The notes under the pieces were generated by a model. It saw nothing but the letters and a program-made list of their open reading frames with translations, had not been told where the DNA came from and did not search any database. From the NCBI GenBank assembly GCA_964533935.1, contig CAZHOG010000001.1, positions 35,702 to 99,701 on the forward strand: a stretch of 64,000 nt of DNA. The letters run 5' to 3'. Below are positions 1 to 64,000 of the stretch, one piece after another. The translations under genes were made by a program, and so were the position numbers. Every line of letters starts with the position of its first letter. Position 1 is the stretch's first letter. This stretch comes from an uncultured Muribaculaceae bacterium. Lineage in GTDB: Bacteria; Bacillota_I; Bacilli_A; RF39; UBA660.

Positions 1-413
1 AGAGAACCTATTTTATAATTATGTTTTAAATTATATATTTTATTTAAAATACAGTTATAAAAACTCATAACATAAATATTATTATTTTTATTTAATGAAA
101 GAATTCTATTAAGTTTATTAGTATCACAATTATAATCTTTAATTTCTAGCATTTTAACTTTATTAGTTTTAATTTTTAATATCTGATATAAAGTTGGAAG
201 ATTATATTTTTTTAAATCTTTATATTTAGTCATAAATATTATTTTATTATCAATAATGGCATCATGATATATAACATATTTTTTATCCTTTGTTTGTCTA
301 ATATCACATTCAAAACCATAATATGAATCGTTATTAATAGCATTATAAAATGATTGAATTGTGTTTTCTTCTTTTTTGTTTTTAAATAATCCCCTATGAG
401 CAATTAATTTCAT
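1..413 (-). CDS. Glycerophosphodiester phosphodiesterase (GDPD family), N-terminal part. The gene runs off the window start.
   Basis: The minus-strand ORF starts at the ATG at 413 and is preceded by an AGGTGG RBS. My own translation is MKLIAHRGLFKNKKEENTIQSFYNAINNDSYYGFECDIRQTKDKKYVIYHD.., which matches the GDPD signature (IAHRG ... E.D.R.TKDG..V..HD). It is not in the ORF track because the stop codon lies outside the window. Confidence 0.6.
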   Translation of the reverse strand, partial: MKLIAHRGLFKNKKEENTIQSFYNAINNDSYYGFECDIRQTKDKKYVIYHDAIIDNKIIFMTKYKDLKKYNLPTLYQILKIKTNKVKMLEIKDYNCDTNKLNRILSLNKNNNIYVMSFYNCILNKIYNLKHNYKIGS

Positions 414-453
414 AAAAAAACCACCTAATTAATATTACGTGATTTTTTAATAA

Positions 454-921
454 TTATTTAAGAAAAATAAAATAATACACTACAATTATTAGCAAAAAAC
501 AAATTGTTCCAATTATTGGAGCATAATTCTTGTTGTCTTTTTTTTCTTCTATTTCAAGTGCCTCTTTTTCATTTGTTATTTCACTTACATCTTGAACATC
601 TTCTGTATATATTTTTAAAAAATATGTATTTTGTTCCTGAGTAGATTTATTTATAATTGTTACAAATACAATTTTATTTTCAGCTAAATTACTATTATTA
701 TCAATAGTTACTTCATAATTTTTAGTATCATAAGTAGCCTCTATTTCTAAGGTTTTAACTTCTTTACCAATACTTACTGAATAATTATTATTATATTTAT
801 CAAATTCTGGAGAAATACTTCCATTATTTATTTTTAAACTTTTAATATACAAATTATCATCAGCATAAACGTTCATTGTAAATGACATTAAAATAACTAA
901 TATAAATAAAATCTTTTTCAT
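454..921 (-). CDS. Small surface protein with a signal peptide, a cadherin-like beta-sandwich domain and a C-terminal TM anchor
   Basis: The N-terminal MKKILFILVILMSFTMNVYA looks like a signal peptide. The middle region (LKINNGSISPEFDKYNNNYSVSIGKEVKTLEIEATYD) fits the cadherin-like beta-sandwich pattern seen in Firmicute surface proteins. The C-terminus has a hydrophobic stretch followed by Lys. Confidence 0.45.
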   Translation of the reverse strand: MKKILFILVILMSFTMNVYADDNLYIKSLKINNGSISPEFDKYNNNYSVSIGKEVKTLEIEATYDTKNYEVTIDNNSNLAENKIVFVTIINKSTQEQNTYFLKIYTEDVQDVSEITNEKEALEIEEKKDNKNYAPIIGTICFLLIIVVYYFIFLK

Positions 922-965
922 CTTATCACCATTATTATATTAACCAAATATAATAATAATAAACT

Positions 966-2405
966 TTATTTATATGAAATATTATTATTACTGGGTCCTA
1001 TAATGCATCTTCCATCTATATCAAAACGTGAACCATGACATGGGCAATCCCATGTTTTTTCAACTTCATTGAATACCAAACTACAACCTAAATGAGGACA
1101 TTTATTATATACAATATGTTTTTCATTATTTTTATCAATGTAAATTGCTAAATTATCTCCATTAATTTTTATGAATTTCACATTATTTTTGTACCAAGAT
1201 TTATTTTTCACTAATTTATTTTCAACAAATGATTTTACATTATAACTTAAATATAATGGATATTTTAATGCACTGATTGACTTATTTCTAAAAGGATCAA
1301 ATAGTTTTTTATATAATGAATCGTTTTTAATAATTAAATCACTAATAATTTTTCCTGCAATTGTTGCATTAGTCATTCCCCACGTATTATAACCAGTTGC
1401 TAATAACAGATTATTATCGATAAAACCGATATATGGCAGATTATCAATTGTAATTAAATCATGATTTGTCCATAAATATTGAGGTTTTAATCCGGCATTT
1501 ATGCAATTTCTCATAAGGTTATTATAATTATTTTTATAGTTTATTTTATTACACAGTTTATGCGTATTTGCTAAATAAATAAAATAATTATTATGATATC
1601 TAAATGATTCAATTGGTTTTTCTATATTAATTCCTGAAATATTTTTTTTGCTATTAACTAAACTGGCAGCAATATATGATCTTTCAATATAAGATTTAAA
1701 TGGCATAAACATTGGCTTTAAAAAATAAGGGTAATGTGATGCTATAACAACATATTTAGCTGTTATTTCCTTATTGTTACAATAAATAATATATTTATCT
1801 TCTTTTTTAGATATTTTTAAAGCAGCTGTATTCTCATATATTTTAATATTATTATTAATTAAAACATTTTGAATAGCATATAAATATTTCAATGGATGAA
1901 AAACATAAGTATTGTTCACTCCAATATTATAAATATTATTTATTGGAATATTAATGTTTTCACTATAAGAAATCCCTAATTGTTCTAAAATTTTAGCTTC
2001 AGATTTAATTTTGTTTGTTTCTCTATTATTTTTAGCAAATAATATTGATTTAGACTGTTTGAAATCACAATCGATATCATATTTTTTAATATTTTTCTTA
2101 ATCATATTTATAGCTTCAATTTGAGACTGATAATATAATTTAGCATTATCTTTTAATTTAGAATAGATATTATCTTGCAAATATGTGATCTTACCTGTTG
2201 TTCTTGCCGTAATACCCTTTGCTATTCTATTTTTATCAATAATACATACTTTTAAATTTGAATTCATTAGCTGATGTGCAACATTTAATCCAGTTATACC
2301 GCCACCAATTATCAAAACATCAATATCTATATTTTCATTTAAAGCCTCATATTCAGGAAACTTCACATCATCTAACCACATTGAATAATAATGCATTTTA
2401 ATCAC
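966..2405 (-). CDS. FAD-dependent oxidoreductase with a C-terminal Rieske [2Fe-2S] domain (YhfW-like)
   Basis: The N-terminal region has the dinucleotide-binding motif VLIIGGGITGLNVAHQL. The C-terminus has the Rieske ligand motifs CPHLGC ... CPCHGS. Confidence 0.75.
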   Translation of the reverse strand: MIKMHYYSMWLDDVKFPEYEALNENIDIDVLIIGGGITGLNVAHQLMNSNLKVCIIDKNRIAKGITARTTGKITYLQDNIYSKLKDNAKLYYQSQIEAINMIKKNIKKYDIDCDFKQSKSILFAKNNRETNKIKSEAKILEQLGISYSENINIPINNIYNIGVNNTYVFHPLKYLYAIQNVLINNNIKIYENTAALKISKKEDKYIIYCNNKEITAKYVVIASHYPYFLKPMFMPFKSYIERSYIAASLVNSKKNISGINIEKPIESFRYHNNYFIYLANTHKLCNKINYKNNYNNLMRNCINAGLKPQYLWTNHDLITIDNLPYIGFIDNNLLLATGYNTWGMTNATIAGKIISDLIIKNDSLYKKLFDPFRNKSISALKYPLYLSYNVKSFVENKLVKNKSWYKNNVKFIKINGDNLAIYIDKNNEKHIVYNKCPHLGCSLVFNEVEKTWDCPCHGSRFDIDGRCIIGPSNNNISYK

Positions 2406-2516
2406 CTAAATATAGTATGTACTAAATATGTAATAATATAAAAAATGAATACAATGAGTGAATTATTTGTAATTCAATAAATTAAATAATATAATTAAAT
2501 CAGGAAGGAAATTAAT

Positions 2517-2816
2517 ATGGAAGAAAATATGAATCAATTACTAAATATCTTAAATGATTTTATTGAAAAATATCCAGAAATAAAAGATATTGAAATTGTT
2601 AAAAATGTAGTTGGAAATTTATTACAATTGCAAAAAAATAATATTAATTTAGATAAACTTGAAAAAAATATAATTTATTTAGATACTAACTATGATGAAT
2701 TAAATGAAATATCTTATTATTTCACTCCAATAATTATAAGCATAAAAAAAGAAAAACATAAAAAAATGATAGATGAATTAAGAATAAATAATAAGATAAA
2801 GAAAGAAAATAAATAA
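2517..2816 (+). CDS. Hypothetical protein
   Basis: A 99-aa ORF that lies in the divergent intergenic region. It ends at the bidirectional terminator. No motif was recognised. Confidence 0.35.
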   Translation: MEENMNQLLNILNDFIEKYPEIKDIEIVKNVVGNLLQLQKNNINLDKLEKNIIYLDTNYDELNEISYYFTPIIISIKKEKHKKMIDELRINNKIKKENK

Positions 2817-2851
2817 TAATGGTTATAACAAACTAATGCTATATTAAAAAA

Positions 2852-2886
2852 GACTCGAGAAAATAATCTTGAGTCCTTTTTATTTT
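2852..2886. terminator. Rho-independent bidirectional terminator between convergent genes
   Basis: The stem is GACTCGAG, the loop is AAAATAAT, and the opposite arm is CTTGAGTC. A T-run (CTTTTTATTTT) follows. Confidence 0.5.
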
Positions 2887-2904
2887 AGTTTTTACAATAA
2901 TAAT

Positions 2905-3999
2905 TTAAATTAATTTAATCAATATTTCGTTCATAACGTATAATTTTTCAGGATTTATAAAAACATAGCCATTCTTTTCAATTAAGTCTTTATTCTTTAA
3001 TAATGGATTAATAGGATAAGCATCCTTAATATCAATATTATATTTTTCTTTAAAATCATTCATATTTATTCCTTGAATTTTTCTAAATCCAAGCATTAAT
3101 TCTAAATCCATAATATCATTTTGAGTTAACAATTCTTTTGAAGAAAATTCTTCTTCTTCAATATATTCTTTTAAGCTTCTAGTGTTATTATATCTAACAC
3201 CATCAACATATCCAGATGCACCAACTCCAAAACCATAATATTCTTCATTATTCCAATATTTTAAATTATGTTTAGATTCATGATTATCTAAAGCAAAATT
3301 ACTTATTTCATAATGATTAAAATGATTTTTCTTTAAGGTTTTACAAATATATTTATACATTTCGTAATCTAAGTCTTCATCACAATTTTGATACTTTTGA
3401 TTATTCAAAATTGTATTTTCTTCTAAAATTAAACTGTAAGTACTAATATGATTAGGTTTTAATTTTAATATCTTTTTCAAATCATTCTTTAAGATACTTA
3501 AATTTTGATCTTTAAAACCATATATAATATCTACATTTATATTATCAAAGCCAAACTCTCGACACATATTGATTTTTTTCAAAGCATCATCAAAAGTATG
3601 ATGTCTATTCATAATATTTTGCAATAATTCATTAAAAGACTCTATTCCAATACTTAATCTATTAACTCTATTTTCTCTTAAAATTGAAAGTAAATTTTCA
3701 TTTATATCATTTAAATTACATTCAAAAGTAAATTCATATTCTTGACTCAAATTAAATCTAGAAATAATTTTAAATAATACATCTAATTCATTTTCAGTTA
3801 AAGATGATGGAGTTCCACCACCAACATAAATAGAATTAATCTCTTCTCCCATATATATATCTTTTATTTCATTATTTAATTTTTTTAGATATGGCATTAC
3901 CCACTCTTTTTTGTATAACACTTTACAAAAATCACAATAAGAGCAAATTGTTTTACAAAAAGGAATATGAATATAAACTGCTTTAGTTATTTCATTCAT
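2905..3999 (-). CDS. hemW: Radical SAM heme chaperone HemW (HemN-like oxygen-independent coproporphyrinogen III oxidase family)
   Basis: It has the radical SAM motif (YIHIPFCKTICSYCDF) and a HemN-like C-terminal domain. It lies immediately downstream of lepA, as in Bacillus. Confidence 0.85.
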   Translation of the reverse strand: MNEITKAVYIHIPFCKTICSYCDFCKVLYKKEWVMPYLKKLNNEIKDIYMGEEINSIYVGGGTPSSLTENELDVLFKIISRFNLSQEYEFTFECNLNDINENLLSILRENRVNRLSIGIESFNELLQNIMNRHHTFDDALKKINMCREFGFDNINVDIIYGFKDQNLSILKNDLKKILKLKPNHISTYSLILEENTILNNQKYQNCDEDLDYEMYKYICKTLKKNHFNHYEISNFALDNHESKHNLKYWNNEEYYGFGVGASGYVDGVRYNNTRSLKEYIEEEEFSSKELLTQNDIMDLELMLGFRKIQGINMNDFKEKYNIDIKDAYPINPLLKNKDLIEKNGYVFINPEKLYVMNEILIKLI

Positions 4000-4023
4000 A
4001 AGTTCAACTCCTTTTAAATTTCA

Positions 4024-4476
4024 TTATTTATTTTGATGATGTTTATTTACATAAAATAGTTCTTGAAGTGCTTCTTTTGTTTTAGGATCATCAATTTTCA
4101 TAAGACGGTCATAAATAGTAGAAACAGGTCTATCATACTTTAAAGAAGCTTCAGATAAAGTTAAATTATTATTTAACATTTGCTCTAATATTTCAGTGAT
4201 TTCAAAATCACTAATTGATGGCGTAGCAACACCATTTTTTCCACCAACCTGATTGCCTATTTTAATTAGTCCTTTTTGAACTTCTTTAACAGCAATATAT
4301 AAGTCATTATTTATAGAAGGTAAATTATTTTTATCGTTGATATATTTTTTTATTGAAGAAATAGAAATTCCAAAATGATTAGCAGTTACTTCAATAGTAG
4401 CTTTATTTTCAATAATATACTTACTGATTTCTAATATTTTTCGCTCTTTTTCTCTTTTTATTTCTTCCTGTGTCAT
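4024..4476 (-). CDS. SpoIIID-like helix-turn-helix DNA-binding protein with a C-terminal extension
   Basis: Residues ~10-65 align with SpoIIID (KIGKYIVETKKTVRVIAKEFGVSKSTVHKDL..LPEINPDLANEVKE versus EISKYIIENKATIEVTANHFGISISSIKKYI..LPSINNDLYIAVKE). A second HTH-like segment lies near the C-terminus. Confidence 0.45.
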   Translation of the reverse strand: MTQEEIKREKERKILEISKYIIENKATIEVTANHFGISISSIKKYINDKNNLPSINNDLYIAVKEVQKGLIKIGNQVGGKNGVATPSISDFEITEILEQMLNNNLTLSEASLKYDRPVSTIYDRLMKIDDPKTKEALQELFYVNKHHQNK

Positions 4477-6281
4477 TAATTTTCCTCCTTAAGTATTTCT
4501 AAGAAAACATCACTTGGAACTTCAACAGAACCAACCATTTTCATACGTTTCTTACCTTCTTTTTGTTTTTCTAATAATTTTCTCTTACGTGAAACATCTC
4601 CACCATAACATTTAGCCAATACATTCTTTTTCATGGCTGAAATATTTTCACGAGCTATTACTTTAGCTCCAATGCTTGCTTGAATTGGAACTTGAAACAT
4701 TTGTCTTGGAATTAGTTTCTTTAATTTTTCAGTAATTTGTTTACCTCTTTGGTACGCAAAATCTTTATGAACAATAACAGATAATGCATCAACTACATCA
4801 CCATTTAATAAAATATCCATTTTAACTAATTTTGAAGATTTATATCCAATGATTTCATAGTCAAAAGATGCATAGCCTTTAGTACTTGATTTTAATTTAT
4901 CAAAGAAGTCATAAACTATTTCTGAAAGTGGTATTTCATAATGAATATTAACTCTTGTATCATCAATATATTCTAAAGATTTATATATACCACGCTTATT
5001 TTGGCATAAGTCCATTATTGCCCCAATATACTCACTTGGAACAATTATATTAGTATAAATATAAGGCTCTTTAATATCTTTAATATATGTTTGTTCAGGC
5101 ATTTTAGCAGGAGAATCGATAAGTTCAAAATTATTATTAGTTAATGTTACTTCATATATAACACTTGGACTAGTAGCAATAATACTAATATCAAATTCTC
5201 TTTCAATTCTTGTCATGATGATATCCATATGTAATAATCCTAAAAATCCCGTTCTAAATCCAAAACCTAATGCTTCTGATGTTTCAGGTTCAAAAGTTAA
5301 AGCAGCATCATTTAATTTCAATTTTTCTAAGGCATCTTTTAACGCTTCATACTTATTTGGTTCTACAGGAAATATTCCTGAATAAACCATTGGTTTCATA
5401 GGTTTATATCCTTCTAAAGGCTCTAATGCATTATTTGATTCTAATGTGATGGTATCACCAACCGCAACACTAGAAATATCTTTAATACTAGCACAAATAT
5501 ATCCTACTTCTCCAGATACTAAATCTGCTTTGTCAATTGGTTTAGGATTATGAAATCCTAATTCAACGACTTCAAACGATTTATTAGAAGCCATCATTTT
5601 AATTGTATCTTTAACTTTAAGTTTTCCATCTACTATTTTTACTAAAGCAACTACGCCTTTATATGGATCAAAATAACTATCAAATATTAAAGCACGTAAA
5701 GGTTTATCATTATTAACCACTGGTGGTTCAATGCGTGTAATAACAGCTTCAATCAATTCTTTTACACCTTCACCAGTTTTACCACTACATAATAATATTT
5801 CTTCTTCTTTAAAACCTAATACGCGACATAATTCTTCCTTAACTTTAGGCACATCAGCATTTGGTAAATCAATCTTATTAATAACTGGAATAATAGTTAA
5901 ATCATTAGCCATTGCTAAATATAAATTAGCAAGAGTTTGAGCTTCAATGCCTTGAGCAGCATCCACGACTAAAATAGCACCTTCACAAGCTGCCAAACTT
6001 CTTGAAACTTCATATGTAAAATCTACATGTCCTGGAGTATCTATTAAATTTAAAATATATTCCTCATTATTAAATTTATAATTTAATCTAACTGCATTTA
6101 ATTTGATAGTTATTCCACGTTCACGTTCTAAATCCATATTATCAAGTAATTGTTCTTTCATGTCTCTTTTATCAACACTACCAGTTAATTCTAGTATTCT
6201 ATCAGCTAGTGTACTTTTACCATGATCTATATGGGCTATAATTGAAAAATTTCTTATATTTTGTTTCATCATTCTGCTCAC
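4476..6281 (-). CDS. lepA: Elongation factor 4 (LepA)
   Basis: It carries the GTPase motifs ([25 protein letters not shown]) and the characteristic LepA C-terminal domain. Confidence 0.95.
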
Positions 6282-6310
6282 CTAGAAACAATTATACCTT
6301 AATTTATAAC

Positions 6311-6646
6311 TTACGAAAACATTTTTTTAATTACTTTACCTATTTTTCCTATGCCTTCAGTCAAAAATTTTTCTAAAGATAAGGAAACTTCATCACCTAA
6401 TTTACTGGCAGTATTAGAATAATCAATATTATTATCTTGAGAATATTGTTTAATATCAATATTTCGGTTATTTTTTACATCCTCTTCAAATTTAGCAATA
6501 TTTTCATCAGTTAAAACAATTTTATTATTCGTTTGATTTTCATAATAACCACTTTCACCAGCTATATATAAACTTATATATAATATAAATAGAATAAATA
6601 ATATTCTTAAAACAGGATTACTCTTTTTCTTTTTCATTATCTTCAT
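6311..6646 (-). CDS. YqxA-like small membrane-anchored protein
   Basis: It has an N-terminal TM segment and sits between spoIIP and lepA, as yqxA does in Bacillus. The call rests on synteny only. Confidence 0.35.
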   Translation of the reverse strand: MKIMKKKKSNPVLRILFILFILYISLYIAGESGYYENQTNNKIVLTDENIAKFEEDVKNNRNIDIKQYSQDNNIDYSNTASKLGDEVSLSLEKFLTEGIGKIGKVIKKMFS

Positions 6647-7559
6647 CTACTATTCTTTTATAAACATTAGCTAAAGCTTCTAAAGAATTACTAATGCTTT
6701 TTATATCATTATATGGTCCTCCAACTTCAATTAATACTGCATTATTAGAAATATCTTGATTAAAAATACCAGAATTATTTTTAATATCTATTCCTCTAGT
6801 AATTGAAGGATTAAATTCTTTCAAATAGTTATTAATTCGATTAGCCATTTCTAAATTTCTTTCAAAACCATCATGCCCCTTGCCTAAAACTATCATTATT
6901 TTAGCATATGTCTTACCATCAATTTCACATTTAGATATATTTTCTGGAATTGAATCTCGATGTAAATCAATCACATATTTTATACTTTTATTTTTGTCTA
7001 AGGCATCTAGAGCAAGTAATTTTGAAGCTTTATAAGAATTCTTATAGCTCCAATTGTTTATATCTAAAATTTCTTTAATATTATTTTTTTCAACTATAGA
7101 AGATATTCCTAAATCACTTAATTTGTTTTGTAATATCAAACTTGCATGTAATACAGTAGGAACAATATTATATTCATTATTATTTGTTTTTCTATATTCT
7201 TCTGTTTGATGTGTATTATAAATATAAACCAACGGTTCACTATTATTATCATTATTTTCTATAATAACTGCTGGTGTTACTTGTTCAACATTTTTTTTGC
7301 TAACTGGTAAATCAATATCAATTCCAAATGAATAATTCAGAAGAAAAGATATACCATTATTTTTTAATATTTTATTAGTATTAGTTTTTGTGTCATCCAA
7401 TAAAATACTAATCAATTGTTGTTCTGATAAGTTTTTTGTTAGAGAATCATATAAATAATTAAAAGTTAAGCAGACTACTACTAAAATAATTACAATAAAA
7501 AATAAAATATAGATAAATATATTCTTTTTATTTTTCTTACCTTTAAATCTCTTTTTCAT
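6618..7559 (-). CDS. spoIIP: Stage II sporulation protein P (SpoIIP-like cell-wall amidase/peptidase)
   Basis: It has an N-terminal TM anchor and the SpoIIP-type motif YIYNTHQTEEY. It is located upstream of yqxA-lepA, as in Bacillus. Confidence 0.6.
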   Translation of the reverse strand: MKKRFKGKKNKKNIFIYILFFIVIILVVVCLTFNYLYDSLTKNLSEQQLISILLDDTKTNTNKILKNNGISFLLNYSFGIDIDLPVSKKNVEQVTPAVIIENNDNNSEPLVYIYNTHQTEEYRKTNNNEYNIVPTVLHASLILQNKLSDLGISSIVEKNNIKEILDINNWSYKNSYKASKLLALDALDKNKSIKYVIDLHRDSIPENISKCEIDGKTYAKIMIVLGKGHDGFERNLEMANRINNYLKEFNPSITRGIDIKNNSGIFNQDISNNAVLIEVGGPYNDIKSISNSLEALANVYKRIVDEDNEKEKE

Positions 7560-7628
7560 ATGATCACCATATTAATATATTAGATTATTTTTAATGTATA
7601 AAATGTCATATTATGTAAATATTTTAGG

Positions 7629-7657
7629 TTGTGATTATTATTTAATTATTGTATAAT
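7629..7657 (+). promoter_or_regulatory. Putative sigma-A promoter for the PilB-like ATPase gene
   Basis: TTGTGA (7629-7634) is followed by a 17-nt spacer and then an extended -10 TGTATAAT (7650-7657). An AAGAGGA RBS lies ahead of the ATG at 7689. In a genome this AT-rich, promoter calls are weak. Confidence 0.3.
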
Positions 7658-7688
7658 ATTTTTAGAATAAAGAGGACTAGGTGAAATT

Positions 7689-8981
7689 ATGTTAAGAGAA
7701 TTTGATTATGAAAATATGCCCGTTGCAGATATTGTAAACGAGATTATTATAGATGCCGTTAAAAGAGGTGCTTCTGATATCCATTTAGACCCCAGACCAG
7801 AATTTTTAATGATTAGAATTAGAATTGATGGTGAATTAGTAGATTACACTACTATCCCATTAGGAATTAAAAATCATATAACAACAAAAATAAAGATTTT
7901 AGCTGGAATGAATATTACAGAATCAAGACTACCACAAGATGGTGCCATCAAAACTACTATTGAAGATAGAAGTTTGGACTTACGTGTCTCTACTCTACCA
8001 ATTGTTTATGGAGAAAAAGTAGTTATTCGTATCTTAGATTACTCAAGAAGTATGGAAGGTTTAGAAAATTTAGGATTCTCTGAAGAAAACCTAACTAAAA
8101 TTAATAAAATAATTCAAAATCCAAATGGTATTATATTAGTAACCGGTGCTACTGGAACAGGAAAATCTACTACTGTTTATGCCGTTTTAGATAAATTAAA
8201 TACAACTGAAAGAAATATTATTACAGTTGAAGATCCAGTCGAAATGAAAATTGAAGGTGTAAACCAAGTACAAGCAATGAGTGATATTGGATTAACATTT
8301 GCAAATGCATTAAGAAGTATTTTACGTCAAGACCCCGATACTATAATGATTGGAGAAATTCGTGATGATGAAACTGCAAGAATTGCTATTCGTGCTGCCA
8401 TTACAGGACATTTAGTATTATCAACAATCCATACAAATAACTCATTAAATACAATAGAACGTTTACTTGATATGGATGTTGAAAGATATTTATTAGGTTC
8501 TGCTCTAACAGGTATTGTTTCACAAAGATTAACTAAAAAATTATGTCCAAAATGTCGTACAACAAGAGCTACTACGCCTTATGAAAAAGCTATATTTAAA
8601 AAATCTTTAGGGCTTGATGTAGATACCATTTATGCACCAGTTGGTTGTGATGAATGTTATAAAGGATACAAAGGAAGAATTGCAATACATGAAGTTCTTG
8701 CGGTTAACCAAGAAGTTAGAGATGCAATATTAAATAATATAAGAAAAGATGAATTAAGAAGAATTATTTATAAAAAAGGAAAAACAGTTACTCTTCTTCA
8801 AGATGGACTTGAAAAAGTTATGAATGGTTTAACTTCATTTGATGAAATATTAAGAGTTATAGAAGTTGATAGTGATTTCGGTGAAGATGAAAAAGATATC
8901 AGAGATGCTATAATTGGTAAAATTCCTACAACAGTTCAAAATAATGAACCAATAAAAGAAATAGAAACTTTAGATTTTTAA
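7689..8981 (+). CDS. Type II/IV secretion-family ATPase (PilB/GspE-like, short form)
   Basis: It has a Walker A motif (GATGTGKST), Asp and His boxes, and a C-terminal tetracysteine motif (CPKC ... GCDEC). At 430 aa it lacks the long N-terminal domain. Confidence 0.8.
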   Translation: MLREFDYENMPVADIVNEIIIDAVKRGASDIHLDPRPEFLMIRIRIDGELVDYTTIPLGIKNHITTKIKILAGMNITESRLPQDGAIKTTIEDRSLDLRVSTLPIVYGEKVVIRILDYSRSMEGLENLGFSEENLTKINKIIQNPNGIILVTGATGTGKSTTVYAVLDKLNTTERNIITVEDPVEMKIEGVNQVQAMSDIGLTFANALRSILRQDPDTIMIGEIRDDETARIAIRAAITGHLVLSTIHTNNSLNTIERLLDMDVERYLLGSALTGIVSQRLTKKLCPKCRTTRATTPYEKAIFKKSLGLDVDTIYAPVGCDECYKGYKGRIAIHEVLAVNQEVRDAILNNIRKDELRRIIYKKGKTVTLLQDGLEKVMNGLTSFDEILRVIEVDSDFGEDEKDIRDAIIGKIPTTVQNNEPIKEIETLDF

Positions 8982-8992
8982 AGTTTCTATTT

Positions 8993-10768
8993 TTATTTGA
9001 AATTATTATTTAATATTTCTTTTAAAGTTTCGGCAGATTTTGCAGGAATAATCTTACTTAATTCTTCTATAGTAGCTTCTTTCATTTTAATTACACTACC
9101 ATATTTTTTTATTAATTCTTTTTTCCTAACAGCCCCTATACCATCAATATTGTCTAAGATTGATGAAATACTTCCCTTGCTTCTAATACTTCTGTGATAA
9201 GAAATTGTAAATCTATGTACTTCATCTTGCATTCTAGTTAAATAATGAAATACATTTGAAGTTTTATCAATAACAATTTCATTTAAGGTATCACCATCAA
9301 TTAAATCATTAGTTCTATGTTTATCATTTTTTCTCAAGCCACAAACTTTAATATTTAAATTTAATTCATCTAATACATCTTTACAAGCATTAATCTGATT
9401 TATACCACCATCAACAATAATTAAATTTGGCTTTTCTAATTTATCTATAAGCATTCTAAAATATCTTCGATAAATTACTTCTTTCATAGTATTATAATCA
9501 TCATTTTTATTAGAACTTATCTTAAATTTTCGATATTCTTTTTTACAAGGTTTTCCATTTTTATATACAACCATAGCTGAAACTGAAAAATCACCAAATA
9601 AATTTGAATTATCAAATAAATCTATTCTATCTAAAACATGCATATTCAAAAGTTCTTTTAATTCTTCATTAGCTTTTTCAGTTCTAGTTTCATCTTTTTC
9701 AATTAGTTTTATTTCATTTTCTAAATTGATTTTAGCATTCATAAAAGCCATATTTAATAGATCTTTTTTCTTGCCTTTTTGAGGTGAGTATAATTTTGTA
9801 TTAATTACATTTTCAATCAAGTCTTTATTAATGCTTTCATCAATCAATATTTCCTTAGGAATCTCATGTCTAGAATAAAATTTAATAATATAATTTTCTA
9901 TTTCTTCAGTTAATTCTCCAACTATTGGAAAAATATCCGTATGTCCACCAACTAATTTTCCATTTCTAACAAAGAATATTTGAGTACTTATATAACCATC
10001 ATTTAAATAATATCCAATTACATCTCTATTAACCATATCATGTAATTCTACTTTTTGCTTAGACAATACAATTTCAATATAATCTAATTCTTTTTTTAAA
10101 TCTAAAGCCATTTCATAGTTCATCGTCTTACTATATAACTCTATTTTATTTAATATTCTATTTTTTAATACAGCATCATTGCCATTTAAAAATGATAATA
10201 TTTCTTTTTCCATATTATCTAATTTATTTTGATCATAATTCTTAGTACAATAACCGAGACATTCATCAATATGATAATATAAACAAATTTCTTTTTTATT
10301 CCCTTCACATTTTTTTAAAGGATAAATTCGATTTAATAAATTGGTAATTCTTCTAGCAGCATATGCATTTGGATAAGGTCCAAATAATTTTTTATTATCA
10401 CTTTTTTTAATATTTAAATATCTTGATACTTTTACTTTTGGATATGGATATTTTATATATTCAATATATGGATAAGACTTATCATCCTTTAAAAGGATAT
10501 TATATTTAGGATCAAATTTTTTAATAAGATTAATTTCAATAATAAAAGCTTCTAATTCACTATTTGCTACAATATAAGTAAAATCATTAATTTCACTTAT
10601 CATCTTTGTTGTTTTACCTGTATGTACTCCTCTAAAATACGAAGCCAATCTATTATGTAAATCTTTTGCTTTACCAACATATATAATAATACCATCCTGG
10701 TTTTTCATTTGATAAGAACCAGGTTGATGTGGGACTAAACTAAGTTTATCTTTGAACATATATATCAC
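8993..10768 (-). CDS. uvrC: Excinuclease ABC subunit C
   Basis: It has an N-terminal GIY-YIG nuclease domain (GSYQMKNQDGIIIYVGKAKDLHNRLASYF) and a C-terminal RNase H-like plus HhH domain. Confidence 0.95.
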   Translation of the reverse strand: MIYMFKDKLSLVPHQPGSYQMKNQDGIIIYVGKAKDLHNRLASYFRGVHTGKTTKMISEINDFTYIVANSELEAFIIEINLIKKFDPKYNILLKDDKSYPYIEYIKYPYPKVKVSRYLNIKKSDNKKLFGPYPNAYAARRITNLLNRIYPLKKCEGNKKEICLYYHIDECLGYCTKNYDQNKLDNMEKEILSFLNGNDAVLKNRILNKIELYSKTMNYEMALDLKKELDYIEIVLSKQKVELHDMVNRDVIGYYLNDGYISTQIFFVRNGKLVGGHTDIFPIVGELTEEIENYIIKFYSRHEIPKEILIDESINKDLIENVINTKLYSPQKGKKKDLLNMAFMNAKINLENEIKLIEKDETRTEKANEELKELLNMHVLDRIDLFDNSNLFGDFSVSAMVVYKNGKPCKKEYRKFKISSNKNDDYNTMKEVIYRRYFRMLIDKLEKPNLIIVDGGINQINACKDVLDELNLNIKVCGLRKNDKHRTNDLIDGDTLNEIVIDKTSNVFHYLTRMQDEVHRFTISYHRSIRSKGSISSILDNIDGIGAVRKKELIKKYGSVIKMKEATIEELSKIIPAKSAETLKEILNNNFK

Positions 10769-10797
10769 CTGCCATTTATTATACTATAAAAATATAA

Positions 10798-11037
10798 TTA
10801 ATAAGTTTTTTTTAAAGAATATCCAAAATATTCTTCGCGTTTTACGTTAAAATCAAGAGCAATAAAAGAAAAATAATTGCCATTTTTATCCCACATTTCA
10901 TATTTATTATCTTCAGGATGAAAAATAATATGATTAATTTGAGGGTGTAAATTAATATTTGTCACATAAATTACTTCTTGAGTTTCTAGCACATTTCTTC
11001 TAACATTTATATAATTCCATAAATCTTCACAACTCAT
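10798..11037 (-). CDS. Hypothetical protein
   Basis: A 79-aa ORF with no recognisable motif. Confidence 0.3.
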   Translation of the reverse strand: MSCEDLWNYINVRRNVLETQEVIYVTNINLHPQINHIIFHPEDNKYEMWDKNGNYFSFIALDFNVKREEYFGYSLKKTY

Positions 11038-11139
11038 TTTTACTACCTCTATTATAATTAAATTATATCACAAATAATATTAATAATATTAATTTGTTAA
11101 TACTTAATTTATTTAGTATAATAAAGATGGTGAATCTCA

Positions 11140-11496
11140 ATGGAACTAATAAATACTTATACTTATGAAATAAAAAAATCAAAATTCATTGCATTGTATT
11201 ATGAAATAAACACTGTAGATGATGTTAAAAATATTTTAGAAGTATTAAAGAAAGAACATAAAAAAGCAAGACATATCCCATATGCCTATAAAATTGATAA
11301 TTTAGTAAAAAAAAGTGATGATAAAGAGCCATCAAGTACAGCTGGTACTCCAATATTTAATATAATTGAAAAAAACAATTTGAATAACGTTCTAATTGTT
11401 GTTATAAGATACTTTGGTGGAATTAAATTAGGTGCTGGTGGCTTATTAAGATCTTATTCAACTGCAGCTAAAGAAGTAATAAAAAATACACAATAA
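11140..11496 (+). CDS. IMPACT/YigZ-family protein, N-terminal domain only
   Basis: It matches the UPF0029/IMPACT N-domain pattern (KKSKFIA...; ARHIPYAY; GGIKLGAGGLLRSY). It lacks the usual C-terminal DUF1949 half. Confidence 0.6.
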   Translation: MELINTYTYEIKKSKFIALYYEINTVDDVKNILEVLKKEHKKARHIPYAYKIDNLVKKSDDKEPSSTAGTPIFNIIEKNNLNNVLIVVIRYFGGIKLGAGGLLRSYSTAAKEVIKNTQ

Positions 11497-11510
11497 TTGT
11501 GTATTTTTAA
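11482..11510. terminator. Bidirectional hairpin between the yigZ-like gene and trxA
   Basis: AAAAATACACAA at 11482-11493 pairs with TTGTGTATTTTT at 11497-11508. The loop TAA is also the stop codon of the plus-strand ORF. The stem is AT-rich, so stability is modest. Confidence 0.4.
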
Positions 11511-11815
11511 TTTTGAATCATTTCTTTTATTTCATCAATATCTTTAAAGCCTACTGATTGAGAAATTAATTCTCCATCTTTAAACACAATCAATGTTGGA
11601 ATACTCATTACTCCAAATCTTTGTGCTAAATCAGGACGATTATCAGTATTAATCTTTATTATATCAACAAAATCAACATTTTCTAAAACATTACCCATCA
11701 TCTTGCAAGGTCCACACCATTCAGCGTAAAAGTCTACTAAATGAATTCCATTTTTAACTAAGTCATCAAAATTTTCTGTTTCCAAATATTTTATCATTAC
11801 TCTATTTCCCTTCAT
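11507..11815 (-). CDS. trxA: Thioredoxin
   Basis: It has the WCGPCK active site and is 102 aa long. Confidence 0.9.
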   Translation of the reverse strand: MKGNRVMIKYLETENFDDLVKNGIHLVDFYAEWCGPCKMMGNVLENVDFVDIIKINTDNRPDLAQRFGVMSIPTLIVFKDGELISQSVGFKDIDEIKEMIQN

Positions 11816-12518
11816 AAGATTTAATTAAATCTTTTGCTCCTTTAATATTAATCTTTCCATTTTCAACTAATTTATTAGCATTTTCTGTAGTTACTATTTC
11901 ATATTTTAACAACGTGTCTAAAGCATTATAATCATTTTTACTTTGATTGCCTTTAATATTAGTTTCTTTTAAAGTACTAATCTCTTTAAATGCATTATAT
12001 GAATTTTTAAAACCTGCAGTAAATGGTGTTTTAGATAATATCATGTCAGTATATTTACTTCCATCTATAACAGTATGTGAAAAACTAAATTGAGAGAAAA
12101 TAAATAATGCAACAAAAACAAAGACATATCCTTCTAAAAATCCAACTAAAGCCCCAATTATTTTTGATGGTAATGTTAAAATTATTGAATAATCTACAAT
12201 CTTACTTATAACCCCAGTGATTTTTAAAATTACACTTAATAAGATACTTAAAATGCTTAATACTATAAAGAATGCTATTGCTTCATAAATAAGTATATTT
12301 ATTACTGTTATTCCTTTAAATATTCCACCTAATTTAAAAAATGGTAAATATGTATACATTAATACTGACAATGGATTCTTTAGATAATAAGCAATAACAA
12401 TTATTAAAATAGTACCTATCAAGGTTGCTAAAGACTGAATTGCTCCCCTTTTAAATCCTAAAACTGCTCCCATTAATAAAAATAATACTATTACAACATC
12501 AATTATATTTAAACTCAT
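11802..12518 (-). CDS. CvpA-family integral membrane protein
   Basis: It has multiple N-terminal TM helices and a soluble C-terminal domain. It is adjacent to rnhC, as yshB/cvpA is in Bacillus. Confidence 0.45.
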   Translation of the reverse strand: MSLNIIDVVIVLFLLMGAVLGFKRGAIQSLATLIGTILIIVIAYYLKNPLSVLMYTYLPFFKLGGIFKGITVINILIYEAIAFFIVLSILSILLSVILKITGVISKIVDYSIILTLPSKIIGALVGFLEGYVFVFVALFIFSQFSFSHTVIDGSKYTDMILSKTPFTAGFKNSYNAFKEISTLKETNIKGNQSKNDYNALDTLLKYEIVTTENANKLVENGKINIKGAKDLIKSYEGK

Positions 12519-12577
12519 TTTATCAAATCCTTAATACAATTATTATAGTATATTAATAATGAAAAATAAAGCTAAAT

Positions 12578-13552
12578 ATGTTAAAATATTTATATGAAAG
12601 AGAGAATAATATGACTATAGTATTTAAAGTAAGTGATAATGTTAAACATAAAATGATTGAATTTTATAAAAATTCTTTAAGACCAAAAACTCCACCCTAT
12701 GCTATTTTTCAAGCTGAAGATGGAGATGTTATTATTACCTTATATCAGAGTGGTAAAGCAATGTTTCAAGGAATATCTGCAGATATAGAAGCAAATATAT
12801 GGAAAGATCAAGAAAGACATTTAAATAATCGTAATGTGGATCTAGAACTTGAGAAAAAAGAAAAGAAAGAAAAAGAAGTTGTCAAAGATACTTATTATGA
12901 TGTTGCTACTATTGGTAGTGATGAAGTTGGAACTGGCGACTATTTTGGTCCGATTGTTGTAACAGCATCATTTGTAGCATTAGATAAAATTCCATTTCTT
13001 ACAGATTTAGGAGTCAAAGATTCAAAAGCACTAACTGATGATACTATTAAAAAAATTGCTCTAGAAATAATTAAAAATATTCCTTATACAACTTTTATTT
13101 TAAATAATAAAGATTTTAACAAGTATACAAAACTTGGTTATAATATGAATAAAATAAAAGCAATTTTACATAATAAAGTATTATTTTCAATGAAATCTAA
13201 TCCATTATATTCATATGATAAAATTGTTGTCGACCAATTTGTTTATCCACAAAAATATTTTGAACATATCAAAGAAGCTAAAGATAAAGTAACAAATATT
13301 ACATTTACAACAAAGGCTGAAAATAAATGTTTATCTGTAGCATGTGCTTCAATTATAAGTAGATATATATTTTTAAAAGAAATGGATAAAATGTCAGATT
13401 CAATTCATATGCCTATACCTAAAGGCGCTGGTGAAGGCGTTGATAAAATTGCTAGTGAAATAGTTGAGAAATATGGTTTTGATAAATTAAATGAATTAGT
13501 AAAAATAAATTTTAAGAACACTGAAAAAATAAAAAACAAATTAGATATATAA
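12578..13552 (+). CDS. rnhC: Ribonuclease HIII
   Basis: It has an N-terminal TBP-like domain followed by an RNase HII-fold domain with IGSDEVGTGDYFGPIVV. Confidence 0.85.
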   Translation: MLKYLYERENNMTIVFKVSDNVKHKMIEFYKNSLRPKTPPYAIFQAEDGDVIITLYQSGKAMFQGISADIEANIWKDQERHLNNRNVDLELEKKEKKEKEVVKDTYYDVATIGSDEVGTGDYFGPIVVTASFVALDKIPFLTDLGVKDSKALTDDTIKKIALEIIKNIPYTTFILNNKDFNKYTKLGYNMNKIKAILHNKVLFSMKSNPLYSYDKIVVDQFVYPQKYFEHIKEAKDKVTNITFTTKAENKCLSVACASIISRYIFLKEMDKMSDSIHMPIPKGAGEGVDKIASEIVEKYGFDKLNELVKINFKNTEKIKNKLDI

Positions 13553-13569
13553 TTTCTAATTTGTTTTTT

Positions 13570-14511
13570 TTAATCTAAAATCTTTAATAAATAACTTTTT
13601 AATATTGCATATTTATCAAAATATACTTTTTTCATTTCTAAATCGCATTCATTTAATAACAGTAGATTTTTTTCTAATTCATCTAAAGAATAATTAAAAG
13701 TATTTTTAAGAATCTTTTCAACCTGCCAACCTTGAAGTTTTAACTCATTAACAATATTTTGCATACTTTTATTTTCTTCATAAAGAGTTTTAGTCATATG
13801 CATAAGTCTATACTCTCTTGCTAATAAATTAATTAAATTAATAGGTTCTATTTTTAAAACTGCCATATCATCTAAGAGAATATTAATTCTTTTTAAATCT
13901 TTAGATATTATTGCTTCAATTATTTTAAAATTATTTTCTTCCAAACTTCTAGATACAATCTCTTTAACATCATCGTATTTAATCTCACAAGGTTTTGAAT
14001 AATAAATCTTTATTTTTTCAATTTCATTATATATTAAATCATAATTAGATAAAGTATTATTTATTAGATAATTAATACTATTTTTATCGATGGTATAACC
14101 ATCTTTCTTAACAATATATCTAATCTTTTCTGTTAAATCATTAAAATTAAGTTTATCTCTTACAATTATCTGATATTTTTCTTTCATAATTTTTGTAATT
14201 TTTTTTCTAGAATCAATTTTTCCATTGATTACAAAAATCAAAATAGTTTTATCATTAGGATTTTCTAAATATGATTCAATAAGTGCAGAATCTTTTTCGC
14301 TCATTTTATCACTACCAAAAATATTTGCATTTTTAGCAATAATATATTTAGAATCATCAAATAAAGATAAATATGAAGCTTCATTTATTAAATCACTAAT
14401 ACTTATATTATTTAAATCAAAATATTCTACATTAACTTGATCTTTAATTATTTTTTCTAATTCTTCATCAATTAATCTTATACTTTCACTAGCTATTAAA
14501 TATAATTTCAT
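13570..14511 (-). CDS. holA: DNA polymerase III delta subunit
   Basis: It has an N-terminal clamp-loader fold. Its position downstream of comEC matches the Bacillus comE-holA arrangement. Confidence 0.7.
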   Translation of the reverse strand: MKLYLIASESIRLIDEELEKIIKDQVNVEYFDLNNISISDLINEASYLSLFDDSKYIIAKNANIFGSDKMSEKDSALIESYLENPNDKTILIFVINGKIDSRKKITKIMKEKYQIIVRDKLNFNDLTEKIRYIVKKDGYTIDKNSINYLINNTLSNYDLIYNEIEKIKIYYSKPCEIKYDDVKEIVSRSLEENNFKIIEAIISKDLKRINILLDDMAVLKIEPINLINLLAREYRLMHMTKTLYEENKSMQNIVNELKLQGWQVEKILKNTFNYSLDELEKNLLLLNECDLEMKKVYFDKYAILKSYLLKILD

Positions 14512-14549
14512 AAATTCACCTTTAATCTATAAATATTATATCAAATTAT

Positions 14550-16613
14550 TTAGCATCTTTTTACTTTTTTATTAATTTTATAGCAAATTGAATTATCAAT
14601 TTGTGTATTTAAATAAGGAATATTCAATTTATTAAGTAGATTTATGATTTCAGTTGATGGATGATTATAGCGATTATTCTTCCCACTACTAATAATTCCT
14701 ATTTCAGGTTTAATTGTTTTATAAAAATCCTCATTATAACTATTTTTAGACCCATGATGAGGAATTTTAATGTAATTTGATATCTTAATCCTAGAAATAA
14801 GTTTATTCATTACAGAGCTTGGAATATCTCCTGTATAAGTAAAATACTTTCCTCTAATATTTATATTAAAAACTAAGCTAGATTCATTTTCATCATTGCT
14901 AATATAATCATTTAAATTTTTAATATCAATTAACCTAGAATGATAGTAATTAATAACTACATTATTTTTAATTAAATCTTCTTCTAAATCATTCTTTTGA
15001 TTAAAGTTAATCATTATTTTATTAACCTTAAATTTATTAATTATACTTTGAGCATTTCCAATATGATCATAGTCACCATGACTCAAAGCTAATAAAGAAA
15101 TATTATCAATAGCTAAACTTTTTAAAAATAGGATTATATTATAAGCTTGATCATAATTTTTTCTTTTTAATTTCCAAGATTCAGTCTTATAAGACATATA
15201 GCCACCCGTATCTATCATGATTACATCTTTTTGCTTCGGCGTAATAATAACTGAACAATCCCCTTGCCCAACATTTAAATAATAAACATAATAGTTTAAA
15301 TCTAGTTTATATTTCAATATAGTTACAAAGAAAAATAACATAATGATTAATATAATTCTTTTTGTATAATGATTTAACATAAGCAATATGTAATATATAA
15401 ATATTGTAAAAAGTAATGGCTTACCAGTAATAATATTTATACTTAAATTACTAAGCAATTTATTTAATAGTATTAATAAATTAATAAAAATACCTAATAC
15501 AGGTTCTAAAAACTTAATAAAATATGATAGCAAAGTTACTGGGAAAATCAGAAAAGAAACTAAGGGAACAACAATAATATTAACAATAATGCTAAAAATA
15601 TTGATTTCAAAGTTATTATATAATGTTATAGGCATAGATAAAGCAAAAGCAAATACTGCTAACGAAATAAAATTTTTAGGTTTAATATACATTAATCCAA
15701 AAGTAATAATATATGAATACTGAAAACCAACATCAAATATTATAAATGGATTTAAAAATATAAATATCATTGCTGTTATTATTAATAATTTTATATCACA
15801 TATATTTTTAAAAATACTTTTTAATATCAGAAATACGACTACCCTACATACGGATGGTGTAACTGAAACTAAAAAAGAATAAAGAATTAAAATTATATAT
15901 ATAATTTTTTTATTTATTCTAAATTTCGATAATACAAGAACTATTAATGAAATATGCATCCCTGAAATAGCAAATAAATGAACAATTCCATTATTTTTAT
16001 ACAAGTTATATTCTTCATCTGCCAAATAAGTTTTATCGCCTAAGATAAACAAACTATAATATTCTTTGTATTTCCTGTTAGAAATACTAAAGTAAATTTT
16101 ATTTTTAATTTTATAAAAAATATTGCATTTACTATTTAATTCATATTTAGTTGTATTCATAATAAGATATATTTTTTTAGTATTTAAATATTTTTTATAA
16201 TTAAAAGTGTTTGGAATACTATTAACAGCTGGTTCTTCAAATGAACCAGTTATTTTTATAGTTGATCCGAGTACTAAAGATTTTTTTAAATTTATTTGTT
16301 CTTCCTCAGACGATATTGTATAATTAGCAATAATTTTTTCTTTATTTTTTAATAACAGAGATAGCTTATTTCCATTAATGTCATATTTCAATATTTTCCC
16401 AGTAAATTCAGTCACATTATAATTGATTTTTGAATAATTAAAAAAATTATAATTTATAAAGACATATATAATAGTTAATAATATAGCAATAACATAAAAT
16501 ATATTAGATTGTAATATTATCTTTAATTTTTTCATATAGTGCATCCCCAAATCCATTAACATTCTTAATTTCATCGATTGATTTAAATGGACCGTTTGCA
16601 TTTCTATATTCAA
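14550..16613 (-). CDS. comEC: Competence protein ComEC/Rec2 (DNA internalisation channel with a metallo-beta-lactamase domain)
   Basis: It has a polytopic membrane core and a C-terminal MBL domain (SHGDYDHIGN ... HHGS). The likely true start is the internal MHYMKKLKII (~16535-16544), which overlaps the comEA stop. Confidence 0.85.
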   Translation of the reverse strand: MNIEMQTVHLNQSMKLRMLMDLGMHYMKKLKIILQSNIFYVIAILLTIIYVFINYNFFNYSKINYNVTEFTGKILKYDINGNKLSLLLKNKEKIIANYTISSEEEQINLKKSLVLGSTIKITGSFEEPAVNSIPNTFNYKKYLNTKKIYLIMNTTKYELNSKCNIFYKIKNKIYFSISNRKYKEYYSLFILGDKTYLADEEYNLYKNNGIVHLFAISGMHISLIVLVLSKFRINKKIIYIILILYSFLVSVTPSVCRVVVFLILKSIFKNICDIKLLIITAMIFIFLNPFIIFDVGFQYSYIITFGLMYIKPKNFISLAVFAFALSMPITLYNNFEINIFSIIVNIIVVPLVSFLIFPVTLLSYFIKFLEPVLGIFINLLILLNKLLSNLSINIITGKPLLFTIFIYYILLMLNHYTKRIILIIMLFFFVTILKYKLDLNYYVYYLNVGQGDCSVIITPKQKDVIMIDTGGYMSYKTESWKLKRKNYDQAYNIILFLKSLAIDNISLLALSHGDYDHIGNAQSIINKFKVNKIMINFNQKNDLEEDLIKNNVVINYYHSRLIDIKNLNDYISNDENESSLVFNINIRGKYFTYTGDIPSSVMNKLISRIKISNYIKIPHHGSKNSYNEDFYKTIKPEIGIISSGKNNRYNHPSTEIINLLNKLNIPYLNTQIDNSICYKINKKVKRC

Positions 16614-17292
16614 TAATTGCTATTGCTTTGGATTCTCCTACTCCAGATATTTTCATTAACTCTTCTTTGTTAGAATTATTTAATGATATTTTTTTAGATT
16701 CCGATTCAGTAGTTTTATCATTAGATGGTATTAATGACGTTCCTTCTTTTGTTTCAGAAATAACACTAGCATTATTTTCAATACAAGAAGTAATATTATA
16801 ATCTGAAGATACACATTCGCTTTCACTTTCTTTACCTATTTGTTTTATTTCACTTTTAGTATAAATTTTAATTACCATTTGATCAGTAACTTTTTTACTT
16901 AAATTTATATTACTAGTATCAGCATTTTTAGTTAAACCTCCAGCTAATTTTATTAAATCATTAATATTTGTATTAACATTTATTTTATAAACTCCTGGTT
17001 TTTTAACTGCACCTTTTAAATCTACAGAAATTTCATTATTATCTTCCATTTCAATGTCACTATCATCTTTTTTATCACTATCCAATACTTGATTAGCAAC
17101 ATCACTTTTATCATTAAAATCTCTATAAATTAATACACATATTCCTGAAATCAAAAATATTAATAATAAGACACAAATAATATTAAAATAGTAATCAAAA
17201 ATGTTTTTTATTTTATTTATTTTTATCACCTCCTCTAATAGTCTTATACAAGAAAAATTTGTTATTTCCTTTTTTATCATAAAAAAATACAA
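16504..17292 (-). CDS. comEA: Competence protein ComEA (helix-hairpin-helix DNA receptor)
   Basis: It has an N-terminal TM segment, a SLBB-like region, and C-terminal tandem HhH motifs (LMKISGVGESKAIAIIEYRNANGPFKSIDEIKNVNGFGDALYEKI). Confidence 0.8.
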   Translation of the reverse strand: MYFFMIKKEITNFSCIRLLEEVIKINKIKNIFDYYFNIICVLLLIFLISGICVLIYRDFNDKSDVANQVLDSDKKDDSDIEMEDNNEISVDLKGAVKKPGVYKINVNTNINDLIKLAGGLTKNADTSNINLSKKVTDQMVIKIYTKSEIKQIGKESESECVSSDYNITSCIENNASVISETKEGTSLIPSNDKTTESESKKISLNNSNKEELMKISGVGESKAIAIIEYRNANGPFKSIDEIKNVNGFGDALYEKIKDNITI

Positions 17293-17309
17293 ACTTTATA
17301 GTTTGTATT

Positions 17310-18458
17310 TTATATTTCTTGTTTATCTTTAGCTAAATTATTTTCTATAGCAACTCTTTGAACAACTGCTAATAATACCAAAATATTTATTGTAAAACTT
17401 CCACCATAACTTAATAATGGTAACGGAACACCAGTCAATGGTATTACTGCTAAGCTACCTAAAAAATTAATCGTTAAATGTAAGATAATTAAAGCAAATG
17501 TTCCGTATGCCAGTATTGCTCCTCGAATTGTTTGAGAGTTCTTAGCTATTTTTACAATTCGATATAGCATAATTATATAACCAATTATTACAAATATTCC
17601 TGCAACTAATCCTAATTCTTCAACCAAAATCGCGAAAATAAAATCAGTATGAGCTTCAGGCAAATATAAATATTTTTGAGTTGAATTGCCAAGACCTACA
17701 CCAAAAACTCCACCATTATGCATAGCAATAAATCCATTACATACTTGATATCCAGTATCTTCTTTATACCTTGAGCAAGGAGCTTTATATTTAAAACGAG
17801 CCATTTGTGTTGAATTAAACAATTCTCCACCAGTATTTACAAAAACGACTAATCCTAAAATTCCAGCAATAGCAATATACTTTAATAATTTCATTAAATT
17901 ATTTTTTTCAAATGGTACTATTAAAAAAACTAAAAATACAATTCCAGCGATAATTACAGCTCCACCAAAGTCTGGTTGCATGGCTGTTAAAATAAACATT
18001 ACAAACCCTACTGCAATAGGAACTAAATTCATATATATATTTTGTTTCTTCTTTTTCAAAGCTCGATTATAAAATACAGCCATATAAACTATTATTATCG
18101 ATTTAGCAAACTCTGTCGGTTGTAAATTAAAAAATCCCAAATTATACCAACTTTGTGCTCCATTAGAAATTTTTCCATAAACAAACAAACCTGCTAATGC
18201 TACTAATATTCCAATTACTAAAAATGGAGTAAAATATTTGTACTTACTAGTTGGTAATCTCAATATAACGAAATAACTAGCTAAAAATGATACTATAATA
18301 AAAAGTAATTGTCTTATAAAGAAATAATATGTAGAAACATGATATCTCAATACTGCAGATACAGAAGATGCACTAAGAATCATTATAAGTCCTAATACAG
18401 AATATAATATTGTAAGAAATAATAATGGTTTATCCATTTTGCTAAATAATTTCTTCAT
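17310..18458 (-). CDS. SEDS-family peptidoglycan polymerase (FtsW/RodA/SpoVE)
   Basis: It has about 10 TM helices and the conserved SEDS C-terminal region (PLTGVPLPLLSYGGSF). Confidence 0.85.
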   Translation of the reverse strand: MKKLFSKMDKPLLFLTILYSVLGLIMILSASSVSAVLRYHVSTYYFFIRQLLFIIVSFLASYFVILRLPTSKYKYFTPFLVIGILVALAGLFVYGKISNGAQSWYNLGFFNLQPTEFAKSIIIVYMAVFYNRALKKKKQNIYMNLVPIAVGFVMFILTAMQPDFGGAVIIAGIVFLVFLIVPFEKNNLMKLLKYIAIAGILGLVVFVNTGGELFNSTQMARFKYKAPCSRYKEDTGYQVCNGFIAMHNGGVFGVGLGNSTQKYLYLPEAHTDFIFAILVEELGLVAGIFVIIGYIIMLYRIVKIAKNSQTIRGAILAYGTFALIILHLTINFLGSLAVIPLTGVPLPLLSYGGSFTINILVLLAVVQRVAIENNLAKDKQEI

Positions 18459-18589
18459 ATTCTCACCTATATTAATAATAACATAAAAATAGAATAAAAA
18501 ATAAACATATTTATAAAAATGGGATTTTTTATTGTCAAAATTGACAATAAACTAATAAACTATATTAGATACATAAAGGAGGTATAAAT

Positions 18590-18790
18590 ATGTATTATTA
18601 TGGAAATAATGGCTATTATGGTGGAAACCAAATGGCTTATGGAAATCCTTGTTGTAATACAGGCGGATATGCTGGCTATACTAGCGGTTACGGTATAGGC
18701 GCTGCTATTTGGATAGTTTTATTTATTCTTTTAGTAATAATCATCGGTGCTGGTTGGAACTGGGGAGGAAACTACAACAATAATAACTAA
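18590..18790 (+). CDS. YjcZ-like tiny Gly/Tyr-rich membrane protein
   Basis: It consists of a Gly/Tyr/Asn-rich N-terminus, a single TM helix (AIWIVLFILLVIIIGAG) and a Gly/Asn tail. This is the architecture of the sporulation-associated tiny TM proteins of Bacillus. Confidence 0.5.
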   Translation: MYYYGNNGYYGGNQMAYGNPCCNTGGYAGYTSGYGIGAAIWIVLFILLVIIIGAGWNWGGNYNNNN

Positions 18791-18794
18791 AAAA

Positions 18795-18823
18795 ATGAGG
18801 TTCTTACGAACTTCATTTTTTTA
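18795..18823. terminator. Bidirectional rho-independent terminator (yjcZ-like gene and pilin gene converge on it)
   Basis: ATGAGGTTC, loop TTAC, GAACTTCAT form a 9-bp stem with one G.U pair. It is flanked by TTTTTTT on the plus strand and by an A-run read as T's on the minus strand. Confidence 0.55.
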
Positions 18824-19309
18824 TTATTTGCTAAGCAAAGTAACATCTGGTTCACTATCACAATTTGTACTTGCTGCAGCCGCTTTTGCAGTTATGTTTG
18901 AACTAGTTACATCAGGAACTGCACCAGAAACTGCATAATTATTATTAGAAAGCCATATTTTATAATCAGCTTTGCCTGAAGAAGGAGTAATCGTGATTAA
19001 AACACTTCCATTATAATTATCATCATTTTTTTCCAAAAAGCCATTTGTTAAATAACCATATGTTATACAAATTTTATTTTTAACTGGAGTATTAGCCATT
19101 ACTGCATCAGCATATGCAGTTTGTGCTGCTCTAATTATTTCATTTGCTTCTACAGCGAATGAATTCTTTCTAGCTTTTTCCATTGAACTTAAAACAGCAG
19201 GCATTGCAATTAAAATAATAATTGCTAATACAACAATAACTGCTAATAATTCTACTAAAGTAAATCCTTTCTTGTTATTTTTTACGTTTAATTTTTTCAT
19301 AACACTCAC
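18824..19309 (-). CDS. Type IV pilin (prepilin with a class III signal)
   Basis: It has a basic leader followed by the G|FTLVELLAVIVVLAIIILIA prepilin peptidase site with Glu at +5. The mature protein is ~146 aa and has 2 Cys near the C-terminus. Confidence 0.8.
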   Translation of the reverse strand: MSVMKKLNVKNNKKGFTLVELLAVIVVLAIIILIAMPAVLSSMEKARKNSFAVEANEIIRAAQTAYADAVMANTPVKNKICITYGYLTNGFLEKNDDNYNGSVLITITPSSGKADYKIWLSNNNYAVSGAVPDVTSSNITAKAAAASTNCDSEPDVTLLSK

Positions 19310-19389
19310 CTATTTTTCTATCAATATGATTATATAATAGAAAGTGAATGATAGTCAAGATTATAATTTACATTTGCGTAAATTTATTT

Positions 19390-19611
19390 TTATTTTAAAA
19401 CATTTAAAATGTTGCTTACTAAATCTATATTATCTATTGCATCAGATACTTTGTCTGTTACTCTTGTCTTATATTGTTCCTTCATTATTTTAACAAATTT
19501 ATCATAATTATTAGGATTTCTATTTAAATACTTATACCATTCTGAATTTTCTTTTAGATATCCCAGCATTTTTTGATCATTTAATAATTTAACTTGTAAA
19601 TTTAAAATCAT
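19390..19611 (-). CDS. Small conserved hypothetical protein
   Basis: A 73-aa ORF downstream of the topoisomerase pair. It recalls Bacillus YlbE-type small proteins, but that resemblance is uncertain. Confidence 0.35.
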   Translation of the reverse strand: MILNLQVKLLNDQKMLGYLKENSEWYKYLNRNPNNYDKFVKIMKEQYKTRVTDKVSDAIDNIDLVSNILNVLK

Positions 19612-19614
19612 AAG

Positions 19615-19962
19615 TTAGTCCTCAAAAAACTTATTAATTGGTCTAGGATTTAATGGCCCTTTAGCTAAATTAGCAACACCAGACGTTGAAGTTTTACCAG
19701 TAAGTTCTTGTACTACTCCAATTGCTTTTTGAGCAGTATTTATATGTTTTTGAATAGAATTAGTATCAATTCCTTTGATTATATCAGATATATTATTAAT
19801 ACCAGTTTTAGTGCTTTTAATATAAGAACTCCATGCATTATTGTCATCTCCATATATATCATATATTTCATAGAATTTTTGCCATGTCATATCTCCAGTT
19901 TTTATATACTCAACTAATTCAGGATGAGATTTTGCAAATATTTTAAATTCTTCTTTTGACAT
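19615..19962 (-). CDS. Small conserved hypothetical protein
   Basis: A 115-aa ORF. The segment HPELVEYIKTGDMTWQKFYEIY recalls Bacillus YlbD-type proteins, with uncertainty. Confidence 0.35.
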   Translation of the reverse strand: MSKEEFKIFAKSHPELVEYIKTGDMTWQKFYEIYDIYGDDNNAWSSYIKSTKTGINNISDIIKGIDTNSIQKHINTAQKAIGVVQELTGKTSTSGVANLAKGPLNPRPINKFFED

Positions 19963-20010
19963 ATTATCACCTATAATAAAATATGAAAAAAAGTTCTTAA
20001 TAGAACTTTT

Positions 20011-22566
20011 TTATAATTTAAAATCATCTAAGAAATCATCCATTGTAAATTCTTTTACTTTTTCTTGTGTTTCATCATTTAATTCTTCAGTTTCACTAAC
20101 ATTTTCATTTTTTTCTTTTTTCTCTAGATATGATGTTTTAGAAGTTTTTAAGAATACTTCATCAATATTATATTTAGAAATATTTGAACCAGTTGAAGCC
20201 AAATCCATTATTGCTATATCACTATTTTTAATTTCTCTTATTTCACTATCTGATTTTATACATATAGTATCTCTAGAATTTGTAATAAATGCATTGATAA
20301 TTTCATAATTAGCAGATTTAACTTTTTTCATTAATAGTGTTCCGCGTTTTGCTCTTGTTAAATTAGCAAAATCACTTATCTTAATTCTTTTACCAGTTTT
20401 ATTATTTGTAATAATATTTAAATATTCATCTTTATCACTTAAGCTACAACAAGATATTAACTCATCATCTTTTAAATTAATTCCTTTAACTCCCACAGCT
20501 TTAGGTCCAACAACTGGAATTTCACTTGAATCAAATTTTAAATAATAACCAATTTTTGTAGTTAATATAACTTCTTTATCATCGTAAACAACTGATACAA
20601 GTTCATCATCTTCTTTTAATTTCATAGCAGTCATTGGTTTAGAATATCTAGTGACTATGAAATCCTCAAGTTTTGATTTTTTAATCAAACCATTTTTAGA
20701 AGCCATAATTATAACATCATCTTTGTTTGATAATACTAGTGATCCTACTACTTTTTCATCAGGAGAAATCATAACTATATTATTAATATGCTTTCCTAAT
20801 TCTTTCCATTTAACATCTGGAATAGTATGAACCGGAACAAATAGATATCTTCCTTGACTAGTGAATATCAAAATATTATCTAAAGTAGAAACTTCATAAA
20901 AACCTTTTATATAGTCTCCAGGCTTTAGTGTAGTTTCTTCATTATTACTTGCAGCATATGATTTTTGACTAACTTTCTTAATATATCCTTCATTTGTAAC
21001 TATTACTATTACATTTTCTTTTGGAATAATACTCTTCATATCAAGTTTAATTTCTGTAACTTCATCTTTAATTTGAGTACGTCTGTCATTCCCATATTCT
21101 TTTTTAATTAATTTTAATTCTGTTTTCATAACATGTTTTAATGCTTCTTCATTATTTAATATTTGAGTCCAAATATTAATATTCTTTTCAAGTTCAGCCA
21201 TGGTATTTTTAACATCAATTATATCTGTATTAGTTAAACGATATAATTGTAATTCTACTATTGCTTTAGCTTGTTCTTCAGTAAATTCAAATTCTTTAAC
21301 TAAATTAGCCATAGCATCAGCTTTATTATTACTAGCTCTAATAACTCTAATTACATCATCTAAAATACTTATTGCTTTAACTAAACCTTCTAAAATATGA
21401 TATCTTGCTTTAGCAGCATTCAAATCAAATCTTGTACGTCTTGTTACAACTTCTTTTTGATGATTAATAAAAGCATCAAGTATTTCAAGTAAACCAACTA
21501 ATTTTGGTCTTCTATTTACAATAGCAACCATATTAAAATTGTAATTGATTTGTAATTCAGTATTTTTTAATAAATAATTTAAAACTAATTGCGCATCAGC
21601 TCCAGATTTTAAATCAATTACTATTCTAGCTAAATTCTCATGATCTGATTCATCTATAACCTCATTAATTCCTTCAATTTTTTTATCAAGTCTAATTTCA
21701 TTTATTTTTTTAATTAATTGTTCTTTGATAACTTCATAAGGAATAGATTTTATTATTATTTGTTGTTTACTTCCTGATTTAACAATTTCTGTATCTGCTT
21801 TAACAACTACTTTACCTTTACCACTGGTGTAGGCATCTATTAAACCATTTTTGCCTTCAACTACTCCACCAGTAGGAAAATCAGGTCCAATTAATGTTTC
21901 CATAATTGTTTCTAATTTACAATTAGGTGAATCAATTCTTTTAATTGTTGCATCAATTACTTCACTTAAATTATGTGGAGGAATATTTGTTGCATAACCT
22001 GCGCTTATTCCTGTTGAGCCATTAACTAAAAGATTAGGAAATGAAGCAGGTAAAACAGTTGGTTCTAATTCTGTATCATCAAAATTATAAGTCATTTTAA
22101 CAGTATCTTTATTAATTGATTCCAACATTACTTCAGCAAATTTAGATAATCTTGCTTCGGTATAACGCATTGCAGCAGGGCCATCGCCATCAATACTACC
22201 ATTATTACCATGAATATCAATGAATGTTTCACGCATTTTCCATTTTTGACTCATACGTATTAAAGCATCATAAATTGAAGAATCACCATGTGGATGGAAT
22301 TTTCCCATGATATCTCCAACTGCTCTTGCACTTTTACGATATGGTTTATCATAAGTAAAATGAGAAGCGAACATAGCAAATAAAATACGTCTTTGAACTG
22401 GCTTTAAACCATCTCTAACATCTGGCAAAGCTCTTTCTTGAATAATTTCTTTAGAATATCTTCCAAAACAATCACCCATTATTTCTTCTAAGCTATAGTC
22501 AAATATTTTTTCAATTATAGTTTGTTCTTCTTTTTTCTTTGCCATTTTATCACTTCCTAAAGTCAT
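20011..22566 (-). CDS. parC: Type IIA topoisomerase subunit A. It is more likely topoisomerase IV ParC than GyrA.
   Basis: It has the catalytic Tyr region and breakage-reunion domain (QRRILFAM ... AAMRYTE) and an acidic C-terminal tail. No GyrA-box (QRRGGKG) is found in the first blade of the C-terminal domain. It overlaps the upstream B-subunit gene by 17 nt. Confidence 0.6.
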   Translation of the reverse strand: MTLGSDKMAKKKEEQTIIEKIFDYSLEEIMGDCFGRYSKEIIQERALPDVRDGLKPVQRRILFAMFASHFTYDKPYRKSARAVGDIMGKFHPHGDSSIYDALIRMSQKWKMRETFIDIHGNNGSIDGDGPAAMRYTEARLSKFAEVMLESINKDTVKMTYNFDDTELEPTVLPASFPNLLVNGSTGISAGYATNIPPHNLSEVIDATIKRIDSPNCKLETIMETLIGPDFPTGGVVEGKNGLIDAYTSGKGKVVVKADTEIVKSGSKQQIIIKSIPYEVIKEQLIKKINEIRLDKKIEGINEVIDESDHENLARIVIDLKSGADAQLVLNYLLKNTELQINYNFNMVAIVNRRPKLVGLLEILDAFINHQKEVVTRRTRFDLNAAKARYHILEGLVKAISILDDVIRVIRASNNKADAMANLVKEFEFTEEQAKAIVELQLYRLTNTDIIDVKNTMAELEKNINIWTQILNNEEALKHVMKTELKLIKKEYGNDRRTQIKDEVTEIKLDMKSIIPKENVIVIVTNEGYIKKVSQKSYAASNNEETTLKPGDYIKGFYEVSTLDNILIFTSQGRYLFVPVHTIPDVKWKELGKHINNIVMISPDEKVVGSLVLSNKDDVIIMASKNGLIKKSKLEDFIVTRYSKPMTAMKLKEDDELVSVVYDDKEVILTTKIGYYLKFDSSEIPVVGPKAVGVKGINLKDDELISCCSLSDKDEYLNIITNNKTGKRIKISDFANLTRAKRGTLLMKKVKSANYEIINAFITNSRDTICIKSDSEIREIKNSDIAIMDLASTGSNISKYNIDEVFLKTSKTSYLEKKEKNENVSETEELNDETQEKVKEFTMDDFLDDFKL

Positions 22567-24457
22567 CTTCTAATGTGAAGTCAACATTTTCTTCAATCCA
22601 TTCCTTACGTGGTTCTACTTTATCTCCCATAAGTACACGAACTCTTTTTTCAGCCAATGCTGCATCTGTAATAGATACACGCATTAATCTTCTATTATGA
22701 GGATCCATAGTTGTCTCAAATAATTCATCAGCATTCATTTCACCTAATCCTTTGAATCGTTGTATTTTAGGATTTCCTCTTACTTTCTTTTTAGCAGTTT
22801 CTAATTCTTCATCAGTTGCAATATATTCTTTTCCATGAGATGTCTCAATTGAATATAAAGGTGGAGTTGCTATATAAAGCATTCCTTGTTCAATTAATGG
22901 TCTCATAAAGCGATAGAAGAATGTAATTAATAATATTTGAATATGTGATCCATCAACATCGGCATCGGTCATGATTATTACTTTTCCATAATTACTTTCA
23001 GTATAATCAAATTCAGCACCTAATCCTGCTCCTAATGCATATTCAATTTGTTTTAATTCAGCATTTGCAGATATTTCATGAGCAGATGCTTTTTCACAAT
23101 TCAATACTTTACCACGTAATGGTAAGATAGCTTGCGTTTCACGATTTCTAAATAATTTAGCAGAACCACCGGCACTATCTCCTTCGACTAAGAATAATTC
23201 ATTCTTAGCATAATTCTTACCAGTAGCTTTTGCTAACTTCTCACTTAATAATCTTTCTTTAGAAGCCTTACCAGTACCTTTTCTAGCAGCTTCACGAGCT
23301 TTTCTTGCAGCTTCACGAGCTAATTTACTCTTAGAAGCTTTTTCAATAATAGATAATGCTATTTCCTTATTTTCTTCTAAGAAGAATTTTAAATTATCGT
23401 ATGTAACAGATTCAGTAACATTTCTAGCTTCTGGAGTTCCTAATTTACCTTTAGTTTGTCCTTCAAATTGTAATAAATTTTCAGGAATCTTTAGATTAAT
23501 AACAGCAGTTAGTCCCTCACGAACATCACTTCCATCGAATGTTCCATCTTTTGTTTTAATTAAATTATAAGCTTTAGCATAATCATTAAAAGCTTTAGTA
23601 ATACCAGTTTTAAATCCTACTTCGTGTGATCCACCATCAGTAGTTTTAACATTATTAACAAATGATTCAATGCTTTCGTTATAAGATTCCGTATATTGCA
23701 TTGCAATATCAACTTCAATAGTATTCTTAGTTCCATTAAAATTAATTACTTTATGTAAAGTCTTTTTATTTTCATTAATATATTCAACAAAATTTGTTAT
23801 ACCTTTTTCATAATGAAAATGAGCTTCTCTTTTGTCTAATTCATCTATTACATCTATGGTAACAGCAGGTAATAAAAATGCACTTTCTTGCATTCTTTCA
23901 CAAATAGTTGTATAAGAAAAATTACAATTTTTAAAAATACTATAATCTGGTAAGAAAGTAACACTAGTTCCAGTCTTTTTAGAATCACCGATAGATTTTA
24001 AAGGAGATTCAACTTCACCACCATTGCAGAATCTAATATTAGAAATTTTTCCATCTCTGAAAATAGTTACATCCATTCTTTTTGATAAAGCATTAACAAC
24101 AGAGCCACCAACACCATGTAATCCACCAGAAACTTTATAATTATCTTCTTCAAATTTACCACCAGCATGTAATATAGTATAAATTACTTCCGGAGTAGAC
24201 TTGCCACTTTCATGCATTCCAGTTGGAACACCACGGCCATTATCTGTAACAGTAATAGACATATCTTTATTCAAAGTGATTTTAATATGATTACCATAAC
24301 CATTAATAACTTCATCAATAGAATTATCTACAATTTCCCAAACCAAATGATGTAGACCTCTTTTATCAGTTGAACCAATATACATACCAGGTCTTTTTCT
24401 AACTGCCTCTAATCCTTCTAGAATTTTTATTGATGATGCATCGTATTTATTTGCCAT
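22550..24457 (-). CDS. parE: Type IIA topoisomerase subunit B (ParE/GyrB)
   Basis: It has the GHKL ATPase N-terminus (LEGLEAVRKRPGMYIGS ... HHLVWEIVDNSIDE) and the TOPRIM motifs (EGDSAGG, DADVDGSHI). Confidence 0.6.
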   Translation of the reverse strand: MANKYDASSIKILEGLEAVRKRPGMYIGSTDKRGLHHLVWEIVDNSIDEVINGYGNHIKITLNKDMSITVTDNGRGVPTGMHESGKSTPEVIYTILHAGGKFEEDNYKVSGGLHGVGGSVVNALSKRMDVTIFRDGKISNIRFCNGGEVESPLKSIGDSKKTGTSVTFLPDYSIFKNCNFSYTTICERMQESAFLLPAVTIDVIDELDKREAHFHYEKGITNFVEYINENKKTLHKVINFNGTKNTIEVDIAMQYTESYNESIESFVNNVKTTDGGSHEVGFKTGITKAFNDYAKAYNLIKTKDGTFDGSDVREGLTAVINLKIPENLLQFEGQTKGKLGTPEARNVTESVTYDNLKFFLEENKEIALSIIEKASKSKLAREAARKAREAARKGTGKASKERLLSEKLAKATGKNYAKNELFLVEGDSAGGSAKLFRNRETQAILPLRGKVLNCEKASAHEISANAELKQIEYALGAGLGAEFDYTESNYGKVIIMTDADVDGSHIQILLITFFYRFMRPLIEQGMLYIATPPLYSIETSHGKEYIATDEELETAKKKVRGNPKIQRFKGLGEMNADELFETTMDPHNRRLMRVSITDAALAEKRVRVLMGDKVEPRKEWIEENVDFTLEDDFRK

Positions 24458-24629
24458 AATTTCAACTACTCTCTATTAATTCTCTTTTTCTATTGTAAAA
24501 TAAAAACCAGTAAAAAATCAAGTTTTTACTAGTATTTAGTCAACTTATACCCTTATTCTTTTTACTTCTTTAATAATTATACCCTATTTTCCAATTAATT
24601 CCAAATCATTTTCAAAAATATTCCTTAAT

Positions 24630-24656
24630 AAATAAAAAAAGATACATAAGTATCTT
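24630..24656 (-). terminator. Rho-independent terminator after the TasA-like gene
   Basis: On the minus strand the hairpin AGATAC-TTAT-GTATCT is followed by TTTTTTT. Confidence 0.45.
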
Positions 24657-24660
24657 AATA

Positions 24661-25956
24661 TTATAATTCATCAGCTGATATTGTAATAACTGGGCGAACT
24701 CCAAAATTATTAGGATTATAATAATATATATCATAATAAAACTTACCGTTTTTATTAATACGCCAAGCACTTGAAGTATCATAAGAAGACATAGTCCAAT
24801 ATGATGTTGAGAAAATAAACGTAGGGGCTAATGTACAAGATTCATTGCTTGAGGAACATCCTAAAGTTTCTAATTCTTCTTTTGTTATAAGACTTGCATT
24901 ATTTATTGTCGCTCCCAATAATTCTAATTTTGTTTTATATGTATTTACATATCCTTCAACTATACTTCCTGTGTAATCGCTATAATTTATTCCCTTTTTT
25001 TCATCTGTTGAAAATGCTGTTCCACCATTTCTTAAATCTTGAACAGATACATATCCTAACATTGTGCTATCTTGTATTCCAGTTGCTTCAGCCCCATAAG
25101 CAGTATAAGTACTTGTCGAATTATCATACGTTCCGCCAACATACAAATTATATTGAGCTAATGCTTTAATATTCGTACCATCATTTGATATAACATAAAA
25201 ACTTTCTGTATCAAAAGTAATTAAATCACCAATATCAGCAATTCCATTGTTATTTTCATCATTTGTTAATTTCCATGATTTATTTAAAATACTTGAACTT
25301 GTTGTTGAAGTAACTAATATTTTTGCTTCAAAATTTTGATTCATTGTAGAAGGATCTTCAACAGATTCATCTACCCATAAATATAGAGCATATGACTTAG
25401 ATTCTCCTGCTTTAACTGCCAATGTATTATCTTCATTCATAGTAGCTGCTTTTAAGCTTCCTGTTGTCAAAATATAAGAGTTTGCAATCGTAAATGTATT
25501 ATTGTTTGCATCAGTATATTCGTAATTAGTATAATCATCATATTTTTTTTGCGAAGAAACCAATGATGGGCCAGTAACATTATTTGATTCATCAACTAAT
25601 TCAAAATCAATTAATGGTTCTAAAACACTTGAACCATTGGTATTTAATGTTACATTATAATTCATATCTATTGAGCAATTATTTGTAATAGATAAAGAAT
25701 AAGGTGATTTACTTAAAGCTTCTGTTTCTGTCATTGGATATGTATTTTGTAAATTAATTGAATTACCACTTTCACTTAATTGAAAAGAGAAGCATCCTGA
25801 ATTAATTTCATTTGTATCAGTTTGACTATAATTTTTTTGCCAATAAGCATATGTAATGCCAGTAATTAATACTGCTACTAATAAAAATACTAAAACGCTC
25901 ATTAAAGTAATTCCAACTATATTTGTTTTCTTCATTTTTTTTATAAAGTTTTCCAT
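24661..25956 (-). CDS. Secreted protein with a TasA/camelysin-like N-terminal domain and a SipW-cognate-type signal peptide (paralog A)
   Basis: The N-terminal TM segment is followed by GITYAYWQKN. This parallels the TasA/CalY GGTWAAFND motif and the SipW-cognate consensus. The protein is Ser/Thr/Asn-rich and extracellular. Its C-terminal Cys-containing domain (LGCSSSNESC ... TSSAWRINKNGK) is shared with the gene at 53239..54132. Confidence 0.55.
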   Translation of the reverse strand: MENFIKKMKKTNIVGITLMSVLVFLLVAVLITGITYAYWQKNYSQTDTNEINSGCFSFQLSESGNSINLQNTYPMTETEALSKSPYSLSITNNCSIDMNYNVTLNTNGSSVLEPLIDFELVDESNNVTGPSLVSSQKKYDDYTNYEYTDANNNTFTIANSYILTTGSLKAATMNEDNTLAVKAGESKSYALYLWVDESVEDPSTMNQNFEAKILVTSTTSSSILNKSWKLTNDENNNGIADIGDLITFDTESFYVISNDGTNIKALAQYNLYVGGTYDNSTSTYTAYGAEATGIQDSTMLGYVSVQDLRNGGTAFSTDEKKGINYSDYTGSIVEGYVNTYKTKLELLGATINNASLITKEELETLGCSSSNESCTLAPTFIFSTSYWTMSSYDTSSAWRINKNGKFYYDIYYYNPNNFGVRPVITISADEL

Positions 25957-26002
25957 GTGATTGCCACCTCTACTATATATTTATAATTATACAAAATATA
26001 AA

Positions 26003-26033
26003 TAAAAAAGACAATGAAATAATTATTCATTGC
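26003..26033 (-). terminator. Rho-independent terminator downstream of ruvB
   Basis: On the minus strand CAATGAA-(7-nt loop)-TTCATTG is followed by TCTTTTTTATTT. A sigma-A-like promoter follows before the TasA-like gene: TTGTCT, a 17-nt spacer, then TATAAT at 25986-25991. Confidence 0.45.
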
Positions 26034-27024
26034 CTTTAAAATCTAATCCTAAATGTTTATATGATTTTTCACAAGCTACTCTACCTCTTTGAGTTCTTTT
26101 AACAAATCCTTCTTGTAATAAAAATGGTTCTACGACATCCTCTATAGTTGTTTCTTCTTCACCAATAGAAGTTGCAATAGTTTGAACACCAACAGGACCA
26201 CCATTAAATTTATTGATTAATGCTAATAAATATTCTTTATCAATTTGATCTAAGCCTTCATCATCAACTTTTAATCTTTTTAACGATTCTAGAGTAATAT
26301 CTTTTGTAATTATAGACCCATTTTCTACTAAAGCAAAATCTCTTACACGTTTAAATAATCTATTAGCTATTCTAGGCGTTTTACGACTTCTTCTTGCAAG
26401 TTCTAATACTGCATCATCTTCAATAGGCATATTTAAAACTCTACTTGTACGTTTAATAATATCTCCTAATTCTTCAACACTATAATAATTAAGCTTAGAA
26501 ACTATTCCAAATCTATCTCGCAAAGGTGCTGAAATATCCCCAGATCTAGTAGTAGCTCCTACAAGAGTAAATGGTGGTAAATCTATTTTTAAGCTTCTAC
26601 TTTTGCCATCTGTACCAATAATAATATCCAATTCAAAATCTTCCATAGCGGGATATAATATTTCTTCAATATATCTTGGCATACGGTGTATTTCATCAAT
26701 AAATAATACATCTCCTGGTTCAAGATTAGATAATATAGCTGCTAAATCTCCTGGTTTTTCAATTGAAGGTCCACTTGCAGTTTTAATATCACTACCAAGT
26801 TCATTGGCAATAATATGAGCTAGTGTTGTTTTTCCTAAACCAGGAGGACCATATAATAAAACATGATCTAATACTTCATCACGCATCTTGCATGCTTTAA
26901 TAAATACTCTAATATTTTCTTTAACTTCTGTTTGGCCAACATATTCATCTAAATATTCTGGTCTAATATTAGAATCTAAAGTATCAGTAATCAATTCTTC
27001 TTGATCAATTATTCTTTCTTCCAT
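26023..27024 (-). CDS. ruvB: Holliday junction branch migration helicase RuvB
   Basis: It has the AAA+ motifs ([19 protein letters not shown], sensor regions) and RuvB-specific C-terminal domains. Confidence 0.95.
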
Positions 27025-27034
27025 AAAATTCTCC

Positions 27035-27595
27035 TTATTTTAATAATAATTTAAAAGCTTCTTTAATTTGATCTTCTAATTTTTTAGATTCATCAATTTT
27101 AGGTAAAATCTTTTTGATATCACCACTTTTATAACCCAAAGCTTCAAGTGCTTCAATTAATTCAGTAAAATCACTACCAGTGGATTCACTATTAGATGCT
27201 AATTTTCCTTTTAAATCTAATATTATTTGTCTTGCTAATTTTTCACCAATCTTTGGGAATTTTGTTAAATACAAAATATTTTCTCGATCTATTGCATCTA
27301 TTATACCTTCAACTGACCCTGTAGCAAGCATTGGCATAGCTACTTTAGGTCCTAATCCTTTAACATTGATTAATTTTAAAAACAAATTTTTTTCTTCAGA
27401 AGATTTAAATCCATATAAACTAAATTCATCTTCTCTTATGTGAGAATATAAATAAACAGTTGCATCTTTATCTTTTTCATATCTAAATGGATTAGCAACA
27501 AATATTTGATAACCAATATTATTATTATCAACTACTACATAATTGCTTCCAATCTCAGTAATTATTCCTTTTATATAATTAAACATTATTATCAC
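27035..27595 (-). CDS. ruvA: Holliday junction DNA-binding protein RuvA
   Basis: It is 186 aa with an OB domain I, HhH domain II (GLGPKVA) and domain III. It is immediately upstream of ruvB. Confidence 0.9.
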
Positions 27596-27654
27596 ATCCT
27601 AATTAATAATAGCACATGAAACTTTGTTCGTCAATTTTTAAATAAAAAAGAAGA

Positions 27655-28635
27655 TTACTTATCTCCTTCTTCTAACATAGTAGTAATAAATAAACCATAG
27701 CCTGTTTTAACTTTATCAACTACAACATGCGTTACTACACCACATATTTTATCATTTTGAACAATTGGGCTGCCTGACATTCCCTGAACAATTCCACCAG
27801 TTTCATTCAATAGTTTTTCATCAGTTATTTCAAAGCTTAAATTTTTTACTTTACTATTTTTATTTATCTTTGTAATATTTATTTCAAATTTTTCTTTATT
27901 TGTATCATTTAATACAGTATAAATATATGCCTTTCCCAATGAAATTTCATCTTTAGATGCAACCTCTATTAAACTTGAAGTATCTATTTCGCTTTTATAA
28001 TCACCAAATATACCATAAATAGTATTTTTATTTATAGTACCAAATTTATTTTTAGAATTAAATTTAGCATTTTTTTCTCCTGGACTTCCATCAATTGATT
28101 TATCAATACCTGTTATTGAACTCTCAAATATGTAACCAGTTTTTACTTCAATTCTTTTATTTGAATTACTTTCTATTATCTCATGTCCCAAACTTCCATA
28201 TATTTTCGTTTCAGGATCAATATATGAAATTGTACCAATTCCTTTGATATTATCTTTAACATATAAACCAGTTTTATAAATTCCGTTTTCACTATATAAA
28301 TGTAGTGTTGAAGTGATTTCTTCATCATTTCTTTTTATAATCAGCTCTATTTTATTATCTATTATATTTTTTTCTATAGCATTTGTAAGTTCATTTATAG
28401 AACTAATTTTTGTATCTCCAACTTGAGTAATTAAGTCCCCTACTTTTAATTCATTACTCCCTTTATTTAAAGTACCATTAACTTTATAAAATCCAATAAT
28501 TATAACCCCATTGTTTTCTATATTTATACCTATATTTTGGCCACCTAAAACTACTTTACTAGAATATGCAAAGACATTAAAAGGCAACAATAATGCCACA
28601 AATAATGAGACTATTTTATACTTAATATTTTTCAT
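27655..28635 (-). CDS. SpoIVB-like S55 serine peptidase with a PDZ domain
   Basis: It has a signal peptide, a PDZ-like region (VGDLITQVGDTKI) and the catalytic-serine motif GGIVQGMSGSPIVQN..CGVVTHV. That motif is typical of the sporulation peptidase SpoIVB. Confidence 0.65.
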   Translation of the reverse strand: MKNIKYKIVSLFVALLLPFNVFAYSSKVVLGGQNIGINIENNGVIIIGFYKVNGTLNKGSNELKVGDLITQVGDTKISSINELTNAIEKNIIDNKIELIIKRNDEEITSTLHLYSENGIYKTGLYVKDNIKGIGTISYIDPETKIYGSLGHEIIESNSNKRIEVKTGYIFESSITGIDKSIDGSPGEKNAKFNSKNKFGTINKNTIYGIFGDYKSEIDTSSLIEVASKDEISLGKAYIYTVLNDTNKEKFEINITKINKNSKVKNLSFEITDEKLLNETGGIVQGMSGSPIVQNDKICGVVTHVVVDKVKTGYGLFITTMLEEGDK

Positions 28636-28710
28636 ACTACCACCTATTACTATTATGTGTATATCTATTTAATATATAATTTGTAATAATTGGCATAAAA
28701 AAATCAACCT

Positions 28711-30024
28711 TTATTTGGTTAATTTTCTAGCATCATCTAATTGTTTAAAATATGTATTTCTTCTTAATTTATTTAAAGCTGAGCTTTCAATTTGTCTTAT
28801 TCTTTCTCGAGTAACACCCATCATACTGCCAATTTCTTCCAATGTATAAACTCGTCCATCATAAAATCCCATTCTATAAAATACTATTTTAAATTCTCTT
28901 TCATTTAAAATTGATTTTAAAGCTTCTACTGTTTGAACTGATGATAAATTATCTAATGCAGTTTTTTCAACGTTTATTGGAGATTCAATAAAATCTTCTA
29001 AGCAAACCTTATCATTGTGTTCTTCTGACACTACTGAATTTAAAGACACCATATCATTTTGATATTTATTTATAATTTCAATATCTTTTATTGAAAAACC
29101 AGTCAATTTGGAAAGCTCTTCGAGTGATGGTTGACGATTATTTTCAGAAACAAATTTAAATACAATAGCTTTTAACTTAACTGTTTTCGATTGTAAGTGT
29201 ACTGGTTTTCTAATTGTTGCACAAAAATTATAATAATATCTACCTACATAGTGTTCAATCCAATTAACAGCATAAGTTGAAAACTTAAAACCTAATTTAT
29301 AATTAAAGCTTTTTATTGCTCTTTCTAATCCAAAATATCCTTCTTGAATAACATCATCTAATTCAATCTTGCTTTTTCCTTGAGGGTTTATACGCTTGTA
29401 ATAAAAATTAGAAGCAATAAATCTAACTAAAGGAAGATTTTTTTCAATAATAATGCTTTTGTATTCTTCATAATTATTTGAATCTTTTTCTAAAGCTTCA
29501 AATAATTTTTGCTCTTCAGCAAAGGTTAATGTAGAAACTTTTGAAATGGATTGATCATCAGTTTCAACTATTTCAATATTATTTTTATCTAAATACAAAG
29601 TAATAATTGTTTTAAAATTAACATCTTCACCATAAAATGAATCAATATAATCAGATTTAACTGCTTTTTTATTACCAACTACTTTTTCTAAAAACATATT
29701 AAATTTAGGCAAATTCATTATTACATTTGCTTCTTCTAAAGAAAGTTCATATTCATAACGATTTAAAAAAGAAAAAAATTGAATAAATTTACTTGCTAAT
29801 GTAGTAGCAGTAGCTTCACCATCAAATGGAATAGACTCGAATTGTTTAATTATTATAGGTAATGATAAATTATTCTTTAAATATATATTTACTGCTTTAT
29901 GTACACCAGCTTTTGTTAATTCTTTTTTCGGTATAGAATTATATACTTTTTTTAAATCACTTTCATTCTCAAAATAGTTTGCGTAACTCTGTAATGCTTC
30001 TTTATATGACATTGTTTCATTCAT
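28711..30024 (-). CDS. Sigma-70 family RNA polymerase sigma factor with a ~190-aa N-terminal extension
   Basis: Region 2 is present (DVIQEGYFGLERAIKSFNYKLGFKFSTYAVNWIEHY) and so is region 4 ([30 protein letters not shown]). The first ~190 aa do not resemble sigma regions. Confidence 0.7.
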   Translation of the reverse strand: MNETMSYKEALQSYANYFENESDLKKVYNSIPKKELTKAGVHKAVNIYLKNNLSLPIIIKQFESIPFDGEATATTLASKFIQFFSFLNRYEYELSLEEANVIMNLPKFNMFLEKVVGNKKAVKSDYIDSFYGEDVNFKTIITLYLDKNNIEIVETDDQSISKVSTLTFAEEQKLFEALEKDSNNYEEYKSIIIEKNLPLVRFIASNFYYKRINPQGKSKIELDDVIQEGYFGLERAIKSFNYKLGFKFSTYAVNWIEHYVGRYYYNFCATIRKPVHLQSKTVKLKAIVFKFVSENNRQPSLEELSKLTGFSIKDIEIINKYQNDMVSLNSVVSEEHNDKVCLEDFIESPINVEKTALDNLSSVQTVEALKSILNEREFKIVFYRMGFYDGRVYTLEEIGSMMGVTRERIRQIESSALNKLRRNTYFKQLDDARKLTK

Positions 30025-30100
30025 GTTTTCACCCCATCAAATTAGGAAATATTGTATCTCATATGGGTATTAAAGTCAAATAAAAAATCCTATCAAGGAT

Positions 30101-31531
30101 TTAATATTGTTTACCAAAATATACTTTGTATTTACCTGTTTTGCCACAAATACAATTTCCAGTTGCTTCTTCGTTTTCCATAATACATCTAGATTTCAAA
30201 CCAGTAGTATCTTTGATATTATTTTCACATTCAGTGTCTCCACACCAATTGATTTTAATAAATCCTGGTTTATTTTTTGCTATTTCAACAAATTCATCCA
30301 TTGTATTAGCTTCATATAACATAGAATTTCTTCTTGCTAGTGCTTTATTATACATATCGTTTTGAATATCAGTTAATAAAGTATTTATTGAATCACTAAT
30401 AGAGTCTATATTTTCTATATCAAAAGTGATTTTTTCTAAAGTATCTCTTCTAACAAAAGTAATCTTATTTTCTAATAAGTCTCTCTTACCAACTTCAATT
30501 CTAATTGGATATCCTTTAACTTCTGCTTCTGCAAATTTGAAACCAGGAGTTTTATCTGATAAATCAACTTTATAAGATATATTACTATTTTTGAATATTT
30601 TAGATATTTTATCAATAGTATTATCAACATTATCATCATTTCCAATAGGAATAATCATAACTTGAATTGGAGCTATTTTTGGAGGTAATACAAGTCCTCT
30701 ATCATCACTATGAGTCATAATGATTCCACCAATCATTCTAGTTGTACAGCCCCAACTGGTTTGATATGGAGTTTTTAGAGTATTATCTTTATCTAAGAAT
30801 TGAATTCCAAATGCTTTCGCAAAACCAGTTCCAAAATAATGGCTTGTTCCATTTTGCAAAGCAACACCATCATACATCATAGCTTCTATTGTATATGTTT
30901 CTTCAGCACCAGCAAATTTTTCTTTTTCAGTTTTTCTTCCTGTAATAACTGGTAAAGCTAAATAGTCCTTTTGGAAATCTTCATATATTTTAAACATTCT
31001 TTTTGTTTCAGCAAGTGCTTCTTCTCGAGTTGCATGCATTGTATGGCCTTCTTGCCAAAGAATTTCTCTACTTCTTAAGAAAGGTCGAGTAGTTTTTTCC
31101 CATCTAACAATTGTACACCATTGATTATATAATTTAGGTAAGTCACGGTAACTTTTAATAATTTTTTTATAATGTTCGCAGAATAATGTTTCACTAGTTG
31201 GTCTAACGCACATTTTTTCATCTAATAATTCATTACCGCCATGAGTAACCCATGCAACTTCAGGTGCAAAACCTTCAACATGATCTTTTTCTACATTTAA
31301 TAATGATTCAGGAATAAACATTGGCATTTGAACATTTTCATGATCAGTCTCTTTAAATTTAGCATCTAAAACAGCTTGCATGCGTTCCCAAATGGCATAA
31401 CCATAAGGTCTAATAATCATACTTCCTTTAACGCTTGAATAATCAACTAAATCAGCTTTTTTTACCACATCTGTGTACCATTTAGCAAAATCAACATCAC
31501 GGCTTGTAATATCTTTAACTTGTTCTTTCAT
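30101..31531 (-). CDS. proS: Proline--tRNA ligase (archaeal/eukaryote-like compact form)
   Basis: It has class II aaRS motifs and a ~476-aa architecture with a C-terminal Cys-rich zinc-binding domain (WCGDTECE ... CICGK). Confidence 0.9.
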   Translation of the reverse strand: MKEQVKDITSRDVDFAKWYTDVVKKADLVDYSSVKGSMIIRPYGYAIWERMQAVLDAKFKETDHENVQMPMFIPESLLNVEKDHVEGFAPEVAWVTHGGNELLDEKMCVRPTSETLFCEHYKKIIKSYRDLPKLYNQWCTIVRWEKTTRPFLRSREILWQEGHTMHATREEALAETKRMFKIYEDFQKDYLALPVITGRKTEKEKFAGAEETYTIEAMMYDGVALQNGTSHYFGTGFAKAFGIQFLDKDNTLKTPYQTSWGCTTRMIGGIIMTHSDDRGLVLPPKIAPIQVMIIPIGNDDNVDNTIDKISKIFKNSNISYKVDLSDKTPGFKFAEAEVKGYPIRIEVGKRDLLENKITFVRRDTLEKITFDIENIDSISDSINTLLTDIQNDMYNKALARRNSMLYEANTMDEFVEIAKNKPGFIKINWCGDTECENNIKDTTGLKSRCIMENEEATGNCICGKTGKYKVYFGKQY

Positions 31532-31539
31532 AAATTCAC

Positions 31540-31767
31540 CTACTCTTCAATATTAAAATCTTCTAAAGATCCATTTTCTTTTAATATTTTATTTACACTT
31601 TCTGTTGCATTATTTAACTTTTTACTACAATTAGCAGCTAAATTCATAGCTTCAGTATATTTTTTTATTGCTTCATCTAATTCAGTATTGCCATTTTCTA
31701 ATTCTTTAACAATACTTTCTAATTTATTTAATGATTCTTCAAAAGACATTTCTTTTTCTTCCATCAT
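31540..31767 (-). CDS. xseB: Exodeoxyribonuclease VII small subunit
   Basis: MSFEESLNKLESIVKELENGNTELDEAIKKYTEAMNL is the typical XseB helical hairpin. The likely start is the internal Met (MSFEE). It is immediately downstream of xseA. Confidence 0.85.
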   Translation of the reverse strand: MMEEKEMSFEESLNKLESIVKELENGNTELDEAIKKYTEAMNLAANCSKKLNNATESVNKILKENGSLEDFNIEE

Positions 31768-32972
31768 TCTACCTCCTTAACAATTGCTTTAATATTACCT
31801 TGATGAAATCTTACATTAATTTCATCATTAACATCTAAACTTTTACTATCTTTAATTACTTCATCGTTTTTTGATACCAGTGAATATCCCTTATCTAAAA
31901 TATTTAATGGATTAACTAATTTTAAAGTATTTGAATTTAAAATTAGCAGATGTTTTTTATTAAGTAAATAAGATTTAATAAAATTATTTAGTTTATCTAT
32001 ATTACTATCTAATTTTTGTTCTTTTACTTCATATATTGCCAATGGATTTTTTAAAATATATGATTTTTTAATATTATCTAATCTATTTTCTTTTAATTTT
32101 AATAAATTCATAATGAATTTATTATTTCTTAATTCTAATTGATTTATTTTAAAATTAACATCACTTATAGTTGGAACAGCCATTTCAGCAGCTCCAGTTG
32201 GAGTCGGTGCTCTTAAATCAGCTACATAATCAGCTATTGTAAAATCAATTTCATGTCCAACAGCACTTATTATAGGTATCTCACTATTAAATATTGCTCT
32301 AGCAACTATTTCTTCATTAAAGGCCCATAAATCTTCTATAGAACCACCACCACGGCCACAAATAATTACATCAAGATCATATTCATTGGCTTTTTTAATT
32401 TGATTAACAATATCTGGTGCTGCACTTTTTCCTTGAACTAAACAAGGAAATAAAATAGTTTCACATATTGGATATCTTCTTTTAATTGTACTAATAATAT
32501 CTTTAATAGCTGCACCAGTAGATGCAGTAATAACACCTATTTTTGTTGGATATTTTGGAATTGGCTTTTTATGAATATTATCGAACAAACCTTCAGCAGC
32601 TAACTTTTTCTTAAGTTTTTCAAATTCTAAATATAAATTACCAAGGCCATCCATTTCCATTTTATCAACATAGATTTGATATGTTCCTTGAGCCGGATAA
32701 CAAGAAACTCTTCCTTCAACTAAAACATTCATCCCATCTTCAGGAACAAAAGACAATTTAGTAGCATTACCTGCAAACATCACTGCACTTAATCTAGAAT
32801 CATCATCTTTTAAAGTAAAATATAAATGTCCTCTAGTATGATTTTTAAAATTAGAAATTTCACCTTTTAAATAAACATGTTGCAAATGTGAATTATTATC
32901 AAACATAGATTTTAAATAATTATTGATTCTTGAAATTGTAACATATTTATCTTCCATGGGACTTATCTTCAC
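31764..32972 (-). CDS. xseA: Exodeoxyribonuclease VII large subunit
   Basis: It has an N-terminal OB-fold (tRNA_anti-like) and the catalytic domain. Its position after nusB is conserved. Confidence 0.9.
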   Translation of the reverse strand: MKISPMEDKYVTISRINNYLKSMFDNNSHLQHVYLKGEISNFKNHTRGHLYFTLKDDDSRLSAVMFAGNATKLSFVPEDGMNVLVEGRVSCYPAQGTYQIYVDKMEMDGLGNLYLEFEKLKKKLAAEGLFDNIHKKPIPKYPTKIGVITASTGAAIKDIISTIKRRYPICETILFPCLVQGKSAAPDIVNQIKKANEYDLDVIICGRGGGSIEDLWAFNEEIVARAIFNSEIPIISAVGHEIDFTIADYVADLRAPTPTGAAEMAVPTISDVNFKINQLELRNNKFIMNLLKLKENRLDNIKKSYILKNPLAIYEVKEQKLDSNIDKLNNFIKSYLLNKKHLLILNSNTLKLVNPLNILDKGYSLVSKNDEVIKDSKSLDVNDEINVRFHQGNIKAIVKEVE

Positions 32973-33891
32973 TTTCTATTTTTAATTTATTTATAGCATT
33001 TGTTATTTCATTGTAATTCATTTCATAATTTCTTATTAAAGTACTCTTATACATATATGGAAAAGAAATATTTCTTTTATCTTCAATATTTAAAATAATT
33101 TCTTTTAATTTATTTGGAGTAAAGTAATAATATATATTTAAGAATTGATTAATATTTTCTCTTCCAGAAAAACTTAAATATTTTTCTATTTCAACGTTAC
33201 CGCAATATTCATTTTCAACTTTCATTTGAGGAATAAACCCCATAAAATTAAAAGACAATTCATTATCATATAATGGAGTTAATGTCGCAATATTCTTTTT
33301 GGCATTTTCCATTATTTCCCAATTTCTTTCATGTCTATCATTTTGCATAGTTAAATAATCTAGAGAATATCTTTTTGTTAATTCAACCATAATATTTTTT
33401 ACAATGTTTAGTCGATTATCTTCATCATAATTATGGAAATGATAGTTTAATGCATCCCAAATATTTTCAAGATTATTCATATCATTAATTAAATATTTTC
33501 TCAAATCATCATTTAATGGATATTTAATAACATAAGTTGGATTAATATATTCATTTATTAGCTTATTCTCTTCTAAATAATTCAAATACTCTTCTAATAT
33601 AATAGAACCATTAATGTAAGAAAAATCAGCTTGACGATAATCTTTTGTTAATGTTCCAATTTTATTATTTATTTGAGCAGCTTCAATATGAACAACATCT
33701 ATCCCAATTTCTTTGGCCATTTCTTCAACAATCATATCGTTATAAATAGATTCCATTTTATAAGAATTATCAAAGTTTTTTAACGCATTTTTAAAAAAAT
33801 ATTCTTCGCCATTTATATTAATAGTATTTTTTCTTTGAAAGAAGAACTTCTTTTTACAGTATTTACTAATATCAACAATTCCGTTTTCCAT
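32947..33891 (-). CDS. HipA-like (HipA_C-fold) putative Ser/Thr kinase, short form (paralog 1)
   Basis: It has a HipA-type substrate-binding helix motif (EEMAKEIGIDVVHIE), a catalytic-loop-like LDYLTMQNDRHERNW (D.H..N), and an APxYD-like Mg-binding motif (LTPLYDNE). It overlaps the xseA start by 26 nt. Confidence 0.4.
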   Translation of the reverse strand: MENGIVDISKYCKKKFFFQRKNTININGEEYFFKNALKNFDNSYKMESIYNDMIVEEMAKEIGIDVVHIEAAQINNKIGTLTKDYRQADFSYINGSIILEEYLNYLEENKLINEYINPTYVIKYPLNDDLRKYLINDMNNLENIWDALNYHFHNYDEDNRLNIVKNIMVELTKRYSLDYLTMQNDRHERNWEIMENAKKNIATLTPLYDNELSFNFMGFIPQMKVENEYCGNVEIEKYLSFSGRENINQFLNIYYYFTPNKLKEIILNIEDKRNISFPYMYKSTLIRNYEMNYNEITNAINKLKIESEDKSHGR

Positions 33892-33892
33892 T

Positions 33893-34288
33893 TTATTCCC
33901 TTATTAATTTATCTAAAACTGCATTAATAATCTTTCTAACATTATCATCACTATATTTTTTAGCTAATTCTATTGCTTCATTAATAACTACAATTTCTGG
34001 AGTATCAGTGTATTTTAATTCAAAAATACCAATTCTTAAAATAGATGCTCCAGTTTTATCAATACGATCAATAGTCCAATCTTTCATATGTGAATTTGCT
34101 ATTTCATTTAATTCATCATAATGGGCTAAAACACCATTAACAATCTCGTTAACAAATTCATTATCGTAATCAATATTATCTTTAATAATTTCTTCAATCG
34201 GAGTTGTATTATTACTCTTATTGATTATTTCATTTTGATATAAAATTATCATACATTTTTCTCTTAATTCACTTCTATTAAGTGCCAT
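33893..34288 (-). CDS. nusB: Transcription antitermination factor NusB
   Basis: It is a 131-aa all-helical protein with conserved NusB motifs (LYQ.E......; ID.....N.AVLD). Its position upstream of xseA is conserved. Confidence 0.85.
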   Translation of the reverse strand: MALNRSELREKCMIILYQNEIINKSNNTTPIEEIIKDNIDYDNEFVNEIVNGVLAHYDELNEIANSHMKDWTIDRIDKTGASILRIGIFELKYTDTPEIVVINEAIELAKKYSDDNVRKIINAVLDKLIRE

Positions 34289-34335
34289 AATTAATCACCA
34301 AAGTAATTATACCATAATACTTAGTAAAAACATAG

Positions 34336-34367
34336 AAAAAATCGGCTTTTAAATTGCCGATTTATTT
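34336..34367 (-). terminator. Rho-independent terminator after the small ORF
   Basis: On the minus strand AAATCGGC-AATTTAAAA-GCCGATTT is followed by TTTTCTATG. Confidence 0.45.
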
Positions 34368-34370
34368 AAT

Positions 34371-34526
34371 TCATTTACATTCATGAAACATATCATTTGC
34401 TTCATCTAACATTGAATTTATTAAGCGATCTGCTTGCTTTTTTGTATTTTTATTTAATAATACATATGCTGTTAAACCAGCAGTTCCAAGCATTGTTAAT
34501 CCTACTATTCCCATAGTTTTTTTCAT
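34371..34526 (-). CDS. Small (51-aa) putative membrane protein. It is absent from the ORF track.
   Basis: My own translation is MKKTMGIVGLTMLGTAGLTAYVLLNKNTKKQADRLINSMLDEANDMFHECK. It is preceded by an AAGGATGTGAG RBS and followed by a clean terminator. Confidence 0.35.
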   Translation of the reverse strand: MKKTMGIVGLTMLGTAGLTAYVLLNKNTKKQADRLINSMLDEANDMFHECK

Positions 34527-34558
34527 ATACTCACATCCTTAAAATTAATATTCCCTAA

Positions 34559-36784
34559 TCAATCAAAAATATTCTCAATTTTAGTTTTTAAAGATGTCTT
34601 TCTATTTTGTGAATAATCATTATTAACTGCCATTCTAAATGATATATCTTCACCAATTACTACTAAACTTTTCTTGGCTCTAGAAACACCAGTATAGATA
34701 AGTTTATTATATAGCATTCTGTTATATGCTTTACTAATAGGCATTATAACATGAGCAAATTCACTACCTTGAGATTTATGAATTGTAATTGCATAAGCAT
34801 GTTTAATTAATGCCATATCCTCTTTTTTATATTCAACATAATTTCCATCAAAATCTATTGTTATAATTTCAGTTTTCTTAGGATTATAAACTGTAGTAAT
34901 TGAAGAAATATATCCAATATCACCATTATAAACATTACAATCAGGATTATTAGCAAGTTGCAAAACTTTATCTTGTTCACGGAATAATACATGATTAGCA
35001 ATAACTTCTTTTTTATCTTCACTAGCAGGATTAAATAATTCTTGCATTAAAACATTTAAATTATCTATGCCATTTTCTCCCCTATACATGGGAGCTAAAA
35101 TTTGCAGTTCTTGAGGTTTTAACCCCTTTTTTATGCTTTTAATGACCACTTGTCTGATATATTCTTTTATGTTTTTTGAATCAATATTCAAAAAATTATA
35201 ATCATCTTTTTTAGTCAAAAAATTTTCTGATAAATCATGCTCTTTAATTTCTTTTGCAAGAAGTGGTATATATGAATTATCACTTTGACGATAAATCTTA
35301 GATAGTGGGCAAAAATTAAATTTATTAGATTCTATTAAATCGTTTAATACTAGTCCTGAACCAACACTTGGTAATTGAAATGCATCTCCAACTAATACAA
35401 GCTGAATATTATTGTCTAATCCCTTAAGAAGTGAATCCATTAAAAATGTGTCAATCATACTTACTTCATCTACAATAATTAATCTTTGATGATTTTTGTT
35501 ATATTCATTTACTGCAAAAGAATTACTATCTTTATTCCATTTTAAAAACCTATGAATTGTAGATGCAGGCAAATTGGTAGATTCACTCATTTTTTTACTT
35601 GCTCTACCAGTTGGAGCTAAAAGAGCAATATTTGTAATAACATCTATTGGAGATAATTTATAATATTCAATATATAATCTACAAATAGCATTAATTATTG
35701 TTGTTTTTCCAGTACCAGGACCTCCAGATATAATTGTTATTCGATTTTGAAGAGCTGTTTTAATAGCATTTTCTTGATCATTATTATAATTAACATCCAA
35801 ATCATGTTCTAAATTTTCTATTTTTCCATCAATATTTTTTAATTTCTTTACATCCAGTTCCATGATATTTTTTAATGAGACAGCAATATTTTGTTCCATA
35901 TCATATATTTCTTTTAAATAATATTTATCTTCTTCTAAAATAATCATTTCATTTTTTATAAGTTCAGTAAGTAAGTTATTTAAATAAACTTCATCTAATT
36001 TAATCCCAAATTCATGGTTCAATTTATCTTCTATTTCTTCTTTACTATAAAGGGTATCACCATTAGAATCACTTAATATTCTCATACTTTCTATAATACA
36101 CGCTTTTACTCTTATTTCATCATCATATTGATTATTATTTAAAAATATATGATCCAGTTTATTAAATGGAATAATTTCTTTTAATACATAAATATTTGTA
36201 TCAATCAAAGCTAACGTTTTATCTTTATAATGATTAAATATCCTTATTGCTTCAGCAATAGAAAAACCAATTTTTTTCAATTCTAATATTGTATCATCGG
36301 CATTTGATGCAGCAACAACAGAATTATAAATTTTTTCTGCTTTATTTACATTCATATTAGGTACCATTAATAAATTATTAGGATTTTCTTTTATTTTATT
36401 TATAGTATCTTCTCCAAATACTTCAACAATTTTTATTGCTGTTTTACTACCACAGCCTTTAATTAAAGGACTACTTAAAAACTCTATTATTCCCTCTTTT
36501 GTAGTTGGCAGTACTTTTTCATAATTAGAAAATTTAAACTGGTTGCCAAATCTTTCATGATTCACATATTCTCCAGATAATACATAATTATCTTCAAAAT
36601 TAGGATCTATTATTGAACCAGTAATAGTAATAGTTTTATTGATTAAATCATCTAAATCATTATTGTCAGTTTCTTTTACTCTAAAAAGTCCAACAAAAAA
36701 GCCATTGTCATTTTGATAGATAGTACTTTTGATTTTGCCTTTTATGTTGTCCATATTTATATCACCTAAAAACAATTGTATCAT
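34559..36784 (-). CDS. recD2: RecD2-like ATP-dependent DNA helicase (RecD/TraA family)
   Basis: It has an N-terminal OB/HhH region, SF1 helicase motifs (ISGGPGTGKTT; LIIVDEVSMID; VLVGDAFQLPSVG), and a C-terminal SH3-like domain. Confidence 0.85.
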   Translation of the reverse strand: MIQLFLGDINMDNIKGKIKSTIYQNDNGFFVGLFRVKETDNNDLDDLINKTITITGSIIDPNFEDNYVLSGEYVNHERFGNQFKFSNYEKVLPTTKEGIIEFLSSPLIKGCGSKTAIKIVEVFGEDTINKIKENPNNLLMVPNMNVNKAEKIYNSVVAASNADDTILELKKIGFSIAEAIRIFNHYKDKTLALIDTNIYVLKEIIPFNKLDHIFLNNNQYDDEIRVKACIIESMRILSDSNGDTLYSKEEIEDKLNHEFGIKLDEVYLNNLLTELIKNEMIILEEDKYYLKEIYDMEQNIAVSLKNIMELDVKKLKNIDGKIENLEHDLDVNYNNDQENAIKTALQNRITIISGGPGTGKTTIINAICRLYIEYYKLSPIDVITNIALLAPTGRASKKMSESTNLPASTIHRFLKWNKDSNSFAVNEYNKNHQRLIIVDEVSMIDTFLMDSLLKGLDNNIQLVLVGDAFQLPSVGSGLVLNDLIESNKFNFCPLSKIYRQSDNSYIPLLAKEIKEHDLSENFLTKKDDYNFLNIDSKNIKEYIRQVVIKSIKKGLKPQELQILAPMYRGENGIDNLNVLMQELFNPASEDKKEVIANHVLFREQDKVLQLANNPDCNVYNGDIGYISSITTVYNPKKTEIITIDFDGNYVEYKKEDMALIKHAYAITIHKSQGSEFAHVIMPISKAYNRMLYNKLIYTGVSRAKKSLVVIGEDISFRMAVNNDYSQNRKTSLKTKIENIFD

Positions 36785-36811
36785 AAAAAAGATAAAAGAA
36801 TATATTTTCTT

Positions 36812-37732
36812 TTATCTTTTTAATGGTTTAAAATTATTTAATTCATTTTGTAACATATTATAATTAAATACATATTGAGAATAAATAGAATCTTTTATCT
36901 TATTATCTATTTTAAAGTTTAACTTATATTCAAGATTTATAAACATTCTTTTTACTTCCAAAGGATTTAAATAATTCATTAATCTTTCAAATTCATCTTG
37001 AAAATATGAAGATGAATAATTCAAAAATTTTTGTAATTCACTTATATTAGAATATTCTTCATTTTCATTAAATACATCAGTTCTTATATTTAAATTCTTT
37101 TCTGAATTTGTGTGAAGGCCATTTAACATTTTTTGATTATCAAAAATTGGTGCAAGTGTAGCATAATCTTCTGTTTCTTCTACTAACCAATTATATGAAG
37201 CACCATCACATTGATTAATTAATATATCAAATAAATATTTTTCCGATAATTTATATAAAATATTTTTAATAATATTCTTCTTATTAGGGTTATTTCGATA
37301 TTTAATTTCAAGTAAATCCCAGATGCTTTCAAGATTATTATATTTAGCATAATCTATTTTATCAGTTGGTTCTTCATCAAGATATCTATGATAATTTTCA
37401 ATCAAATCATCTCCTGAATAATAGTTACAATAGTCTTTTTTAAAATCTTTTGTAATTACACCATACATTCCATTAAATAATGCTAAATCATATGTTGCAT
37501 GATCATAACCAACAGTTTCTAACATTTCACTAGCTAGTAATTCTTTTATTTCTTCGTCTTTTGAACTGCACATTTTGAACATATACCTTTGATTGCCAAT
37601 AGAAAACCAGAAATTAACATCATTTATAATTTCTACTACACCCATTTTTTCCAATTTGTATACATTCATGCAATTATATTTTTCTAAAAAATAGGAATCT
37701 AAATCAATATAGCCATTATTTCTTTCAAACAT
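36812..37732 (-). CDS. HipA-like (HipA_C-fold) protein, paralog 2, with a degenerate catalytic loop
   Basis: It aligns along its whole length with the 32947..33891 product (LASEMLETVGYDHATYD; NLESIWDLLE; LAPIFDNQ). The catalytic-loop equivalent is CDGASYNW, where Asp and Asn are kept but His is replaced. Confidence 0.4.
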   Translation of the reverse strand: MFERNNGYIDLDSYFLEKYNCMNVYKLEKMGVVEIINDVNFWFSIGNQRYMFKMCSSKDEEIKELLASEMLETVGYDHATYDLALFNGMYGVITKDFKKDYCNYYSGDDLIENYHRYLDEEPTDKIDYAKYNNLESIWDLLEIKYRNNPNKKNIIKNILYKLSEKYLFDILINQCDGASYNWLVEETEDYATLAPIFDNQKMLNGLHTNSEKNLNIRTDVFNENEEYSNISELQKFLNYSSSYFQDEFERLMNYLNPLEVKRMFINLEYKLNFKIDNKIKDSIYSQYVFNYNMLQNELNNFKPLKR

Positions 37733-37743
37733 TTTAACCTCTA

Positions 37744-39217
<1,474 letters not shown>

Positions 39218-39252
39218 CTACTAAATAAAAAAGAAAAATCATAAGATTTTTC

Positions 39253-40449
39253 CTATCGTTTTAATTGACTAGAATTTATTCTAGAATATATTTGATTTAA
39301 TAAATTATCATCAGATTTATAATTATCTGATATTTTAATATGCATAGAATTATCAATTTCATTTGGATAAATTATATTATCCATGTTTTCTAATTGATAA
39401 CCAACTCTATTAAAACTTCTTATTAATTTTTGAGACATATTATTTTGGTTAAAATCTCTTTTATTTTCTAACTCTAAAATTTTATTTTTAATAGTATCGT
39501 CATCATATAAAAATTTAAAGTTTTTAAGAGCTCTTTCCGAGCCAATCTTTTTTTCATAATATCTTAATGGTAAATAATCTATTACAACAATATCTTCTAT
39601 ATCATTTGTTTTTAACATTTTAATTGTTGCAGTAATACTTAATAAAGAACTCATAGAAACATCAGAAATATTTTCTGGATAATAGTTACTCTCATTATTT
39701 TTATAATCATAATATTCCTTACTGTCTAAAATATTTTTATTAAACGAATATAACTTTCTATTTATAGATTTTTCATATCTATTTAATATTTTTTTATTAT
39801 GATTTTGAACAGCATAAATATATGCAGTTTTTCTACCATTAGCATCATCAATTCCATAGCAAACCTTTGGTAAATCAAAATAATTCATTGTAGTCCCATC
39901 ATTATGTGCTAATCGAAATTTCAAACAATATGGAGTTTCTAATGAATAATATAATGGTTCTCTTTTCATTTCTAATACAGAATCATTTAATTCTTCAATA
40001 TTACAAATATTAGAATATCTTGAATAACTTTTAAAAGTATCATCATTAATAAAATTAGTTCTCATTTTCAGGTATGCTACTGGATTATTTAAATCTTGTT
40101 CACGAGCATTAAAAAAAGCTAAAGTTAAAATATATTTAATATTTTCTCTAGAAGTTAATTCATATATGTGATTAATAAGTGATTCAGTTAAATCATGTTT
40201 TATCATTAACTTTATTTGTGAATTCACATAATCTACTAATGCATTATCAAATAAATCTTTGTTTTTAATCATCAATAATGGTAACTCATTATTTCTAATA
40301 TTACTTTTATTTTCAATAGTAGTATTAAACCCTATTGAAAATGTAGCAACATCATTATTAATTTTCTGATTACTTATTATTTCAATACTTCCATTACATG
40401 CACTTGGTACAATTTCATTATAAAATATACTTAAAATTAAATTTTTCAT
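39253..40449 (-). CDS. Hypothetical protein inserted between queA and tgt
   Basis: A 398-aa cytosolic-looking ORF with no recognised motif. Its stop and start are tightly packed between queA and tgt. Confidence 0.5.
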   Translation of the reverse strand: MKNLILSIFYNEIVPSACNGSIEIISNQKINNDVATFSIGFNTTIENKSNIRNNELPLLMIKNKDLFDNALVDYVNSQIKLMIKHDLTESLINHIYELTSRENIKYILTLAFFNAREQDLNNPVAYLKMRTNFINDDTFKSYSRYSNICNIEELNDSVLEMKREPLYYSLETPYCLKFRLAHNDGTTMNYFDLPKVCYGIDDANGRKTAYIYAVQNHNKKILNRYEKSINRKLYSFNKNILDSKEYYDYKNNESNYYPENISDVSMSSLLSITATIKMLKTNDIEDIVVIDYLPLRYYEKKIGSERALKNFKFLYDDDTIKNKILELENKRDFNQNNMSQKLIRSFNRVGYQLENMDNIIYPNEIDNSMHIKISDNYKSDDNLLNQIYSRINSSQLKR

Positions 40450-41474
40450 TATTTAATAAACATTGCATCCCCAAAGGAAAAAAATCTATAATTATTTTTA
40501 ATAGCTTCCTCGTATGCATTTATAATATATTCTTTTTTTGATAAGGCACTAACCAACATTAATAATGTAGACTTTGGAAGATGAAAATTAGTAATCAAAC
40601 CATTAATTGCTTTAAATTCATATCCAGGATAAATAAATATTTCAGTGTTTCCTGAACATTCACAAAATGTATCATATTTTGCCATTATTGTTTCCAAAGT
40701 TCGAGTAGAAGTTGTACCAACAGCATAAATATTTCTATTTTCTTTTTTAGCTAAATTTAAAACTTCTGCTGTTTCTTTTGTCATTTGATAAAATTCACTA
40801 TGCATATGATGTTCTTTTATATTTTCTACTTCAACTGGTCTAAATGTCCCAAGTCCAACGTGAAGTGTTACGTATTCAATAATAATACCCTTATTCTTAA
40901 TTTCTTCTAATAATTCTTTTGTAAAATGTAACCCAGCAGTTGGAGCTGCAGCACTACCTATATTTTTAGCATAAACAGTTTGATATCTACTTTGATCATT
41001 TAGTTTTTCATGAATATATGGTGGCAATGGCATTGTTCCCAATCTATCAAGAATTTCCATTAATATTCCATCATAAATTAATTTAACATGAGTAATTCCT
41101 TCATCCATCTTTTTCGTTACAACAGCTTTTAATAATCCATCACCAAAACTAATTACAGTATCTATTTTAAGACGTTTAGCAGGTTTAGATAAACATTCCC
41201 ACTCATCATCACCTAAATCTTTTAATAATAATAATTCAATAACCGCATCTGTTTCTTCTTTATGTCCTATTAATCTTGCTGGAATAACTTTAGTATCATT
41301 TAAAACTAAAACATCACCAGCATTTAAATAATTTATTATATTTTTAAAAACTTCATGCTTTAATTCACCAGTATTTTTGTTTAGTACCATTAATTTTGAA
41401 TCACTTCTGTTTTTTAATGGTGTTTGAGCAATTAACTCCTCAGGTAAATTATAATCATAATCACTTGTATTCAT
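40449..41474 (-). CDS. queA: S-adenosylmethionine:tRNA ribosyltransferase-isomerase
   Basis: It has the N-terminal [15 protein letters not shown] and conserved QueA core motifs. Confidence 0.95.
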
Positions 41475-41487
41475 TCATTTTCACTTC

Positions 41488-42894
41488 CTATATATTAGAT
41501 AATTCTCCGTCTAAACTAAAACTCTTTGCATCAGTAATTAGTACATTTACTATTTTTCCAATACAATCCTCAGCATTTGAAACATTTACTAATTTCATGG
41601 TATCAGTATAACCAAATACTTTTTTAGTATCTTTTTCACTTGTACCTTCAATTAAAACAGGTACAACTTTATTAACATATTGTTTATTTTTTTCTAAACT
41701 ATACTTATTAATTAATTCATTAAGTCTATATAATCTTTCTTCTTTCTCTTTTAATTCGACATGATCTTCGATCATACTAGCAGGTGTTCCTTCTCTTTTA
41801 GAATAGATAAAAGTATAAGCACCATCATATTTACATTGGTTAACTACATCTAAAGTTTCATTAAAATCTTCTTCAGTTTCATTTGGGAATCCAACAATAA
41901 TATCTGTGGTAATTGCAACATTAGGGACAGTTGATTTAATCTTATTATAAAGAGTTAAATACTCTTCTTTTGTATATCTTCTTCCCATTAATTTTAATAT
42001 TTTTGAAGATCCAGATTGTAATGGCAAATGAATATATGGCATTACATTATCATACTTAGCAATAATGTCTATCATTTCATCTGTAAAATCCCATGGATGA
42101 GAAGTTACAAATCTTATTCTTTCAATCTCAATTTTTGCACTCTCTTCAAGTAATTTACCAAATGAAGAATCATCATCTAAATCTTTGCCATAGGCATTAA
42201 CATTTTGACCTAATAAAGTAATTTCTTTATATCCTTTGTTTTTCAAATCCTTAATTTCTTCTAAAATAGCTTCCATCTTACGACTTCTTTGTTTACCTCT
42301 AGTATAAGGGACAATGCAATAAGTACAGAATTTATCGCATCCATACATTATATTTACCCAAGCTTTAATATTAGAATCACGAGAATATAACACATTTTCA
42401 AAAACATTACCTTCATTTGAAAAAACTTCTATTTCTTGTTTTCCTTTTGCATTCAAAATCATTTTAGGCAACTCATTTATATTATGAGTACCAAAAACAA
42501 TATCCACATAAGGATGCTTATTTTTAATTTCATTTGCAACATTTTCTTCTTGAGACATACAACCACCTATTGCAATAATCAATTCTGGTTTGTCTTTTTT
42601 TAAATGTTTGCATCTACCTAAATAACCAAATACTTTATCATGAGCATTTTCACGAATAGCACATGTATTTAATACAACAATATCACTTTCTTCTAATATT
42701 AATGTTTCACTATAACCTAGTAATTCTAAATATTTTCTAATTTCTTCTGAATCATGAACATTCATTTGGCAACCATAAGTTTTTAAAAAATATTTTTTTC
42801 CATCAAAAACATTATTTATATTATTATCATTTTCTAAATATAATACTTCTTTATCAGATCTAATTCTTGCTTCTTTTAAATTTGGTAAATTCAT
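41488..42894 (-). CDS. miaB: tRNA methylthiotransferase MiaB (radical SAM, MTTase family)
   Basis: It has the N-terminal MTTase domain (YFLKTYGCQMN), a radical SAM CxxxCxxC (YGCDKFCTYC) and a C-terminal TRAM domain. Confidence 0.9.
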   Translation of the reverse strand: MNLPNLKEARIRSDKEVLYLENDNNINNVFDGKKYFLKTYGCQMNVHDSEEIRKYLELLGYSETLILEESDIVVLNTCAIRENAHDKVFGYLGRCKHLKKDKPELIIAIGGCMSQEENVANEIKNKHPYVDIVFGTHNINELPKMILNAKGKQEIEVFSNEGNVFENVLYSRDSNIKAWVNIMYGCDKFCTYCIVPYTRGKQRSRKMEAILEEIKDLKNKGYKEITLLGQNVNAYGKDLDDDSSFGKLLEESAKIEIERIRFVTSHPWDFTDEMIDIIAKYDNVMPYIHLPLQSGSSKILKLMGRRYTKEEYLTLYNKIKSTVPNVAITTDIIVGFPNETEEDFNETLDVVNQCKYDGAYTFIYSKREGTPASMIEDHVELKEKEERLYRLNELINKYSLEKNKQYVNKVVPVLIEGTSEKDTKKVFGYTDTMKLVNVSNAEDCIGKIVNVLITDAKSFSLDGELSNI

Positions 42895-42992
42895 AACAAC
42901 ACCGCTTTTCTAAGAATAGATTATATCATGAATGAAACATTATGTAAATTAATGGAAAAGAAAAAAATATAGAAAACAATTCTATATTTATT

Positions 42993-43370
42993 TTATTTTT
43001 TTAAAACTTTATTTTTAGAACAAAATATATCTTTTACATTCAAATCATTAAGCACTTGACTTAATAATGGATTATAATTAATTCTAAAAAATTCTATTAA
43101 TTCCTGTGTCGAAATATTATTTTGCAGTTTTACTACATAGCCATCTGCTTTTTCAAAAACATTGAAAAACATACTATAATTAAATTTCATTTCATAAAAA
43201 TAAACAGATGATAATTGACTAATATATTCTATATTATTATTTTCACAATAGTTTTTAATTTCGTTATCAAATACAGCTACTTTATCTAACTTCAACTCTC
43301 TTATTTCTTCATTTTTATTTAATTCGATAAAAGCATTTGCAACAAGTGTTGTCAAACTCATTATTAACAT
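42993..43370 (-). CDS. Hypothetical protein
   Basis: A 125-aa ORF with no motif recognised. Confidence 0.35.
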   Translation of the reverse strand: MLIMSLTTLVANAFIELNKNEEIRELKLDKVAVFDNEIKNYCENNNIEYISQLSSVYFYEMKFNYSMFFNVFEKADGYVVKLQNNISTQELIEFFRINYNPLLSQVLNDLNVKDIFCSKNKVLKK

Positions 43371-43416
43371 TTAATCATCTCCAATTAAAGATATTAAAAA
43401 CGATTAAATGTTAGAA

Positions 43417-45150
43417 CTAATTAACTTGATAAAAATCTAAAATTGATTTTGCAATATTATTGGCTATCTCTTTTGAATTATCTACAATCCATTTTGCATC
43501 TAAAGAATTATCATGGTATGCAACTTCAATTAATGTGCCACACTTAATGAAAGAATCATTTGCTTCTCCCAATGAGCCATCAGAATATTTAACTCCTCGA
43601 TCAGTTATTTTTTCACGATACGGATAAATTTCATATAAATTATTATAAATATTTGATGCAATAGATAATGCTTTTGAAGTCGACTTATCAACGTATATTT
43701 CCATCCCTTGTATGTCATGATTACTACTTGCATTAGAATGCAAAGCAAGATGCAAATCGCTCTTATGATTGTTGCTTTCTGCTAGCCATAAATTAATATT
43801 ACCACTTGGATTATTTCTATAAACCTTTACCCCAGCATTTATTAGATCTTCATATAAATAATCGGCAACTTTATTCATCATATCACGTTCATTTGTATAA
43901 CCTACTGATGAAACACCTTTATTTCCAAATTGATTAGATGGTGAAAGATATACAACTAATTGCTTATCTGATATTTTAAATTCATAAGTATTAATATCAC
44001 TGTCATTCATATTTTTTTTAACAGCATATGTTTTTATAGTAGTATTTTCATTAATAGTAATTTTATCATTATAAACATTACTATTAATAGTTGGTTTAGA
44101 TCCATCTAAAGTGTAATAAATAGTTGCATTTTCAGTATTAGTTAATAAAGAAATAGAACTTCCTGCTTTAATATTATTTGGATTTTTATCAACATAAACA
44201 GGTTTAACAGTTTGTTTATCTAAAACAGAAATATTTAATATTGCCGTTTTACCTATCTCATCATAATCATCATATAAAGCTTTAAATTCAACTTTATAAT
44301 CGTTATTTTCTTTAAATTCAGATGCATCAAGAATTATATGTTCTTTTGGAAAAGATAATTTTTTAGAACTAACAATTTTATCTTTTTTATCATAAATATT
44401 AATTTGCATTGTCGTAGCATTATTTCCACCCTCAAAATAAATATCTAAATCATCCCAATTCATAACAAAATTATCACTTGGGCTTAGTATTTTAAAATTA
44501 CCAATTATTGGTGTATTTAAATAAAAATTAAATAAAGAAATTGCTCTATCATCTTTATTATATAATTTTGCAGTTACTCTGCCACTATAATTTTTAATAG
44601 AATCATAATTCAAAACAACAGTATCATTTGAAACATCATAATTACCAATATTACTACCTCTATAATATAATTTAACATAATATTCTTCATCACTTTTAGC
44701 ACCTAAAATATTCAAAGTAATGTCTTTAAAATCATTAGCAAAATAATTTTTTTCTTTATTAAAAGATGCATCTAGATTTTTATATTTATAAACATTATTT
44801 GAATTTTTTATTTCATTCTTTTTACTTTTAGTATAAACATTAATTGAAACGGTTTGCTCATAATTCATCATTAAATCACTTATATCAATTTTATTAGAAG
44901 AAGATTTTTTTTCATAAATAACATTATTTTTTTCATCTTTCACTTCTACATTATATGACTTGGCATTATAACATTTAGATACATTTAAAATTAAACTATC
45001 TTTTTGAGTTTGAATTCCTATGATATTAAAGGAACTTAATTTTGGAAATTTATAATAGATAAAACCAAGTATGAAAAAAGCCAATGATATTGCAATCATA
45101 ATCATTAAACAAAATACAATCGGTTTATTAATATCTTTTCTTAATCTCAT
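43417..45150 (-). CDS. Membrane-anchored N-acetylmuramoyl-L-alanine amidase (Amidase_3 family) with Ig-like and Fn3-like repeats
   Basis: It has an N-terminal TM segment and repeated beta-sandwich regions that include a chitobiase/hexosaminidase-C-like motif (ATIYYTLDGSKPT). The C-terminal Amidase_3 motifs are LALHSNASSNH and EVAYHDN. Confidence 0.7.
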   Translation of the reverse strand: MRLRKDINKPIVFCLMIMIAISLAFFILGFIYYKFPKLSSFNIIGIQTQKDSLILNVSKCYNAKSYNVEVKDEKNNVIYEKKSSSNKIDISDLMMNYEQTVSINVYTKSKKNEIKNSNNVYKYKNLDASFNKEKNYFANDFKDITLNILGAKSDEEYYVKLYYRGSNIGNYDVSNDTVVLNYDSIKNYSGRVTAKLYNKDDRAISLFNFYLNTPIIGNFKILSPSDNFVMNWDDLDIYFEGGNNATTMQINIYDKKDKIVSSKKLSFPKEHIILDASEFKENNDYKVEFKALYDDYDEIGKTAILNISVLDKQTVKPVYVDKNPNNIKAGSSISLLTNTENATIYYTLDGSKPTINSNVYNDKITINENTTIKTYAVKKNMNDSDINTYEFKISDKQLVVYLSPSNQFGNKGVSSVGYTNERDMMNKVADYLYEDLINAGVKVYRNNPSGNINLWLAESNNHKSDLHLALHSNASSNHDIQGMEIYVDKSTSKALSIASNIYNNLYEIYPYREKITDRGVKYSDGSLGEANDSFIKCGTLIEVAYHDNSLDAKWIVDNSKEIANNIAKSILDFYQVN

Positions 45151-45244
45151 TTACAAACTTCCTAGCATACTAATTATAAATTATTTTTATAAATAATAAA
45201 AGTTTTATTGCAAAATTATTTTAATATTTCATATTATATTATAG

Positions 45245-45535
45245 GTGATTAATATGTTTGGAACATCTATCTCTACTAAATCATTTTCGTTTTCTAAAAT
45301 ACTAGGTGGAATTTCAAAAACCTTAAATGTAGCAAACCAAGTAATTCCACTTTATCAGCAAGCAAAGCCACTAATTAACAATGCTAAAAATATTTTTAGT
45401 ATTGTTAAGGAATTTAATAAACCAGATAAAAACACCCAAATTAGTAAATCTCAGAATAACATCACAAAAAAAGAACCAGTAAATGATTCTTCTAAACAAA
45501 TAATAAATTATAATAATCCAACTTTTTTTATTTAA
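45245..45535 (+). CDS. Hypothetical small protein
   Basis: A 96-aa ORF. It is the lone plus-strand gene between the amidase gene and trmK. Confidence 0.3.
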   Translation: MINMFGTSISTKSFSFSKILGGISKTLNVANQVIPLYQQAKPLINNAKNIFSIVKEFNKPDKNTQISKSQNNITKKEPVNDSSKQIINYNNPTFFI

Positions 45536-46175
45536 TTATTTTCTTTAATCTACGAATGTTTTTTATTAACTTAAATCTTTGTGAAAAATTTCTACGGGGA
45601 ATTTTTTTTAATATGCCACTATAATCAGCAATTAAATATTTGTAATATTCTATATTTTCTTTTTTATATAACCCAAACAATAAGATATTTTTCTTTAATT
45701 TTTGTTTTCCTTTTATATACTTAGAAACTACATAATAATGTTTTTTTTCATAAATAATTTTTTCATCAACAAGCGAATAATTATTATTCATCATATATTT
45801 TCTTAATTCATATAAATCATTATTTGAAGACAAAATAATTTTATTAATACTTTGAAATTTTTCTTTTTCATCGATAATAGACTTTATTGTTTTTGTTCCC
45901 ATACCAGCAATAACTACTGTATCTAAATTTTTTGTATCAATATTTTTTAAACCATCAGATAAAATTGTTTTTATTTTTTTATTCAAATTATATTTATCTA
46001 TATTATTTTTAGCAATATCTAATGCATTTCTATTTATATCACTCGCAATTATTTTATTACATAAATTATTTTCTATTAAATATATATCTAAATAAGCATG
46101 ATCACAACCAATATCAACTACTGAATCACTTTTATCAATAAAAAAAGCAATTGCTTTTAATTTTAATGAAATCAT
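45528..46175 (-). CDS. trmK: tRNA (adenine22-N1)-methyltransferase TrmK (YqfN family)
   Basis: It has a SAM-MTase fold (VVDIGCDHAYLDIYL ... IASDIN). It is immediately downstream of sigA, as in the Bacillus dnaG-sigA-yqfN block. Confidence 0.8.
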   Translation of the reverse strand: MISLKLKAIAFFIDKSDSVVDIGCDHAYLDIYLIENNLCNKIIASDINRNALDIAKNNIDKYNLNKKIKTILSDGLKNIDTKNLDTVVIAGMGTKTIKSIIDEKEKFQSINKIILSSNNDLYELRKYMMNNNYSLVDEKIIYEKKHYYVVSKYIKGKQKLKKNILLFGLYKKENIEYYKYLIADYSGILKKIPRRNFSQRFKLIKNIRRLKKIIK

Positions 46176-47278
46176 TAATCAGATAAGAAATCCTTTAATT
46201 TTTTAGCACGAGATGGATGTCTTAATTTTCTTAAAGCTTTTGCTTCTATTTGTCTAATACGTTCACGAGTAACATTAAATCTTTTACCAACTTCTTCTAA
46301 AGTATGGCTTGTTCCATCAATAAGACCAAATCTTAATTCAAGAACTTCTTGCTCTCTTTCTTGTAATGTCATTAATACTGATTTTATTTCTTCTTTTAAT
46401 ATTTCATTTGTTGCATAATCTTCAGGAGACATATTTCTTTCATCTGGAACAAAATCTCCTAAATGTGAATCATCTTCCTCACCAATTGGTGTTTCTAATG
46501 AAACTGGATCTTGACTAATTTTAATTACTTCACGAACTTTTTCTGGAGTAATGCCCATTCTTTTAGCAATTTCTTCTTCACTTGGTTCACGATTTAATTC
46601 CAAAGTCATTTGACGTTGAATACGAGCCATTTTATTTATAGTTTCAACCATATGAACTGGAACACGAATTGTTCTTGCTTGGTCTGCTAATGCACGAGTT
46701 ATAGCTTGTCTAATCCACCAAGTTGCATATGTAGAAAATTTATAACCTTTGTCATAATCAAACTTTTCAACACCTTTCATTAAACCAATATTTCCTTCTT
46801 GAATTAAATCAAGGAATAGTAACCCACGTCCAACATATCTTTTAGCAATAGATACAACTAAACGTAAATTCGATTCAGCTAAAATATTTTTAGCCATTTC
46901 ATCGCCTTCAGCTACCCTAATTGATAAATTCATTTCTTCTTCTGGAGAAAGCAAACTAATTCTACCAATTTCTTTCAAATACATTCTTACAGGATCATTT
47001 ATATTAATATCTTTTGTAATTTCTTCATCATTTAATATAATTGGTTCATCTATTTGTTTAATATCTGCTGATGAAGCATCACTATCATCTTCATTTATAA
47101 CTTCAATATTATTTTCAAGTAAAGTATTATAAATATTATCTAAATCATCTGCTTCAATATCTAATCCTTTTAAACAATTAGCTAATTGTTCAAATGTAAT
47201 ATGTCCTTCTTTTTTTCCTAATTCTACTAATTCTTTTTCTCTATCTTCTAATGTTTTAATTTCTTTCATAATCCACAC
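46175..47278 (-). CDS. sigA: Primary sigma factor RpoD/SigA
   Basis: It has regions 1.2 to 4 and the rpoD box ([40 protein letters not shown]). It is downstream of dnaG. Confidence 0.95.
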
Positions 47279-48998
47279 TTCCTACTTTCAAATCCATAAT
47301 TTTTTGAGCAATTTTTTCTTTTTCATTTTCATCCAATGAATTTTTTAATTGCTTTTTTAAATTTCTAATTTCTTCATCTATATTTTTTCTTTTAATTAAA
47401 TTTATACTATCCATAAATATTTTTTCATTTAATTCATCAATATTACTAATTTTTATTATATCCATAATATCTTCTTTTAATTTAGAAGTATTAATATAAG
47501 TAATAAAATCTGCAATATTTATTGTATTATTCATTTCATAGTAACAAATTATTTCACTAGCTATTAAACGATATTTTTGTTCTTTTAAATACCCTAGCTT
47601 TTTCATATAACTTTTTATATATGAAGAATCATTCATCATATAATACAACACATTATTCACTGCTTCAAGATAAGAATTTTGCTTAACAGTATTCTTAATC
47701 TCCTCTTGTGGTTGAATTTCAGATACACTTTCTTCTTCTAATTGTCTTTTTAATACATCATACGACAAGTTATATTCTTCACTTATTTTTTTTAATGTAA
47801 CTTCTCTTAAAATTTCATCTTTAGTATTTTTTAAATCATTTATGATGACTTTAACATATTTGACTAAATCATCCGTATTATTAAGATTTTTATCTTTCTT
47901 TAAATAGTTTAATTTAAATTCATTAACAGGTATTGCTTTTTTTATATTATTTTCAATTGCCTCAATACCATTTTTTAAAACATAATCATCCGGATCTTTT
48001 TCACCACTTAATCTAACAACAAATGTTTCAATATTATTCTTTTCAAATAGTAAAGCATTATCATAAGTAGCTTTCTCTCCAGCATTATCATTATCAAGCA
48101 TTAAAATAACTTTACATCTTAATTTTTTTATTATATCAATATGTTCTCTTGTTAAAGCCGTTCCCATTAATGCTACAACATTTTTGATACCATTAATATA
48201 AAGTCTTATAGCATCCATATTTCCTTCAACAATAACCATTGCTTTTTCTAATTTAATACTTTCTTTTGCTCTATGAAAATTAAATAATATATTACTCTTT
48301 TTATAAATATTAGATTCTTTACTTCCTAAATATTTTGGAGTACCATCGCTATCAAATACTCTTCCAGTAAATCCAACAACTTTTCCTTCAATATTATGAA
48401 TTGGGAACATAATTCGGTTAAAAAATATATCATATATTTCTTGTTTTTCAGATATCAAACCAAGTTTTCGCATCTCTTCATAATTATAATTCTTCTTAAA
48501 TAATAGCTTATTCAATGAATTATTATTTAAAGCTAACCCCAATTCAAACTCTTTAATATTATTTTCACTAATTCCTCTATCAAATAAATATTTTTTAGCA
48601 TCTACAGCTGAAGAACCATTTATATTATTTTGATAATATTTTAAGGCAATATCCATCATTTCATATTCTCTTGGGAATTTTACTTCTTTTTTTATTGAAA
48701 TATTATTTGATAAATTAAAACCTATTTTATTTGCTATTATACTAACTGCTTCATTAAAAGAAACATTTTCATATCTTTCTACAAAAGTAAAAACATTACC
48801 TGCTGCACCACATGAAAAACATTTAAACATTTGTTTTTCCTTTGATACGCTCATACTTGGAGAATGGTCCTGATGAAATGGACATACTCCAAAAAAGTTT
48901 TTACCTTTTGATGTTAAAGGAATGTAATTTGAAATTATATCTACGATATCAACGTTAGATCTTAATTCATTTAATTCTTTTTCATCGACATATGCCAT
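47256..48998 (-). CDS. dnaG: DNA primase
   Basis: It has a zinc ribbon ([13 protein letters not shown]...CFSCG), a TOPRIM domain (EGNMD ... DNDNAGEKA) and a C-terminal helicase-interaction domain. Confidence 0.95.
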
Positions 48999-49064
48999 TT
49001 TGAACCTCCTATTTATATATATTACAAATAAAAGCCCAATTTCCTTTTTTTTATGACATATTTT

Positions 49065-49535
49065 TCACTTTTTTAATTTAATTTGCACACATTTTACACA
49101 TTTAACGATTAATTGTTGATTTTTATCACGCTTATCACACGTTATTAAATATAAAAGATCCTTTTCTTCCTTTTCTAAATTCATATAGCCATTCTTTTTT
49201 ATATAATACTTTTTTGCTACCAAATACTTTATCTTTCTATTGTTAATAATTAATGTGACTTTATCATTAATATTAATCAAATCTAAATTCTTAAAAAAAG
49301 AAATCTTTGAGTTTCCTGAATGCGCAGCCAAGAAATATAAATCATTAATATAATCACTCTCTTTTAATAAAATAATATTTTTATTAATTGAAGAATATTT
49401 ATATGAAACAATAATTTGTTTTAAACCAATACTTTCGATTATTACTTCATTATTATACGTTACATTATTTTGACTTTGATAGTATGAAGTAAAGTTTAAA
49501 ACTAATCCAATAATTAAAATTATAATTTTTTTCAT
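49065..49535 (-). CDS. Compact sortase-like membrane-anchored protein (putative transpeptidase)
   Basis: It has an N-terminal TM anchor, a His-motif-like YFLAAHSGNS and an active-site-like LYLITCD (the TLxTC motif). It is short for a sortase (156 aa), and the conserved Arg position is unclear. Confidence 0.35.
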   Translation of the reverse strand: MKKIIILIIGLVLNFTSYYQSQNNVTYNNEVIIESIGLKQIIVSYKYSSINKNIILLKESDYINDLYFLAAHSGNSKISFFKNLDLININDKVTLIINNRKIKYLVAKKYYIKKNGYMNLEKEEKDLLYLITCDKRDKNQQLIVKCVKCVQIKLKK

Positions 49536-49588
49536 AAAAATTAATATAACAAAAAAACAATATTAATAAAATTAATATTGTTCGACAA

Positions 49589-50425
49589 TTATTTTAAAGT
49601 ATATGTATTAATCAATGAAGTTATTAAAAGTGCAATTATAACACCATCATAAACATTAATAAAATACGTAAATATTAATGTTAATAACCCTAAAATAACA
49701 CTATAAATAATTTTTTTGAATTTAGTAATTGGACTATATTTATTAATAGCTGATGCAAATACTATTACAAATAAAATCATTCCATTAATAATTATCCCTT
49801 TATGTAATACTATTTTTAATATTATAGTTCCTAAAAAATATGTTACTAAACTTATAACAGGAATTTCTTTTTTATAATAAGTATTTATTGATAATATGAA
49901 ATATGCAATTATTATCATAATAATGGATGAAGAACATACACCTGATATTCCTCTTCCCATAATTATATCCATTAAATTAAAAGAATACTTATGAATTAAC
50001 TCCAACTCATTTGAATATATATTTTTATTTAAAATAGTAAGTAAAACAACCATTACTATTTTAAATATAGCTATACAATTTACATTAGTTTTTTTCAATA
50101 AAAATTCATATAATAAATTAAATAATAATATTAATAAACTAAATAGAAATAAATTCATATTAATCGATGTTATCATTGCAATAATTATAAAATAAACATA
50201 TTTTTCGTTAATATCTACTTTTTTATGCAAAACATAATCAACAATTAGTGTTATTGAAAATGATATAATTGGAAACATAAGTGGTAAAAGCATTTTTAAT
50301 CCACTATATACTAATATTCCATTTTTATAAAATCCATAAAATATCATAGGAAGAAATATGTATAAATAATATTTTGATAAATCATTATTTTTGCTATGTA
50401 AATAATTATTCATTGCTATCACCAT
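49589..50425 (-). CDS. Polytopic membrane protein (possibly RnfD/NqrB-like)
   Basis: A 278-aa ORF with about 8 TM helices. It overlaps the downstream-oriented Fe-S protein gene by 20 nt. The family assignment is a guess from context. Confidence 0.3.
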   Translation of the reverse strand: MVIAMNNYLHSKNNDLSKYYLYIFLPMIFYGFYKNGILVYSGLKMLLPLMFPIISFSITLIVDYVLHKKVDINEKYVYFIIIAMITSINMNLFLFSLLILLFNLLYEFLLKKTNVNCIAIFKIVMVVLLTILNKNIYSNELELIHKYSFNLMDIIMGRGISGVCSSSIIMIIIAYFILSINTYYKKEIPVISLVTYFLGTIILKIVLHKGIIINGMILFVIVFASAINKYSPITKFKKIIYSVILGLLTLIFTYFINVYDGVIIALLITSLINTYTLK

Positions 50426-51551
50426 TTATTTCTTTTTTTATATTGATATAACTCGGACAAATATAATTACATAGACCACAATTAATGCAATCTTTTTTAT
50501 CACATACTTTGCCTTTTAATATTCCGTGAATATTTATTCCAACCGGACATATATCATTGCATTTACCACAGTTAATACATTCTAAGGGTTTTATATTCTC
50601 TTCTTTCATTATAAATAAAGATTTCAAATCTTTAGTTACAATTAAACTATTTATGTCTATTATTTTTCCAGATAATAAACCATTACCAATATAAATTACA
50701 TTATCACTATTTATTTCAACTAATTCATTTACTAATTCTTTAACCAATGTCCCAATTTTACAAAAAACTACTTGAGGATTATTTATACCAGTACCAGTAA
50801 TTGTAATAAATACTTCATCCTTGCATTTTTTCTTTTTAATATAGGTAACACAATCAAATACATCTTGAATATCAATATAAGAAAAATTATCTTTAATATT
50901 TAAATATTTAGTTAAATACTCTTTTCTATCTATTAAATATTTATCTGGAATATATTTTACGTTTAAATCTGGATACATTCCCAAACATAAATTATAATTA
51001 TTAATACTTTCAAAATCAGTTTCTTTAAATATTATAGTAGTAGATTTATAATTCATAATACTATTTATAAAATCAATCATTTCTAATAAATCTTTTGTAT
51101 ACGTTTTATTTATATATATATAATTAGCTACATATGGTTCATGTTCTATACTATTAATATATAAATATTCATTATTGTTTTCTAATTTATTAAATAATAC
51201 TTCATCATAGGATTTAATTTCTTGTAAAAATTCTTCTTTAGTTAATTTATTTAAACTTTTACGAGCAATCTTCTTCGTTTGAAATTTTTCTCTATAATCA
51301 TTTTCAATTAATAAGCTCTTAGATTCTTTATTATTAATTGTACTACAGTTTTTAACTCCCAAAATTTTTCCAGAAACTGGAGAATAAACATTATCAAAAA
51401 TCAAATTTTCTTTATATATAACATCTTTAGGATCAACTTTTAAAGATGAATGTTTATCAATAGGAAGATATATATAATTTGGACTTAAATAATTACTAAT
51501 AGTATCTTTAAGTAGCAATTCATAATTTTTGTTTATAGTAATTAACTTCAT
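50406..51551 (-). CDS. RnfC-like protein with a C-terminal 2x[4Fe-4S] ferredoxin domain
   Basis: It carries two CxxCxxCxxxCP-type clusters (CINCGKCNDICP; CINCGLCNYICP). The preceding region is SLBB-like. There is no clear NADH/FMN motif. Confidence 0.45.
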   Translation of the reverse strand: MKLITINKNYELLLKDTISNYLSPNYIYLPIDKHSSLKVDPKDVIYKENLIFDNVYSPVSGKILGVKNCSTINNKESKSLLIENDYREKFQTKKIARKSLNKLTKEEFLQEIKSYDEVLFNKLENNNEYLYINSIEHEPYVANYIYINKTYTKDLLEMIDFINSIMNYKSTTIIFKETDFESINNYNLCLGMYPDLNVKYIPDKYLIDRKEYLTKYLNIKDNFSYIDIQDVFDCVTYIKKKKCKDEVFITITGTGINNPQVVFCKIGTLVKELVNELVEINSDNVIYIGNGLLSGKIIDINSLIVTKDLKSLFIMKEENIKPLECINCGKCNDICPVGINIHGILKGKVCDKKDCINCGLCNYICPSYINIKKEINGDSNE

Positions 51552-51603
51552 ATTATCACCTAATATAAATTATACTATATTTAATTTTTAAAGTATATTT
51601 CAA

Positions 51604-51634
51604 ATTATAAAAAAACAAGAATTTTATTCTTGTT
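51604..51634 (-). terminator. Hairpin terminator overlapping the stop codon of the 203-aa ORF
   Basis: AACAAGAAT-TTTA-TTCTTGTT (51613-51633) has an A-run on the plus strand, which reads as a T-run on the minus strand. Confidence 0.4.
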
Positions 51635-52235
51635 CTATATTATAGCTTACTTCATAAGTAGCACTTTCATCTTCTGTTATTATTTTAGTAATTAAATCAT
51701 TTTCAAAATAAATAGTTATTTTTTCATTTGTTTCTGAATTAACAAATTCATAAAGATTTGATTCAGTATTTTCAACAAACAATTGAAGATTATCATTTAT
51801 TTTATTATTTAAAATAATATTGATATCATTTTCAGTTAACAAAGTAGTATCTAAAATTTCTTCTTCACTAACCACTCTATATAGATTATTTTCTTTATAT
51901 AAAATTTTTATTATTCCATCCTGATTTTCTAAATATCCACTTATTTCTTCATTATCTTTTTGTCCATCAATTTGATAATCAGAATAAGAATTACTCTTTT
52001 TTAATAAAAATTTATAATTACTCTTATTTAAAGAATCAACCATACTTGCAAGAGTTACTGTATTCTCAACATTTTCAGTTGGTTTTACATAATCATTTTT
52101 ATTAAATAATGAAGCAATTTCTAAAAATATAAAAATTGATATAAAAAATACTCCCCATAAACCTAAGACCATTAGTGCATGTGTTCTAGGATTTTTCCAT
52201 AATTCTTTAAAACTCTTTTTATCTTTTTCTTCCAT
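51624..52235 (-). CDS. Membrane-anchored hypothetical protein
   Basis: A 203-aa ORF with a single N-terminal TM helix (ALMVLGLWGVFFISIFIFLEI) and an acidic extracytoplasmic domain. Confidence 0.4.
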   Translation of the reverse strand: MEEKDKKSFKELWKNPRTHALMVLGLWGVFFISIFIFLEIASLFNKNDYVKPTENVENTVTLASMVDSLNKSNYKFLLKKSNSYSDYQIDGQKDNEEISGYLENQDGIIKILYKENNLYRVVSEEEILDTTLLTENDINIILNNKINDNLQLFVENTESNLYEFVNSETNEKITIYFENDLITKIITEDESATYEVSYNIEQE

Positions 52236-52246
52236 AGATTAACCCA

Positions 52247-53179
52247 CTATTTTACTTTCTTATTTTTAAATTCTTCTTTATTTATCCCGTTTAAAAAGTC
52301 TTTTATCTCCATAGTTTTTTTACCAAACGGTTTAATTTTAGTAATATATATAATTCCATCTTTACAAGTTATACCAAAATGGCTTTTATCAATTATAATT
52401 TTATTTATTTCATTAATATTACTTTTAACAAAATATGCTTCTAATATTTTATATTCAATATCATCTATTATCATATTAGCAAGTGGCCAAGAGTATAATC
52501 CTCTAATTTTATTAATAATATTTTGGCCATTATTATCAAAAGATATTTTTTCTTCATCACGAGTAATATTATAAGCATATGTTGCTGCAGTATCATTTTG
52601 TTTAACTCTATTATTAGTACCATTAATTATACTAGGAAGAGTTTCTATAAGTAAATTGGCACCTAAGACTGATAACTTATCAAATAAAATTTCTGTAGTA
52701 TCCTCATCATTTATAATAATTTCTTTACTAGAAATAATATCTCCTGTATCCATATTTTTATCCATATACATGATAGTAACACCAGTACTACTATCACCAT
52801 TAATTTTTGCCCAATGAATTGGAGCACCACCTCTATATTTAGGTAGCAATGAAGCATGAACATTTATACATCCTAATCTTGGTAGATTAATCAATTCTTC
52901 AGGAATTATTTGACCATATGCGCAAGTAATTATTAAATCTGGATTAATACATTTTATAATTTCAAAATCTTTTTTAATACTTTGAGGTTGAAATACTTCA
53001 ATATTATTATTTATTGCAACATCTTTTACAGGTGTATTAGTTAATATATGTTTTCTTCCAATTTCTTTATCTGGTTGAGAAACAACTAATGCAACATTAT
53101 AATTATTATCTATTAAACTTTGTAAAACATTACATGCAAAATCTGGAGTTCCCATAAATACAATTTTTAGATTTTCCAT
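52247..53179 (-). CDS. fmt: Methionyl-tRNA formyltransferase
   Basis: It has the N-terminal formyltransferase fold (IVFMGTPDFA ... SLLPKYRGGAPI) and a C-terminal domain. Confidence 0.9.
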   Translation of the reverse strand: MENLKIVFMGTPDFACNVLQSLIDNNYNVALVVSQPDKEIGRKHILTNTPVKDVAINNNIEVFQPQSIKKDFEIIKCINPDLIITCAYGQIIPEELINLPRLGCINVHASLLPKYRGGAPIHWAKINGDSSTGVTIMYMDKNMDTGDIISSKEIIINDEDTTEILFDKLSVLGANLLIETLPSIINGTNNRVKQNDTAATYAYNITRDEEKISFDNNGQNIINKIRGLYSWPLANMIIDDIEYKILEAYFVKSNINEINKIIIDKSHFGITCKDGIIYITKIKPFGKKTMEIKDFLNGINKEEFKNKKVK

Positions 53180-53238
53180 TTTATCACCATAAATATTATA
53201 TCATGAAGTAAATAAAAAAGAAAATATATACATATTTT

Positions 53239-54473
53239 CTATAGTTTATTTATTTCAATCAAAGCTTTACCAAATGTTGTATTACCACAATTATTATTGT
53301 AATATCCATCACACCCTGAAAGGTTTGGAGCTAATCTATTACTTTTATCTATTCTCCAAGCACTTGTAGTATCAGTAGATTTAGCATTCATTGTCCATAT
53401 ATTTTCTCCATTATTTATCCATTTTGGACAACTATCAGCTGTTTCACTACATCCTAATTTAGCTGCTTCTTGGACAGTAATAATTCTTGCTAAAACATTA
53501 TTTTTTTCAAGATTATAAGTGTTACTTGAACAAATATTATAATTTGAACAACCCGTATATTTATTAGTTGCAAATACTGTAGTACCCATGTTGTATGACA
53601 TTGCATTAACATTACTCCAAGAAGATGTACTAGACTCTATTGCATTTAAAACTCCATAAGGCCCATTTGCAGTACTTGAATTATTAACATTTGACCATGA
53701 AACATTACTAGTAGTATTTTCAATTTGCTGAATTCTCATTGTCTCACCATCATCAAATAAAACATTAAAAGCTTTTTCGGCATTTTCATTTACTTCATAA
53801 AGAATAATTGTACCAGCTTTACAGCTATTAGCATCAAGATTACGATAGCATTTAGTTACTTCACATGTTTCTTCACTACCATTAACACAATAAGTACTAG
53901 ACGTGCTATCGTCATTGTAATTATATGCTGCTACTATATTTTTATTTTTAACAGCTACTTTATCAGCACTTTCATTATCTATTCCTAAAGTTCCTTCAAA
54001 ACTACATCCTTGACTATTTTGTTCTTCATCTTTATTAACAAATGTTATCTCCATTGAATAATTTTCTATGGTATTTGCTGGAATATCTAATTCATATAAA
54101 ATATATGTTCTTCCATCTTTCGTAACTGGCATTTTTCTCGTGCCAGTGATTAAATCTTCACCATTTTTATAGTATATACCAAATCATCATTAAATGTATT
54201 TATTATCCCATCAATATAAATATTAAATTTCATATCAATGTTATTAGTATTTTCTACACTAAATGTTTTAATAAATGATTGACCAGGTAGTATTCCTTCA
54301 ACATCTATTTCAGCCTCTCCTGTAAAAACTAATTCTAAGTTCCCGGCTTTAACAATAGTTTTAGTTTTATTAATTTCTTGAATTTTTGCAGTAAAATACG
54401 AAAAAGTAACTCCTAAAGCAATAACTAAAAATATAACAATAATTGATAAAGCAGTAATAATTTTTTTACTCAT
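53239..54473 (-). pseudogene. TasA/camelysin-like secreted protein gene (paralog B) disrupted by a frameshift
   Basis: ORF 54150..54473 (signal anchor plus the TasA-like motif GVTFSYFTAKIQEINKTKTIVKAGNLELVFTG) and ORF 53239..54132 are consecutive parts of one protein in two frames. I judged this by alignment to the 60078..62339 product. The frame switch maps to the A5/T5 tract at 54164-54168. The C-terminal domain is shared with the 24661 paralog. Confidence 0.55.
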
Positions 54474-54535
54474 CTAACATCTCTCCTATTATTAATATAA
54501 TAGTTTTTTACTAATTTTGCAAGGCAAAATAAAAC

Positions 54536-56764
54536 TTAAATCTTAGTTGGATTTAAGTCTATTTCTAAATTAACTTTTGTATTTGAATTAAATATATCTT
54601 GTAATTCCTTTAAAGTCTCAATTAATTTATCATCAAAACGATATTTTATAATAATTTGAAATCTATAAATATTATTAAATTTAAATACTGCTGCAGTACT
54701 TGGCCCAAGAATAATAGATGTTTTATCAATATTATTTTTCAAATAATTTGCAACATTAGTAGCTTCTTTACTCGCTTCTTCATAATACTTACTTGCAATT
54801 TTTATTGTCATCAAATAATAGTATGGTGGATATTTTAGTGTTTTTCTAATGTTCATCTCATAATTATAAAAAGCTTCAAAATCATTATTTACAACACATT
54901 TTAAAGTATAATTATCAGGATTAAATGTCTGAATAATTACTTCACCAGGATATTCACTTCTTCCAGCTCTTCCAGAAGTTTGATGTAATAATTCAAATGT
55001 TCTTTGATTAGCCTTATAATCCGGAATATTTAAAGTAGTATCGGCATTAATAATACCTACTAAAGTAACTTTAGGAAAATCTAGTCCTTTACTAATCATT
55101 TGGGTACCAAGTAAAATATCATATTCATAATTCTGAAAATCATTTATTATTTTCTCATGGGATCCTTTTCTTGATGTTGTATCCATATCCATTCTAACAA
55201 CTCTTGCTGTTGGAAACATTTTATTTATTTGATTTTCTAATTTTTCAGTACCTAATCCTAAGAAAGTAAGATCATCATTTTTACAATTTGGGCAAATATC
55301 AGGTTTAAAAATAGCATACCCGCAATAATGACAACGCAACATATTAGAAGATTTATGATATGTTAATGATATATCACAATGTGGACATTTAAAAGTATAA
55401 CCACATTGAGAACAATTAATGAAAGTTGAAAAACCTCGACGATTTAATAATAATATAATTTGTTCTTTCTTTTCTAAACGTTCATTTATTTTTTCTTTTA
55501 ACAAATCAGAAATAACAACATTTCTTTTTTTCATTTCTAATTCCATATTAACGATATAACATTTAGGTAGTACAGCACTACCAACTCGCTTTTTCATTTC
55601 AATTAATTTATAGATATTTTTTCTTGCTTTTGCTAAATCAGTTAATTCAGGAGTAGCACTTCCCATAATTAAAGGAATATCGTAATATTTAGCTCTATAA
55701 TTTGCTATGTCTTTAGCATTATATCTAGGAACATTATCTTGCTTATAAGTATCTGAATGTTCTTCATCAATAATTATTACGCCAAGGTTTGTAAATGGTG
55801 CAAATATAGCACTTCTAGTACCAATTACAATACTTACTTCTTTTCGCTCAATTTTTCGCCATTCATCATATTTTTCACCATTGGATAATCCACTATGTAA
55901 AATTGCTACTTTATTTCCAAAACGAGCAATAAATTTATCAACAAATTGTGGTGTTAAACTAATTTCAGGAACCAACATAATTGCTTCTTTATTATTTTCT
56001 AATACTTTTGCAATAATTTGCATATATACTTCTGTTTTTCCACTACCAGTAATTCCATGAATCAAATAGGTATCAAATTTATTAATATTTTTTACAATAG
56101 TATCATAAGCTATTTGTTGTTCATCTGTCATTTTATTTTTTGTATATTCATTATTATTTGTTTTGTTGTAACGATAACTTTCAACCTCAATTTCTCTAAT
56201 AACTTCGTTTTTAATCAAGCTATTAACTGAAGACAAAGAAATCAATGTTCCTTCACTCTTTAATAATCTATTACAAGAATCAATTGCATTAACTATTTCA
56301 AGTTGATTATTATTTTTACATTTTTTCAAAGCATCTGCTAAAGGATAATTCAATTCAAGATATTTTATCTTTTTCATATTAATATTTGTCCCATTTTTTG
56401 CTTTTAAAGCTGTTGGAAGCATACACTCATATGCACTTATTAAACTACATAATGTTGATTCTGATATATATTTTCCTAATTCAATTAATTCAGGATTTAA
56501 AACAGGATTATCATCTATAATACTGATTATTTCTTTTACTTCTAAATCATCTGAAATATTATCTTTTATATCTAAAATAAAGCCTTCAACTTCTTGTCTA
56601 CCAAATGAAACTAATACTCTTTTACCAATTTTTGCATCTAGCTTAATACTATCCGGTATTTTATAATCAAAGGTCTTAGAAATGTTTTTACTTTTTATTT
56701 CAACTAATACACTTGCATACATAGTAATTACCCTTTCTTTCCTAATTATAGCAAATATTTGCAA
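54536..56764 (-). CDS. priA: Primosomal protein N' (PriA helicase)
   Basis: It has SF2 helicase motifs (GITGSGKTEVY; DEEH) and a Cys4+Cys4 zinc-binding insertion (CSQCGYTFKCPHC ... CHYCGY). The likely start is the internal MYASVLVEI (~56722). Confidence 0.9.
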   Translation of the reverse strand: MQIFAIIRKERVITMYASVLVEIKSKNISKTFDYKIPDSIKLDAKIGKRVLVSFGRQEVEGFILDIKDNISDDLEVKEIISIIDDNPVLNPELIELGKYISESTLCSLISAYECMLPTALKAKNGTNINMKKIKYLELNYPLADALKKCKNNNQLEIVNAIDSCNRLLKSEGTLISLSSVNSLIKNEVIREIEVESYRYNKTNNNEYTKNKMTDEQQIAYDTIVKNINKFDTYLIHGITGSGKTEVYMQIIAKVLENNKEAIMLVPEISLTPQFVDKFIARFGNKVAILHSGLSNGEKYDEWRKIERKEVSIVIGTRSAIFAPFTNLGVIIIDEEHSDTYKQDNVPRYNAKDIANYRAKYYDIPLIMGSATPELTDLAKARKNIYKLIEMKKRVGSAVLPKCYIVNMELEMKKRNVVISDLLKEKINERLEKKEQIILLLNRRGFSTFINCSQCGYTFKCPHCDISLTYHKSSNMLRCHYCGYAIFKPDICPNCKNDDLTFLGLGTEKLENQINKMFPTARVVRMDMDTTSRKGSHEKIINDFQNYEYDILLGTQMISKGLDFPKVTLVGIINADTTLNIPDYKANQRTFELLHQTSGRAGRSEYPGEVIIQTFNPDNYTLKCVVNNDFEAFYNYEMNIRKTLKYPPYYYLMTIKIASKYYEEASKEATNVANYLKNNIDKTSIILGPSTAAVFKFNNIYRFQIIIKYRFDDKLIETLKELQDIFNSNTKVNLEIDLNPTKI

Positions 56765-56812
56765 ATATTATAATAATATGTTAATATATGTAACCAAGAA
56801 AAGAGGGAAAAC

Positions 56813-57745
56813 ATGAAAAGTGTGAATGAAATTGAGGAACCAATAGTTGAAAAGCTATTTAACAGTTATAAATATAACTTAAAAAATGCAAGATTAAATG
56901 CTAATGAATTACATGAATATTATAATAGCCAAGTAAATCATCATCAATTACTTACTGAAAAAATATATAATTTAAGAATAATAGATGATTCAAAATATGA
57001 GGTATTAAAACCTATTTGTTTTAATTACGAAACTAACGAATATACATTAAATATGCATTATATAGTGGTTGATTTTTACAAAAAGCATCAAGGTGAAGAG
57101 CAAATATCAATATATGAATTAAATATTCTATTATTAGAATATATTAATAAAATAATCGCTTCAGTTGAATTAAGACGTGGAATAAATAATAATATACTAT
57201 ATAAAAAAGAATCAGAGTTTTATACATATTTAGTTAATGAATACATTGATCCTAGTATTAAATCAATTGTAAGAACAAATTATAATAATATTAGAAAAAT
57301 GCAATTAACATCACATATTATTGATAAATGTACTATGGAATATGGTTTAAATCCATTTGCAAAATTAAACTATGTTCAAAAAATTAATAAGTATATTTAT
57401 AAAAAATTCTTTAATAACGAATATGAATGTCCATCTATGAATGCAAAAGAAAATGAAACTACTTTCTTTAAAATGAGTGATAAAGGATATTTTATTGATA
57501 TAAACAGAAATAAAATGAAACAAACACTTGGAAATGATGTACCTAGCAAATTCGAATATGCCGTTAATCATCAAATGAAACAAAAACCACTTCCTGATCA
57601 AAACTTATTAGATGCTTTATTATATGGAAAAATGATTAATAATGATGTTAAAAATATTATATTAAAAGATGTAATAAATAATATGTCTATAATAGATTAT
57701 GCAGAAGGAACCACTCCATCAAATAATAACATACTTGCAAAATAA
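56813..57745 (+). CDS. Hypothetical protein
   Basis: A 310-aa cytosolic-looking ORF. It is the only plus-strand gene in this 10-kb stretch. No motif was recognised. Confidence 0.4.
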   Translation: MKSVNEIEEPIVEKLFNSYKYNLKNARLNANELHEYYNSQVNHHQLLTEKIYNLRIIDDSKYEVLKPICFNYETNEYTLNMHYIVVDFYKKHQGEEQISIYELNILLLEYINKIIASVELRRGINNNILYKKESEFYTYLVNEYIDPSIKSIVRTNYNNIRKMQLTSHIIDKCTMEYGLNPFAKLNYVQKINKYIYKKFFNNEYECPSMNAKENETTFFKMSDKGYFIDINRNKMKQTLGNDVPSKFEYAVNHQMKQKPLPDQNLLDALLYGKMINNDVKNIILKDVINNMSIIDYAEGTTPSNNNILAK

Positions 57746-57767
57746 AAAGACTGAAATTCAGCCTTTT

Positions 57768-58667
57768 TTATTTTTGCTTTTTATCTTTATCAGACATTAA
57801 TTCTTTTAGAGAAACTCCTAAAGTTGCAATTCCTTGCATATCTGTAGGTACTATAATCTTTGTAGCTTGTCCATTAGCCATATTAGTTAATGCTTCAAAA
57901 CTTTTTAAAGCAAGAACTGATTGATCAGCTTTAGCATCTTTAATTAATTTAATACCTTCTGCTTCAGCTTTTTTAAGTTGTAATACAGCTTCAGCTTCAC
58001 CTTCAGCAATTTTAATTTGAGATTCTTTTTGAGCTTCTGCTCTTAGAATAGCACTTTCTTTTTCTCCTTCAGCAATTAAAATACTAGATTTCTTTTCTCC
58101 TTCAGCACGAAGAATAGATTCTCTTCTTTCACGTTCTGCACGCATTTGTTTTTCCATAGCTTCTTGAATATCTTTTGGAGGAAGAATGTTTTTAACTTCA
58201 ACACGATTAACTTTAATTCCCCATGGATCAGTAGCTTCATCTAATATTGAACGCATTTTAGAATTAATGATATCTCTTGATGTAAGAGTTTGATCTAATT
58301 CAAGTTCTCCAATAATATTACGAAGAGTTGTTGCTGTTAAATTTTCAATAGCATTTATTGGATTTTCAACTCCATAAGTAAATAATTTTGGATCAGTAAT
58401 TTGAAAATAAACTACAGTATCAATTTGCATTGTAACATTATCCATTGTAATAACTGGTTGTGGTGCAAAATCTTTTACTATTTCTTTTAAAGAAACAATA
58501 TTACTAATTCTATCAACAAATGGTATTTTAACATGTAATCCATTATTCCATGTAACAAAATAAGATCCTAATCTTTCAATAACATAACTTTTTGCTTGTG
58601 GTACTACCTTAATATTTGGAAGTACAATAATTGCAACTATAACTAATATAGATATAAAAATTTCCAT
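57768..58667 (-). CDS. SPFH/band-7 (stomatin/flotillin-like) membrane scaffold protein
   Basis: It has an N-terminal TM segment, an SPFH domain (VIERLGSY ... ) and C-terminal AEGE/AEAQ coiled-coil repeats. It is paired with an NfeD gene. Confidence 0.85.
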   Translation of the reverse strand: MEIFISILVIVAIIVLPNIKVVPQAKSYVIERLGSYFVTWNNGLHVKIPFVDRISNIVSLKEIVKDFAPQPVITMDNVTMQIDTVVYFQITDPKLFTYGVENPINAIENLTATTLRNIIGELELDQTLTSRDIINSKMRSILDEATDPWGIKVNRVEVKNILPPKDIQEAMEKQMRAERERRESILRAEGEKKSSILIAEGEKESAILRAEAQKESQIKIAEGEAEAVLQLKKAEAEGIKLIKDAKADQSVLALKSFEALTNMANGQATKIIVPTDMQGIATLGVSLKELMSDKDKKQK

Positions 58668-59093
58668 TTAATTTCCTTCTTTCTCAACAATAAGCTTTAC
58701 TCCACTTATTGCTTTAACCTTTACTTCACTATTTTTTACGATTTTTTCGTTGGCAATAGCACTCCATTTTTTTCCATCAACCTTAACTTCACCAATTGTA
58801 TTTTTATTAATTTCTTCAGTAACTATTCCCATCATTCCAATTACCCTGTCCAAATTTGTTTTATAATTTTTTGGTTTTAGGTATTTAGATAAAATTGGTC
58901 TAGTAGTTATTAATAATATTGTTCCTAAGATTACAAATACTCCGAACTGGATATAAAAACTTTCCACAAAAAATGATAAAACTAATGTAACTATTCCACT
59001 AGCAATAAACCATATTGATACTAGTCCAATAGTACATACTTCTATAATTGTAAGTGCCAAAATAATTATTAACCATACAACCCATAAATCCAT
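58668..59093 (-). CDS. NfeD-family membrane protein (short form with an OB-fold C-terminus)
   Basis: It has two or three TM helices and then a beta-rich C-terminal domain. It lies immediately upstream of the SPFH gene, with zero spacing. Confidence 0.7.
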   Translation of the reverse strand: MDLWVVWLIIILALTIIEVCTIGLVSIWFIASGIVTLVLSFFVESFYIQFGVFVILGTILLITTRPILSKYLKPKNYKTNLDRVIGMMGIVTEEINKNTIGEVKVDGKKWSAIANEKIVKNSEVKVKAISGVKLIVEKEGN

Positions 59094-59155
59094 ATACTTC
59101 TCTCCTTATGTTCATTATACTAAAATGTATTTAAAAAGCAATAAAATATTCATAT

Positions 59156-60013
59156 TTATTGCCTTTTTAAAGTTAATTTATTTTTATTCTTATAGAAATT
59201 CTTTTTACTAGAAATTTCTTCTATTAATGATTTGATTAAAACACTTTTATTTTTATTTTTAATTACTATATTTAAATATTTATCTCCAAATTTATAACTA
59301 GCTTGAGTATAACAAATAATACTATACATAAGCATTATAATATTCTTATTTTCTTCATCTATTTCTAATTTATTGCAATATTCATCCAATGATAAATTTT
59401 CTTTTGAGGCTTTTTCTATTAATGAATAAATAATTTCTATATTAAAATGATCAAAAACGTCAAAATCAAAATTATCTTCTTCAAAATCAAATGTTTCTTT
59501 TCTATTTAATTCTGATGTTCTAGAAATTTCATTTAATATTCCAGAAAAATCATATGGTTTTTCAGTATTTTTAGAAATCATATCTGCTAATTGAAAAAAC
59601 TGATAAGCATTATCATTATCACCAATATAATAATAACAAAATGCAATACTTGCACAAATGTATGCATTTGGTTTATTAAAGAAAGAAAATATTTTAAGAT
59701 ATCCATCTAAAGCCTTTTTATAATTCTTTTTATAAAATAAAATATTAGATTCTTTATAAATTTTTGATGCCAAATTTCTATCTTCAACTATTTCATTATA
59801 TTTCAAAACAATCTTTTTATTAGTTCCATCATCAATGGTAAAAGCATTGATATTATCCTTTTCATGAGCAACTTTATAGAATAATTTTCTGTCTTTAGTA
59901 TTTTTTGCTTCAAATAATATAAAACTTTTATTATCTATTATATATTCACAACAACTATCAAAAAAATCCATATTTTCCATGCAATCACTTCTCTCGTAGA
60001 AAATATAATACAA
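59156..60013 (-). CDS. Hypothetical protein (possible TPR-like helical repeats)
   Basis: A 285-aa ORF with no confident motif. The central region has TPR-like Tyr/Ala spacing (KALDGYLKIFSFFNKPNAYICASIAFCYYYIGDNDNAYQFF). Confidence 0.35.
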   Translation of the reverse strand: MYYIFYERSDCMENMDFFDSCCEYIIDNKSFILFEAKNTKDRKLFYKVAHEKDNINAFTIDDGTNKKIVLKYNEIVEDRNLASKIYKESNILFYKKNYKKALDGYLKIFSFFNKPNAYICASIAFCYYYIGDNDNAYQFFQLADMISKNTEKPYDFSGILNEISRTSELNRKETFDFEEDNFDFDVFDHFNIEIIYSLIEKASKENLSLDEYCNKLEIDEENKNIIMLMYSIICYTQASYKFGDKYLNIVIKNKNKSVLIKSLIEEISSKKNFYKNKNKLTLKRQ

Positions 60014-60077
60014 TATTTACATTGTACATTGCAAGAAAAAAAGAATAGATTATATCTATTCTTTTAAAAGCATATTT

Positions 60078-62339
60078 CTATTCCCATGTAAATATTGGAT
60101 ATCCGTTATTTACATTATTACTATCATTTTTGAAAGCTGATCCCAATGTTGCGGATATTTTTTTCATATTTTCATTTGATGTTGAACCGACAGAATTTTT
60201 TGTAGGAGTTACAGCGTATTGAGTACTAGAATTTAAATAATAATTATTATTTATATTAACGGATTTAATAGTATTCCCCTGTAATCCTAATATTGCACCA
60301 ACATATTGATTATTAACTTCAGAAACATTTCCAACATTATAATTATTATATAAACTTAATGCCATTCCAGCATCATTATCAAAATTTGCAACTATTCCTC
60401 CAGCATCCATACCAGATGCAGTTATACTTCCCATATTATAATTATTATATATTTTTACTAATGAATCTCCTGGATTGTTCCACATATTTGCAACTATTCC
60501 AGCAATATGACCGTACCCAGAAATTTCGCCAACATTTTTATTTTCATAAACATTTAAAGTTTCAGTTAACGTACTTATATTGGCTATTATTCCCCCACAT
60601 CCGTAATTATTTGAATTTGAAATACTAATTGTTTTCTTATTTATATTTTTATTAACATTTATATTTTTTGAAGCAAAAATTCCACTTATTATACCTGAAG
60701 CTCCAGAATTCTTAGCAACTATTATTCCATTATTTATATTTTGACTAACAGTTACTGAATTAGCATTATTTATATATGCAAGTATTCCTGAAGAATATTG
60801 ATTATTAGCAGTAATTTTAGCATTATTAACATTATTTTTCATAGTTAAATTAGAAATATTAATATTATATGCTAAAATTCCACTCGCAAAAGTATTTGCT
60901 ATAATTTCACCATTATTTGTGCAATTCTCTATTAAAACATTATCTGAATTATTACTGTTTGCAACTATTCCACTTGCAGTATTTGCTTCACTTTTGATTA
61001 CTGCATTGTTAATTGAATTTCTAATAATAGAATTAGTTCCAGCATACCATACTAATCCTGCCGCATCATCTCCTGAAGTTTTTACTGAAATATTATTAGT
61101 ACAATTTTCAATTGTTCCATATAGTTTTTGAACAAGACCAGCAGAAGTTTTACTTGCTGTTATTTCACCATCAATTGTTAAATTTTTTATAACAGATTTG
61201 TTATCTATAGATGTAAAAAATGCTTGAGCTGAAGAATCAGGTTTGTTTATATAGATTCCACTAATTTTTTTATTATTTCCATCAAATATTCCACTATAAT
61301 TTTCAATTGGTACCCATTGGTTTGAATTTGAACCGTTTAAATTAATATCATTTATTAATTTAACATTAACTGAATTATTAGTTTTTATTTTTTCTTTAAA
61401 CCAATTGATATCATTTATACCTCTAATTTCATAAATATTATTATTAGAAACAGGTTCTAAATATTTTAAATCAGCCATTATCTTTAAATAAAAATTATTA
61501 TTTGCTAACAATTTAATGTTATCAGAATTAGCTTGCCTTTCATTATTCATAATGGTAATTTCATATGTATCATTTTCATCCGCTTTTAATAGTTGACTTT
61601 TTATAAAATAATCATCATTTATATTTTGATTTTCTAAAATGGTCAATCCATTTTTTGATAAATTATACGTTAAATTATTCCCATATTCATTTTCAATACT
61701 TCCAAATTTAAGATTATAAATTTTATCTTGATTAGTTACATTTGAAACTTCAAAAGATACGTTTTTAGAATTGCCACTAGTAAAATTTGAAATTGAAATT
61801 TCATCAGATGATACCACTATAGAATTAATTTTTTTAGTATCAACGCCTAAAGTTGCACTAAATATTTTACCTTGTAAATTATTTTGATCAGTATCACTAT
61901 TTTTAAATGTTATTTTTAATATATATGACTTAATTTTCCCCGCCTCAATAGTAATATTTGTATTAATATAAGTTTTTCCAGTAACACTATTTGGCGTCTT
62001 TCTCTCAGATATTATTTTTCCAGTTTCATCAGCTAATTCATATACTAAATCTTCATTAAATTCATTTGTAATATTTTCCATATAGATATTATAATCTACT
62101 GCTATATTACTTGTATTCTCTACTGTAAATGTTTTAGTAAATGAATCTCCAGGAACTATTCCAGATACATTTATTTCTTGTCCACCTGTATATGTTAAAG
62201 TTAATTTATTTGTTTTAACTACTGTTTGTGACTCATTTATTCTATTTACATTGGCACTATAGAATGCATATGTTACACCCGCTACAAGAGCTACTACTAC
62301 AAATATACTTGCTACTATTAATACTATTTTTTTCTTCAT
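60078..62339 (-). CDS. Large secreted protein with a TasA/camelysin-like N-terminal domain and a long array of GLUG repeats (beta-helix) (paralog C)
   Basis: Its N-terminus (VALVAGVTYAFYSANVNRINESQTVVKTNKLTLTYTGGQEINVSGIVPGDSFTKTFTVENTSNIAVDYNIY) parallels the TasA signal and mature N-terminus (GGTWAAFND ... NLKPGDKLTKDFQFENNGSLAIK). Residues ~380-700 hold repeated ~22-aa units ending in xSGI(V/L)A or AGGIVAN, which is the GLUG motif. Confidence 0.6.
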   Translation of the reverse strand: MKKKIVLIVASIFVVVALVAGVTYAFYSANVNRINESQTVVKTNKLTLTYTGGQEINVSGIVPGDSFTKTFTVENTSNIAVDYNIYMENITNEFNEDLVYELADETGKIISERKTPNSVTGKTYINTNITIEAGKIKSYILKITFKNSDTDQNNLQGKIFSATLGVDTKKINSIVVSSDEISISNFTSGNSKNVSFEVSNVTNQDKIYNLKFGSIENEYGNNLTYNLSKNGLTILENQNINDDYFIKSQLLKADENDTYEITIMNNERQANSDNIKLLANNNFYLKIMADLKYLEPVSNNNIYEIRGINDINWFKEKIKTNNSVNVKLINDINLNGSNSNQWVPIENYSGIFDGNNKKISGIYINKPDSSAQAFFTSIDNKSVIKNLTIDGEITASKTSAGLVQKLYGTIENCTNNISVKTSGDDAAGLVWYAGTNSIIRNSINNAVIKSEANTASGIVANSNNSDNVLIENCTNNGEIIANTFASGILAYNINISNLTMKNNVNNAKITANNQYSSGILAYINNANSVTVSQNINNGIIVAKNSGASGIISGIFASKNINVNKNINKKTISISNSNNYGCGGIIANISTLTETLNVYENKNVGEISGYGHIAGIVANMWNNPGDSLVKIYNNYNMGSITASGMDAGGIVANFDNDAGMALSLYNNYNVGNVSEVNNQYVGAILGLQGNTIKSVNINNNYYLNSSTQYAVTPTKNSVGSTSNENMKKISATLGSAFKNDSNNVNNGYPIFTWE

Positions 62340-62400
62340 ATTACCAACTCTATTCTCATATTTATTTTAGCAAAAAATTAGCAATTAAAAAAGAGTAAAA

Positions 62401-64000
62401 CTATTTTTCTACTCTTTTTACATCAATATAAGTATCATGACCATTTAAATCAAAAATATCTTTTAAACCTTCAGTTTTTTCAATATTTATTGATAAAGTT
62501 TCTTTTTTAATAAAATCTTCAAATTTACTAACTGCTTTATCAACTACATTATCTGAAGAATAATATAAATTAATACGATCAACAATATTAAATTCTTTTT
62601 CTTTTCTCATATTTTGAACTTTTGAAATCATCTCACGAGCAATACCTTCAAGAATTAAATCTTCAGTTAAGTTTGTATCTAAAATTATAAAGTTATCATT
62701 TTCTGTAGCAACATTAAATCCTTCTTTAGAATTCACTCTAATGTCAACTAATTCTTTATTAATTTTATATTCTTGATTATTTACCTCAATAGTGATTTCT
62801 TCATCATTTTGTAATTTCTTTATATCGTCTAAATCTAATTTAGCTAAAGTATCAGAATACATTTTTATATTAGCCCCAAATATAGGTCCAGCAACTTTAA
62901 AATTAGGTTTTAACATATATTCCATGTAATTAGCTGTATCATCAATAAATAATACTTTTTTAACATTTAATTCTTCTTCTATTAGAGATACTAAATCACT
63001 AATTAAAGATTCATGTTTTTTATCAATTAATACTTCACTAATTGGTTGTCTAACTTTTACTTTTGATTCTTCTCTAACATTTCTTCCTAAAGATATTAAA
63101 TCTCTTACTAAATCCATTCTTGATTCTATAACTTCATCAATTAATTTATCATCACAAATTGGATAATCTGCTAAATGAACAGATTCTAAACCAGTTAATT
63201 TAGTATAAATTTCATCTGATATAAATGGTGCCATTGGAGCAATTAATTTACAAATTCCTACTAATATTTCATAAGTTGTTTGATAAACAGCTTTCTTACT
63301 ATTATCTAAGTCACTTGCCCAGAATCTTCTTCTGTTTCTTCTTATGTACCAATTTGATAAATCTTCAGCAACAAAATTACTTATGAATTTAACCGCTTTA
63401 TTTAAATCATATTCTTCCATTGATTCAGTTACGTTTTTAACTAATCTATTATATTTAGAAATTAACCATTTATCAATTTCTTCTAAATCTTTATATTCGA
63501 TATTATATTCTCTTGGATCAATACTATCTGCATTTGCATACATTTCAAAGAATGTATATGTATTTTTTAATGTATTGAAGAATTTAGAATTTACTTCTTT
63601 AATTCCATCTTCATCAAATTTAAGTGGTGTCCAAACAGGAGATGCTGAAAGCATATACCATCTAGTAGCATCAGCACCATATTTTTCTATTGTAGCAAAT
63701 GGAGAAACTGAATTACCTTTAGATTTATGCATTTTTCCACCAAATTTATCTAATACTAAATCATTTACTAAAACATTTTTATATGGAGCACATCCTTTTA
63801 AGAATGTTGAAATTACGATTAATGAATAGAACCAACCTCTTGTTTGATCAATTCCTTCACAAATAAAATCTGCTGGAAATTGATTTTCAAATAATTCTTT
63901 GTTTTCAAATGGATAATGATATTGTGCAAATGGCATAGAACCTGAATCAAACCAGCAATCCATAACATCTTTAACACGAGTCATTGCTTTACCACATTTA
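62401..64000 (-). CDS. ileS: Isoleucine--tRNA ligase, C-terminal ~530 aa. The gene continues beyond the window end.
   Basis: It has the class I aaRS KMSKS motif (KMHKSKGN) preceded by DCWFDSGSMP. A long anticodon-binding C-terminal region follows, consistent with IleRS type 2. The true start lies upstream, outside the window. Confidence 0.65.
   Translation of the reverse strand, partial: KCGKAMTRVKDVMDCWFDSGSMPFAQYHYPFENKELFENQFPADFICEGIDQTRGWFYSLIVISTFLKGCAPYKNVLVNDLVLDKFGGKMHKSKGNSVSPFATIEKYGADATRWYMLSASPVWTPLKFDEDGIKEVNSKFFNTLKNTYTFFEMYANADSIDPREYNIEYKDLEEIDKWLISKYNRLVKNVTESMEEYDLNKAVKFISNFVAEDLSNWYIRRNRRRFWASDLDNSKKAVYQTTYEILVGICKLIAPMAPFISDEIYTKLTGLESVHLADYPICDDKLIDEVIESRMDLVRDLISLGRNVREESKVKVRQPISEVLIDKKHESLISDLVSLIEEELNVKKVLFIDDTANYMEYMLKPNFKVAGPIFGANIKMYSDTLAKLDLDDIKKLQNDEEITIEVNNQEYKINKELVDIRVNSKEGFNVATENDNFIILDTNLTEDLILEGIAREMISKVQNMRKEKEFNIVDRINLYYSSDNVVDKAVSKFEDFIKKETLSINIEKTEGLKDIFDLNGHDTYIDVKRVEK

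Follow-up and report, generated by a model that had tools for sequence, protein, structure and literature searches.

Proteins of the TasA family are known as single-domain subunits of biofilm-matrix fibres in Bacillus, Clostridium and archaea. TasA of Bacillus subtilis (PDB 5OF1, 5OF2 and 8AUR), 261 aa long and single-domain, is encoded in tapA-sipW-tasA, and both TasA and the camelysin CalY of Bacillus cereus carry a Sec signal ending in G-x-T-aromatic-A. TasA has an N-terminal strand that is hydrophobic at F29, I32 and F39, the motif PGD..TK.F..EN and a jelly-roll beta-sandwich. Subunits that combine a fibre domain with another function include TapA of B. subtilis, a minor multi-domain subunit with one domain in the donor-strand fibre and another functional part, and the chaperone-usher tip adhesins FimH and PapG, which follow the same concept with an N-terminal lectin and a C-terminal pilin domain. 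In the canonical case, genes of the TasA family usually adjoin sipW (PMC12518558). The remote TasA homologs BsaA and BsaB of Clostridium perfringens (TIGR04090) are encoded in a sipW-bsaA-bsaB-bsaC operon; the monomer model leaves residues 28-38 of BsaA disordered, a segment proposed as the donor strand, and the family, which is associated with type IV pilus genes, is said to include Coprobacillaceae members (PMC11580942).

Three minus-strand genes, here called p1, p2 and p3, were analysed in a window of 64,000 nucleotides from an uncultured gut member of the Bacilli with a very AT-rich genome (~25% GC). They encode modular fusions of an N-terminal handle and a swappable cargo, a point absent from a sequence-only reading of the same DNA. 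Unlike TasA, the handle is fused to 200-580 aa of cargo, and the genes are solitary, with no sipW or tapA nearby. By analogy they would resemble TapA in concept; compared with FimH and PapG their domain order would be reversed, and no chaperone or usher is present.

Genes and the shared N-terminal module

All three genes were recovered as open reading frames where the sequence-only reading had placed them, beside the neighbours that it had named (ruvA-ruvB-p1-parE/gyrB-parC/gyrA, priA-p2-fmt and ileS-p3). The product of p1 (24661..25956, minus strand, 431 aa) opens with a signal or transmembrane segment, continues with a divergent form of the TasA-like N-module and closes with C-type-lectin-like cargo; an NCBI contig 167,639 bp long encodes an identical protein (P0121). 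Gene p2 (53239..54473, minus strand) consists of two open reading frames, 54150..54473 (107 aa) and 53239..54132 (297 aa), which encode a TasA-like N-module and a Cys-rich region ending in a lectin-like core. In the product of p3 (60078..62339, minus strand, 753 aa), the signal and TasA-like N-module are followed by another beta-sandwich and then by a region of repeats.

The N-module common to the three proteins spans ~170-220 aa and is N-terminal in each. Its proposed homology holds: residues 1-176 of p2 and p3 are 44% identical (E 3e-42), and profiles of the p1-type (A3) and p3-type (A1) modules align with an hhalign probability of 98.3% (E 1.2e-14, 169 columns), which ties p1 to the family at a BLAST identity to p3 of only 23%. 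Within the window, the motif G-(V/I)-T-(Y/F)-(A/S)-(Y/F)-x is confined to the open reading frames of p1, p2 and p3.

In p1, residues 1-37 (25846..25956, minus strand) form a putative signal peptide, read from the sequence as a basic start, a 22-residue hydrophobic stretch and G-I-T-Y-A/Y-W, with a TasA-like T-aromatic-A site at which cleavage would occur; residues 38-223 (25288..25845, minus strand) form the N-module, a predicted beta-sandwich. In p3, residues 1-172 (61824..62339, minus strand) comprise a signal (1-25, predicted cleavage after T-Y-A25), a putative donor strand (26-45) and a predicted beta-sandwich (48-167). The N-terminal hydrophobic stretches of the three proteins are 18-22 residues long. 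AlphaFold2 (AF2) monomer models of p1 (pLDDT 83.7) and of p3 residues 1-300 (pLDDT 77.9) show residues 2-36 as one continuous helix, and the post-signal segment is of low confidence in both. No LPXTG-like motif or C-terminal hydrophobic tail is present in p1-p3. A small sortase gene lies in the window at 49065-49535.

Relation to the TasA family

Sequence comparisons support placing the N-modules in the TasA/CalY/BsaA (Pfam Peptidase_M73) superfamily. The earlier assignment to TasA/camelysin stood for p2 and p3, which score 25.9 and 32.8 bits with PF12389 (gathering threshold 22.5), but not directly for p1, which has no match to the profile; the matches are limited to profile positions 2-79 of 196. 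The same profile is matched at E <= 0.001 by 74 of 93 representatives of the module family. Among NCBIfam models, the p3 module matches TasA (E 3.5e-9) and BsaA (E 2.5e-3). The parallel drawn earlier with TasA motifs was borne out, as the two best PDB matches of the A1 profile are TasA structures (5of1 and 8aur), aligned through PGD..TK.F..EN; hhalign of A1 with TasA gives a probability of 86% (E 5e-6). Similarity to TasA in sequence covers only the first ~80 residues, and TasA is absent from the top 50 Foldseek matches of the whole two-domain p3 model. Scores are weak with TIGR04090 (22.9 bits for p2, 17.6 for the p3 module and also 21.6 bits), far under its cutoff of 60, and with the TasA equivalog NF046066 (36.5 bits, cutoff 450). 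The three proteins are thus relatives of both subfamilies and lie outside each, and unlike BsaA they have no sipW operon.

In the hhalign alignment the entire signal of the module falls on the TasA Sec signal, the cleavage motif aligns with TasA A27/A28, and Y27, V31 and V41 of the p3-type module align with F29, I32 and F39 of TasA; these donor positions are kept as Y/F, V/I and I/V/L in 29 sequences. In alignment A1 (the p3-type module, 29 sequences) N35 and K69 never vary, E55 and E74 are each found in 28 sequences, and within the post-signal segment N35, K42 and L46 are invariant or nearly so. In the exchange-and-lock subgroup of BsaA an N-E-K triad (N35-E56-K74 in BsaA) forms an isopeptide bond between molecules; with regard to this triad, N35, K69 and E55 of the p3-type module are suggestive only. 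A SipW-cognate signal, as proposed from the sequence, was not recovered: TIGR04088, which has a cutoff of 19 bits, gives the N-terminus of p1 only 13.6 (E 0.058) and has no match to p2 or p3 at E <= 10.

Cargo domains and their exchange

The p1 cargo, residues 236-431 (24664..25251, minus strand), contains the motif LGCS..ESC, ends in GVRPVITIS and is predicted to fold like a C-type lectin or Lcl_C domain. It resembles the N-terminal C-type-lectin-like domain of the Thomasclavelia ramosa IgA peptidase (PDB 9QA6), which is dispensable for catalysis in that enzyme, and the C-terminal domain of Legionella Lcl (PDB 8Q4E), at a sequence identity of only 14-17%; its score with Pfam Lcl_C (PF07603) is 14.7 bits against a threshold of 34.9. 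The C-terminal Cys-containing domain earlier ascribed to both p1 and p2 is shared in its core (40% identical across 70 aa; 51 columns aligned by hhalign at a probability of 83%, E 9e-6), but the rest of the C-terminal half is not. In p3 the second beta-sandwich, residues 174-292 (61464..61820, minus strand), was delimited from AF2 secondary structure and is common to matches P0001-P0017 (35-39% query coverage). The region that follows, residues ~300-690 (60270..61442, minus strand), was recognised from its spacing as ~10 repeats of 27-34 aa, each opening with (A/S)G(G)(I/L)(V/I/L)A. A Pfam search of these repeats gave no match; we take them to be a putative GLUG-like beta-helix from their likeness to GLUG repeats. 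One relative in the family matches Peptidase_M26_N.

The suggestion of an expanding family was upheld, with at least four copies in this genome and at least seven and at least five loci in two related metagenome-assembled genomes (MAGs). The module is invariably N-terminal in 3,617 protein clusters (50% identity) with protein lengths of 84-5,625 aa, and those members that could be traced to genome records belong to uncultured Bacilli, Erysipelotrichaceae and "Tenericutes" gut MAGs. Cargo of adhesin type in relatives includes Flg_new, DUF285, LRR, beta-helix, fn3 and Big_2. The p1 cargo follows a p3-type handle in P0123 and P0146, and the p2 cargo follows a p1-type handle in P0202; in P0126, the p1 ortholog at the ruvB-parE locus, the handle is 59% identical and the cargo unrelated. 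The p1 cargo is also found behind type IV prepilin N_methyl N-termini (P0168, P0189 and P0208). Module-only paralogs of ~170-220 aa occur in related genomes; none is known from this genome. The genes appear to evolve faster than their neighbours and would diversify by exchange of cargo behind a conserved handle.

Genomic setting

The three genes had been described as inserted into housekeeping operons, which is not precise: terminator-like hairpins stand on both sides of p1 and of p3, each of which has promoter-like sites of its own, and p2 has a hairpin downstream only. Upstream of p1, at the ruvB end, a terminator-like hairpin with a T-run (26004..26037, minus strand; -12.2 kcal/mol, z -6.7) is accompanied by an extended -10-like element, TGTATAAT (25984..25996, minus strand), read from the sequence as a consensus match only, and then by a clear ribosome-binding site, AGAGGTGG; a second hairpin with a T-run follows the gene (24634..24656, minus strand; z -3.1). 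Hairpins with T-runs also lie after p2 (53214..53239, minus strand; z -2.8), upstream of p3 at the ileS end (62387..62419, minus strand; -13.1 kcal/mol, z -4.9) and after p3 (60036..60065, minus strand; -10.2 kcal/mol, z -4.4). Each gene would be transcribed as a unit of its own from a fixed place among housekeeping genes.

Mobility, which the sequence-only reading had raised for genes that sit at breaks in Bacillus-like synteny, is contradicted, and with it a view of the three as recent cassettes, mobile or acquired horizontally, that disrupted housekeeping operons. The gene order is unlike that of B. subtilis (ruvAB-queA-tgt and priA-def-fmt), and the sites of members vary among MAGs (L003 has one behind queA, for instance, and L022 one between proS and recD2), as such a view would have it. 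However, the positions of p1 and p2 are kept in relatives with flanks ~80-89% identical: in one, ruvA-ruvB-X-parE-parC is kept as far as comEC (flanks 55-89%; ruvB and parE 89%, comEA 55%), and in another, priA-X-fmt is kept with flanks at ~80%. GC and GC3 are native, equal to those of the neighbours, and no direct or inverted flanking repeats and no transposase or integrase were found. The paralogs are old, since p2 and p3 share just 73% DNA identity over 138 nt. Recent cassettes are largely refuted and very improbable; the three genes are long established in the genome, at fixed places.

The absence of a signal peptidase gene from the window, noted earlier, was confirmed. No S26 signal peptidase was found by Pfam in 42 open reading frames (a set that includes every coding-strand frame of 80 aa or more beyond 20 kb) or by a regex scan, and phmmer --max with SipW and SipS against the six-frame translation of the window gave no match. 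No sipW was found in ~430 kb (the window and 25 loci around family members), neither sipW nor another S26 peptidase gene lies within 10 kb of any member examined, and there is no sipW among the called genes of loci L026-L033.

Interpretation

The reading that we favour, and consider probable, is that p1, p2 and p3 are paralogous cell-surface proteins in which a TasA-type donor-strand handle is joined to differing adhesin-type cargo, displayed by fibre assembly. The handle would consist of a Sec-type signal with a T-aromatic-(A/S) end, ~20 residues disordered in the monomer model and a jelly-roll beta-sandwich, and the cargo of p1 and p2 would be C-type-lectin-like, that of p3 another beta-sandwich with a putative GLUG-like beta-helix. 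After export via Sec, the signal would be cut off by a signal peptidase encoded away from the locus, and the N-terminal strand released in this way may complete the sandwich of an adjacent module, the donor-strand exchange known from fibres of TasA and BsaA. Subunits with cargo could be joined to each other or to fibres of module-only paralogs of related genomes, and the lectin and beta-helix domains would then be exposed at the cell surface as adhesins. Fibre packing might be impeded by a bulky C-terminal cargo, because the C-terminus of TasA makes an inter-subunit contact.

The proteins could instead be monomeric adhesins tethered to the membrane by an uncleaved signal-anchor, with the TasA-like sandwich as a stalk and no fibre, an alternative that we regard as possible but rather unlikely. 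It would account for the lack of sipW or any signal peptidase near the ~30 loci, for the sub-cutoff TIGR04088 score, for the long hydrophobic stretches and the unbroken AF2 helix, and for the placement of the module at the extreme N-terminus in every member, as expected of an anchor. Yet the hydrophobic core of the TasA signal is just as long, the module keeps both the T-aromatic-A/S motif and the hydrophobic residues typical of the TasA donor strand, which a stalk could do without, the conservation of N35, K42 and L46 also speaks against it, and the module-only paralogs of relatives would be purposeless as stalks. More distant is the proposal that p1-p3 serve a type IV or Tad-like pilus machinery as its subunits or substrates, processed by a prepilin peptidase and then assembled by that machinery or driven by it through the wall rather than self-assembling as TasA-type fibres, which we judge improbable. 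The p1 cargo does stand behind genuine prepilin N-termini, members flank a Tad-like cluster in relatives (two TadE-like genes, CpaE, CpaF, TadB and TadC; L010 and L033), a prepilin-peptidase-like gene is directly upstream of one member (L006), the window contains a PilB-like ATPase and a pilin, and efficient secretion of C. perfringens BsaA oligomers needs some type IV pilus genes (PMC11580942). The N-termini of p1-p3, however, have no Pfam N_methyl (PF07963) match and run in Sec order (charged, hydrophobic, small), not in the class III order (charged leader, G/F, E5, hydrophobic), and hhalign places the signal on that of TasA; dependence on a pilus for wall transit would supplement donor-strand assembly, not displace it. 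Activity as camelysin-type metalloproteases, suggested by the family name Peptidase_M73 alone, is highly implausible: p1 and p2 contain no histidine and p3 one, HExxH is absent, and the peptidase label of the family is seen as a likely misidentification (PMC11580942).

Should the handle still polymerise, as under the favoured fibre-display reading, decorated heteropolymeric fibres would result, and surface adhesins could be varied simply by swapping cargo at fixed loci. In this very large family (~3,600 clusters) the TasA module is conserved as an N-terminal handle for adhesive-looking cargo. A broader proposal, which we hold as speculative and doubtful, makes the module, in this uncultured gut lineage, a universal N-terminal plug by which dozens of cargoes (lectins, beta-helices, LRRs, hydrolases and giant multi-repeat adhesins) would be co-polymerised in mixed fibres, without a sipW/tapA operon and possibly with Tad or type IV pilus help, cargo being traded between TasA-type and type IV-pilin-type handles; if true, a modular fibre-display system would join two unrelated filament classes. 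Were the handle merely a membrane stalk, this would be an ordinary lineage-specific surface-protein family. Leads on host or mucus attachment of small-genome gut Firmicutes are offered by the cargo swap between ruvB and parE, by the frameshifted p2 and by the fact that type IV pilins and the IgA peptidase of T. ramosa carry the same lectin-like cargo.

Frameshift in p2

What splits p2 is a frameshift of a single base within an A5 run (54164..54168, minus strand). In a three-frame translation, one added A gives a frame of 411 aa, and A6 would restore ...YTIKNGEDLITG... at this site. The frameshift may have inactivated p2 in this strain. It is also present in the Logan assemblies of SRR8925798 and SRR8925773, two independent assemblies of other sequencing runs that match the window at 100% identity over 10-11.5 kb. 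Intact p2 homologs are 411-414 aa long, with 65-73% identity.

Gene structure and kinship

The whole window is about 25% G+C, and nearly all of its genes are on the minus strand. The ORF coordinates bear out the places that the sequence-only reading had given for three minus-strand genes, each joining a TasA-type N-terminal module (handle) to a C-terminal cargo: p1 (24661..25956, 431 aa), p2, broken into ORFs of 107 aa (54150..54473) and 297 aa (53239..54132), and p3 (60078..62339, 753 aa). The split in p2 is a single-base frameshift within an A5 run (54164-54168), and adding one A to this run gives a continuous 411-aa frame (...DLVYTIKNGEDLITG...) that parallels p3. An error of a single assembly does not account for the frameshift, because the same two ORFs are found in independently assembled contigs of SRR8925798 and SRR8925773, which are 100% identical to the window across 10-11.5 kb. 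Intact p2 homologs elsewhere are exactly 411-414 aa long with 65-73% identity. With identical independent contigs and intact homologs, p2 is therefore a frameshifted copy in this strain and most probably a pseudogene; so short an A run could allow phase variation, but nothing supports this.

A homologous N-terminal module is common to all three genes, as had been proposed. The first ~176 residues of p2 and p3 are 44% identical (E 3e-42), and p1 and p3 share just 23% identity by BLAST, but the profiles of p1-type (A3) and p3-type (A1) modules were aligned by hhalign over 169 columns, the entire module, with a probability of 98.3% and E 1.2e-14. The G-(V/I)-T-(Y/F)-(A/S)-(Y/F) motif was confined to p1-p3 in a six-frame translation of the window. 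The Cys-containing C-terminal domain ascribed to two of the genes was recovered as a core common to p1 and p2 (LITKEEL..LGCS...C....YWT....AWRI; 40% identity over 70 residues; hhalign probability 83% over 51 columns), with the p2 C-terminal region a Cys-rich variant carrying this core of the p1 cargo.

Assignment of the module to the TasA family

Membership in the TasA/camelysin family is supported by several searches. Two proteins, p2 (25.9 bits) and p3 (32.8 bits), exceeded the gathering score of Pfam PF12389 (Peptidase_M73, TasA/camelysin family), over the first ~80 profile positions only, and p1 gave no match to it. The module also gave sub-threshold matches to the NCBIfam TasA equivalog (E 3.5e-9) and the BsaA family TIGR04090. 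When the module profile was compared with all PDB sequences, the two best matches were TasA (5of1, 8aur) via the PGD..TK.F..EN motif; p1 or p3 alone returned nothing useful. Against a B. subtilis TasA sequence of which two segments agree with the PDB alignment, hhalign gave a probability of 86% (E 5e-6), with 35% identity across 77 columns that take in the signal peptide. In the AlphaFold models of p3 1-300 (pLDDT 77.9) and the entire p1 (pLDDT 83.7), a helix at the N-terminus is followed by ~15-20 low-confidence residues and then a beta-sandwich. The module is thus homologous to the TasA superfamily. A camelysin-type protease was rejected, since p1 and p2 contain zero histidines and HExxH occurs in none of the three; the peptidase label of camelysin has itself been judged a likely misidentification (PMC11580942). 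The family name Peptidase_M73 is misleading for p1-p3.

Cargo domains

The p1 cargo appears lectin-like. Its match to 9qa6, the PDB entry of the Thomasclavelia ramosa IgA peptidase, is attributed to the peptidase N-terminal domain because a C-type-lectin-like core resembling the Legionella protein Lcl, dispensable for catalysis, has been described there (PMC12237041). Pfam Lcl_C matched the p1 cargo weakly (E 0.04). In p3, a second beta-sandwich in the AlphaFold model (residues 174-292) is followed in the sequence by ~ten repeats of 27-34 residues, each opening (A/S)G(G)(I/L)(V/I/L)A, which we take to be GLUG-type beta-helix repeats. At E <= 10, Pfam gave no match for the p3 repeat region or the p2 C-terminal region.

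No LPXTG signal is present in p1, p2 or p3. A very small sortase gene (49065-49535, minus strand, 156 aa; Pfam Sortase, E 1.9e-10) adjoins Rnf-like genes ~3.7 kb from p2; its substrate is not in the window, given that p1-p3 carry no such signal. A small secreted protein of 155 aa (454-921, minus strand), with a signal peptide, a weak cadherin-like beta-sandwich match and a C-terminal TM segment, is likely another surface protein, unrelated to the TasA-like family.

Family size and exchange of handles and cargo

The module profile, run with HMMER over 1.84 billion cluster representatives, matched 3,617 clusters at E <= 1e-3, of which 1,926 reach E <= 1e-10. The module was N-terminal in 150/150 of the matches listed, in proteins of 84 to 5,625 aa. 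PF12389 was matched by 74 of 93 module-family representatives, in which the C-terminal domains included Flg_new, DUF285, ALK/LTK glycine-rich, DUF6273, pectate-lyase-like beta-helix, LRR, fn3, Big_2, M26_N, and FGE-sulfatase. SGNH-hydrolase Pfam domains were found in three p3 homologs, and no p3 ortholog covering >39% of p3 was found. The p1 cargo domain is present, singly or in tandem, in >400 proteins, where it follows handles of the p1 type, handles of the p3 type (P0123, P0146), genuine type IV prepilin N-termini (Pfam N_methyl; P0168, P0189, P0208, and others), and further 'TM + GYAxL(N/S)' N-termini. One homolog (P0202) combines a p1-type handle with p2-type cargo. The architecture is modular, and at the sequence level these combinations indicate that handles and cargo have been shuffled repeatedly.

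The genome scan located the family in gut MAGs of uncultured Bacilli, Erysipelotrichaceae, and 'Tenericutes', and in one contig labelled Muribaculaceae. This genome carries at least four copies (p1-p3 and, beyond the window on the same NCBI contig, P0192); at least seven loci are present in the relative MAG100 and at least five in a Hadza MAG. A second small paralogous family (basic start, TM, 'VYA..(Y)YA.D(I/V).(Y/F)', then '(A/V)(L/I/V)(D/N)(D/E/T)LY') was seen in loci of other genomes (L013:10618-11139; L016:4485-5330, 10687-11247, and 15350-15949; L010:13717-14685), with two copies immediately 3' of module-only TasA-like genes and none in the window.

Genomic position and transcription units

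The three genes had been read as possibly mobile insertions into housekeeping operons, and mobility is contradicted by the conserved gene order around p1 and p2. A Hadza-derived contig of 248,530 bp carries ruvA-ruvB-[P0126]-parE-parC-ylbD-ylbE-pilin-ftsW-comEA-comEC in the order of the window, with flanking proteins 55-89% identical to those of the window (comEA lowest). The p1-type handle of P0126 is just 59% identical, and its C-terminal ~400 aa are unrelated. The ruvB-parE slot is therefore an old fixed locus holding a fast-evolving gene, with cargo replaced in place. In a second relative, an intact p2 ortholog of 414 aa lies between priA (80%) and fmt (79%), followed by a homolog of the next gene. 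The GC and GC3 of p1-p3 equal those of their neighbours, no recombinase lies by them, and searches for shared or inverted flanking repeats and for recent duplication gave only chance AT-rich matches.

The genes do adjoin housekeeping genes, but they lie between transcription units and not inside operons, because terminal hairpins and their own promoter-like sites separate them. Stable hairpins with T-runs were found by folding with shuffles at the ends of ruvB, p1, p2, ileS, and p3, with z scores from -2.8 to -6.7. The hairpin after priA alone was weak, and p2 may be co-transcribed with priA. An automatic terminator scan missed all the flanking hairpins because it demands three G-C pairs in a genome of 25% GC. 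A promoter-like site is present upstream of each of p1-p3, with clear ribosome-binding sites for p1 and p2 and a weak one for p3.

In other genomes, family members occupy slots after queA, before cvpA, between proS and recD2, and beside rpsD. A 398-aa ORF without a Pfam match (39253-40449, minus strand) occupies the gap from queA to tgt in the window, whereas MAG100 has a TasA-like member after queA (L003:5603-7411); this inter-operon slot therefore varies among relatives. The ruvB-P0126 intergenic region (L026:9717-10000) is 284 bp, compared with 66 bp in the window, and contains a comparatively G+C-rich unit (...ATGTTAGCCGCTTATGGATGGTGCGGGTTATAAGTGATTCC...) in two tandem copies ~50 nt apart. 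Rfam did not match the unit, and neither the window nor the other related loci examined contain a copy of it; it could serve the adhesin gene as a regulatory RNA or as a protein-binding site. Rfam returned nothing on the window.

Signal peptide, and proposed processing and assembly

By hhalign, p3 G21-V-T-Y-A25 aligns with TasA G23-G-T-W-A27. TasA is cleaved by SipW to a mature protein that starts at residue 28 and has its donor strand in the first eleven residues (PMC9674648). The TasA donor-strand hydrophobics F29, I32, and F39, which are buried in the next subunits, align with p3 Y27, V31, and V41. The pattern of cleavage site and donor strand is conserved: across 29 module sequences, p3 positions 27/31/41 are Y/F, V/I, and I/V/L. 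In these sequences N35, K42, L46, K69, and E55/E74 show little or no variation. In BsaA of C. perfringens, the donor strand is locked by an N35-E56-K74 isopeptide triad (PMC11580942), and the numbering of the conserved N/E/K residues is suggestive of this triad, by number and not by alignment. A SipW-cognate-type signal, as proposed, was not supported by model TIGR04088, which scored p1 at 13.6 bits (cutoff 19) and gave no match for p2 or p3.

The likeliest mechanism would start with Sec export and signal cleavage, after which the freed N-terminal strand would insert into a neighbouring module. The cargo would then be displayed on homo- or heteropolymeric fibres, for which module-only paralogs found in relatives (such as the 207-219-aa proteins of L013 and L016) may provide the base. 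The chief alternative, less likely but credible, is a monomeric adhesin tethered to the membrane by an uncleaved signal-anchor. The conserved cleavage-site and donor-strand pattern is consistent with the fibre, and the absence of sipW from the searched loci favours the tethered monomer. Published TasA-family genes often adjoin a signal peptidase gene (PMC12518558; PMC11580942). No S26 peptidase of either type was present in ~430 kb comprising the window and 25 loci around family members, or among the called genes of further loci. SipW/SipS regex and phmmer searches over DNA of the window and related loci found nothing, in agreement with the sequence-only reading for the window; a very divergent peptidase could have escaped these queries. 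The only membrane protease seen near any family member is a rhomboid intramembrane protease (L030:5189-6337), 1.7 kb upstream of the 689-aa member P0005 and probably a housekeeping gene.

For the polymeric reading, a helper role for pilus machinery is conceivable, given the following neighbours and the dependence of efficient BsaA oligomer secretion in C. perfringens on some type IV pilus genes (PMC11580942). In MAG100-like genomes (L010:8707-14685 and L033:2-1215), TasA-like members stand at either side of a Tad/Flp-like cluster of pilus genes, made up of two TadE-like genes, a CpaE-like ATPase, a CpaF ATPase, TadB, and TadC; in L033, a p2-like gene and then a 621-aa member come directly after tadB-tadC. 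In MAG100, a prepilin-peptidase-like gene (L006:9096-9863; N-terminus MDIYISVILFIFGIILGSFYNVLATRLP...CVFC...CRHC) is directly upstream of a 556-aa member. Within the window, pilus and competence parts are scattered and not clustered, since a lone PilB/GspE-type ATPase gene (7689-8981, plus strand), a 161-aa type IV pilin-like gene (18824-19309, minus strand; Pfam N_methyl, E 9e-9), and putative comEA and comEC (14550-17292, minus strand) lie at separate places, the ATPase and com genes being read from translation.

Fusions of a TasA-type module to cargo are not discussed in the searched literature on TasA-like proteins. In this large and so far uncharacterised family from gut Bacilli, the TasA-type module is the N-terminal handle to which exchangeable adhesin cargo is joined.

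Other genes in the window

A weak HipA_C-like ORF, below the Pfam threshold (32947-33891, minus strand), lies between xseA and nusB with a 26-nt overlap with xseA. An unannotated 306-aa ORF (36812-37732, minus strand) adjoins recD2 and has a similar '...APIFDN...' stretch; the two, both set amid housekeeping genes, may encode divergent HipA-like kinases. A 437-aa protein of the sigma-70 family (28711-30024, minus strand), with an N-terminal extension of ~190 residues without a domain match, adjoins spoIVB, and the ORF at 6618-7559 was read as spoIIP. The sigma-70-family protein beside spoIVB and the putative spoIIP point to a spore-former, despite the ~25% GC and the small-genome look.

Follow-up and report, generated by a model that had tools for sequence, protein, structure and literature searches.

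An RpoD-like sigma factor with a family-specific N-terminal module, encoded beside a SpoIVB-type peptidase gene in an uncultured gut bacterium

Does a sigma factor gene that carries a long N-terminal extension and lies next to a gene for a SpoIVB-type peptidase form a proteolytically controlled unit with its neighbor, or have the two come together by chance? The question is raised by a gene that we refer to as sigX, located within a contiguous stretch of 64,000 nucleotides (the window) from an uncultured gut bacterium. An initial annotation offered two interpretations, a proteolytically regulated sigma module or an unusual housekeeping-like sigma paralogue, which we examine here through the ancestry of the sigma core, the nature of the N-terminal region, and the conservation of the gene pair. 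The relevant features are listed in Table 1.

Table 1. Features of the sigX locus and related genes, in window coordinates.
Feature	Coordinates	Strand	Description and evidence
sigX	28711..30024	-	437-aa sigma-70 family protein; ORF, Pfam, NCBIfam
sigX residues 1-100	29725..30024	-	Family-specific all-helical N-terminal module
sigX residues ~103-160	29545..29718	-	Region-1.1-like sub-domain; helix, strand, helix, helix, strand
sigX residues 161-190	29455..29544	-	Linker and degenerate region 1.2/2.1; RpoD models, BLASTP against SigA
sigX sigma region 2, residues 193-260	29245..29448	-	Pfam Sigma70_r2, E 4e-11
sigX sigma region 3, residues 280-349	28978..29187	-	Pfam r3, E 4e-7
sigX sigma region 4, residues 373-421	28762..28908	-	Pfam r4, E 4e-14
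Promoter-like site 5' of sigX	30051..30079	-	TTGACT-17-TACAAT; consensus match
SpoIVB-type PDZ + S55 serine peptidase	27655..28635	-	326 aa, N-terminal signal peptide; beside sigX
ruvA-ruvB	26023..27595	-	Conserved downstream neighbor of the sigX family in relatives
SigA, primary sigma	46175..47278	-	Downstream of dnaG; near-canonical

The sigX product is a member of the sigma-70 family, with PF04542, PF04539 and PF04545 occurring in order and all above their gathering scores, which confirms the sigma regions 2 and 4 recognized at the outset in this 437-aa reading frame and adds region 3. These regions do begin near residue 190, as had been proposed, but the portion that is foreign to sigma factors spans only about 100 residues rather than 190, because a degenerate region 1.2/2.1 begins at about residue 160; a Pfam scan of residues 1-190 yields no match. 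The protein thus consists of an N-terminal module, a region-1.1-like part, a degenerate region 1.2, and regions 2, 3, and 4, an order shared with SigA/RpoD and the group 2 sigma factors except for the added helical module of about 100 residues, and it ends 16 residues beyond region 4 with no C-terminal extension. The promoter-like site 5' of the gene comes from a consensus scan whose 50 matches in this AT-rich DNA are not above chance (41±7 in shuffled sequences), and a ribosome binding site, GGGGTGA, stands between this putative promoter and the open reading frame. A small hairpin with a T-run, situated after the proS stop codon, precedes the putative promoter.

Comparisons of the sigma core all point towards the primary sigma factors. 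The gene initially annotated as the bona fide sigA is confirmed as such, being near-canonical and following dnaG, and sigX shares 35% amino acid identity with its product over 308 aa (BLASTP). RpoD-type NCBIfam models score 166 bits on sigX, versus about 80-90 bits for SigB/F/G-type models, with SigE and SigK models absent from the top matches, and PRK09210 aligns to residues 159-431. In a neighbor-joining tree, drawn without support values, sigX sits on a long branch within the cluster of RpoD-like sigmas, apart from the E/K-like and F/G-like ones. Judged by sequence, sigX is RpoD-like and not SigE/SigK-like, and the suggestion of an unusual housekeeping-like paralogue was essentially right. 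Unlike SigA, however, sigX is unlinked to dnaG and falls below every RpoD equivalog cut-off (166 versus 354 for TIGR02393, and 156 versus 572 for PRK09210).

The differences from SigA extend to the residues that read promoters. There is a 7-aa insertion in region 2.1/2.2 of sigX relative to SigA, the -10 recognition residues of region 2 are altered (FSTYAVNWIEHYVGRYY), and the region 2.4 motif for -10 recognition and melting, which is canonical in the window's SigA, reads TYAVNWIEHYVGRY in sigX. Substitutions are present at otherwise invariant residues (W433N, R436E, Q437H); the roles of the region 2.4 residues we take to be those established in the E. coli sigma-70 literature. Region 1.2 is degenerate in its first half, and PF00140 is not detected in sigX even though the RpoD models align from residue 159. 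Region 4.2 (TRERIRQIE), including its recognition helix, is conserved with respect to SigA/RpoD, and the core-binding motif of region 2.2 is intact. Since the -35 readers are kept and the -10 readers are changed, sigX is probably an alternative sigma factor. These same features bear on the idea that sigX is a redundant second housekeeping sigma of the group 2 type, which reads the promoters of SigA in, for example, stationary phase. The overall likeness to RpoD is compatible with such a role, as is the retention of a canonical region 2.4 motif and region 1.2 by other members of the family described below (Pfam finds region 1.2 in five of the ten scanned), but the changed -10 and extended -10 readers of sigX and the loss of the first half of its region 1.2 argue for a different specificity, and we regard redundancy with SigA as improbable.

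The N-terminus of sigX is a conserved domain. An exhaustive search with residues 1-190 identifies 19 remote homologues (phmmer E-values from 5e-11 to 6e-4, covering residues ~10-180), every one of them at the N-terminus of a sigma-70 protein, with the proteins ranging from 466 to 1348 aa; a profile search of a word-indexed protein database gives two matches. The alignment is almost free of gaps, with Y14, Y48, Y61, F83, L87, Y92 and Y144 conserved, and the AlphaFold2 model of the domain has a pLDDT of 90.6, exceeding 90 for the module formed by residues 1-100. That module is roughly neutral (net charge -2) and has no match in Pfam, the PDB or BFVD, either by sequence or by fold. No consistent Pfam family emerges at E<=10 across all 20 N-domains, and the sole match in a PDB sequence-profile search is a designed helical bundle. 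By these searches, residues 1-100 are a family-specific module with no detectable relative outside the sigX family. An internal duplication relating the N-terminal and C-terminal parts of the domain was considered and rejected (HHalign probability of 5%).

The second part of the domain has a different character. The whole N-terminus had been described as unlike region 1.1 of primary sigmas, and this stands for residues 1-100, for which HHalign finds no similarity to region 1.1, but not for residues ~103-160, which align to 67 RpoD region 1.1 sequences with HHalign probabilities of 65-80% (E-values of 6e-5 to 1.4e-5), with reversed and shuffled control sequences scoring far lower. The highest-probability Foldseek PDB match of the AlphaFold2 sub-model for this segment is B. 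subtilis SigA (9a58_A), at a TM-score of 0.50 and a non-significant E-value of 0.7, and the Pfam region 1.1 family, PF03979, is not detected in sigX. We conclude that residues ~103-160 are probably homologous to region 1.1, with the profile alignments giving this assignment moderate strength. Classical DNA mimicry is doubtful, because the sigX copy is only weakly acidic, with a net charge of -2 versus -17 for region 1.1 of SigA.

The proteins that share the N-domain constitute a family (P0241-P0259, L018, L077 and L080) in which a domain of about 155 aa stands just before sigma regions (1.2)-2-3-4, and sigX belongs to it by virtue of homology over the full length of the domain and sigma regions at matching positions. 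Many members carry a giant C-terminal extension with repeated sigma-4-like segments, although there are short members in addition to sigX, including P0256 (466 aa) and the L018 open reading frame (a 476-residue stop-to-stop frame), and the extension is therefore optional. The family is rare and occurs only in uncultured gut Bacilli of low GC content that are related to Mycoplasma sp. CAG:776 and Ca. Caccenecus. In these relatives the genes recur with a Tad pilus operon on one side and ruvA on the other; five loci (L009, L012, L018, L077 and L080) have a family member directly 5' of ruvA-ruvB, and three others (L036, L054 and L060) have sigma-like open reading frames at this position that are not matched by the N-domain profile. 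In the window, the S55 peptidase gene alone separates sigX from ruvA.

Within its family the sigX copy is both short and highly divergent, which raises the question of whether it is simply a decaying duplicate of SigA, under relaxed selection, lacking a current function and heading for loss. The very long branch could indeed reflect relaxed selection: a word-indexed search of 5.8 billion protein clusters recovers sigX itself and generic RpoDs, with no homologue above 35% identity, and a scan of genome contigs with sigX as the query gives no matches. The replacement of otherwise invariant residues noted above can be read in the same way, as can the frameshifted family member in L077 and the lack of sigX in its closest relatives; the closest relative MAG has no sigX at either of two candidate sites, and the gene is therefore dispensable. 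Against this, the 437 codons are uninterrupted in DNA of 25% GC, where stop codons are frequent, and an identical protein is encoded on two metagenome contigs, the only ones to carry it, that derive from independent samples. The sigX N-domain can still be threaded with confidence onto the fold of the family, sigX preserves both region 4.2 and the motif of region 2.2 that binds core, and the ribosome binding site is good. We thus give decay a similarly small chance to that of redundancy with SigA, and favor a functional alternative sigma factor.

The gene next to sigX was described as encoding a PDZ plus S55 peptidase with the SpoIVB motif GMSGSPI, and this identification is upheld by Pfam (Peptidase_S55, PF05580, E 1e-69, together with PDZ_2, PF13180) and by an end-to-end alignment with the solved structure of B. 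subtilis SpoIVB (9lnf_A, E 2e-63) in which the GMSGSPI motif is aligned. The protein misses the cut-off of the SpoIVB model TIGR02860 marginally (301.3 versus 305.25 bits), covering model positions 88-399, such that the N-terminal anchor region alone is shorter or absent. In Bacillus, SpoIVB triggers the processing of pro-sigma-K (PMC6581720, PMC12502668), and the related orders include sporulating as well as non-sporulating families (PMC10868615). Some sporulation genes are retained in this lineage, among them a SpoIIP-like gene at 6618..7559.

This background, together with the arrangement of the two genes on the same strand with a gap of just 75 bp, makes it attractive to suppose that they form a self-contained module, in which the peptidase directly or indirectly removes an inhibitory N-terminal segment of ~190 aa and so activates sigX. 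The comparative evidence argues otherwise. The pair is not conserved and is seen in this organism alone: no sigma gene lies within 5-6 kb of the S55 gene at any of eight distinct loci in relatives, where the 5' gene is instead a hypothetical of ~215 aa or small HTH genes, and an S55 gene is absent from all 80 ruvA loci and from every related locus of the sigX family. The peptidase has a signal peptide and sigX has no hydrophobic segment, such that the two are predicted to be topologically separate, and their genes are separated by a hairpin with a T-run. The N-domain is folded and conserved, including where a family member has no S55 gene beside it, and the sigma core is RpoD-like rather than SigK/SigE-like. 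We therefore consider the proposed module very unlikely, and the adjacency of sigX and the S55 gene appears to be an accident of one genome. Two further candidates were also set aside. The ~215-aa hypothetical 5' of the S55 gene in relatives is not a relative of the N-domain (E 3.2). A Sigma_reg_N match on a 431-aa protein encoded downstream of ruvB, which could have indicated an anti-sigma factor, is below the cut-off and falls in a signal/transmembrane region, and a relative without a sigma gene likewise encodes a homologue of this protein after ruvB.

The comparison with the checkpoint formed by SpoIVB, SpoIVFA, SpoIVFB and BofA, and with pro-sigma-E and pro-sigma-K, leads to the same place. 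The pro-sequences of those sigmas are unfolded, membrane-associated segments of 20-30 residues; sigX shares with them the presence of extra N-terminal sequence and a neighboring SpoIVB-family gene, but it bears a folded domain of ~155 aa, its core is not of the group 3 SigE/SigK type, and its association with the peptidase gene is not conserved. No spoIVFA, spoIVFB (or other gene for a SpoIVFB-type intramembrane protease), bofA or sigK is present in the 64-kb window, and no SpoIIGA gene lies near sigX.

The least probable reading is that sigX is a sigma factor of a mobile element or defense system, encoded by a phage or ICE and akin to MzaA of the MZA anti-phage system, which is its top match in both NCBIfam and PADLOC (NF041931 and PDLC02203), likewise has a sigma-70 core after a long non-sigma N-terminal region, and would suit the patchy distribution of sigX and the HipA_C/PDC-M03A-like genes nearby; yet the match reaches only 172 bits versus a cut-off of 800 and involves just the generic sigma core (model positions 437-708), the N-terminal regions are unrelated, the mzaB-E partners are absent from the window, the N-domain has no match among 50,697 phage and 72,556 plasmid records and no BFVD fold match, and the flanks are core housekeeping genes of uniform GC content with Bacillus-like synteny. 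A looser parallel, and a possible analogy for the extensions of the sigX family, is the in-cis regulation of a sigma factor by an additional fused domain, as in ECF41 and ECF42. ECF sigmas have regions 2 and 4 only, and their extensions are C-terminal and SnoaL-like or TPR; we found no relationship of sequence or fold between these and the sigX family.

Taken together, we think it likely that sigX encodes a chromosomal alternative sigma factor derived from RpoD/SigA, a member of a rare and fast-evolving family, with a regulon separate from that of SigA and with the S55 peptidase acting independently. The domain layout, the family itself, its gene order and the failure of the pair to be conserved are observed directly, whereas the promoters that sigX reads and the part played by its N-terminal module are inferred. 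Such a factor would bind core RNA polymerase as does any sigma-70 protein; its region 4.2, being intact, would recognize a TTGACA-like -35 element, and the changed residues of regions 2.4 and 3.0 would read a -10 element unlike that of SigA, thereby defining the separate regulon. The region-1.1-like part and the extra module would most likely gate DNA binding or open-complex formation, or dock a partner. The S55 protein would be an independent exported protease of the sporulation type, whose gene was presumably placed between sigX and ruvA by a local rearrangement.

A further-reaching possibility, which we put forward tentatively and on balance doubt, is that the module and the region-1.1-like part together form a new in-cis regulatory domain, and that the family represents an unrecognized class of extended primary-like sigma factors in uncultured gut Bacilli, whose members, some exceeding 1,300 aa and bearing arrays of degenerate region-4-like repeats, govern functions specific to the lineage, the adjacent Tad pilus for instance, through a mechanism without precedent in model organisms.

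Sigma factors define transcriptional programs, and primary-like sigmas with large fused domains have barely been explored outside of the ECF group. The tempting idea of a compact SpoIVB sigma-activation module at this locus is removed as unsupported. The locus instead opens up a lineage-restricted family whose N-terminal module is confidently folded and has no relatives in Pfam or the PDB, and if that module does regulate its sigma factor in cis, it would represent a new form of control of RpoD-type sigma factors in fast-evolving Bacilli with reduced genomes.

On the minus strand of the window the genes run nusB, a HipA_C-like gene, xseA, xseB, proS, the 437-aa ORF (sigX), the 326-aa ORF (S55), ruvA and ruvB, and GC content is uniform at ~25% across the whole window. 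The initial annotation described both ORFs accurately: Pfam places sigma regions 2, 3 and 4 in sigX, with zero matches in residues 1-190, and the 326-aa protein is a PDZ plus Peptidase_S55 peptidase (E 1e-69). Against the SpoIVB equivalog model this peptidase reaches 301.3 bits (cut-off 305.25), and its entire mature sequence aligns with 9lnf_A, a solved structure of B. subtilis SpoIVB (E 2e-63); the true SigA is the canonical one listed below. We note that S55 residues 236-322 also have a weak PADLOC match to HamA1/DUF1837 (E 4.7e-6), which is probably spurious.

Positions of features in the window, in sigX and at loci of relatives (L-numbers)
Feature	Source	Position	Remark
sigX	window	28711..30024 (-)	437 aa
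Sigma70_r2	sigX	residues 193-260	Pfam
Sigma70_r3	sigX	residues 280-349	Pfam
Sigma70_r4	sigX	residues 373-421	Pfam
S55 peptidase	window	27655..28635 (-)	326 aa
SigA	window	46175..47278	canonical, after dnaG
SpoIIP-like amidase	window	6618..7559 (-)	
lepA	window	4476..6281	
hemN-like	window	2905..3999	
PilB/ComGA-like ATPase	window	7689..8981	
Pilin-like gene	window	18824..19309	
HipA_C-like paralogues	window	32947..33891, 36812..37732 (-)	PDC-M03A, E 8e-15, 2e-19
Large secreted/surface proteins	window	24661..25956, 53239..54132, 60078..62339 (-)	
S55-upstream hypothetical family	L003	5317-5964	
S55-upstream hypothetical family	L007	5289-5936	
S55-upstream hypothetical family	L099	4206-4913	
S55-upstream hypothetical family	L100	4305-4937	
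S55-upstream hypothetical family	L101	2422-3135, 3229-3888	
Giant sigma	L011	8001-11678	
Giant sigma	L012	8001-10826	
Giant sigma	L080	5601-9953	
SigE/SigK-like sigma	L054	5770-8055	
SigE/SigK-like sigma	L077	2262-5042	
Tandem N-domain sigmas	L077	5127-5927 + 5931-6965, 7025-8908	first copy split
Flp/Tad operon near ruvA	L009	2884-7930	
Flp/Tad operon near ruvA	L012	3075-7867	
Flp/Tad operon near ruvA	L018, L047, L054, L067, L068, L074, L080, L087, L092		

The N-terminal region of sigX is a real, conserved domain. A word-indexed search of 5.8 billion clusters gave no relative of sigX above 35% identity, the 35% match covering the sigma core only, and two metagenome contigs carry the identical protein, flanked in each case by the same genes. 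With residues 1-190 as query, an exhaustive phmmer search of 1.84 billion representatives returned 19 proteins (E 5e-11 to 6e-4), each matched at its N-terminus over a stretch equivalent to about sigX residues 10-180. Each of the ten homologues scanned is a sigma-70 protein in which regions (1.2), 2, 3 and 4 occupy matching positions, and most are much longer than sigX (545-1348 aa) because of C-terminal extensions, which have no strong Pfam match and only weak region-4-like ones. The 20 N-terminal domains (N-domains) form a near gap-free alignment with conserved Y14, Y48, Y61, F83, L87, Y92 and Y144; none matches a Pfam family even at E<=10, nor did searching PDB sequences with a profile turn up a relevant match. 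An AlphaFold2 model of the domain, built on a shallow alignment, has ten helices and two short strands (pLDDT 90.6, pTM 0.79), and Foldseek finds nothing significant for the whole fold in the PDB (best E 1.2) or in BFVD.

An alignment of 67 RpoD N-termini, the window's SigA included, served as template for comparison with the N-domain profile, and its region 1.1 core aligns with sigX residues 103-160 (HHalign, probability 65%, E 5.9e-5); with the template reversed E rises to 0.016, and the real template's score of 32.3 compares with at most 9.5 for 20 column-shuffled versions. The C-terminal part of the N-domain alone matches region 1.1 with probability 80% (E 1.4e-5), and the first 96 residues match neither region 1.1 (probability 0.6%) nor, convincingly, that C-terminal part. 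In an AF2 model (pLDDT 87), residues 97-160 are arranged helix-helix-strand-helix-helix-strand, and the highest-probability PDB match is the B. subtilis SigA model 9a58_A (probability 0.57, TM 0.50 over 55 columns), which at E 0.7 is not significant. The segment is weakly acidic, with a net charge of -2 versus -17 in SigA region 1.1. Because residues 103-160 match region 1.1 and sit in its expected place, directly ahead of the linker and region 1.2, the ~190-aa extension first taken as wholly non-sigma probably consists of ~100 novel residues followed by a region 1.1 homologue.

The top NCBIfam models for sigX are of the RpoD type (RpoD_Cterm, 166 bits; several RpoD equivalogs, 137-160 bits), none of which comes near its cut-off; models for SigB/F/G, FliA and SigF/SigG give 79-90 bits, and SigE/SigK models are absent among the top matches. 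In a rough neighbor-joining tree lacking support values sigX lies on a long branch inside the RpoD-like cluster, apart from the SigE/K-like and SigF/G-like sigmas of related loci. The suggestion of an unusual housekeeping-like paralog was broadly right. The window's SigA and sigX share 35% identity over 308 residues and have a nearly identical region 4.2; region 2.4 of sigX (FSTYAVNWIEHYVGRYY) differs from that of SigA, its region 3.0 segment is VHLQSKTVK versus VHMVETINK, and its region 2.1/2.2 carries a 7-residue insertion. The changed positions are presumably W433, R436, Q437, T440 and E458 of E. coli sigma-70, residues used in reading and melting the -10 and extended -10 elements. That the long-branched sigX, with its conserved N-terminal domain, is a decaying paralogue seems less likely, as does the reading of this RpoD-type protein, with its altered regions 2.4 and 3.0, as a redundant group-2-like sigma.

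The adjacency of sigX to a SpoIVB-like peptidase had suggested a self-contained proteolytic module, a reading that we also consider less likely. Hundreds of close S55 homologues (60-79% identity) are present in "Bacilli bacterium" MAGs, and the lineage is therefore well sampled. Eight distinct S55 loci were examined, six from close relatives (L003, L005, L007, L099, L100, L101) and two more distant, each on duplicate contigs (L093/L094, L096/L098), and in all eight the 5-6 kb around S55 is free of sigma genes. Four close-relative loci have the order xseAB-proS-[hypothetical of ~210-235 aa]-S55, followed directly by an S26 signal peptidase in three; L101 has the same hypothetical family upstream but comEA downstream, and in L005 two small HTH genes fill the upstream slot. 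These hypotheticals are a fast-evolving family of their own, absent from the window; as candidate relatives of the N-domain they proved unrelated on comparison. We note that this conserved Pfam-less family (~210-237 aa), whose slot sigX takes in the window, may be what the peptidase really works with, and that the S26 peptidase adjoining S55 in relatives is SipW-like.

Seen from the other flank, S55 is missing from all 80 ruvA loci from relatives, which include Ca. Caccenecus avistercoris, Mycoplasma sp. CAG:776 and many uncultured Bacilli. Directly upstream of ruvA there are N-domain sigmas in three loci (L018, L077, L080) and other sigma-like ORFs in three more (L036, L054, L060), and in several (L047, L067, L074, L092) the Tad operon leads to ruvA with nothing between. 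Among homologous proteins, P0256 (466 aa) and P0252 (941 aa) lie between the Flp/Tad pilus operon and ruvA-ruvB-queA-tgt, and P0248 (1225 aa) between ftsW and murG, none with an S55 neighbour. In the closest relative MAG, whose RuvB is 88% identical, rplS lies upstream of ruvA and both candidate sites lack a sigma gene.

S55 begins with a signal peptide (Kyte-Doolittle 1.87, residues 8-26), whereas sigX lacks a hydrophobic segment (maximum 19-residue Kyte-Doolittle 0.76), which, with the unconserved pairing, leaves the proteolytic module unsupported. The substrate of Bacillus SpoIVB is SpoIVFA, outside the forespore membrane, and not the sigma itself (PMC6581720, PMC12502668); SpoIVFB, SpoIVFA and BofA are all absent from the vicinity of sigX and S55. 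A promoter-like site (TTGACT-17-TACAAT) and RBS upstream of sigX, and a small hairpin with a T-run between the two genes, also argue against a link, though only suggestively. The adjacency is best explained by a local rearrangement that put S55 between sigX and ruvA.

Giant sigma-70 proteins of 941-1451 aa occur in relatives (table; also P0242, P0246, P0248, P0250). Their C-terminal 500-900 aa, after region 4, contain repeated degenerate region-4-like segments, with no strong Pfam match and a sub-threshold Sigma70_r4_2 match in P0242 only; P0242 has YLRHGKxL...P(F/W)P seven times at ~80 aa spacing, and P0248 has the region 4.2 helix in four tandem copies (LEEVGKKFNVTRERTRQIEN). Because SigE/SigK-like cores (ATRCIHNEILM motif) in L054 and L077 carry a long C-terminal extension (FPEE..Y..KGI motif) of the same kind as the RpoD-like family, it seems common to two sigma types; these sigmas occupy the same slot, from the Tad operon to ruvA. 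The first of the two tandem N-domain sigmas in L077 is split by a frameshift or stop, which points to a pseudogene or else to an assembly error. Many relatives have a complete Flp/Tad operon (flp, two tadE, cpaE-like, tadA, tadB, tadC) a short way upstream of ruvA; the window lacks it and carries only a PilB/ComGA-like ATPase and a pilin-like gene. Of the three large secreted or surface proteins in the window, the first and third have SipW/TasA-type signal-peptide-like N-termini (…GITYAYWQ, …GVTYAFYSA), and the first and second have a common C-terminal module (SSAWRINKNGKF / TSAWRIDKSNRL).

Core genes flank sigX in an order like that of Bacillus (nusB...xseAB, ruvAB, spoIIP-lepA-hemN), phage and plasmid collections yield no match to the N-domain, and an MzaA identity was rejected, the match covering the generic sigma core only (172 bits versus a cut-off of 800). 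For these reasons, and given the uniform GC content, a defence or mobile sigma is unlikely. Two paralogous HipA_C-like proteins match the PADLOC candidate defence family PDC-M03A, and the first is kept between nusB and xseA in relatives. By eye, the SpoIIP-like gene with lepA and hemN is arranged as in B. subtilis, which suggests that some sporulation functions, at least, are retained in this lineage. We infer that RFN20, RF39 or ML615J-28 are probably the related orders; they are described as evolving fast and as including both sporulating and non-sporulating families (PMC10868615), in keeping with the long branches and with the SpoIVB- and SpoIIP-like genes kept here.

We favor neither decay nor a proteolytic module, and propose that sigX arose from SigA and functions as an alternative sigma. 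Judging from its residues, region 4.2 would read a SigA-like -35, keeping a TTGACA-like preference, and the altered regions 2.4 and 3.0 would read a different -10, while the region-1.1-like segment and the novel module may modulate how free sigma binds DNA or how open complexes form, or may bring in a partner. The new result is the family itself, a rare group of sigmas marked by an N-terminal module not described before, to which relatives add giant C-terminal extensions.

What the first reader, a model, noticed from the sequence alone, without database searches (positions are those of the whole stretch)
32947..37732. Two paralogous short HipA-like kinase-fold proteins sit in housekeeping neighbourhoods without HipB or HipS partners, and one has a degenerate catalytic loop
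The two genes are 32947..33891 (overlapping the xseA start, directly after nusB) and 36812..37732 (before recD2). They encode ~310-aa proteins that align with each other along their whole length. Both carry features of the HipA C-terminal kinase fold: a substrate-binding helix motif (E.MA.E.GIDV), a catalytic-loop-like QNDRHERNW (D.H..N), and an APxYD-like Mg-site (LTPLYDNE / LAPIFDNQ). In paralog 2 the loop reads CDGASYNW, with Asp and Asn kept and His lost, which suggests a pseudokinase or altered chemistry. Short HipA-like kinases such as HipT normally come with HipS and HipB partners. Here no small partner or HTH gene is adjacent, and the genes replace the Asp23-family gene usually found upstream of nusB. 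This may be an uncharacterised orphan kinase family, possibly one that modifies tRNA or DNA-repair machinery given the neighbours.
Basis: partly seen in the sequence, partly recalled or inferred. Interest (0 to 1): 0.7.

Follow-up and report, generated by a model that had tools for sequence, protein, structure and literature searches.

The report
Two orphan CtkA/HipA-fold kinase paralogues
Two fast-evolving genes wedged inside housekeeping and DNA-repair operons of an uncultured gut Bacilli bacterium encode small stand-alone kinases of the HipA/CtkA fold, members of an unannotated family with no toxin-antitoxin partners and an untested function.

Summary

They belong to an unannotated family of ~300-aa single-domain proteins. 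It has 316 clusters at E<1e-30, and every genome hit is an uncultured gut Bacilli/Erysipelotrichaceae MAG. Lys, Asp, Asn and the Mg-binding Asp are invariant, so activity is predicted. There is no Gly-rich loop, and the loop His is missing in 42% of 166 members, including the whole paralogue-2 clade.

The genes are inherited vertically in three conserved slots:
- nusB-K-xseA
- tgt-small ORF-K-recD2
- pcrA-NTP transferase-K-ligA

Their proteins have diverged about 2-5 times as far (by dN) as those of their neighbours. No HipB, HipS, HIRAN, plasmid or close phage link was found.

The fold, paralogy, His loss and orphan status hold. Paralogue 1 lies downstream of nusB, not in the Asp23 slot. A 106-aa membrane-protein ORF does sit next to paralogue 2. 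The pseudokinase inference is weak. This is a new variant of a known kinase kind, and its substrate is unknown.

The parts
32947..33891 (-). Paralogue 1 (314 aa): a stand-alone CtkA/HipA-fold kinase in the nusB-K-xseA slot.
33790..33801 (-). par1 YFFK (aa 31-34), containing the invariant ATP-binding Lys34.
   Evidence: Lys is invariant in alignment A2 and in all clades. It aligns to the CtkA 'YMVK' strand. Coordinates.
33319..33345 (-). par1 catalytic loop QNDRHERNW (aa 183-191): D185, H187, N190.
   Evidence: Aligned to CtkA DRHNGNW and HipT DMHLKN. D and N are invariant.
33259..33282 (-). par1 Mg-binding motif LTPLYDNE (aa 204-211), with D209.
   Evidence: Aligned to CtkA APIFD and HipT SPAYD. 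D is invariant.
36812..37732 (-). Paralogue 2 (306 aa): a stand-alone CtkA/HipA-fold kinase in the tgt-orf106-K-recD2 slot.
   Evidence: ORF. AF2 model pLDDT 92. Foldseek ranks CtkA first at E=9e-10, then HipA and HipT. The same slot is found in L001-L004, L007 and L025.
37691..37729 (-). par2 N-terminal family motif FERNNGYIDLDSY. The family consensus is M-x-R-x-N-G-F-I-D-L-D-x-Y. It is degenerate in par1.
   Evidence: R and G are conserved in every clade except the par1 clade.
37574..37585 (-). par2 YMFK (aa 50-53), containing the invariant Lys53.
37187..37213 (-). par2 catalytic loop QCDGASYNW (aa 174-182). D176 and N181 are kept; His is replaced by Ala178.
   Evidence: Ala occurs in 11 of 12 par2-clade sequences.
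37133..37156 (-). par2 Mg-binding motif LAPIFDNQ (aa 193-200), with D198.
37744..38064 (-). 106-aa ORF with an N-terminal hydrophobic helix. It overlaps tgt by 20 nt and ends 11 nt before par2. It may be co-transcribed with par2. It is not HipS-like.
   Evidence: It is conserved next to par2 in L001, L002 and L007 at 62-66% identity. No Pfam, PADLOC or PDB HipS match. It is not homologous to the small membrane proteins upstream of the ligA-slot kinases.

Best explanation
The two genes are ancient paralogues, inherited vertically, of an unannotated family of short (~280-335 aa), single-domain ATP-dependent kinases with the HipA/CtkA (PI3/4-kinase-like) fold.

Shown:
- The fold.
- Homology to CtkA, HipA and HipT.
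- An invariant Lys, catalytic Asp, Asn and Mg-binding Asp.
- Tight packing with nusB/xseA and with tgt/recD2, on the same strand and without terminator-like sites between the kinase genes and their neighbours. They are therefore probably transcribed as part of those housekeeping operons.
- Fast but still constrained sequence evolution.

Inferred:
- They are catalytically active Ser/Thr protein kinases of the CtkA type that act in trans on cellular proteins.
- ATP phosphate contacts come from something other than the classical Gly-rich loop, which the family lacks.
- The variable segment after the Mg motif, and the variable N-terminal insert, set substrate choice.
- They are not classical HipBA/HipBST toxin modules.

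Paralogue 2 has lost the loop His and paralogue 1 has lost the N-terminal R/G motif, so the two probably differ in rate or substrate. Neither looks dead. The substrate is unknown. The repeated placement beside DNA-processing genes makes a DNA-repair or dNTP-metabolism protein the best guess.
For: - Sequence: Pfam HipA_C E=1.4e-5 and 0.0096. The A1 profile against PDB hits CtkA at E=2.6e-8 with DRHxxNW and APxxD aligned. PADLOC PDC-M03A E=8e-15 and 2e-19.
- Catalytic residues: K, D, N and D are invariant in all seven clades, 158 sequences.
- Family size: 2912 cluster representatives at E<1e-3 and 316 at E<1e-30. Nearly all of the 150 listed are 280-335 aa and match full length.
- Vertical inheritance in fixed slots.
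- Selection: among near-identical strains dN/dS is 0.18-0.5 for the kinases and about 0.02-0.1 for tgt, xseA, recD2 and proS. Window against L007, the kinases are 47-49% identical and their neighbours 72-90%.
- No mobile-element signal: no plasmid hit, none in IMG/VR, and only four 25%-identity Vibrio records among phages.
- No partner: no HipS, HipB or PADLOC hits for the neighbours.
Against: - There is no biochemical evidence, and the substrate class (protein or small molecule) is untested.
- The family lacks a Gly-rich loop, which HipA, HipT and CtkA use for ATP binding and autoregulation. In paralogue 1 that segment is deleted.
- The loop His is absent in paralogue 2.
- Pfam scores are below the gathering threshold.
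- Some family copies look decayed: L014 is split into two ORFs.
- The nearest HMM family (PDC-M03A) is a candidate phage-defence component, which fits a toxin-like role better than a housekeeping one.
Confidence: 0.6

Rival explanations
1. They are HipA-like growth-arresting toxins or abortive-infection kinases. The neutralising partner or trigger is unrecognised. It could be the adjacent small membrane protein, a remote antitoxin, or a phage protein.
For: - The closest HMMs are PADLOC PDC-M03A, and all 50 sampled family members hit them with a best E of 1e-23. PDC systems are untested defence candidates predicted by 'guilt by embedding' (bioRxiv 10.1101/2024.01.29.577857).
- There is a weak match to PHROG 8728.
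- Short Hip kinases of clade XI are described as TA toxins (PMC8262856).
- Fast evolution, tandem duplications (L006, L012) and allelic replacement of the nusB-par1 segment between strains resemble arms-race genes.
Against: - The genes sit in the same housekeeping slots across genomes whose kinases share only 26-35% identity. They are not in defence islands or mobile elements.
- No HipB, HipS, HIRAN or PDC-M03B-type neighbour was found.
- There are no plasmid or IMG/VR relatives.
- There is no Gly-rich loop with an autophosphorylation Ser.
- The small ORFs upstream in two slots are not homologous to each other.
Confidence: 0.15
2. They are small-molecule kinases acting on a sugar, lipid, nucleoside or similar compound, not protein kinases. 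The ligA-slot clade would work with the adjacent sugar-1-phosphate nucleotidyltransferase as a kinase-plus-nucleotidyltransferase activation pair.
For: - In the largest clade the kinase lies next to an NTP_transferase gene, directly or with one small ORF between them, in L006, L010, L017, L018, L023, L027 and L028.
- Other slots adjoin dNTP-metabolism genes: thyX, NT5C and dut.
Against: - The two window genes have no nucleotidyltransferase neighbour.
- Apart from the catalytic core, family conservation is low, and orthologues have diverged about 2-5 times as far (by dN) as their neighbours. That is unusual for a metabolic enzyme with a fixed small substrate.
- The nearest characterised relatives, CtkA, HipA and HipT, are all protein kinases.
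Confidence: 0.13
3. One or both paralogues are pseudokinases: catalytically dead scaffolds or ATP sensors. The two may act as a pair, because each has degenerated in a different element.
For: - par2 lacks the loop His, with Ala in 11 of 12 clade members.
- par1 lacks the N-terminal R/G motif and about 20 residues at the position of the Gly-rich loop.
- The whole family lacks a Gly-rich loop.
- Both paralogues co-occur in every genome where both slots were visible: the window, L001, L003, L007 and L025.
Against: - Lys, the catalytic Asp, Asn and the Mg-binding Asp are invariant in both clades. From my own knowledge, pseudokinases usually lose at least one of these.
- The His position is variable across the family, in 70 of 166 members.
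- dN/dS is below 1.
Confidence: 0.12

Closest known systems
CtkA (JHP0940), the Helicobacter pylori cell-translocating Ser/Thr kinase; PDB 3akj/3akk/3akl
   Same: - Best sequence match in the PDB (profile E=2.6e-8, with DRHxxNW and APxFD aligned).
- Similar size, single domain, and not found with a HipB/HipS partner.
   Different: - CtkA has a Gly-rich loop (GFGGANGNK). In the profile alignment this falls opposite the variable, glycine-poor insert of this family.
- From my own knowledge, CtkA is encoded in a strain-variable plasticity zone and acts on host cells. These genes are fixed in housekeeping operons of gut Bacilli.
- Identity is only 13-18%.
HipA (HipBA) and HipT (HipBST) toxin kinases
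   Different: - There is no HipB HTH gene, no HipS gene and no N-subdomain-1.
- There is no Gly-rich loop with an autophosphorylated Ser.
- Pfam HipA_C scores are below threshold (25.3 and 16 bits against a cut-off of 30.5).
- The genes are inherited vertically in housekeeping operons and are not patchy TA loci.
Short Hip kinases of clade XI (HipG, HipI, HipJ, HipM; Gerdes et al. 2021, PMC8262856) and PADLOC candidate PDC-M03A
   Same: - Size class is 279-321 aa, core kinase domain only.
- PDC-M03A HMMs are the best-scoring library models, E down to 2e-19 for par2 and matched by 50 of 50 family members.
- That PDC-M03A corresponds to HipI-type kinases is my inference from PMC11706625. I did not test it.
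   Different: - Those kinases have a Gly-rich loop near the N terminus and a downstream putative antitoxin (HipS-like, HipS-HIRAN, resolvase-like or Stl-like). Neither is present here.
- The matches to PDC-M03A are moderate (best 1e-23), so this looks like a sister family and not the same one.

Membership tests
HipA/CtkA-like kinase superfamily (Pfam HipA_C PF07804 and relatives) | Bilobal PI3/4-kinase-like fold shared by HipA, HipT and CtkA | tested here: met
   [not shown]
HipA/CtkA-like kinase superfamily (Pfam HipA_C PF07804 and relatives) | Catalytic loop D-x-x-x-x-N, a downstream Mg-binding Asp and an ATP-binding Lys | tested here: met
   They align to the CtkA and HipT motifs. K, D, N and D are invariant in 158 sequences from 7 clades.
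HipA/CtkA-like kinase superfamily (Pfam HipA_C PF07804 and relatives) | Score above the Pfam gathering threshold for HipA_C (30.5 bits) | tested here: not met
   Scores are 25.3 bits for par1 and 16 bits for par2. Only 29 of 50 family members hit at E<0.01.
HipA/CtkA-like kinase superfamily (Pfam HipA_C PF07804 and relatives) | Gly-rich (P-loop-like) ATP-binding loop before the Lys strand | tested here: not met
   No glycine-rich column exists in that region in 182 sequences. The segment is variable, and it is deleted in the par1 clade.
HipA/CtkA-like kinase superfamily (Pfam HipA_C PF07804 and relatives) | Protein Ser/Thr kinase activity | not testable with these tools
   This needs biochemistry.
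HipBA type II toxin-antitoxin | Adjacent HipB HTH antitoxin/repressor gene | tested here: not met
   The neighbours are nusB/xseA and orf106/recD2. No HTH gene is adjacent.
HipBA type II toxin-antitoxin | N-subdomain-1 of about 100 aa, giving a protein of about 440 aa | tested here: not met
   The proteins are 314 and 306 aa. The kinase core starts within about 30-50 residues of the N terminus.
HipBST tripartite toxin-antitoxin (HipT) | HipS gene (about 100 aa, similar to HipA N-subdomain-1) immediately upstream, with HipB upstream of that | tested here: not met
   The 106-aa upstream ORF has no Pfam Couple_hipA or HipA_N hit, no HipS hit in the PDB and no PADLOC hit. Ten other small ORFs in the window were also negative. 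The rest of the genome could not be examined.
HipBST tripartite toxin-antitoxin (HipT) | Autophosphorylated Ser residues in the Gly-rich loop | tested here: not met
   There is no Gly-rich loop and no conserved Ser/Thr at that position.
CtkA family | Significant full-length sequence and structure similarity to CtkA | tested here: met
   [not shown]
PADLOC candidate system PDC-M03 | PDC-M03A HMM match | tested here: met
   E=8e-15 for par1 and 2e-19 for par2. The library gives no curated cut-off.
PADLOC candidate system PDC-M03 | Multi-gene system: a PDC-M03B partner next to A, embedded in or near defence systems | tested here: not met
   Ten neighbours from five contexts gave no PADLOC hit of any kind. 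All the neighbourhoods are housekeeping genes.

The most novel reading that the evidence does not exclude
The family may be a set of dedicated kinases, or guards, for DNA-processing enzymes. Each ancient paralogue is fixed in an operon beside a different DNA-repair or dNTP-metabolism gene: xseA, recD2, pcrA/ligA, tag, thyX/NT5C and dut. This holds for 6 of 7 independent slots.

A rough, post hoc binomial estimate gives P of about 0.002, assuming about a 26% chance that one of two neighbours is such a gene. If the pattern is real, these PI3K-like-fold kinases would phosphorylate or monitor their neighbour. That would be a bacterial counterpart of the logic of eukaryotic PIKK DNA-damage kinases. 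Alternatively they could be a guard system for repair enzymes targeted by phage inhibitors.

The link between other short Hip kinases and HIRAN DNA-end-binding domains (PMC8262856, PMC11706625) points the same way.
Probability: 0.12. Interest if true: 0.8.

Novelty: new variant of a known kind. Interest (0 to 1): 0.5.

Why it matters
HipA-type kinases are known almost only as toxins of toxin-antitoxin modules, which drive persistence and possibly phage defence, or as the secreted effector CtkA. This family has the same fold but is not mobile, has no partner gene, lacks the Gly-rich loop and is built into core operons of a little-studied group of gut Bacilli. Its genes lie repeatedly beside DNA-repair genes.

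If the proteins are active, they would extend the HipA superfamily to housekeeping or regulatory roles. They would also show how this fold can bind ATP without its usual loop. If the DNA-repair link is real, they would reveal a new layer of control or surveillance of repair enzymes in bacteria.

In practical terms, Pfam thresholds miss the family and NCBI names a member 'hypothetical protein', so a dedicated profile would improve the annotation of these gut Bacilli MAGs (316 clusters at E<1e-30).

Tried and rejected
- NCBIfam scan of both proteins: only noise.
- Single-sequence search of par1 against PDB sequences: no hit. The family profile was needed.
- Word-index homologue searches: only 11 and 9 relatives. 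A third search with the 50-sequence profile returned only 8 proteins and no names.
- afdb50 fold search: library not available.
- BFVD viral structures: only distant PI3K/CotH-like domains in large proteins.
- IMG/VR scan: failed with A4 because no stretch was conserved enough, and found no relatives with A1.
- JGI metagenome scan: only 6 loci.
- Phage GenBank tblastn: four Vibrio records at 25% identity.
- Plasmids: none.
- Promoter and terminator scan: uninformative in 25% GC DNA. Promoter-like sites were fewer than in shuffles. The only terminator-like site lies inside the 51-aa ORF between recD2 and nusB.
- A shared small membrane partner for the kinase: rejected. The 106-aa ORF upstream of par2 and the 135-159-aa ORFs upstream of the ligA-slot kinases are not homologous and have no PADLOC hits.
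- HipS-like partner among small window ORFs: none found.
- The 292- and 295-aa ORFs in L033 as extra divergent kinases: no HMM or Pfam hit.
Full report
**1. Observation**

The minus strand carries an unbroken run of genes in one direction:

queA (40449..41474) - unknown 398-aa ORF (39253..40449) - tgt (38045..39166) - 106-aa ORF (37744..38064) - paralogue 2 (36812..37732, 306 aa) - recD2 (34559..36784) - 51-aa ORF (34371..34526) - nusB (33893..34288) - paralogue 1 (32947..33891, 314 aa) - xseA (31764..32972) - xseB - proS - a sigma-70-family gene - spoIVB-like.

- Spacing is very tight. nusB to par1 is 1 nt. par1 overlaps the xseA ORF by 26 nt. orf106 to par2 is 11 nt. par2 to recD2 is 27 nt.
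- The only terminator-like site in 31-42 kb lies inside the 51-aa ORF. Co-transcription with the neighbours is therefore likely, but it is inferred.
- The two proteins align over about 290 residues at 30% identity, E=3e-27.
- GC content is about 25% throughout the window.

**2. Fold and homology**

- Pfam HipA_C matches both proteins below its 30.5-bit cut-off: 25.3 bits (E=1.4e-5) and 16 bits (E=0.0096).
- AlphaFold2 models built on 19-sequence alignments are confident: pLDDT 89.4 and pTM 0.89 for par1, pLDDT 91.9 and pTM 0.90 for par2.
- Foldseek with par2 gives the same order.
- A profile of 20 family sequences hits the CtkA sequence at E=2.6e-8. It aligns the Lys strand (YMVK), the catalytic loop (DRHNGNW) and the Mg motif (APIFD). 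HipT of Legionella aligns at E=0.004.

**3. The family**

- An exhaustive profile search of 1.84 billion cluster representatives found 2912 proteins at E<1e-3, 908 at E<1e-10 and 316 at E<1e-30. Nearly all of the 150 best listed are 280-335 aa and match full length.
- Every hit in species-representative genomes is an uncultured Bacilli or Erysipelotrichaceae gut MAG. One contig comes from a 'Muribaculaceae' bin, but its nusB and xseA are 57-59% identical to those of the window, so it is probably mis-binned.
- One member is deposited as 'hypothetical protein [Bacilli bacterium]'.
- Pfam HipA_C detects only 29 of 50 sampled members, with a best E of 8e-9.
- All 50 sampled members match PADLOC PDC-M03A models, but only moderately, with a best E of 1e-23. 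PDC systems are untested 'phage defence candidates' predicted by guilt-by-embedding.
- I read the family as a sister to the short Hip kinases, not as a member of any named group.

**4. Anatomy**

- Across seven clades (158 sequences), Lys53, Asp176, Asn181 and Asp198 (par2 numbering) are invariant. The exceptions number about four sequences: three at the Lys column and one at Asn.
- The His two residues after the catalytic Asp is present in 94 of 166 proteins and replaced in 70.
- His is kept in the par1 clade (11 of 16). It is Ala in the par2 clade (11 of 12). The His loss is therefore a stable clade character and not a lesion of this genome.
- The family has no Gly-rich loop. The columns that face CtkA's GFGGANGNK are a variable, glycine-poor insert. 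The par1 clade has deleted about 20 residues there.
- The family has its own N-terminal motif, M-x-R-x-N-G-F-I-D-L-D-x-Y. It is conserved everywhere except in the par1 clade.
- A second signature, NNLExIW, lies before the catalytic loop.
- Each window paralogue is thus degenerate in a different accessory element, and both keep the catalytic quartet.
- Conservation is highest in the catalytic core. It is lowest in the N-terminal insert and in the 20 residues after the Mg motif, which occupy the position of the activation or substrate loop.

**5. Genomic behaviour**

The kinase genes (K) sit in a few fixed slots.

| Slot | Arrangement | Where seen |
|---|---|---|
| 1 | nusB-K-xseA | window, L001, L003, L007, L008, L009, L011/L026, L012 (three tandem copies), L019/L020, L025, L032, L033 |
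| 1b | K-nusB (variant of slot 1) | L031 |
| 2 | tgt-small ORF-K-recD2 | window, L001-L004, L007, L025 |
| 3 | pcrA-(ORF)-NTP_transferase-(small membrane ORF)-K-ligA | L006 (two tandem copies), L010, L014 (split copy), L017, L018, L023, L027, L028, L030 |
| 4 | tag-K-tex | L016 |
| 5 | thyX-(NT5C)-K | L013, L015 |
| 6 | dut / K / spoVT | L021 |
| 7 | no obvious theme | L005 |

- Slot 1 kinases share as little as 26-35% identity, while NusB stays at 55-70% and XseA at 57-78%.
- Between the window and L007 the neighbours are 72-90% identical and the kinases 47-49%.
- Among near-identical strains dN/dS is 0.18-0.5 for the kinases and about 0.02-0.1 for tgt, xseA, recD2 and proS.
- The genes are therefore under purifying selection, but they have diverged about 2-5 times as far (by dN) as their neighbours.
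- No relatives were found on plasmids or in IMG/VR. Among phage records there were only four 25%-identity hits, in 14-kb Vibrio elements.

**6. Partners**

- No HTH gene is adjacent.
- The 106-aa ORF upstream of par2 has an N-terminal hydrophobic helix. It has no Pfam, PADLOC or PDB similarity to HipS.
- It is not homologous to the small membrane proteins upstream of the ligA-slot kinases.
- Ten other small ORFs of the window carry no HipS-type domain.
- The rest of the genome could not be searched.

**7. Interpretation**

- Best-supported reading (confidence about 0.6): two ancient paralogues of an unannotated family of stand-alone CtkA/HipA-fold kinases, predicted to be active and most likely protein Ser/Thr kinases, expressed as part of housekeeping operons. 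They are not classical TA toxins.
- Rival 1, cryptic toxin or abortive-infection kinases (0.15). The PDC-M03A similarity, fast evolution and tandem duplication favour it. The fixed housekeeping synteny and the lack of any partner or mobile-element link argue against it.
- Rival 2, small-molecule kinases (0.13). The constant NTP_transferase neighbour in slot 3 favours it. Fast evolution and the protein-kinase relatives argue against it.
- Rival 3, pseudokinases (0.12). The missing His, N-terminal motif and Gly-rich loop favour it. The invariant K/D/N/D residues and dN/dS below 1 argue against it.

**8. Most novel reading not excluded**

Six of seven independent slots place the kinase directly beside a DNA-repair or dNTP-metabolism gene. 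A rough post hoc estimate gives P of about 0.002. That figure rests on my own assumption about background gene frequency and is not a computed genome-wide control. The pattern would fit dedicated kinases, or guards, of DNA-processing enzymes. I give it a probability of about 0.12.

**9.

- Correct: the fold, the paralogy, the His loss and the orphan status.
- Incorrect: the gene does not replace Asp23 upstream of nusB, because it lies downstream of nusB. A small ORF is adjacent to par2.
- Unsupported: the 'substrate-binding helix' label.
- Weak: the pseudokinase inference.

Novelty: a new variant of a known kind. Interest: 0.5.

Noticed in passing
L001, L003, L007, L008 (orthologous to window 32947..34288): These strains have xseA, tgt and recD2 at 98-100% amino-acid identity. 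Even so, the nusB + par1 segment falls into two allele classes: nusB 79% identical (dS about 1.0) and par1 64% identical, next to xseA with dS about 0.16. It looks like a recombination-imported or hypervariable segment that includes an essential gene.
   Followed up: partly
L002 11496..16927; L003 11496..12530 (equivalent to window 34288..34559): The stretch between recD2 and nusB varies between strains. L003 has an extra 344-aa Gp10_C-domain gene there. In L002 the nusB-kinase-xseA block is replaced by ALK_LTK_GRD, Peptidase_M73-like and PFOR genes.
   Followed up: no
window 39253..40449 (-): A 398-aa ORF lies between queA and tgt and abuts queA. It has no Pfam, NCBIfam, PADLOC or significant PHROG match. 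It is absent from the same position in L007 and L025, where tgt follows queA directly.
   Followed up: partly
window 28711..30024 (-): A 437-aa sigma-70-family protein with a long N-terminal extension lies between proS and spoIVB. Its best NCBIfam match is MzaA, the sigma factor associated with the MZA anti-phage system, but far below the cut-off (172 bits against 800). RpoD models follow. Related genomes carry an unrelated ORF of about 215 aa in this slot.
   Followed up: no
window 34371..34526 (-): A 51-aa ORF with a hydrophobic N-terminal segment lies between recD2 and nusB. It is conserved as a 51-58-aa called gene in L001, L002-L004 and L033. The only terminator-like site of the region lies inside it.
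   Followed up: no
L012 3383..5761; L006 829..2686; L014 4336..5205: The kinase is tandemly amplified, with three copies in the nusB-xseA slot of L012 and two copies upstream of ligA in L006. In L014 one copy is split into two ORFs and is probably a pseudogene.
   Followed up: partly
window 4024..4476, 19615..19962, 27655..28635: Sporulation markers are present: a SpoIIID-like HTH protein, a YlbD coat protein and a SpoIVB-type peptidase. This low-GC, small-genome Bacilli lineage is therefore probably a spore former.
   Followed up: no
L010 5364..5843, L014 3918..4325, L017 5385..5834, L018 5359..5802, L023 3209..3637: A conserved family of small single-pass membrane proteins (135-159 aa) lies between the NTP_transferase and the ligA-slot kinase in some genomes. 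It is absent in L006, L027 and L028. It has no library match in the three tested and is not related to the 106-aa ORF of the window.
   Followed up: partly

What the first reader, a model, noticed from the sequence alone, without database searches (positions are those of the whole stretch)
60078..62339. A 753-aa fusion of a TasA-like domain to a long GLUG-repeat beta-helix
The C-terminal ~320 aa consist of 13 or more degenerate ~22-residue repeats. Examples are ASGIVANSNNSDNVLIENCTNNGEIIA, NTFASGILAYNINISNLTMKNNVNNAKITA, and HIAGIVANMWN / DAGGIVANFDN. These match the GLUG motif known from IgA1 protease-like and adhesin proteins. I do not know of a described architecture that combines a TasA/camelysin-type N-domain with a GLUG beta-helix. 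The protein could be a fibre-anchored adhesin or a matrix component. The repeat DNA (60300..61300) is also a candidate site for recombinational length variation.
Basis: partly seen in the sequence, partly recalled or inferred. Interest (0 to 1): 0.65.

Follow-up and report, generated by a model that had tools for sequence, protein, structure and literature searches.

The report
TasA-like stalk carrying GLUG-type beta-helix head
This gene encodes a secreted surface or matrix protein of an uncultured spore-forming gut Firmicute, in which a biofilm-fibre (TasA-type) module carries a large beta-helix "head"; the domain combination is rare, but both domains are known types.

Summary
The 753-aa ORF at 60078..62339 (-) is real.

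**N-terminal part.** Residues 1-292 form a TasA/camelysin-type signal peptide followed by two tandem TasA-like domains. The evidence is a Pfam PF12389 hit above cut-off, TasA as the best solved-structure sequence match, and NCBIfam TasA/BsaA hits.

**C-terminal part.** Residues 296-753 fold with high confidence (pLDDT 94) into a capped parallel beta-helix of about 12 rungs. Its closest solved relatives are IgA1-protease-type beta-helices. Its sequence homologues carry Pfam GLUG.

- The repeat period is about 31 aa, not 22.
- The protein does not reach the GLUG threshold (best single repeat 14.6 bits against 20.5).
- The DNA has no tandem or long exact repeats, so recombinational length variation is unsupported.
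- The architecture is rare but not unique. One other cluster, P0234, has the same N-module plus a GLUG helix.

**Family context.** The N-module belongs to a multi-copy family in uncultured gut Bacilli that carries interchangeable heads (GDSL esterase, DUF285, Flg_new, DUF6273, Gly-rich). A frameshifted copy lies 6 kb away.

**Likely role (inferred).** A binding head displayed on a TasA-like, possibly donor-strand-polymerising, stalk.

The parts
60078..62339 (-). Complete ORF, 753 aa plus stop codon
   Evidence: ORF listing. It is not on record as an exact product in the assembly index.
62265..62339 (-). Signal peptide, aa 1-25 (MKKK, a hydrophobic core, then VTYA|F). The proposed cleavage after A25 is by analogy with TasA TWA|A.
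   Evidence: PF12389 matches aa 1-82 to profile positions 2-79. NCBIfam TasA model NF046066 matches aa 1-89 at E 3.8e-7. The family consensus is G-x-S-Y-A-Y-Y-S-A. The cleavage site itself is inferred, not shown.
62205..62264 (-). Conserved N-terminal segment of the mature protein, aa 26-45 (FYSANVNRINESQTVVKTNK). It corresponds in position to the TasA donor strand.
   Evidence: The family profile aligns positions 34-80 with residues 5-52 of mature TasA chains 8aur_A and 5of1_A. The TasA donor strand is residues 28-38 (PMC9674648). A29, T39 and L46 are nearly invariant across 49 family members.
61830..62204 (-). TasA-like beta-sandwich domain 1 (about aa 46-170)
   Evidence: About 157 homologues share aa 1-172 at 45-65% identity. 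23 of 25 members pass PF12389. The two best PDB sequence hits are both TasA.
61464..61829 (-). TasA-like domain 2 (about aa 171-292). It is an internal duplicate of the domain-1 core, without signal peptide or donor segment.
   Evidence: Domain 1 against domain 2 gives 32% identity over 63 aa, E 1e-6. Query aa 166-271 aligns to domain 1 of many homologues. Domain 2 is present in only a subset of family members (aa 1-290 matches) and is absent in P0234.
61290..61454 (-). N-terminal cap of the beta-helix, aa 296-350 (strand, alpha-helix NDINWFKEKIKTN, DINL...QWVPI motif)
   Evidence: AF2 model with helix at model residues 13-25. The cap motif is conserved in alignment A4: DIxL...WxPIG...FxGxFDGN.
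60234..61289 (-). Parallel beta-helix, about 12 rungs of about 30 aa (aa 351-702). It has 10 clear degenerate GLUG-type repeats (xxG[IL][IV]A... xNxxN).
   Evidence: AF2 with MSA gives mean pLDDT 94.2, pTM 0.94 and three short strands per rung. Repeat register. Foldseek top hits are 3n6z, 6xja_P, 7uvl_P and 6xjb, followed by generic beta-helix enzymes and tailspikes. Homologues carry PF07581.
60081..60233 (-). C-terminal cap and tail, aa 703-753, ending ...LGSAFKNDSNNVNNGYPIFTWE
   Evidence: It is conserved at the C-terminus of many GLUG homologues (A4 consensus NxGYPILxW; P0130 is 55% identical over aa 725-753). Model pLDDT is about 90 or higher across this cap, apart from one block of about 59.
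53239..54473 (-). Second member of the same N-module family, with a Cys-rich head, interrupted by a frameshift in an A-run near 54162-54168
   Evidence: phmmer hits to the query N-domain: E 2e-28 (54153-54473) and 3.6e-9 (53242-54183). The intact homologue P0287 aligns in two frames. Sequence.

Best explanation
**Shown.** The gene encodes an exported multidomain protein with these parts:
- a TasA/camelysin-type N-terminal signal peptide;
- a conserved N-terminal segment;
- two tandem TasA-like beta-sandwich domains;
- a capped parallel beta-helix of about 12 rungs, of the divergent GLUG / IgA1-protease NTD2 type.

It has no HExxH motif and no LPXTG sorting signal. The N-module belongs to a multi-copy family in uncultured low-GC gut Bacilli whose members carry different C-terminal heads.

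**Inferred.**
- After Sec export the signal peptide is cut after A25, by a SipW-like or general signal peptidase.
- The TasA-like module serves as the attachment and stalk part. The most likely mechanism is TasA/TapA-style donor-strand complementation of the freed N-terminal strand into a neighbouring TasA-like domain, either of itself or of a paralogue.
- This would hold the beta-helix away from the cell as a non-catalytic binding (adhesin or matrix-linking) head.
For: **ORF and domain limits.**

**TasA-type N-module.**
- PF12389 scores 32.8 bits against a 22.5 cut-off.
- 23 of 25 family members pass PF12389, and 32 of 49 at E<=1e-4.
- NCBIfam: the TasA model hits 9 of 25 members and the BsaA SipW-dependent model hits 8 of 25.
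- A family profile searched against 177,635 PDB sequences gives TasA (8aur_A, 5of1_A) as the top two hits. The alignment is colinear and includes the PGD..K.F..EN and QN.YQG motifs.

**Beta-helix.**
- The AF2 model has pLDDT 94.2 and pTM 0.94.
- The best fold matches are the IgA1-protease-type helices 3n6z and 6xja/6xjb/7uvl/7uvk.
- C-domain homologues at E down to 1.6e-18 mostly carry PF07581.
- GLUG is the only Pfam family hit by isolated repeats.

**No catalytic or sorting motif.** No HExxH, only one His in the whole protein, no LPXTG.

**Modular family.** Heads include GDSL, DUF285, DUF6273, Flg_new, ALK_LTK_GRD and LRR. Genomes carry several copies, including a second copy in this window.

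**Literature context.**
- TasA polymerises through its N-terminal donor strand, and TapA is proposed to donate the first strand (PMC9674648).
- The archaeal TapA-like protein AbpB is proposed to start the filament, with its distal domains acting as adhesins. The ABP system lacks a dedicated SipW (PMC9245690).
- The IgA1-protease NTD2 beta-helix is a non-catalytic gating and substrate-contact domain (PMC9637739).
Against: - The TasA-type matches cover mainly aa 1-90. The PDB profile E-values are marginal (0.023 and 0.039).
- The fold of domains 1 and 2 was not verified. The only full-length model was single-sequence, with pLDDT 44.5, and its fold search was meaningless.
- No signal peptidase gene and no tapA-like gene was found among the ORFs of at least 120 aa in the 64-kb window. 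Family members sit as solo genes among housekeeping genes.
- The NCBIfam SipW-cognate signal model did not hit the query and hit only 1 of 25 members.
- No short, head-less 'major subunit' was identified with certainty.
- Polymerisation, cleavage and any ligand are all untested.
- The Foldseek TM-scores to IgA1-protease helices are low (0.24-0.31).
Confidence: 0.55

Rival explanations
1. Membrane-tethered surface protein. The N-terminal hydrophobic segment is an uncleaved signal-anchor. The two TasA-like domains are a passive, non-polymerising spacer that lifts the beta-helix above the wall.
For: - There is no dedicated sipW or tapA in the window.
- There is no LPXTG motif, although a sortase lies nearby, so another anchor would be needed.
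- Many GLUG-helix homologues use a different N-terminal membrane/pilin-like segment (KGITLIALV...), which suggests the helix is generally displayed from an N-terminal anchor.
- Family genes are solo genes.
Against: - The residues just after the hydrophobic core (SYAYYSA..N.T.TVIKTN.L) are strongly conserved and align with the TasA cleavage site and donor strand. That is unexpected for a simple anchor.
- T-Y-A at positions -3 to -1 fits a type I signal-peptidase site like TasA's T-W-A (sequence; PMC9674648).
- Archaeal TasA-like systems also lack a dedicated SipW (PMC9245690).
Confidence: 0.25
2. Secreted or displayed enzyme. The beta-helix is a catalytic polysaccharide lyase, glycosidase or depolymerase-like domain rather than a binding head.
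For: - Lower-ranked fold matches are PL6 lyases, GH110/GH87 glycosidases, lacto-N-biosidases and phage tailspikes.
- Other members of the N-module family carry enzyme heads (GDSL/SGNH hydrolase).
Against: - The best matches (3n6z and the IgA1-protease NTD2) are non-catalytic helices (PMC9637739).
- No CAZy-type or lyase Pfam family hits even at E<=10.
- Sequence relatives are GLUG proteins with no known catalytic function.
- Matches to enzymes have E of 0.02 or higher and TM 0.2-0.4.
Confidence: 0.12
3. Camelysin-like or IgA1-protease-like protease, as the Pfam family name 'Peptidase_M73' and the IgA1-protease fold matches might suggest.
For: - PF12389 is named after a metalloprotease.
- The top fold hits are annotated IgA1 proteases.
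Against: - There is no HExxH motif and only one histidine in the whole protein.
- No M26 catalytic or middle domains are present.
- The matched part of IgA1 protease is the non-catalytic NTD2 helix (PMC9637739).
Confidence: 0.03

Closest known systems
TasA / BsaA / camelysin family (Pfam PF12389; B. subtilis TasA, PDB 5OF1, 8AUR)
   Same: - The signal peptide has a conserved T-aromatic-A motif.
- A conserved N-terminal strand region follows.
- The PGD..K.F..EN and QN.YQG motifs are present, in colinear alignment.
- The Pfam hit is above the gathering score.
   Different: - The domain core is about 125 aa, against about 230 aa in mature TasA.
- It is duplicated in tandem and followed by a 458-aa beta-helix.
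- There is no tapA-sipW-tasA operon.
- Fibre formation is untested.
TapA (B. subtilis) and archaeal AbpB, proposed donor-strand initiators with extra distal domains
   Same: The concept matches: a TasA-type N-terminal strand plus additional distal domains that could act as an adhesin or anchor (PMC9674648; PMC9245690).
   Different: - No sequence relationship to TapA was tested or found.
- No adjacent major-subunit gene is present.
- Here the distal domain is a GLUG-type beta-helix.
GLUG-motif beta-helix of M26 IgA1 metalloproteases (NTD2; PDB 6XJA, 6XJB, 7UVL, 7UVK) and BACOVA_03286 (PDB 3N6Z)
   Same: - The fold is a parallel beta-helix and these are the best PDB fold matches.
- Homologues carry PF07581.
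- The repeat G-G-I-V-G...N-C-x-N is retained in degenerate form.
   Different: - The Pfam GLUG threshold is not reached.
- The second Gly of the motif is mostly replaced (ASGIVAN, SSGILAY).
- There is no protease domain.
- TM-scores are low (0.24-0.31).
Pilin-like-N-terminus + GLUG-helix proteins of Clostridia and other Firmicutes (for example P0125, P0127, P0152)
   Same: - The C-domain is the same, including cap, rungs and the GYPI(L/F)xW tail, at 26-32% identity over more than 400 aa.
- The helix is likewise hung on an N-terminal filament- or anchor-type segment.
   Different: The N-terminus there is a type IV pilin-like methylation motif, not a TasA-type module.
P0234 (669 aa, metagenomic, N-terminally truncated)
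   Same: It has the same N-domain family (E 2e-26) followed by a GLUG-type helix.
   Different: It has only one TasA-like domain (no domain 2). Its helix is longer, and overall identity is only 34%.

Membership tests
GLUG motif (Pfam PF07581) | Hit to the Pfam GLUG HMM at or above the gathering score (20.5 bits) | tested here: not met
   There is no hit for the whole protein or the C-domain at E<=10. The best single repeats score 14.6 and 10.4 bits.
GLUG motif (Pfam PF07581) | Significant sequence homology to proteins that do pass the GLUG model | tested here: met
   Homologues of the C-domain reach E 1.6e-18 in a database of 5.8 billion sequences, and most carry PF07581. P0121 scores 67 bits and P0125 81 bits on GLUG. 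BLAST of the query to P0121 gives E 5e-28 over 433 aa.
GLUG motif (Pfam PF07581) | Tandem repeats of about 28-33 aa with G-G-[IL]-[VA]-G followed by an N-C-x-N type ladder | tested here: met
   There are 10 repeats at spacings of 27-34 aa. The motif is degenerate (xSGIVAN, xGGIIAN; IENCTNN, IYNNYNM).
GLUG / IgA1-protease-type beta-helix fold | Parallel beta-helix (solenoid) structure resembling IgA1-protease NTD2 and 3N6Z | tested here: met
TasA/camelysin (Pfam PF12389, Peptidase_M73) | Pfam hit above the gathering score | tested here: met
   The query scores 32.8 bits against 22.5, over aa 1-82 only. 23 of 25 family members match.
TasA/camelysin (Pfam PF12389, Peptidase_M73) | Jelly-roll / beta-sandwich fold like TasA (5OF1, 8AUR) | tested here: inconclusive
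   A profile search of PDB sequences puts TasA first and second, but at E 0.023 and 0.039. The full-length single-sequence model has pLDDT 44.5 and its fold search was uninformative.
SipW-dependent matrix proteins (TasA, TapA, BsaA) | SipW-class signal peptide | tested here: inconclusive
   The motif VTYA|FYSA resembles TasA TWA|AFND. NCBIfam TIGR04088 did not hit the query and hit 1 of 25 members. The BsaA model TIGR04090 hit 8 of 25 and the TasA model hit 9 of 25.
SipW-dependent matrix proteins (TasA, TapA, BsaA) | Genetic linkage to a dedicated signal peptidase (sipW) and an accessory protein (tapA) | tested here: not met
   No peptidase S24/S26 was found among the ORFs of at least 120 aa in the window. 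None was seen next to relatives. The rest of the genome was not visible.
SipW-dependent matrix proteins (TasA, TapA, BsaA) | Polymerisation by N-terminal donor-strand exchange | not testable with these tools
   This needs multimer prediction or an experiment. Only positional conservation of the N-terminal segment was shown.
M26 IgA1 metalloprotease | HExxH zinc site and M26 catalytic domains | tested here: not met
   There is no HExxH motif and only one His in 753 aa. No M26 Pfam hit was found.
Sortase-anchored surface protein | C-terminal LPXTG-type sorting signal | tested here: not met
   No LPXTG-like motif is present and the protein ends ...GYPIFTWE.

The most novel reading that the evidence does not exclude
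The N-module family may be a sortase-independent, modular 'decorated fibre' system of uncultured spore-forming gut Bacilli. In this reading, paralogous subunits share one conserved TasA-type donor strand and beta-sandwich. They co-polymerise, or cap one another. Each presents a different head: a GLUG beta-helix, an SGNH esterase, DUF285/LRR, Flg_new or a Gly-rich domain. One fibre would then display several binding and enzymatic functions. The homopolymer-tract frameshift in the neighbouring paralogue could switch heads on and off.
Probability: 0.2. Interest if true: 0.75.

Novelty: new variant of a known kind. Interest (0 to 1): 0.45.

Why it matters
TasA-type fibres are known as simple one-domain matrix scaffolds. 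A family in which the TasA-type module carries large interchangeable heads would extend donor-strand fibres of Gram-positive bacteria towards the 'stalk plus adhesin' logic of chaperone-usher pili, with no sortase involved. The organisms are abundant but uncultured gut Bacilli whose surface biology is unknown. The finding also shows that the GLUG beta-helix is a portable display head, hung on TasA-like, pilin-like, SLH or Por-tail anchors. If the stalk is only a passive spacer, the protein is just one more unusual surface protein.

Tried and rejected
1. **Full-length single-sequence AF2.** The model had pLDDT 44.5. Its Foldseek search gave only meaningless jelly-roll hits with TM about 0.1. 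Both were discarded.
2. **One MSA covering the whole protein.** I tried to combine N-only and C-only homologues. MAFFT always stacked one set on the wrong half, even with duplicated query fragments as bridges. I therefore modelled only aa 296-753.
4. **Exact-product look-ups.** The query and its closest relative P0001 are not on record.
5. **Repeat number across strains.** Scans of genome contigs and metagenome contigs found no close full-length relative. The best hits were N-domain only, 47-61% identical.
6. **DNA-repeat and recombination idea.** Rejected.
7. **Protease reading.** Rejected, because there is no HExxH motif.
8. **P0176 as a second example of the same architecture.** Only its signal motif matches the query's N-family. 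Its N-domain is not detectably related and gives no TasA hit in the PDB.
9. **Promoter and terminator scan.** The counts were not above chance.
10. **Literature.** No paper in the library contains both 'GLUG' and 'TasA', or 'GLUG' with 'beta-helix'.
Full report
**Observation.** The window carries one long ORF at 60078..62339 on the minus strand, 753 aa with an ATG start, exactly as reported. It lies between the 3' part of ileS (62401..63984) and a 285-aa ORF with no family match. Downstream of that come NfeD, an SPFH/band-7 protein, an unknown plus-strand ORF, priA and fmt. The window is about 25% G+C throughout.

**N-terminal half.** Pfam gives one significant family, PF12389 (Peptidase_M73, the camelysin/TasA family), at 32.8 bits against a cut-off of 22.5, covering aa 1-82.

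A word-indexed search of 5.8 billion proteins returned 128 relatives. All match only aa 1-172 or aa 1-290, at 45-62% identity. Their C-termini are otherwise different.

Aa 166-271 of the query also align weakly to domain 1 of these relatives. Domain 1 against domain 2 of the query gives 32% identity over 63 residues, E 1e-6. The N-half is therefore a signal peptide plus two tandem copies of one beta-rich domain.

Further support for the TasA relationship:
- A 25-sequence profile of this module (A1) was searched against all PDB sequences. B. subtilis TasA came first and second (8aur_A E 0.023; 5of1_A E 0.039).
- The alignment is colinear. It covers the region just after the TasA cleavage site, the PGD..K.F..EN motif and, weakly, a C-terminal QN.YQG motif.
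- 23 of 25 members pass PF12389.
- NCBIfam's TasA model hits 9 of 25 members and its BsaA 'SipW-dependent biofilm matrix protein' model hits 8 of 25. All scores are far below equivalog cut-offs.

I conclude that the module is a compact, divergent member of the TasA/BsaA superfamily. Its fold was not verified, because the only full-length model was made without an alignment and had low confidence (pLDDT 44.5).

**C-terminal half.** A separate search with aa 291-753 found 56 relatives (E 1.6e-18 to 9e-4). Most carry Pfam GLUG. P0121 and P0125 score 67 and 81 bits on GLUG and align to the query over more than 400 residues.

The query itself does not reach the GLUG model. There is no hit at E<=10 for the whole protein or the C-domain. 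Two isolated repeats give only 14.6 and 10.4 bits.

The repeat register is about 31 aa (27-34), with 10 clear units.

An AlphaFold2 model of aa 296-753 was built on a 57-sequence alignment (A4). It is very confident, with mean pLDDT 94.2 and pTM 0.94. It shows:
- an N-terminal cap with one alpha-helix;
- about 12 rungs of three short strands each;
- a C-terminal cap.

Foldseek against the PDB ranks a Bacteroides ovatus 'putative IgA1 protease' solenoid (3n6z, E 3e-5) first. The S. pneumoniae and G. haemolysans IgA1 metalloproteases (6xja, 7uvl, 6xjb, 7uvk) are among the best matches. Generic parallel beta-helix lyases, glycosidases and tailspikes follow with E of 0.02 or higher.

In IgA1 metalloproteases the beta-helix (NTD2) is a non-catalytic gating domain (PMC9637739). 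3n6z has been noted as distantly GLUG-related (PMC4021314).

The query has no HExxH motif, a single histidine and no LPXTG. The region is a genuine repeat solenoid of the GLUG kind, but a divergent one.

**DNA level.** Tandem Repeats Finder finds nothing with a period near 90 nt. The direct-repeat families are 15-40 nt at 68-94% identity. The longest exact repeat is 17 nt, against 10-17 nt in same-length control slices. Repeat units share 44% DNA identity on average. This gives no substrate for slippage or homologous recombination, so the length-variation idea is not supported. It could not be tested across strains either, because no close full-length relative exists in the genome or metagenome collections.

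**How unusual is the architecture?** An exhaustive HMMER search of 1.84 billion cluster representatives gave 5303 hits. The top 150 match either the N-module only, or the helix only. The helix-only hits are often giant proteins of 1000-6000 aa with 3-17 matched stretches.

Only one of the top 150, P0234 (669 aa, N-terminally truncated), combines the same N-domain family with a GLUG-type helix, and it lacks domain 2. P0176 and P0168 combine a TasA-type signal motif with GLUG repeats. P0176's N-domain, however, is not detectably related to the query's.

No paper in the searchable library mentions both GLUG and TasA. The combination is therefore rare and apparently undescribed, but not unique.

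**The family behind it.** Among 49 non-redundant members of the N-module family, the C-terminal heads include:
- Flg_new repeats (5 members);
- DUF285 (2);
- DUF6273 (2);
- GDSL esterase (2);
- an ALK/LTK-type glycine-rich domain (1);
- LRR (1);
- many heads with no Pfam match.

Relatives come from uncultured 'Bacilli bacterium' gut MAGs and an Erysipelotrichaceae MAG, with several copies per genome. They sit as solo genes among housekeeping genes, with no conserved partner genes.

The window itself holds a second copy at 53239..54473 with a Cys-rich head. It is broken by a frameshift in an A-run relative to the intact homologue P0287.

The helix domain, for its part, is found elsewhere behind type IV pilin-like N-termini, SLH domains and Por secretion tails. 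Both halves therefore behave as portable modules, one an anchor or stalk and the other a head.

**Mechanism.** Shown: the domain architecture, the homologies and the beta-helix fold.

Inferred:
- The signal peptide is cleaved after A25. VTYA|F resembles TasA's TWA|A.
- The conserved segment aa 26-45 is released. It corresponds in position to the TasA donor strand (residues 28-38; PMC9674648).
- This strand complements a TasA-like sandwich of another subunit or paralogue, as proposed for TapA and for archaeal AbpB. AbpB's distal domains were suggested to be adhesins (PMC9245690).
- The beta-helix is thereby displayed as a binding head.

The absence of sipW or tapA from the window weakens membership of the classical operon-encoded system. 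It does not exclude the mechanism, because archaeal ABP systems also lack a dedicated peptidase.

The main rival is an uncleaved membrane anchor with a passive stalk. An enzymatic helix is less likely, and a protease is effectively excluded.

**Verdict.** The protein is a new variant built from known parts. It is of moderate interest, mainly because it points to a head-swapping TasA-like family in uncultured gut Bacilli.

Noticed in passing
window 53239-54473 (-): A second member of the same TasA-like N-module family, with a Cys-rich head. It is split into two frames by a 1-nt shift in an A-run near 54162-54168. The intact homologue P0287 aligns across both frames. It could be a pseudogene, an assembly error or a phase-variable tract.
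   Followed up: partly
window 24661-25956 (-): A 431-aa ORF with no Pfam hit. It shares a short stretch (39% identity, E 3e-5) with the Cys-rich head of P0287, that is, with the head of the frameshifted paralogue.
   Followed up: no
proteins P0125-P0170 (homologues of aa 296-753): Many GLUG-helix homologues start with a type IV pilin-like N-terminus (KGITLIALVITIIVLLILAG). P0125 gives a weak N_methyl hit. The same head is therefore also hung on pilin-like anchors.
   Followed up: partly
window 4024-4476, 6618-7559, 17310-18458, 27655-28635, 43417-45150, 49065-49535: The window is chromosomal DNA of a walled spore-former. It encodes a SpoIIID-like protein, SpoIIP, FtsW/SpoVE, SpoIVB, an N-acetylmuramoyl-L-alanine amidase and a small sortase. 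TasA was first described as spore-coat associated, so a spore-surface role for the family is conceivable.
   Followed up: no
window 7689-8981 (+), 14550-17292 (-), 18824-19309 (-): A T2SSE/PilB-type ATPase, ComEC, ComEA and a pilin-like N_methyl protein are present, which are parts of a competence or type IV pilus-like system.
   Followed up: no
window 62387-62419 (-): Seen by eye: a perfect 10-bp AT-rich inverted repeat (AAAAAGAGTA ... TACTCTTTTT) spans the ileS stop codon, just upstream of the gene. It may be a weak terminator. The scanner does not flag it because it has fewer than 3 G-C pairs.
   Followed up: no
window 59156-60013 (-) and 56813-57745 (+): Two ORFs of 285 and 310 aa flank the NfeD/SPFH pair. 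Neither has any Pfam match.
   Followed up: no
L016-L018 (relatives of the N-module family): In these loci the family member P0005 lies about 3.5-4 kb upstream of a small gene with a weak N_methyl (pilin-like) hit, and near a rhomboid protease gene. The significance is unknown.
   Followed up: no
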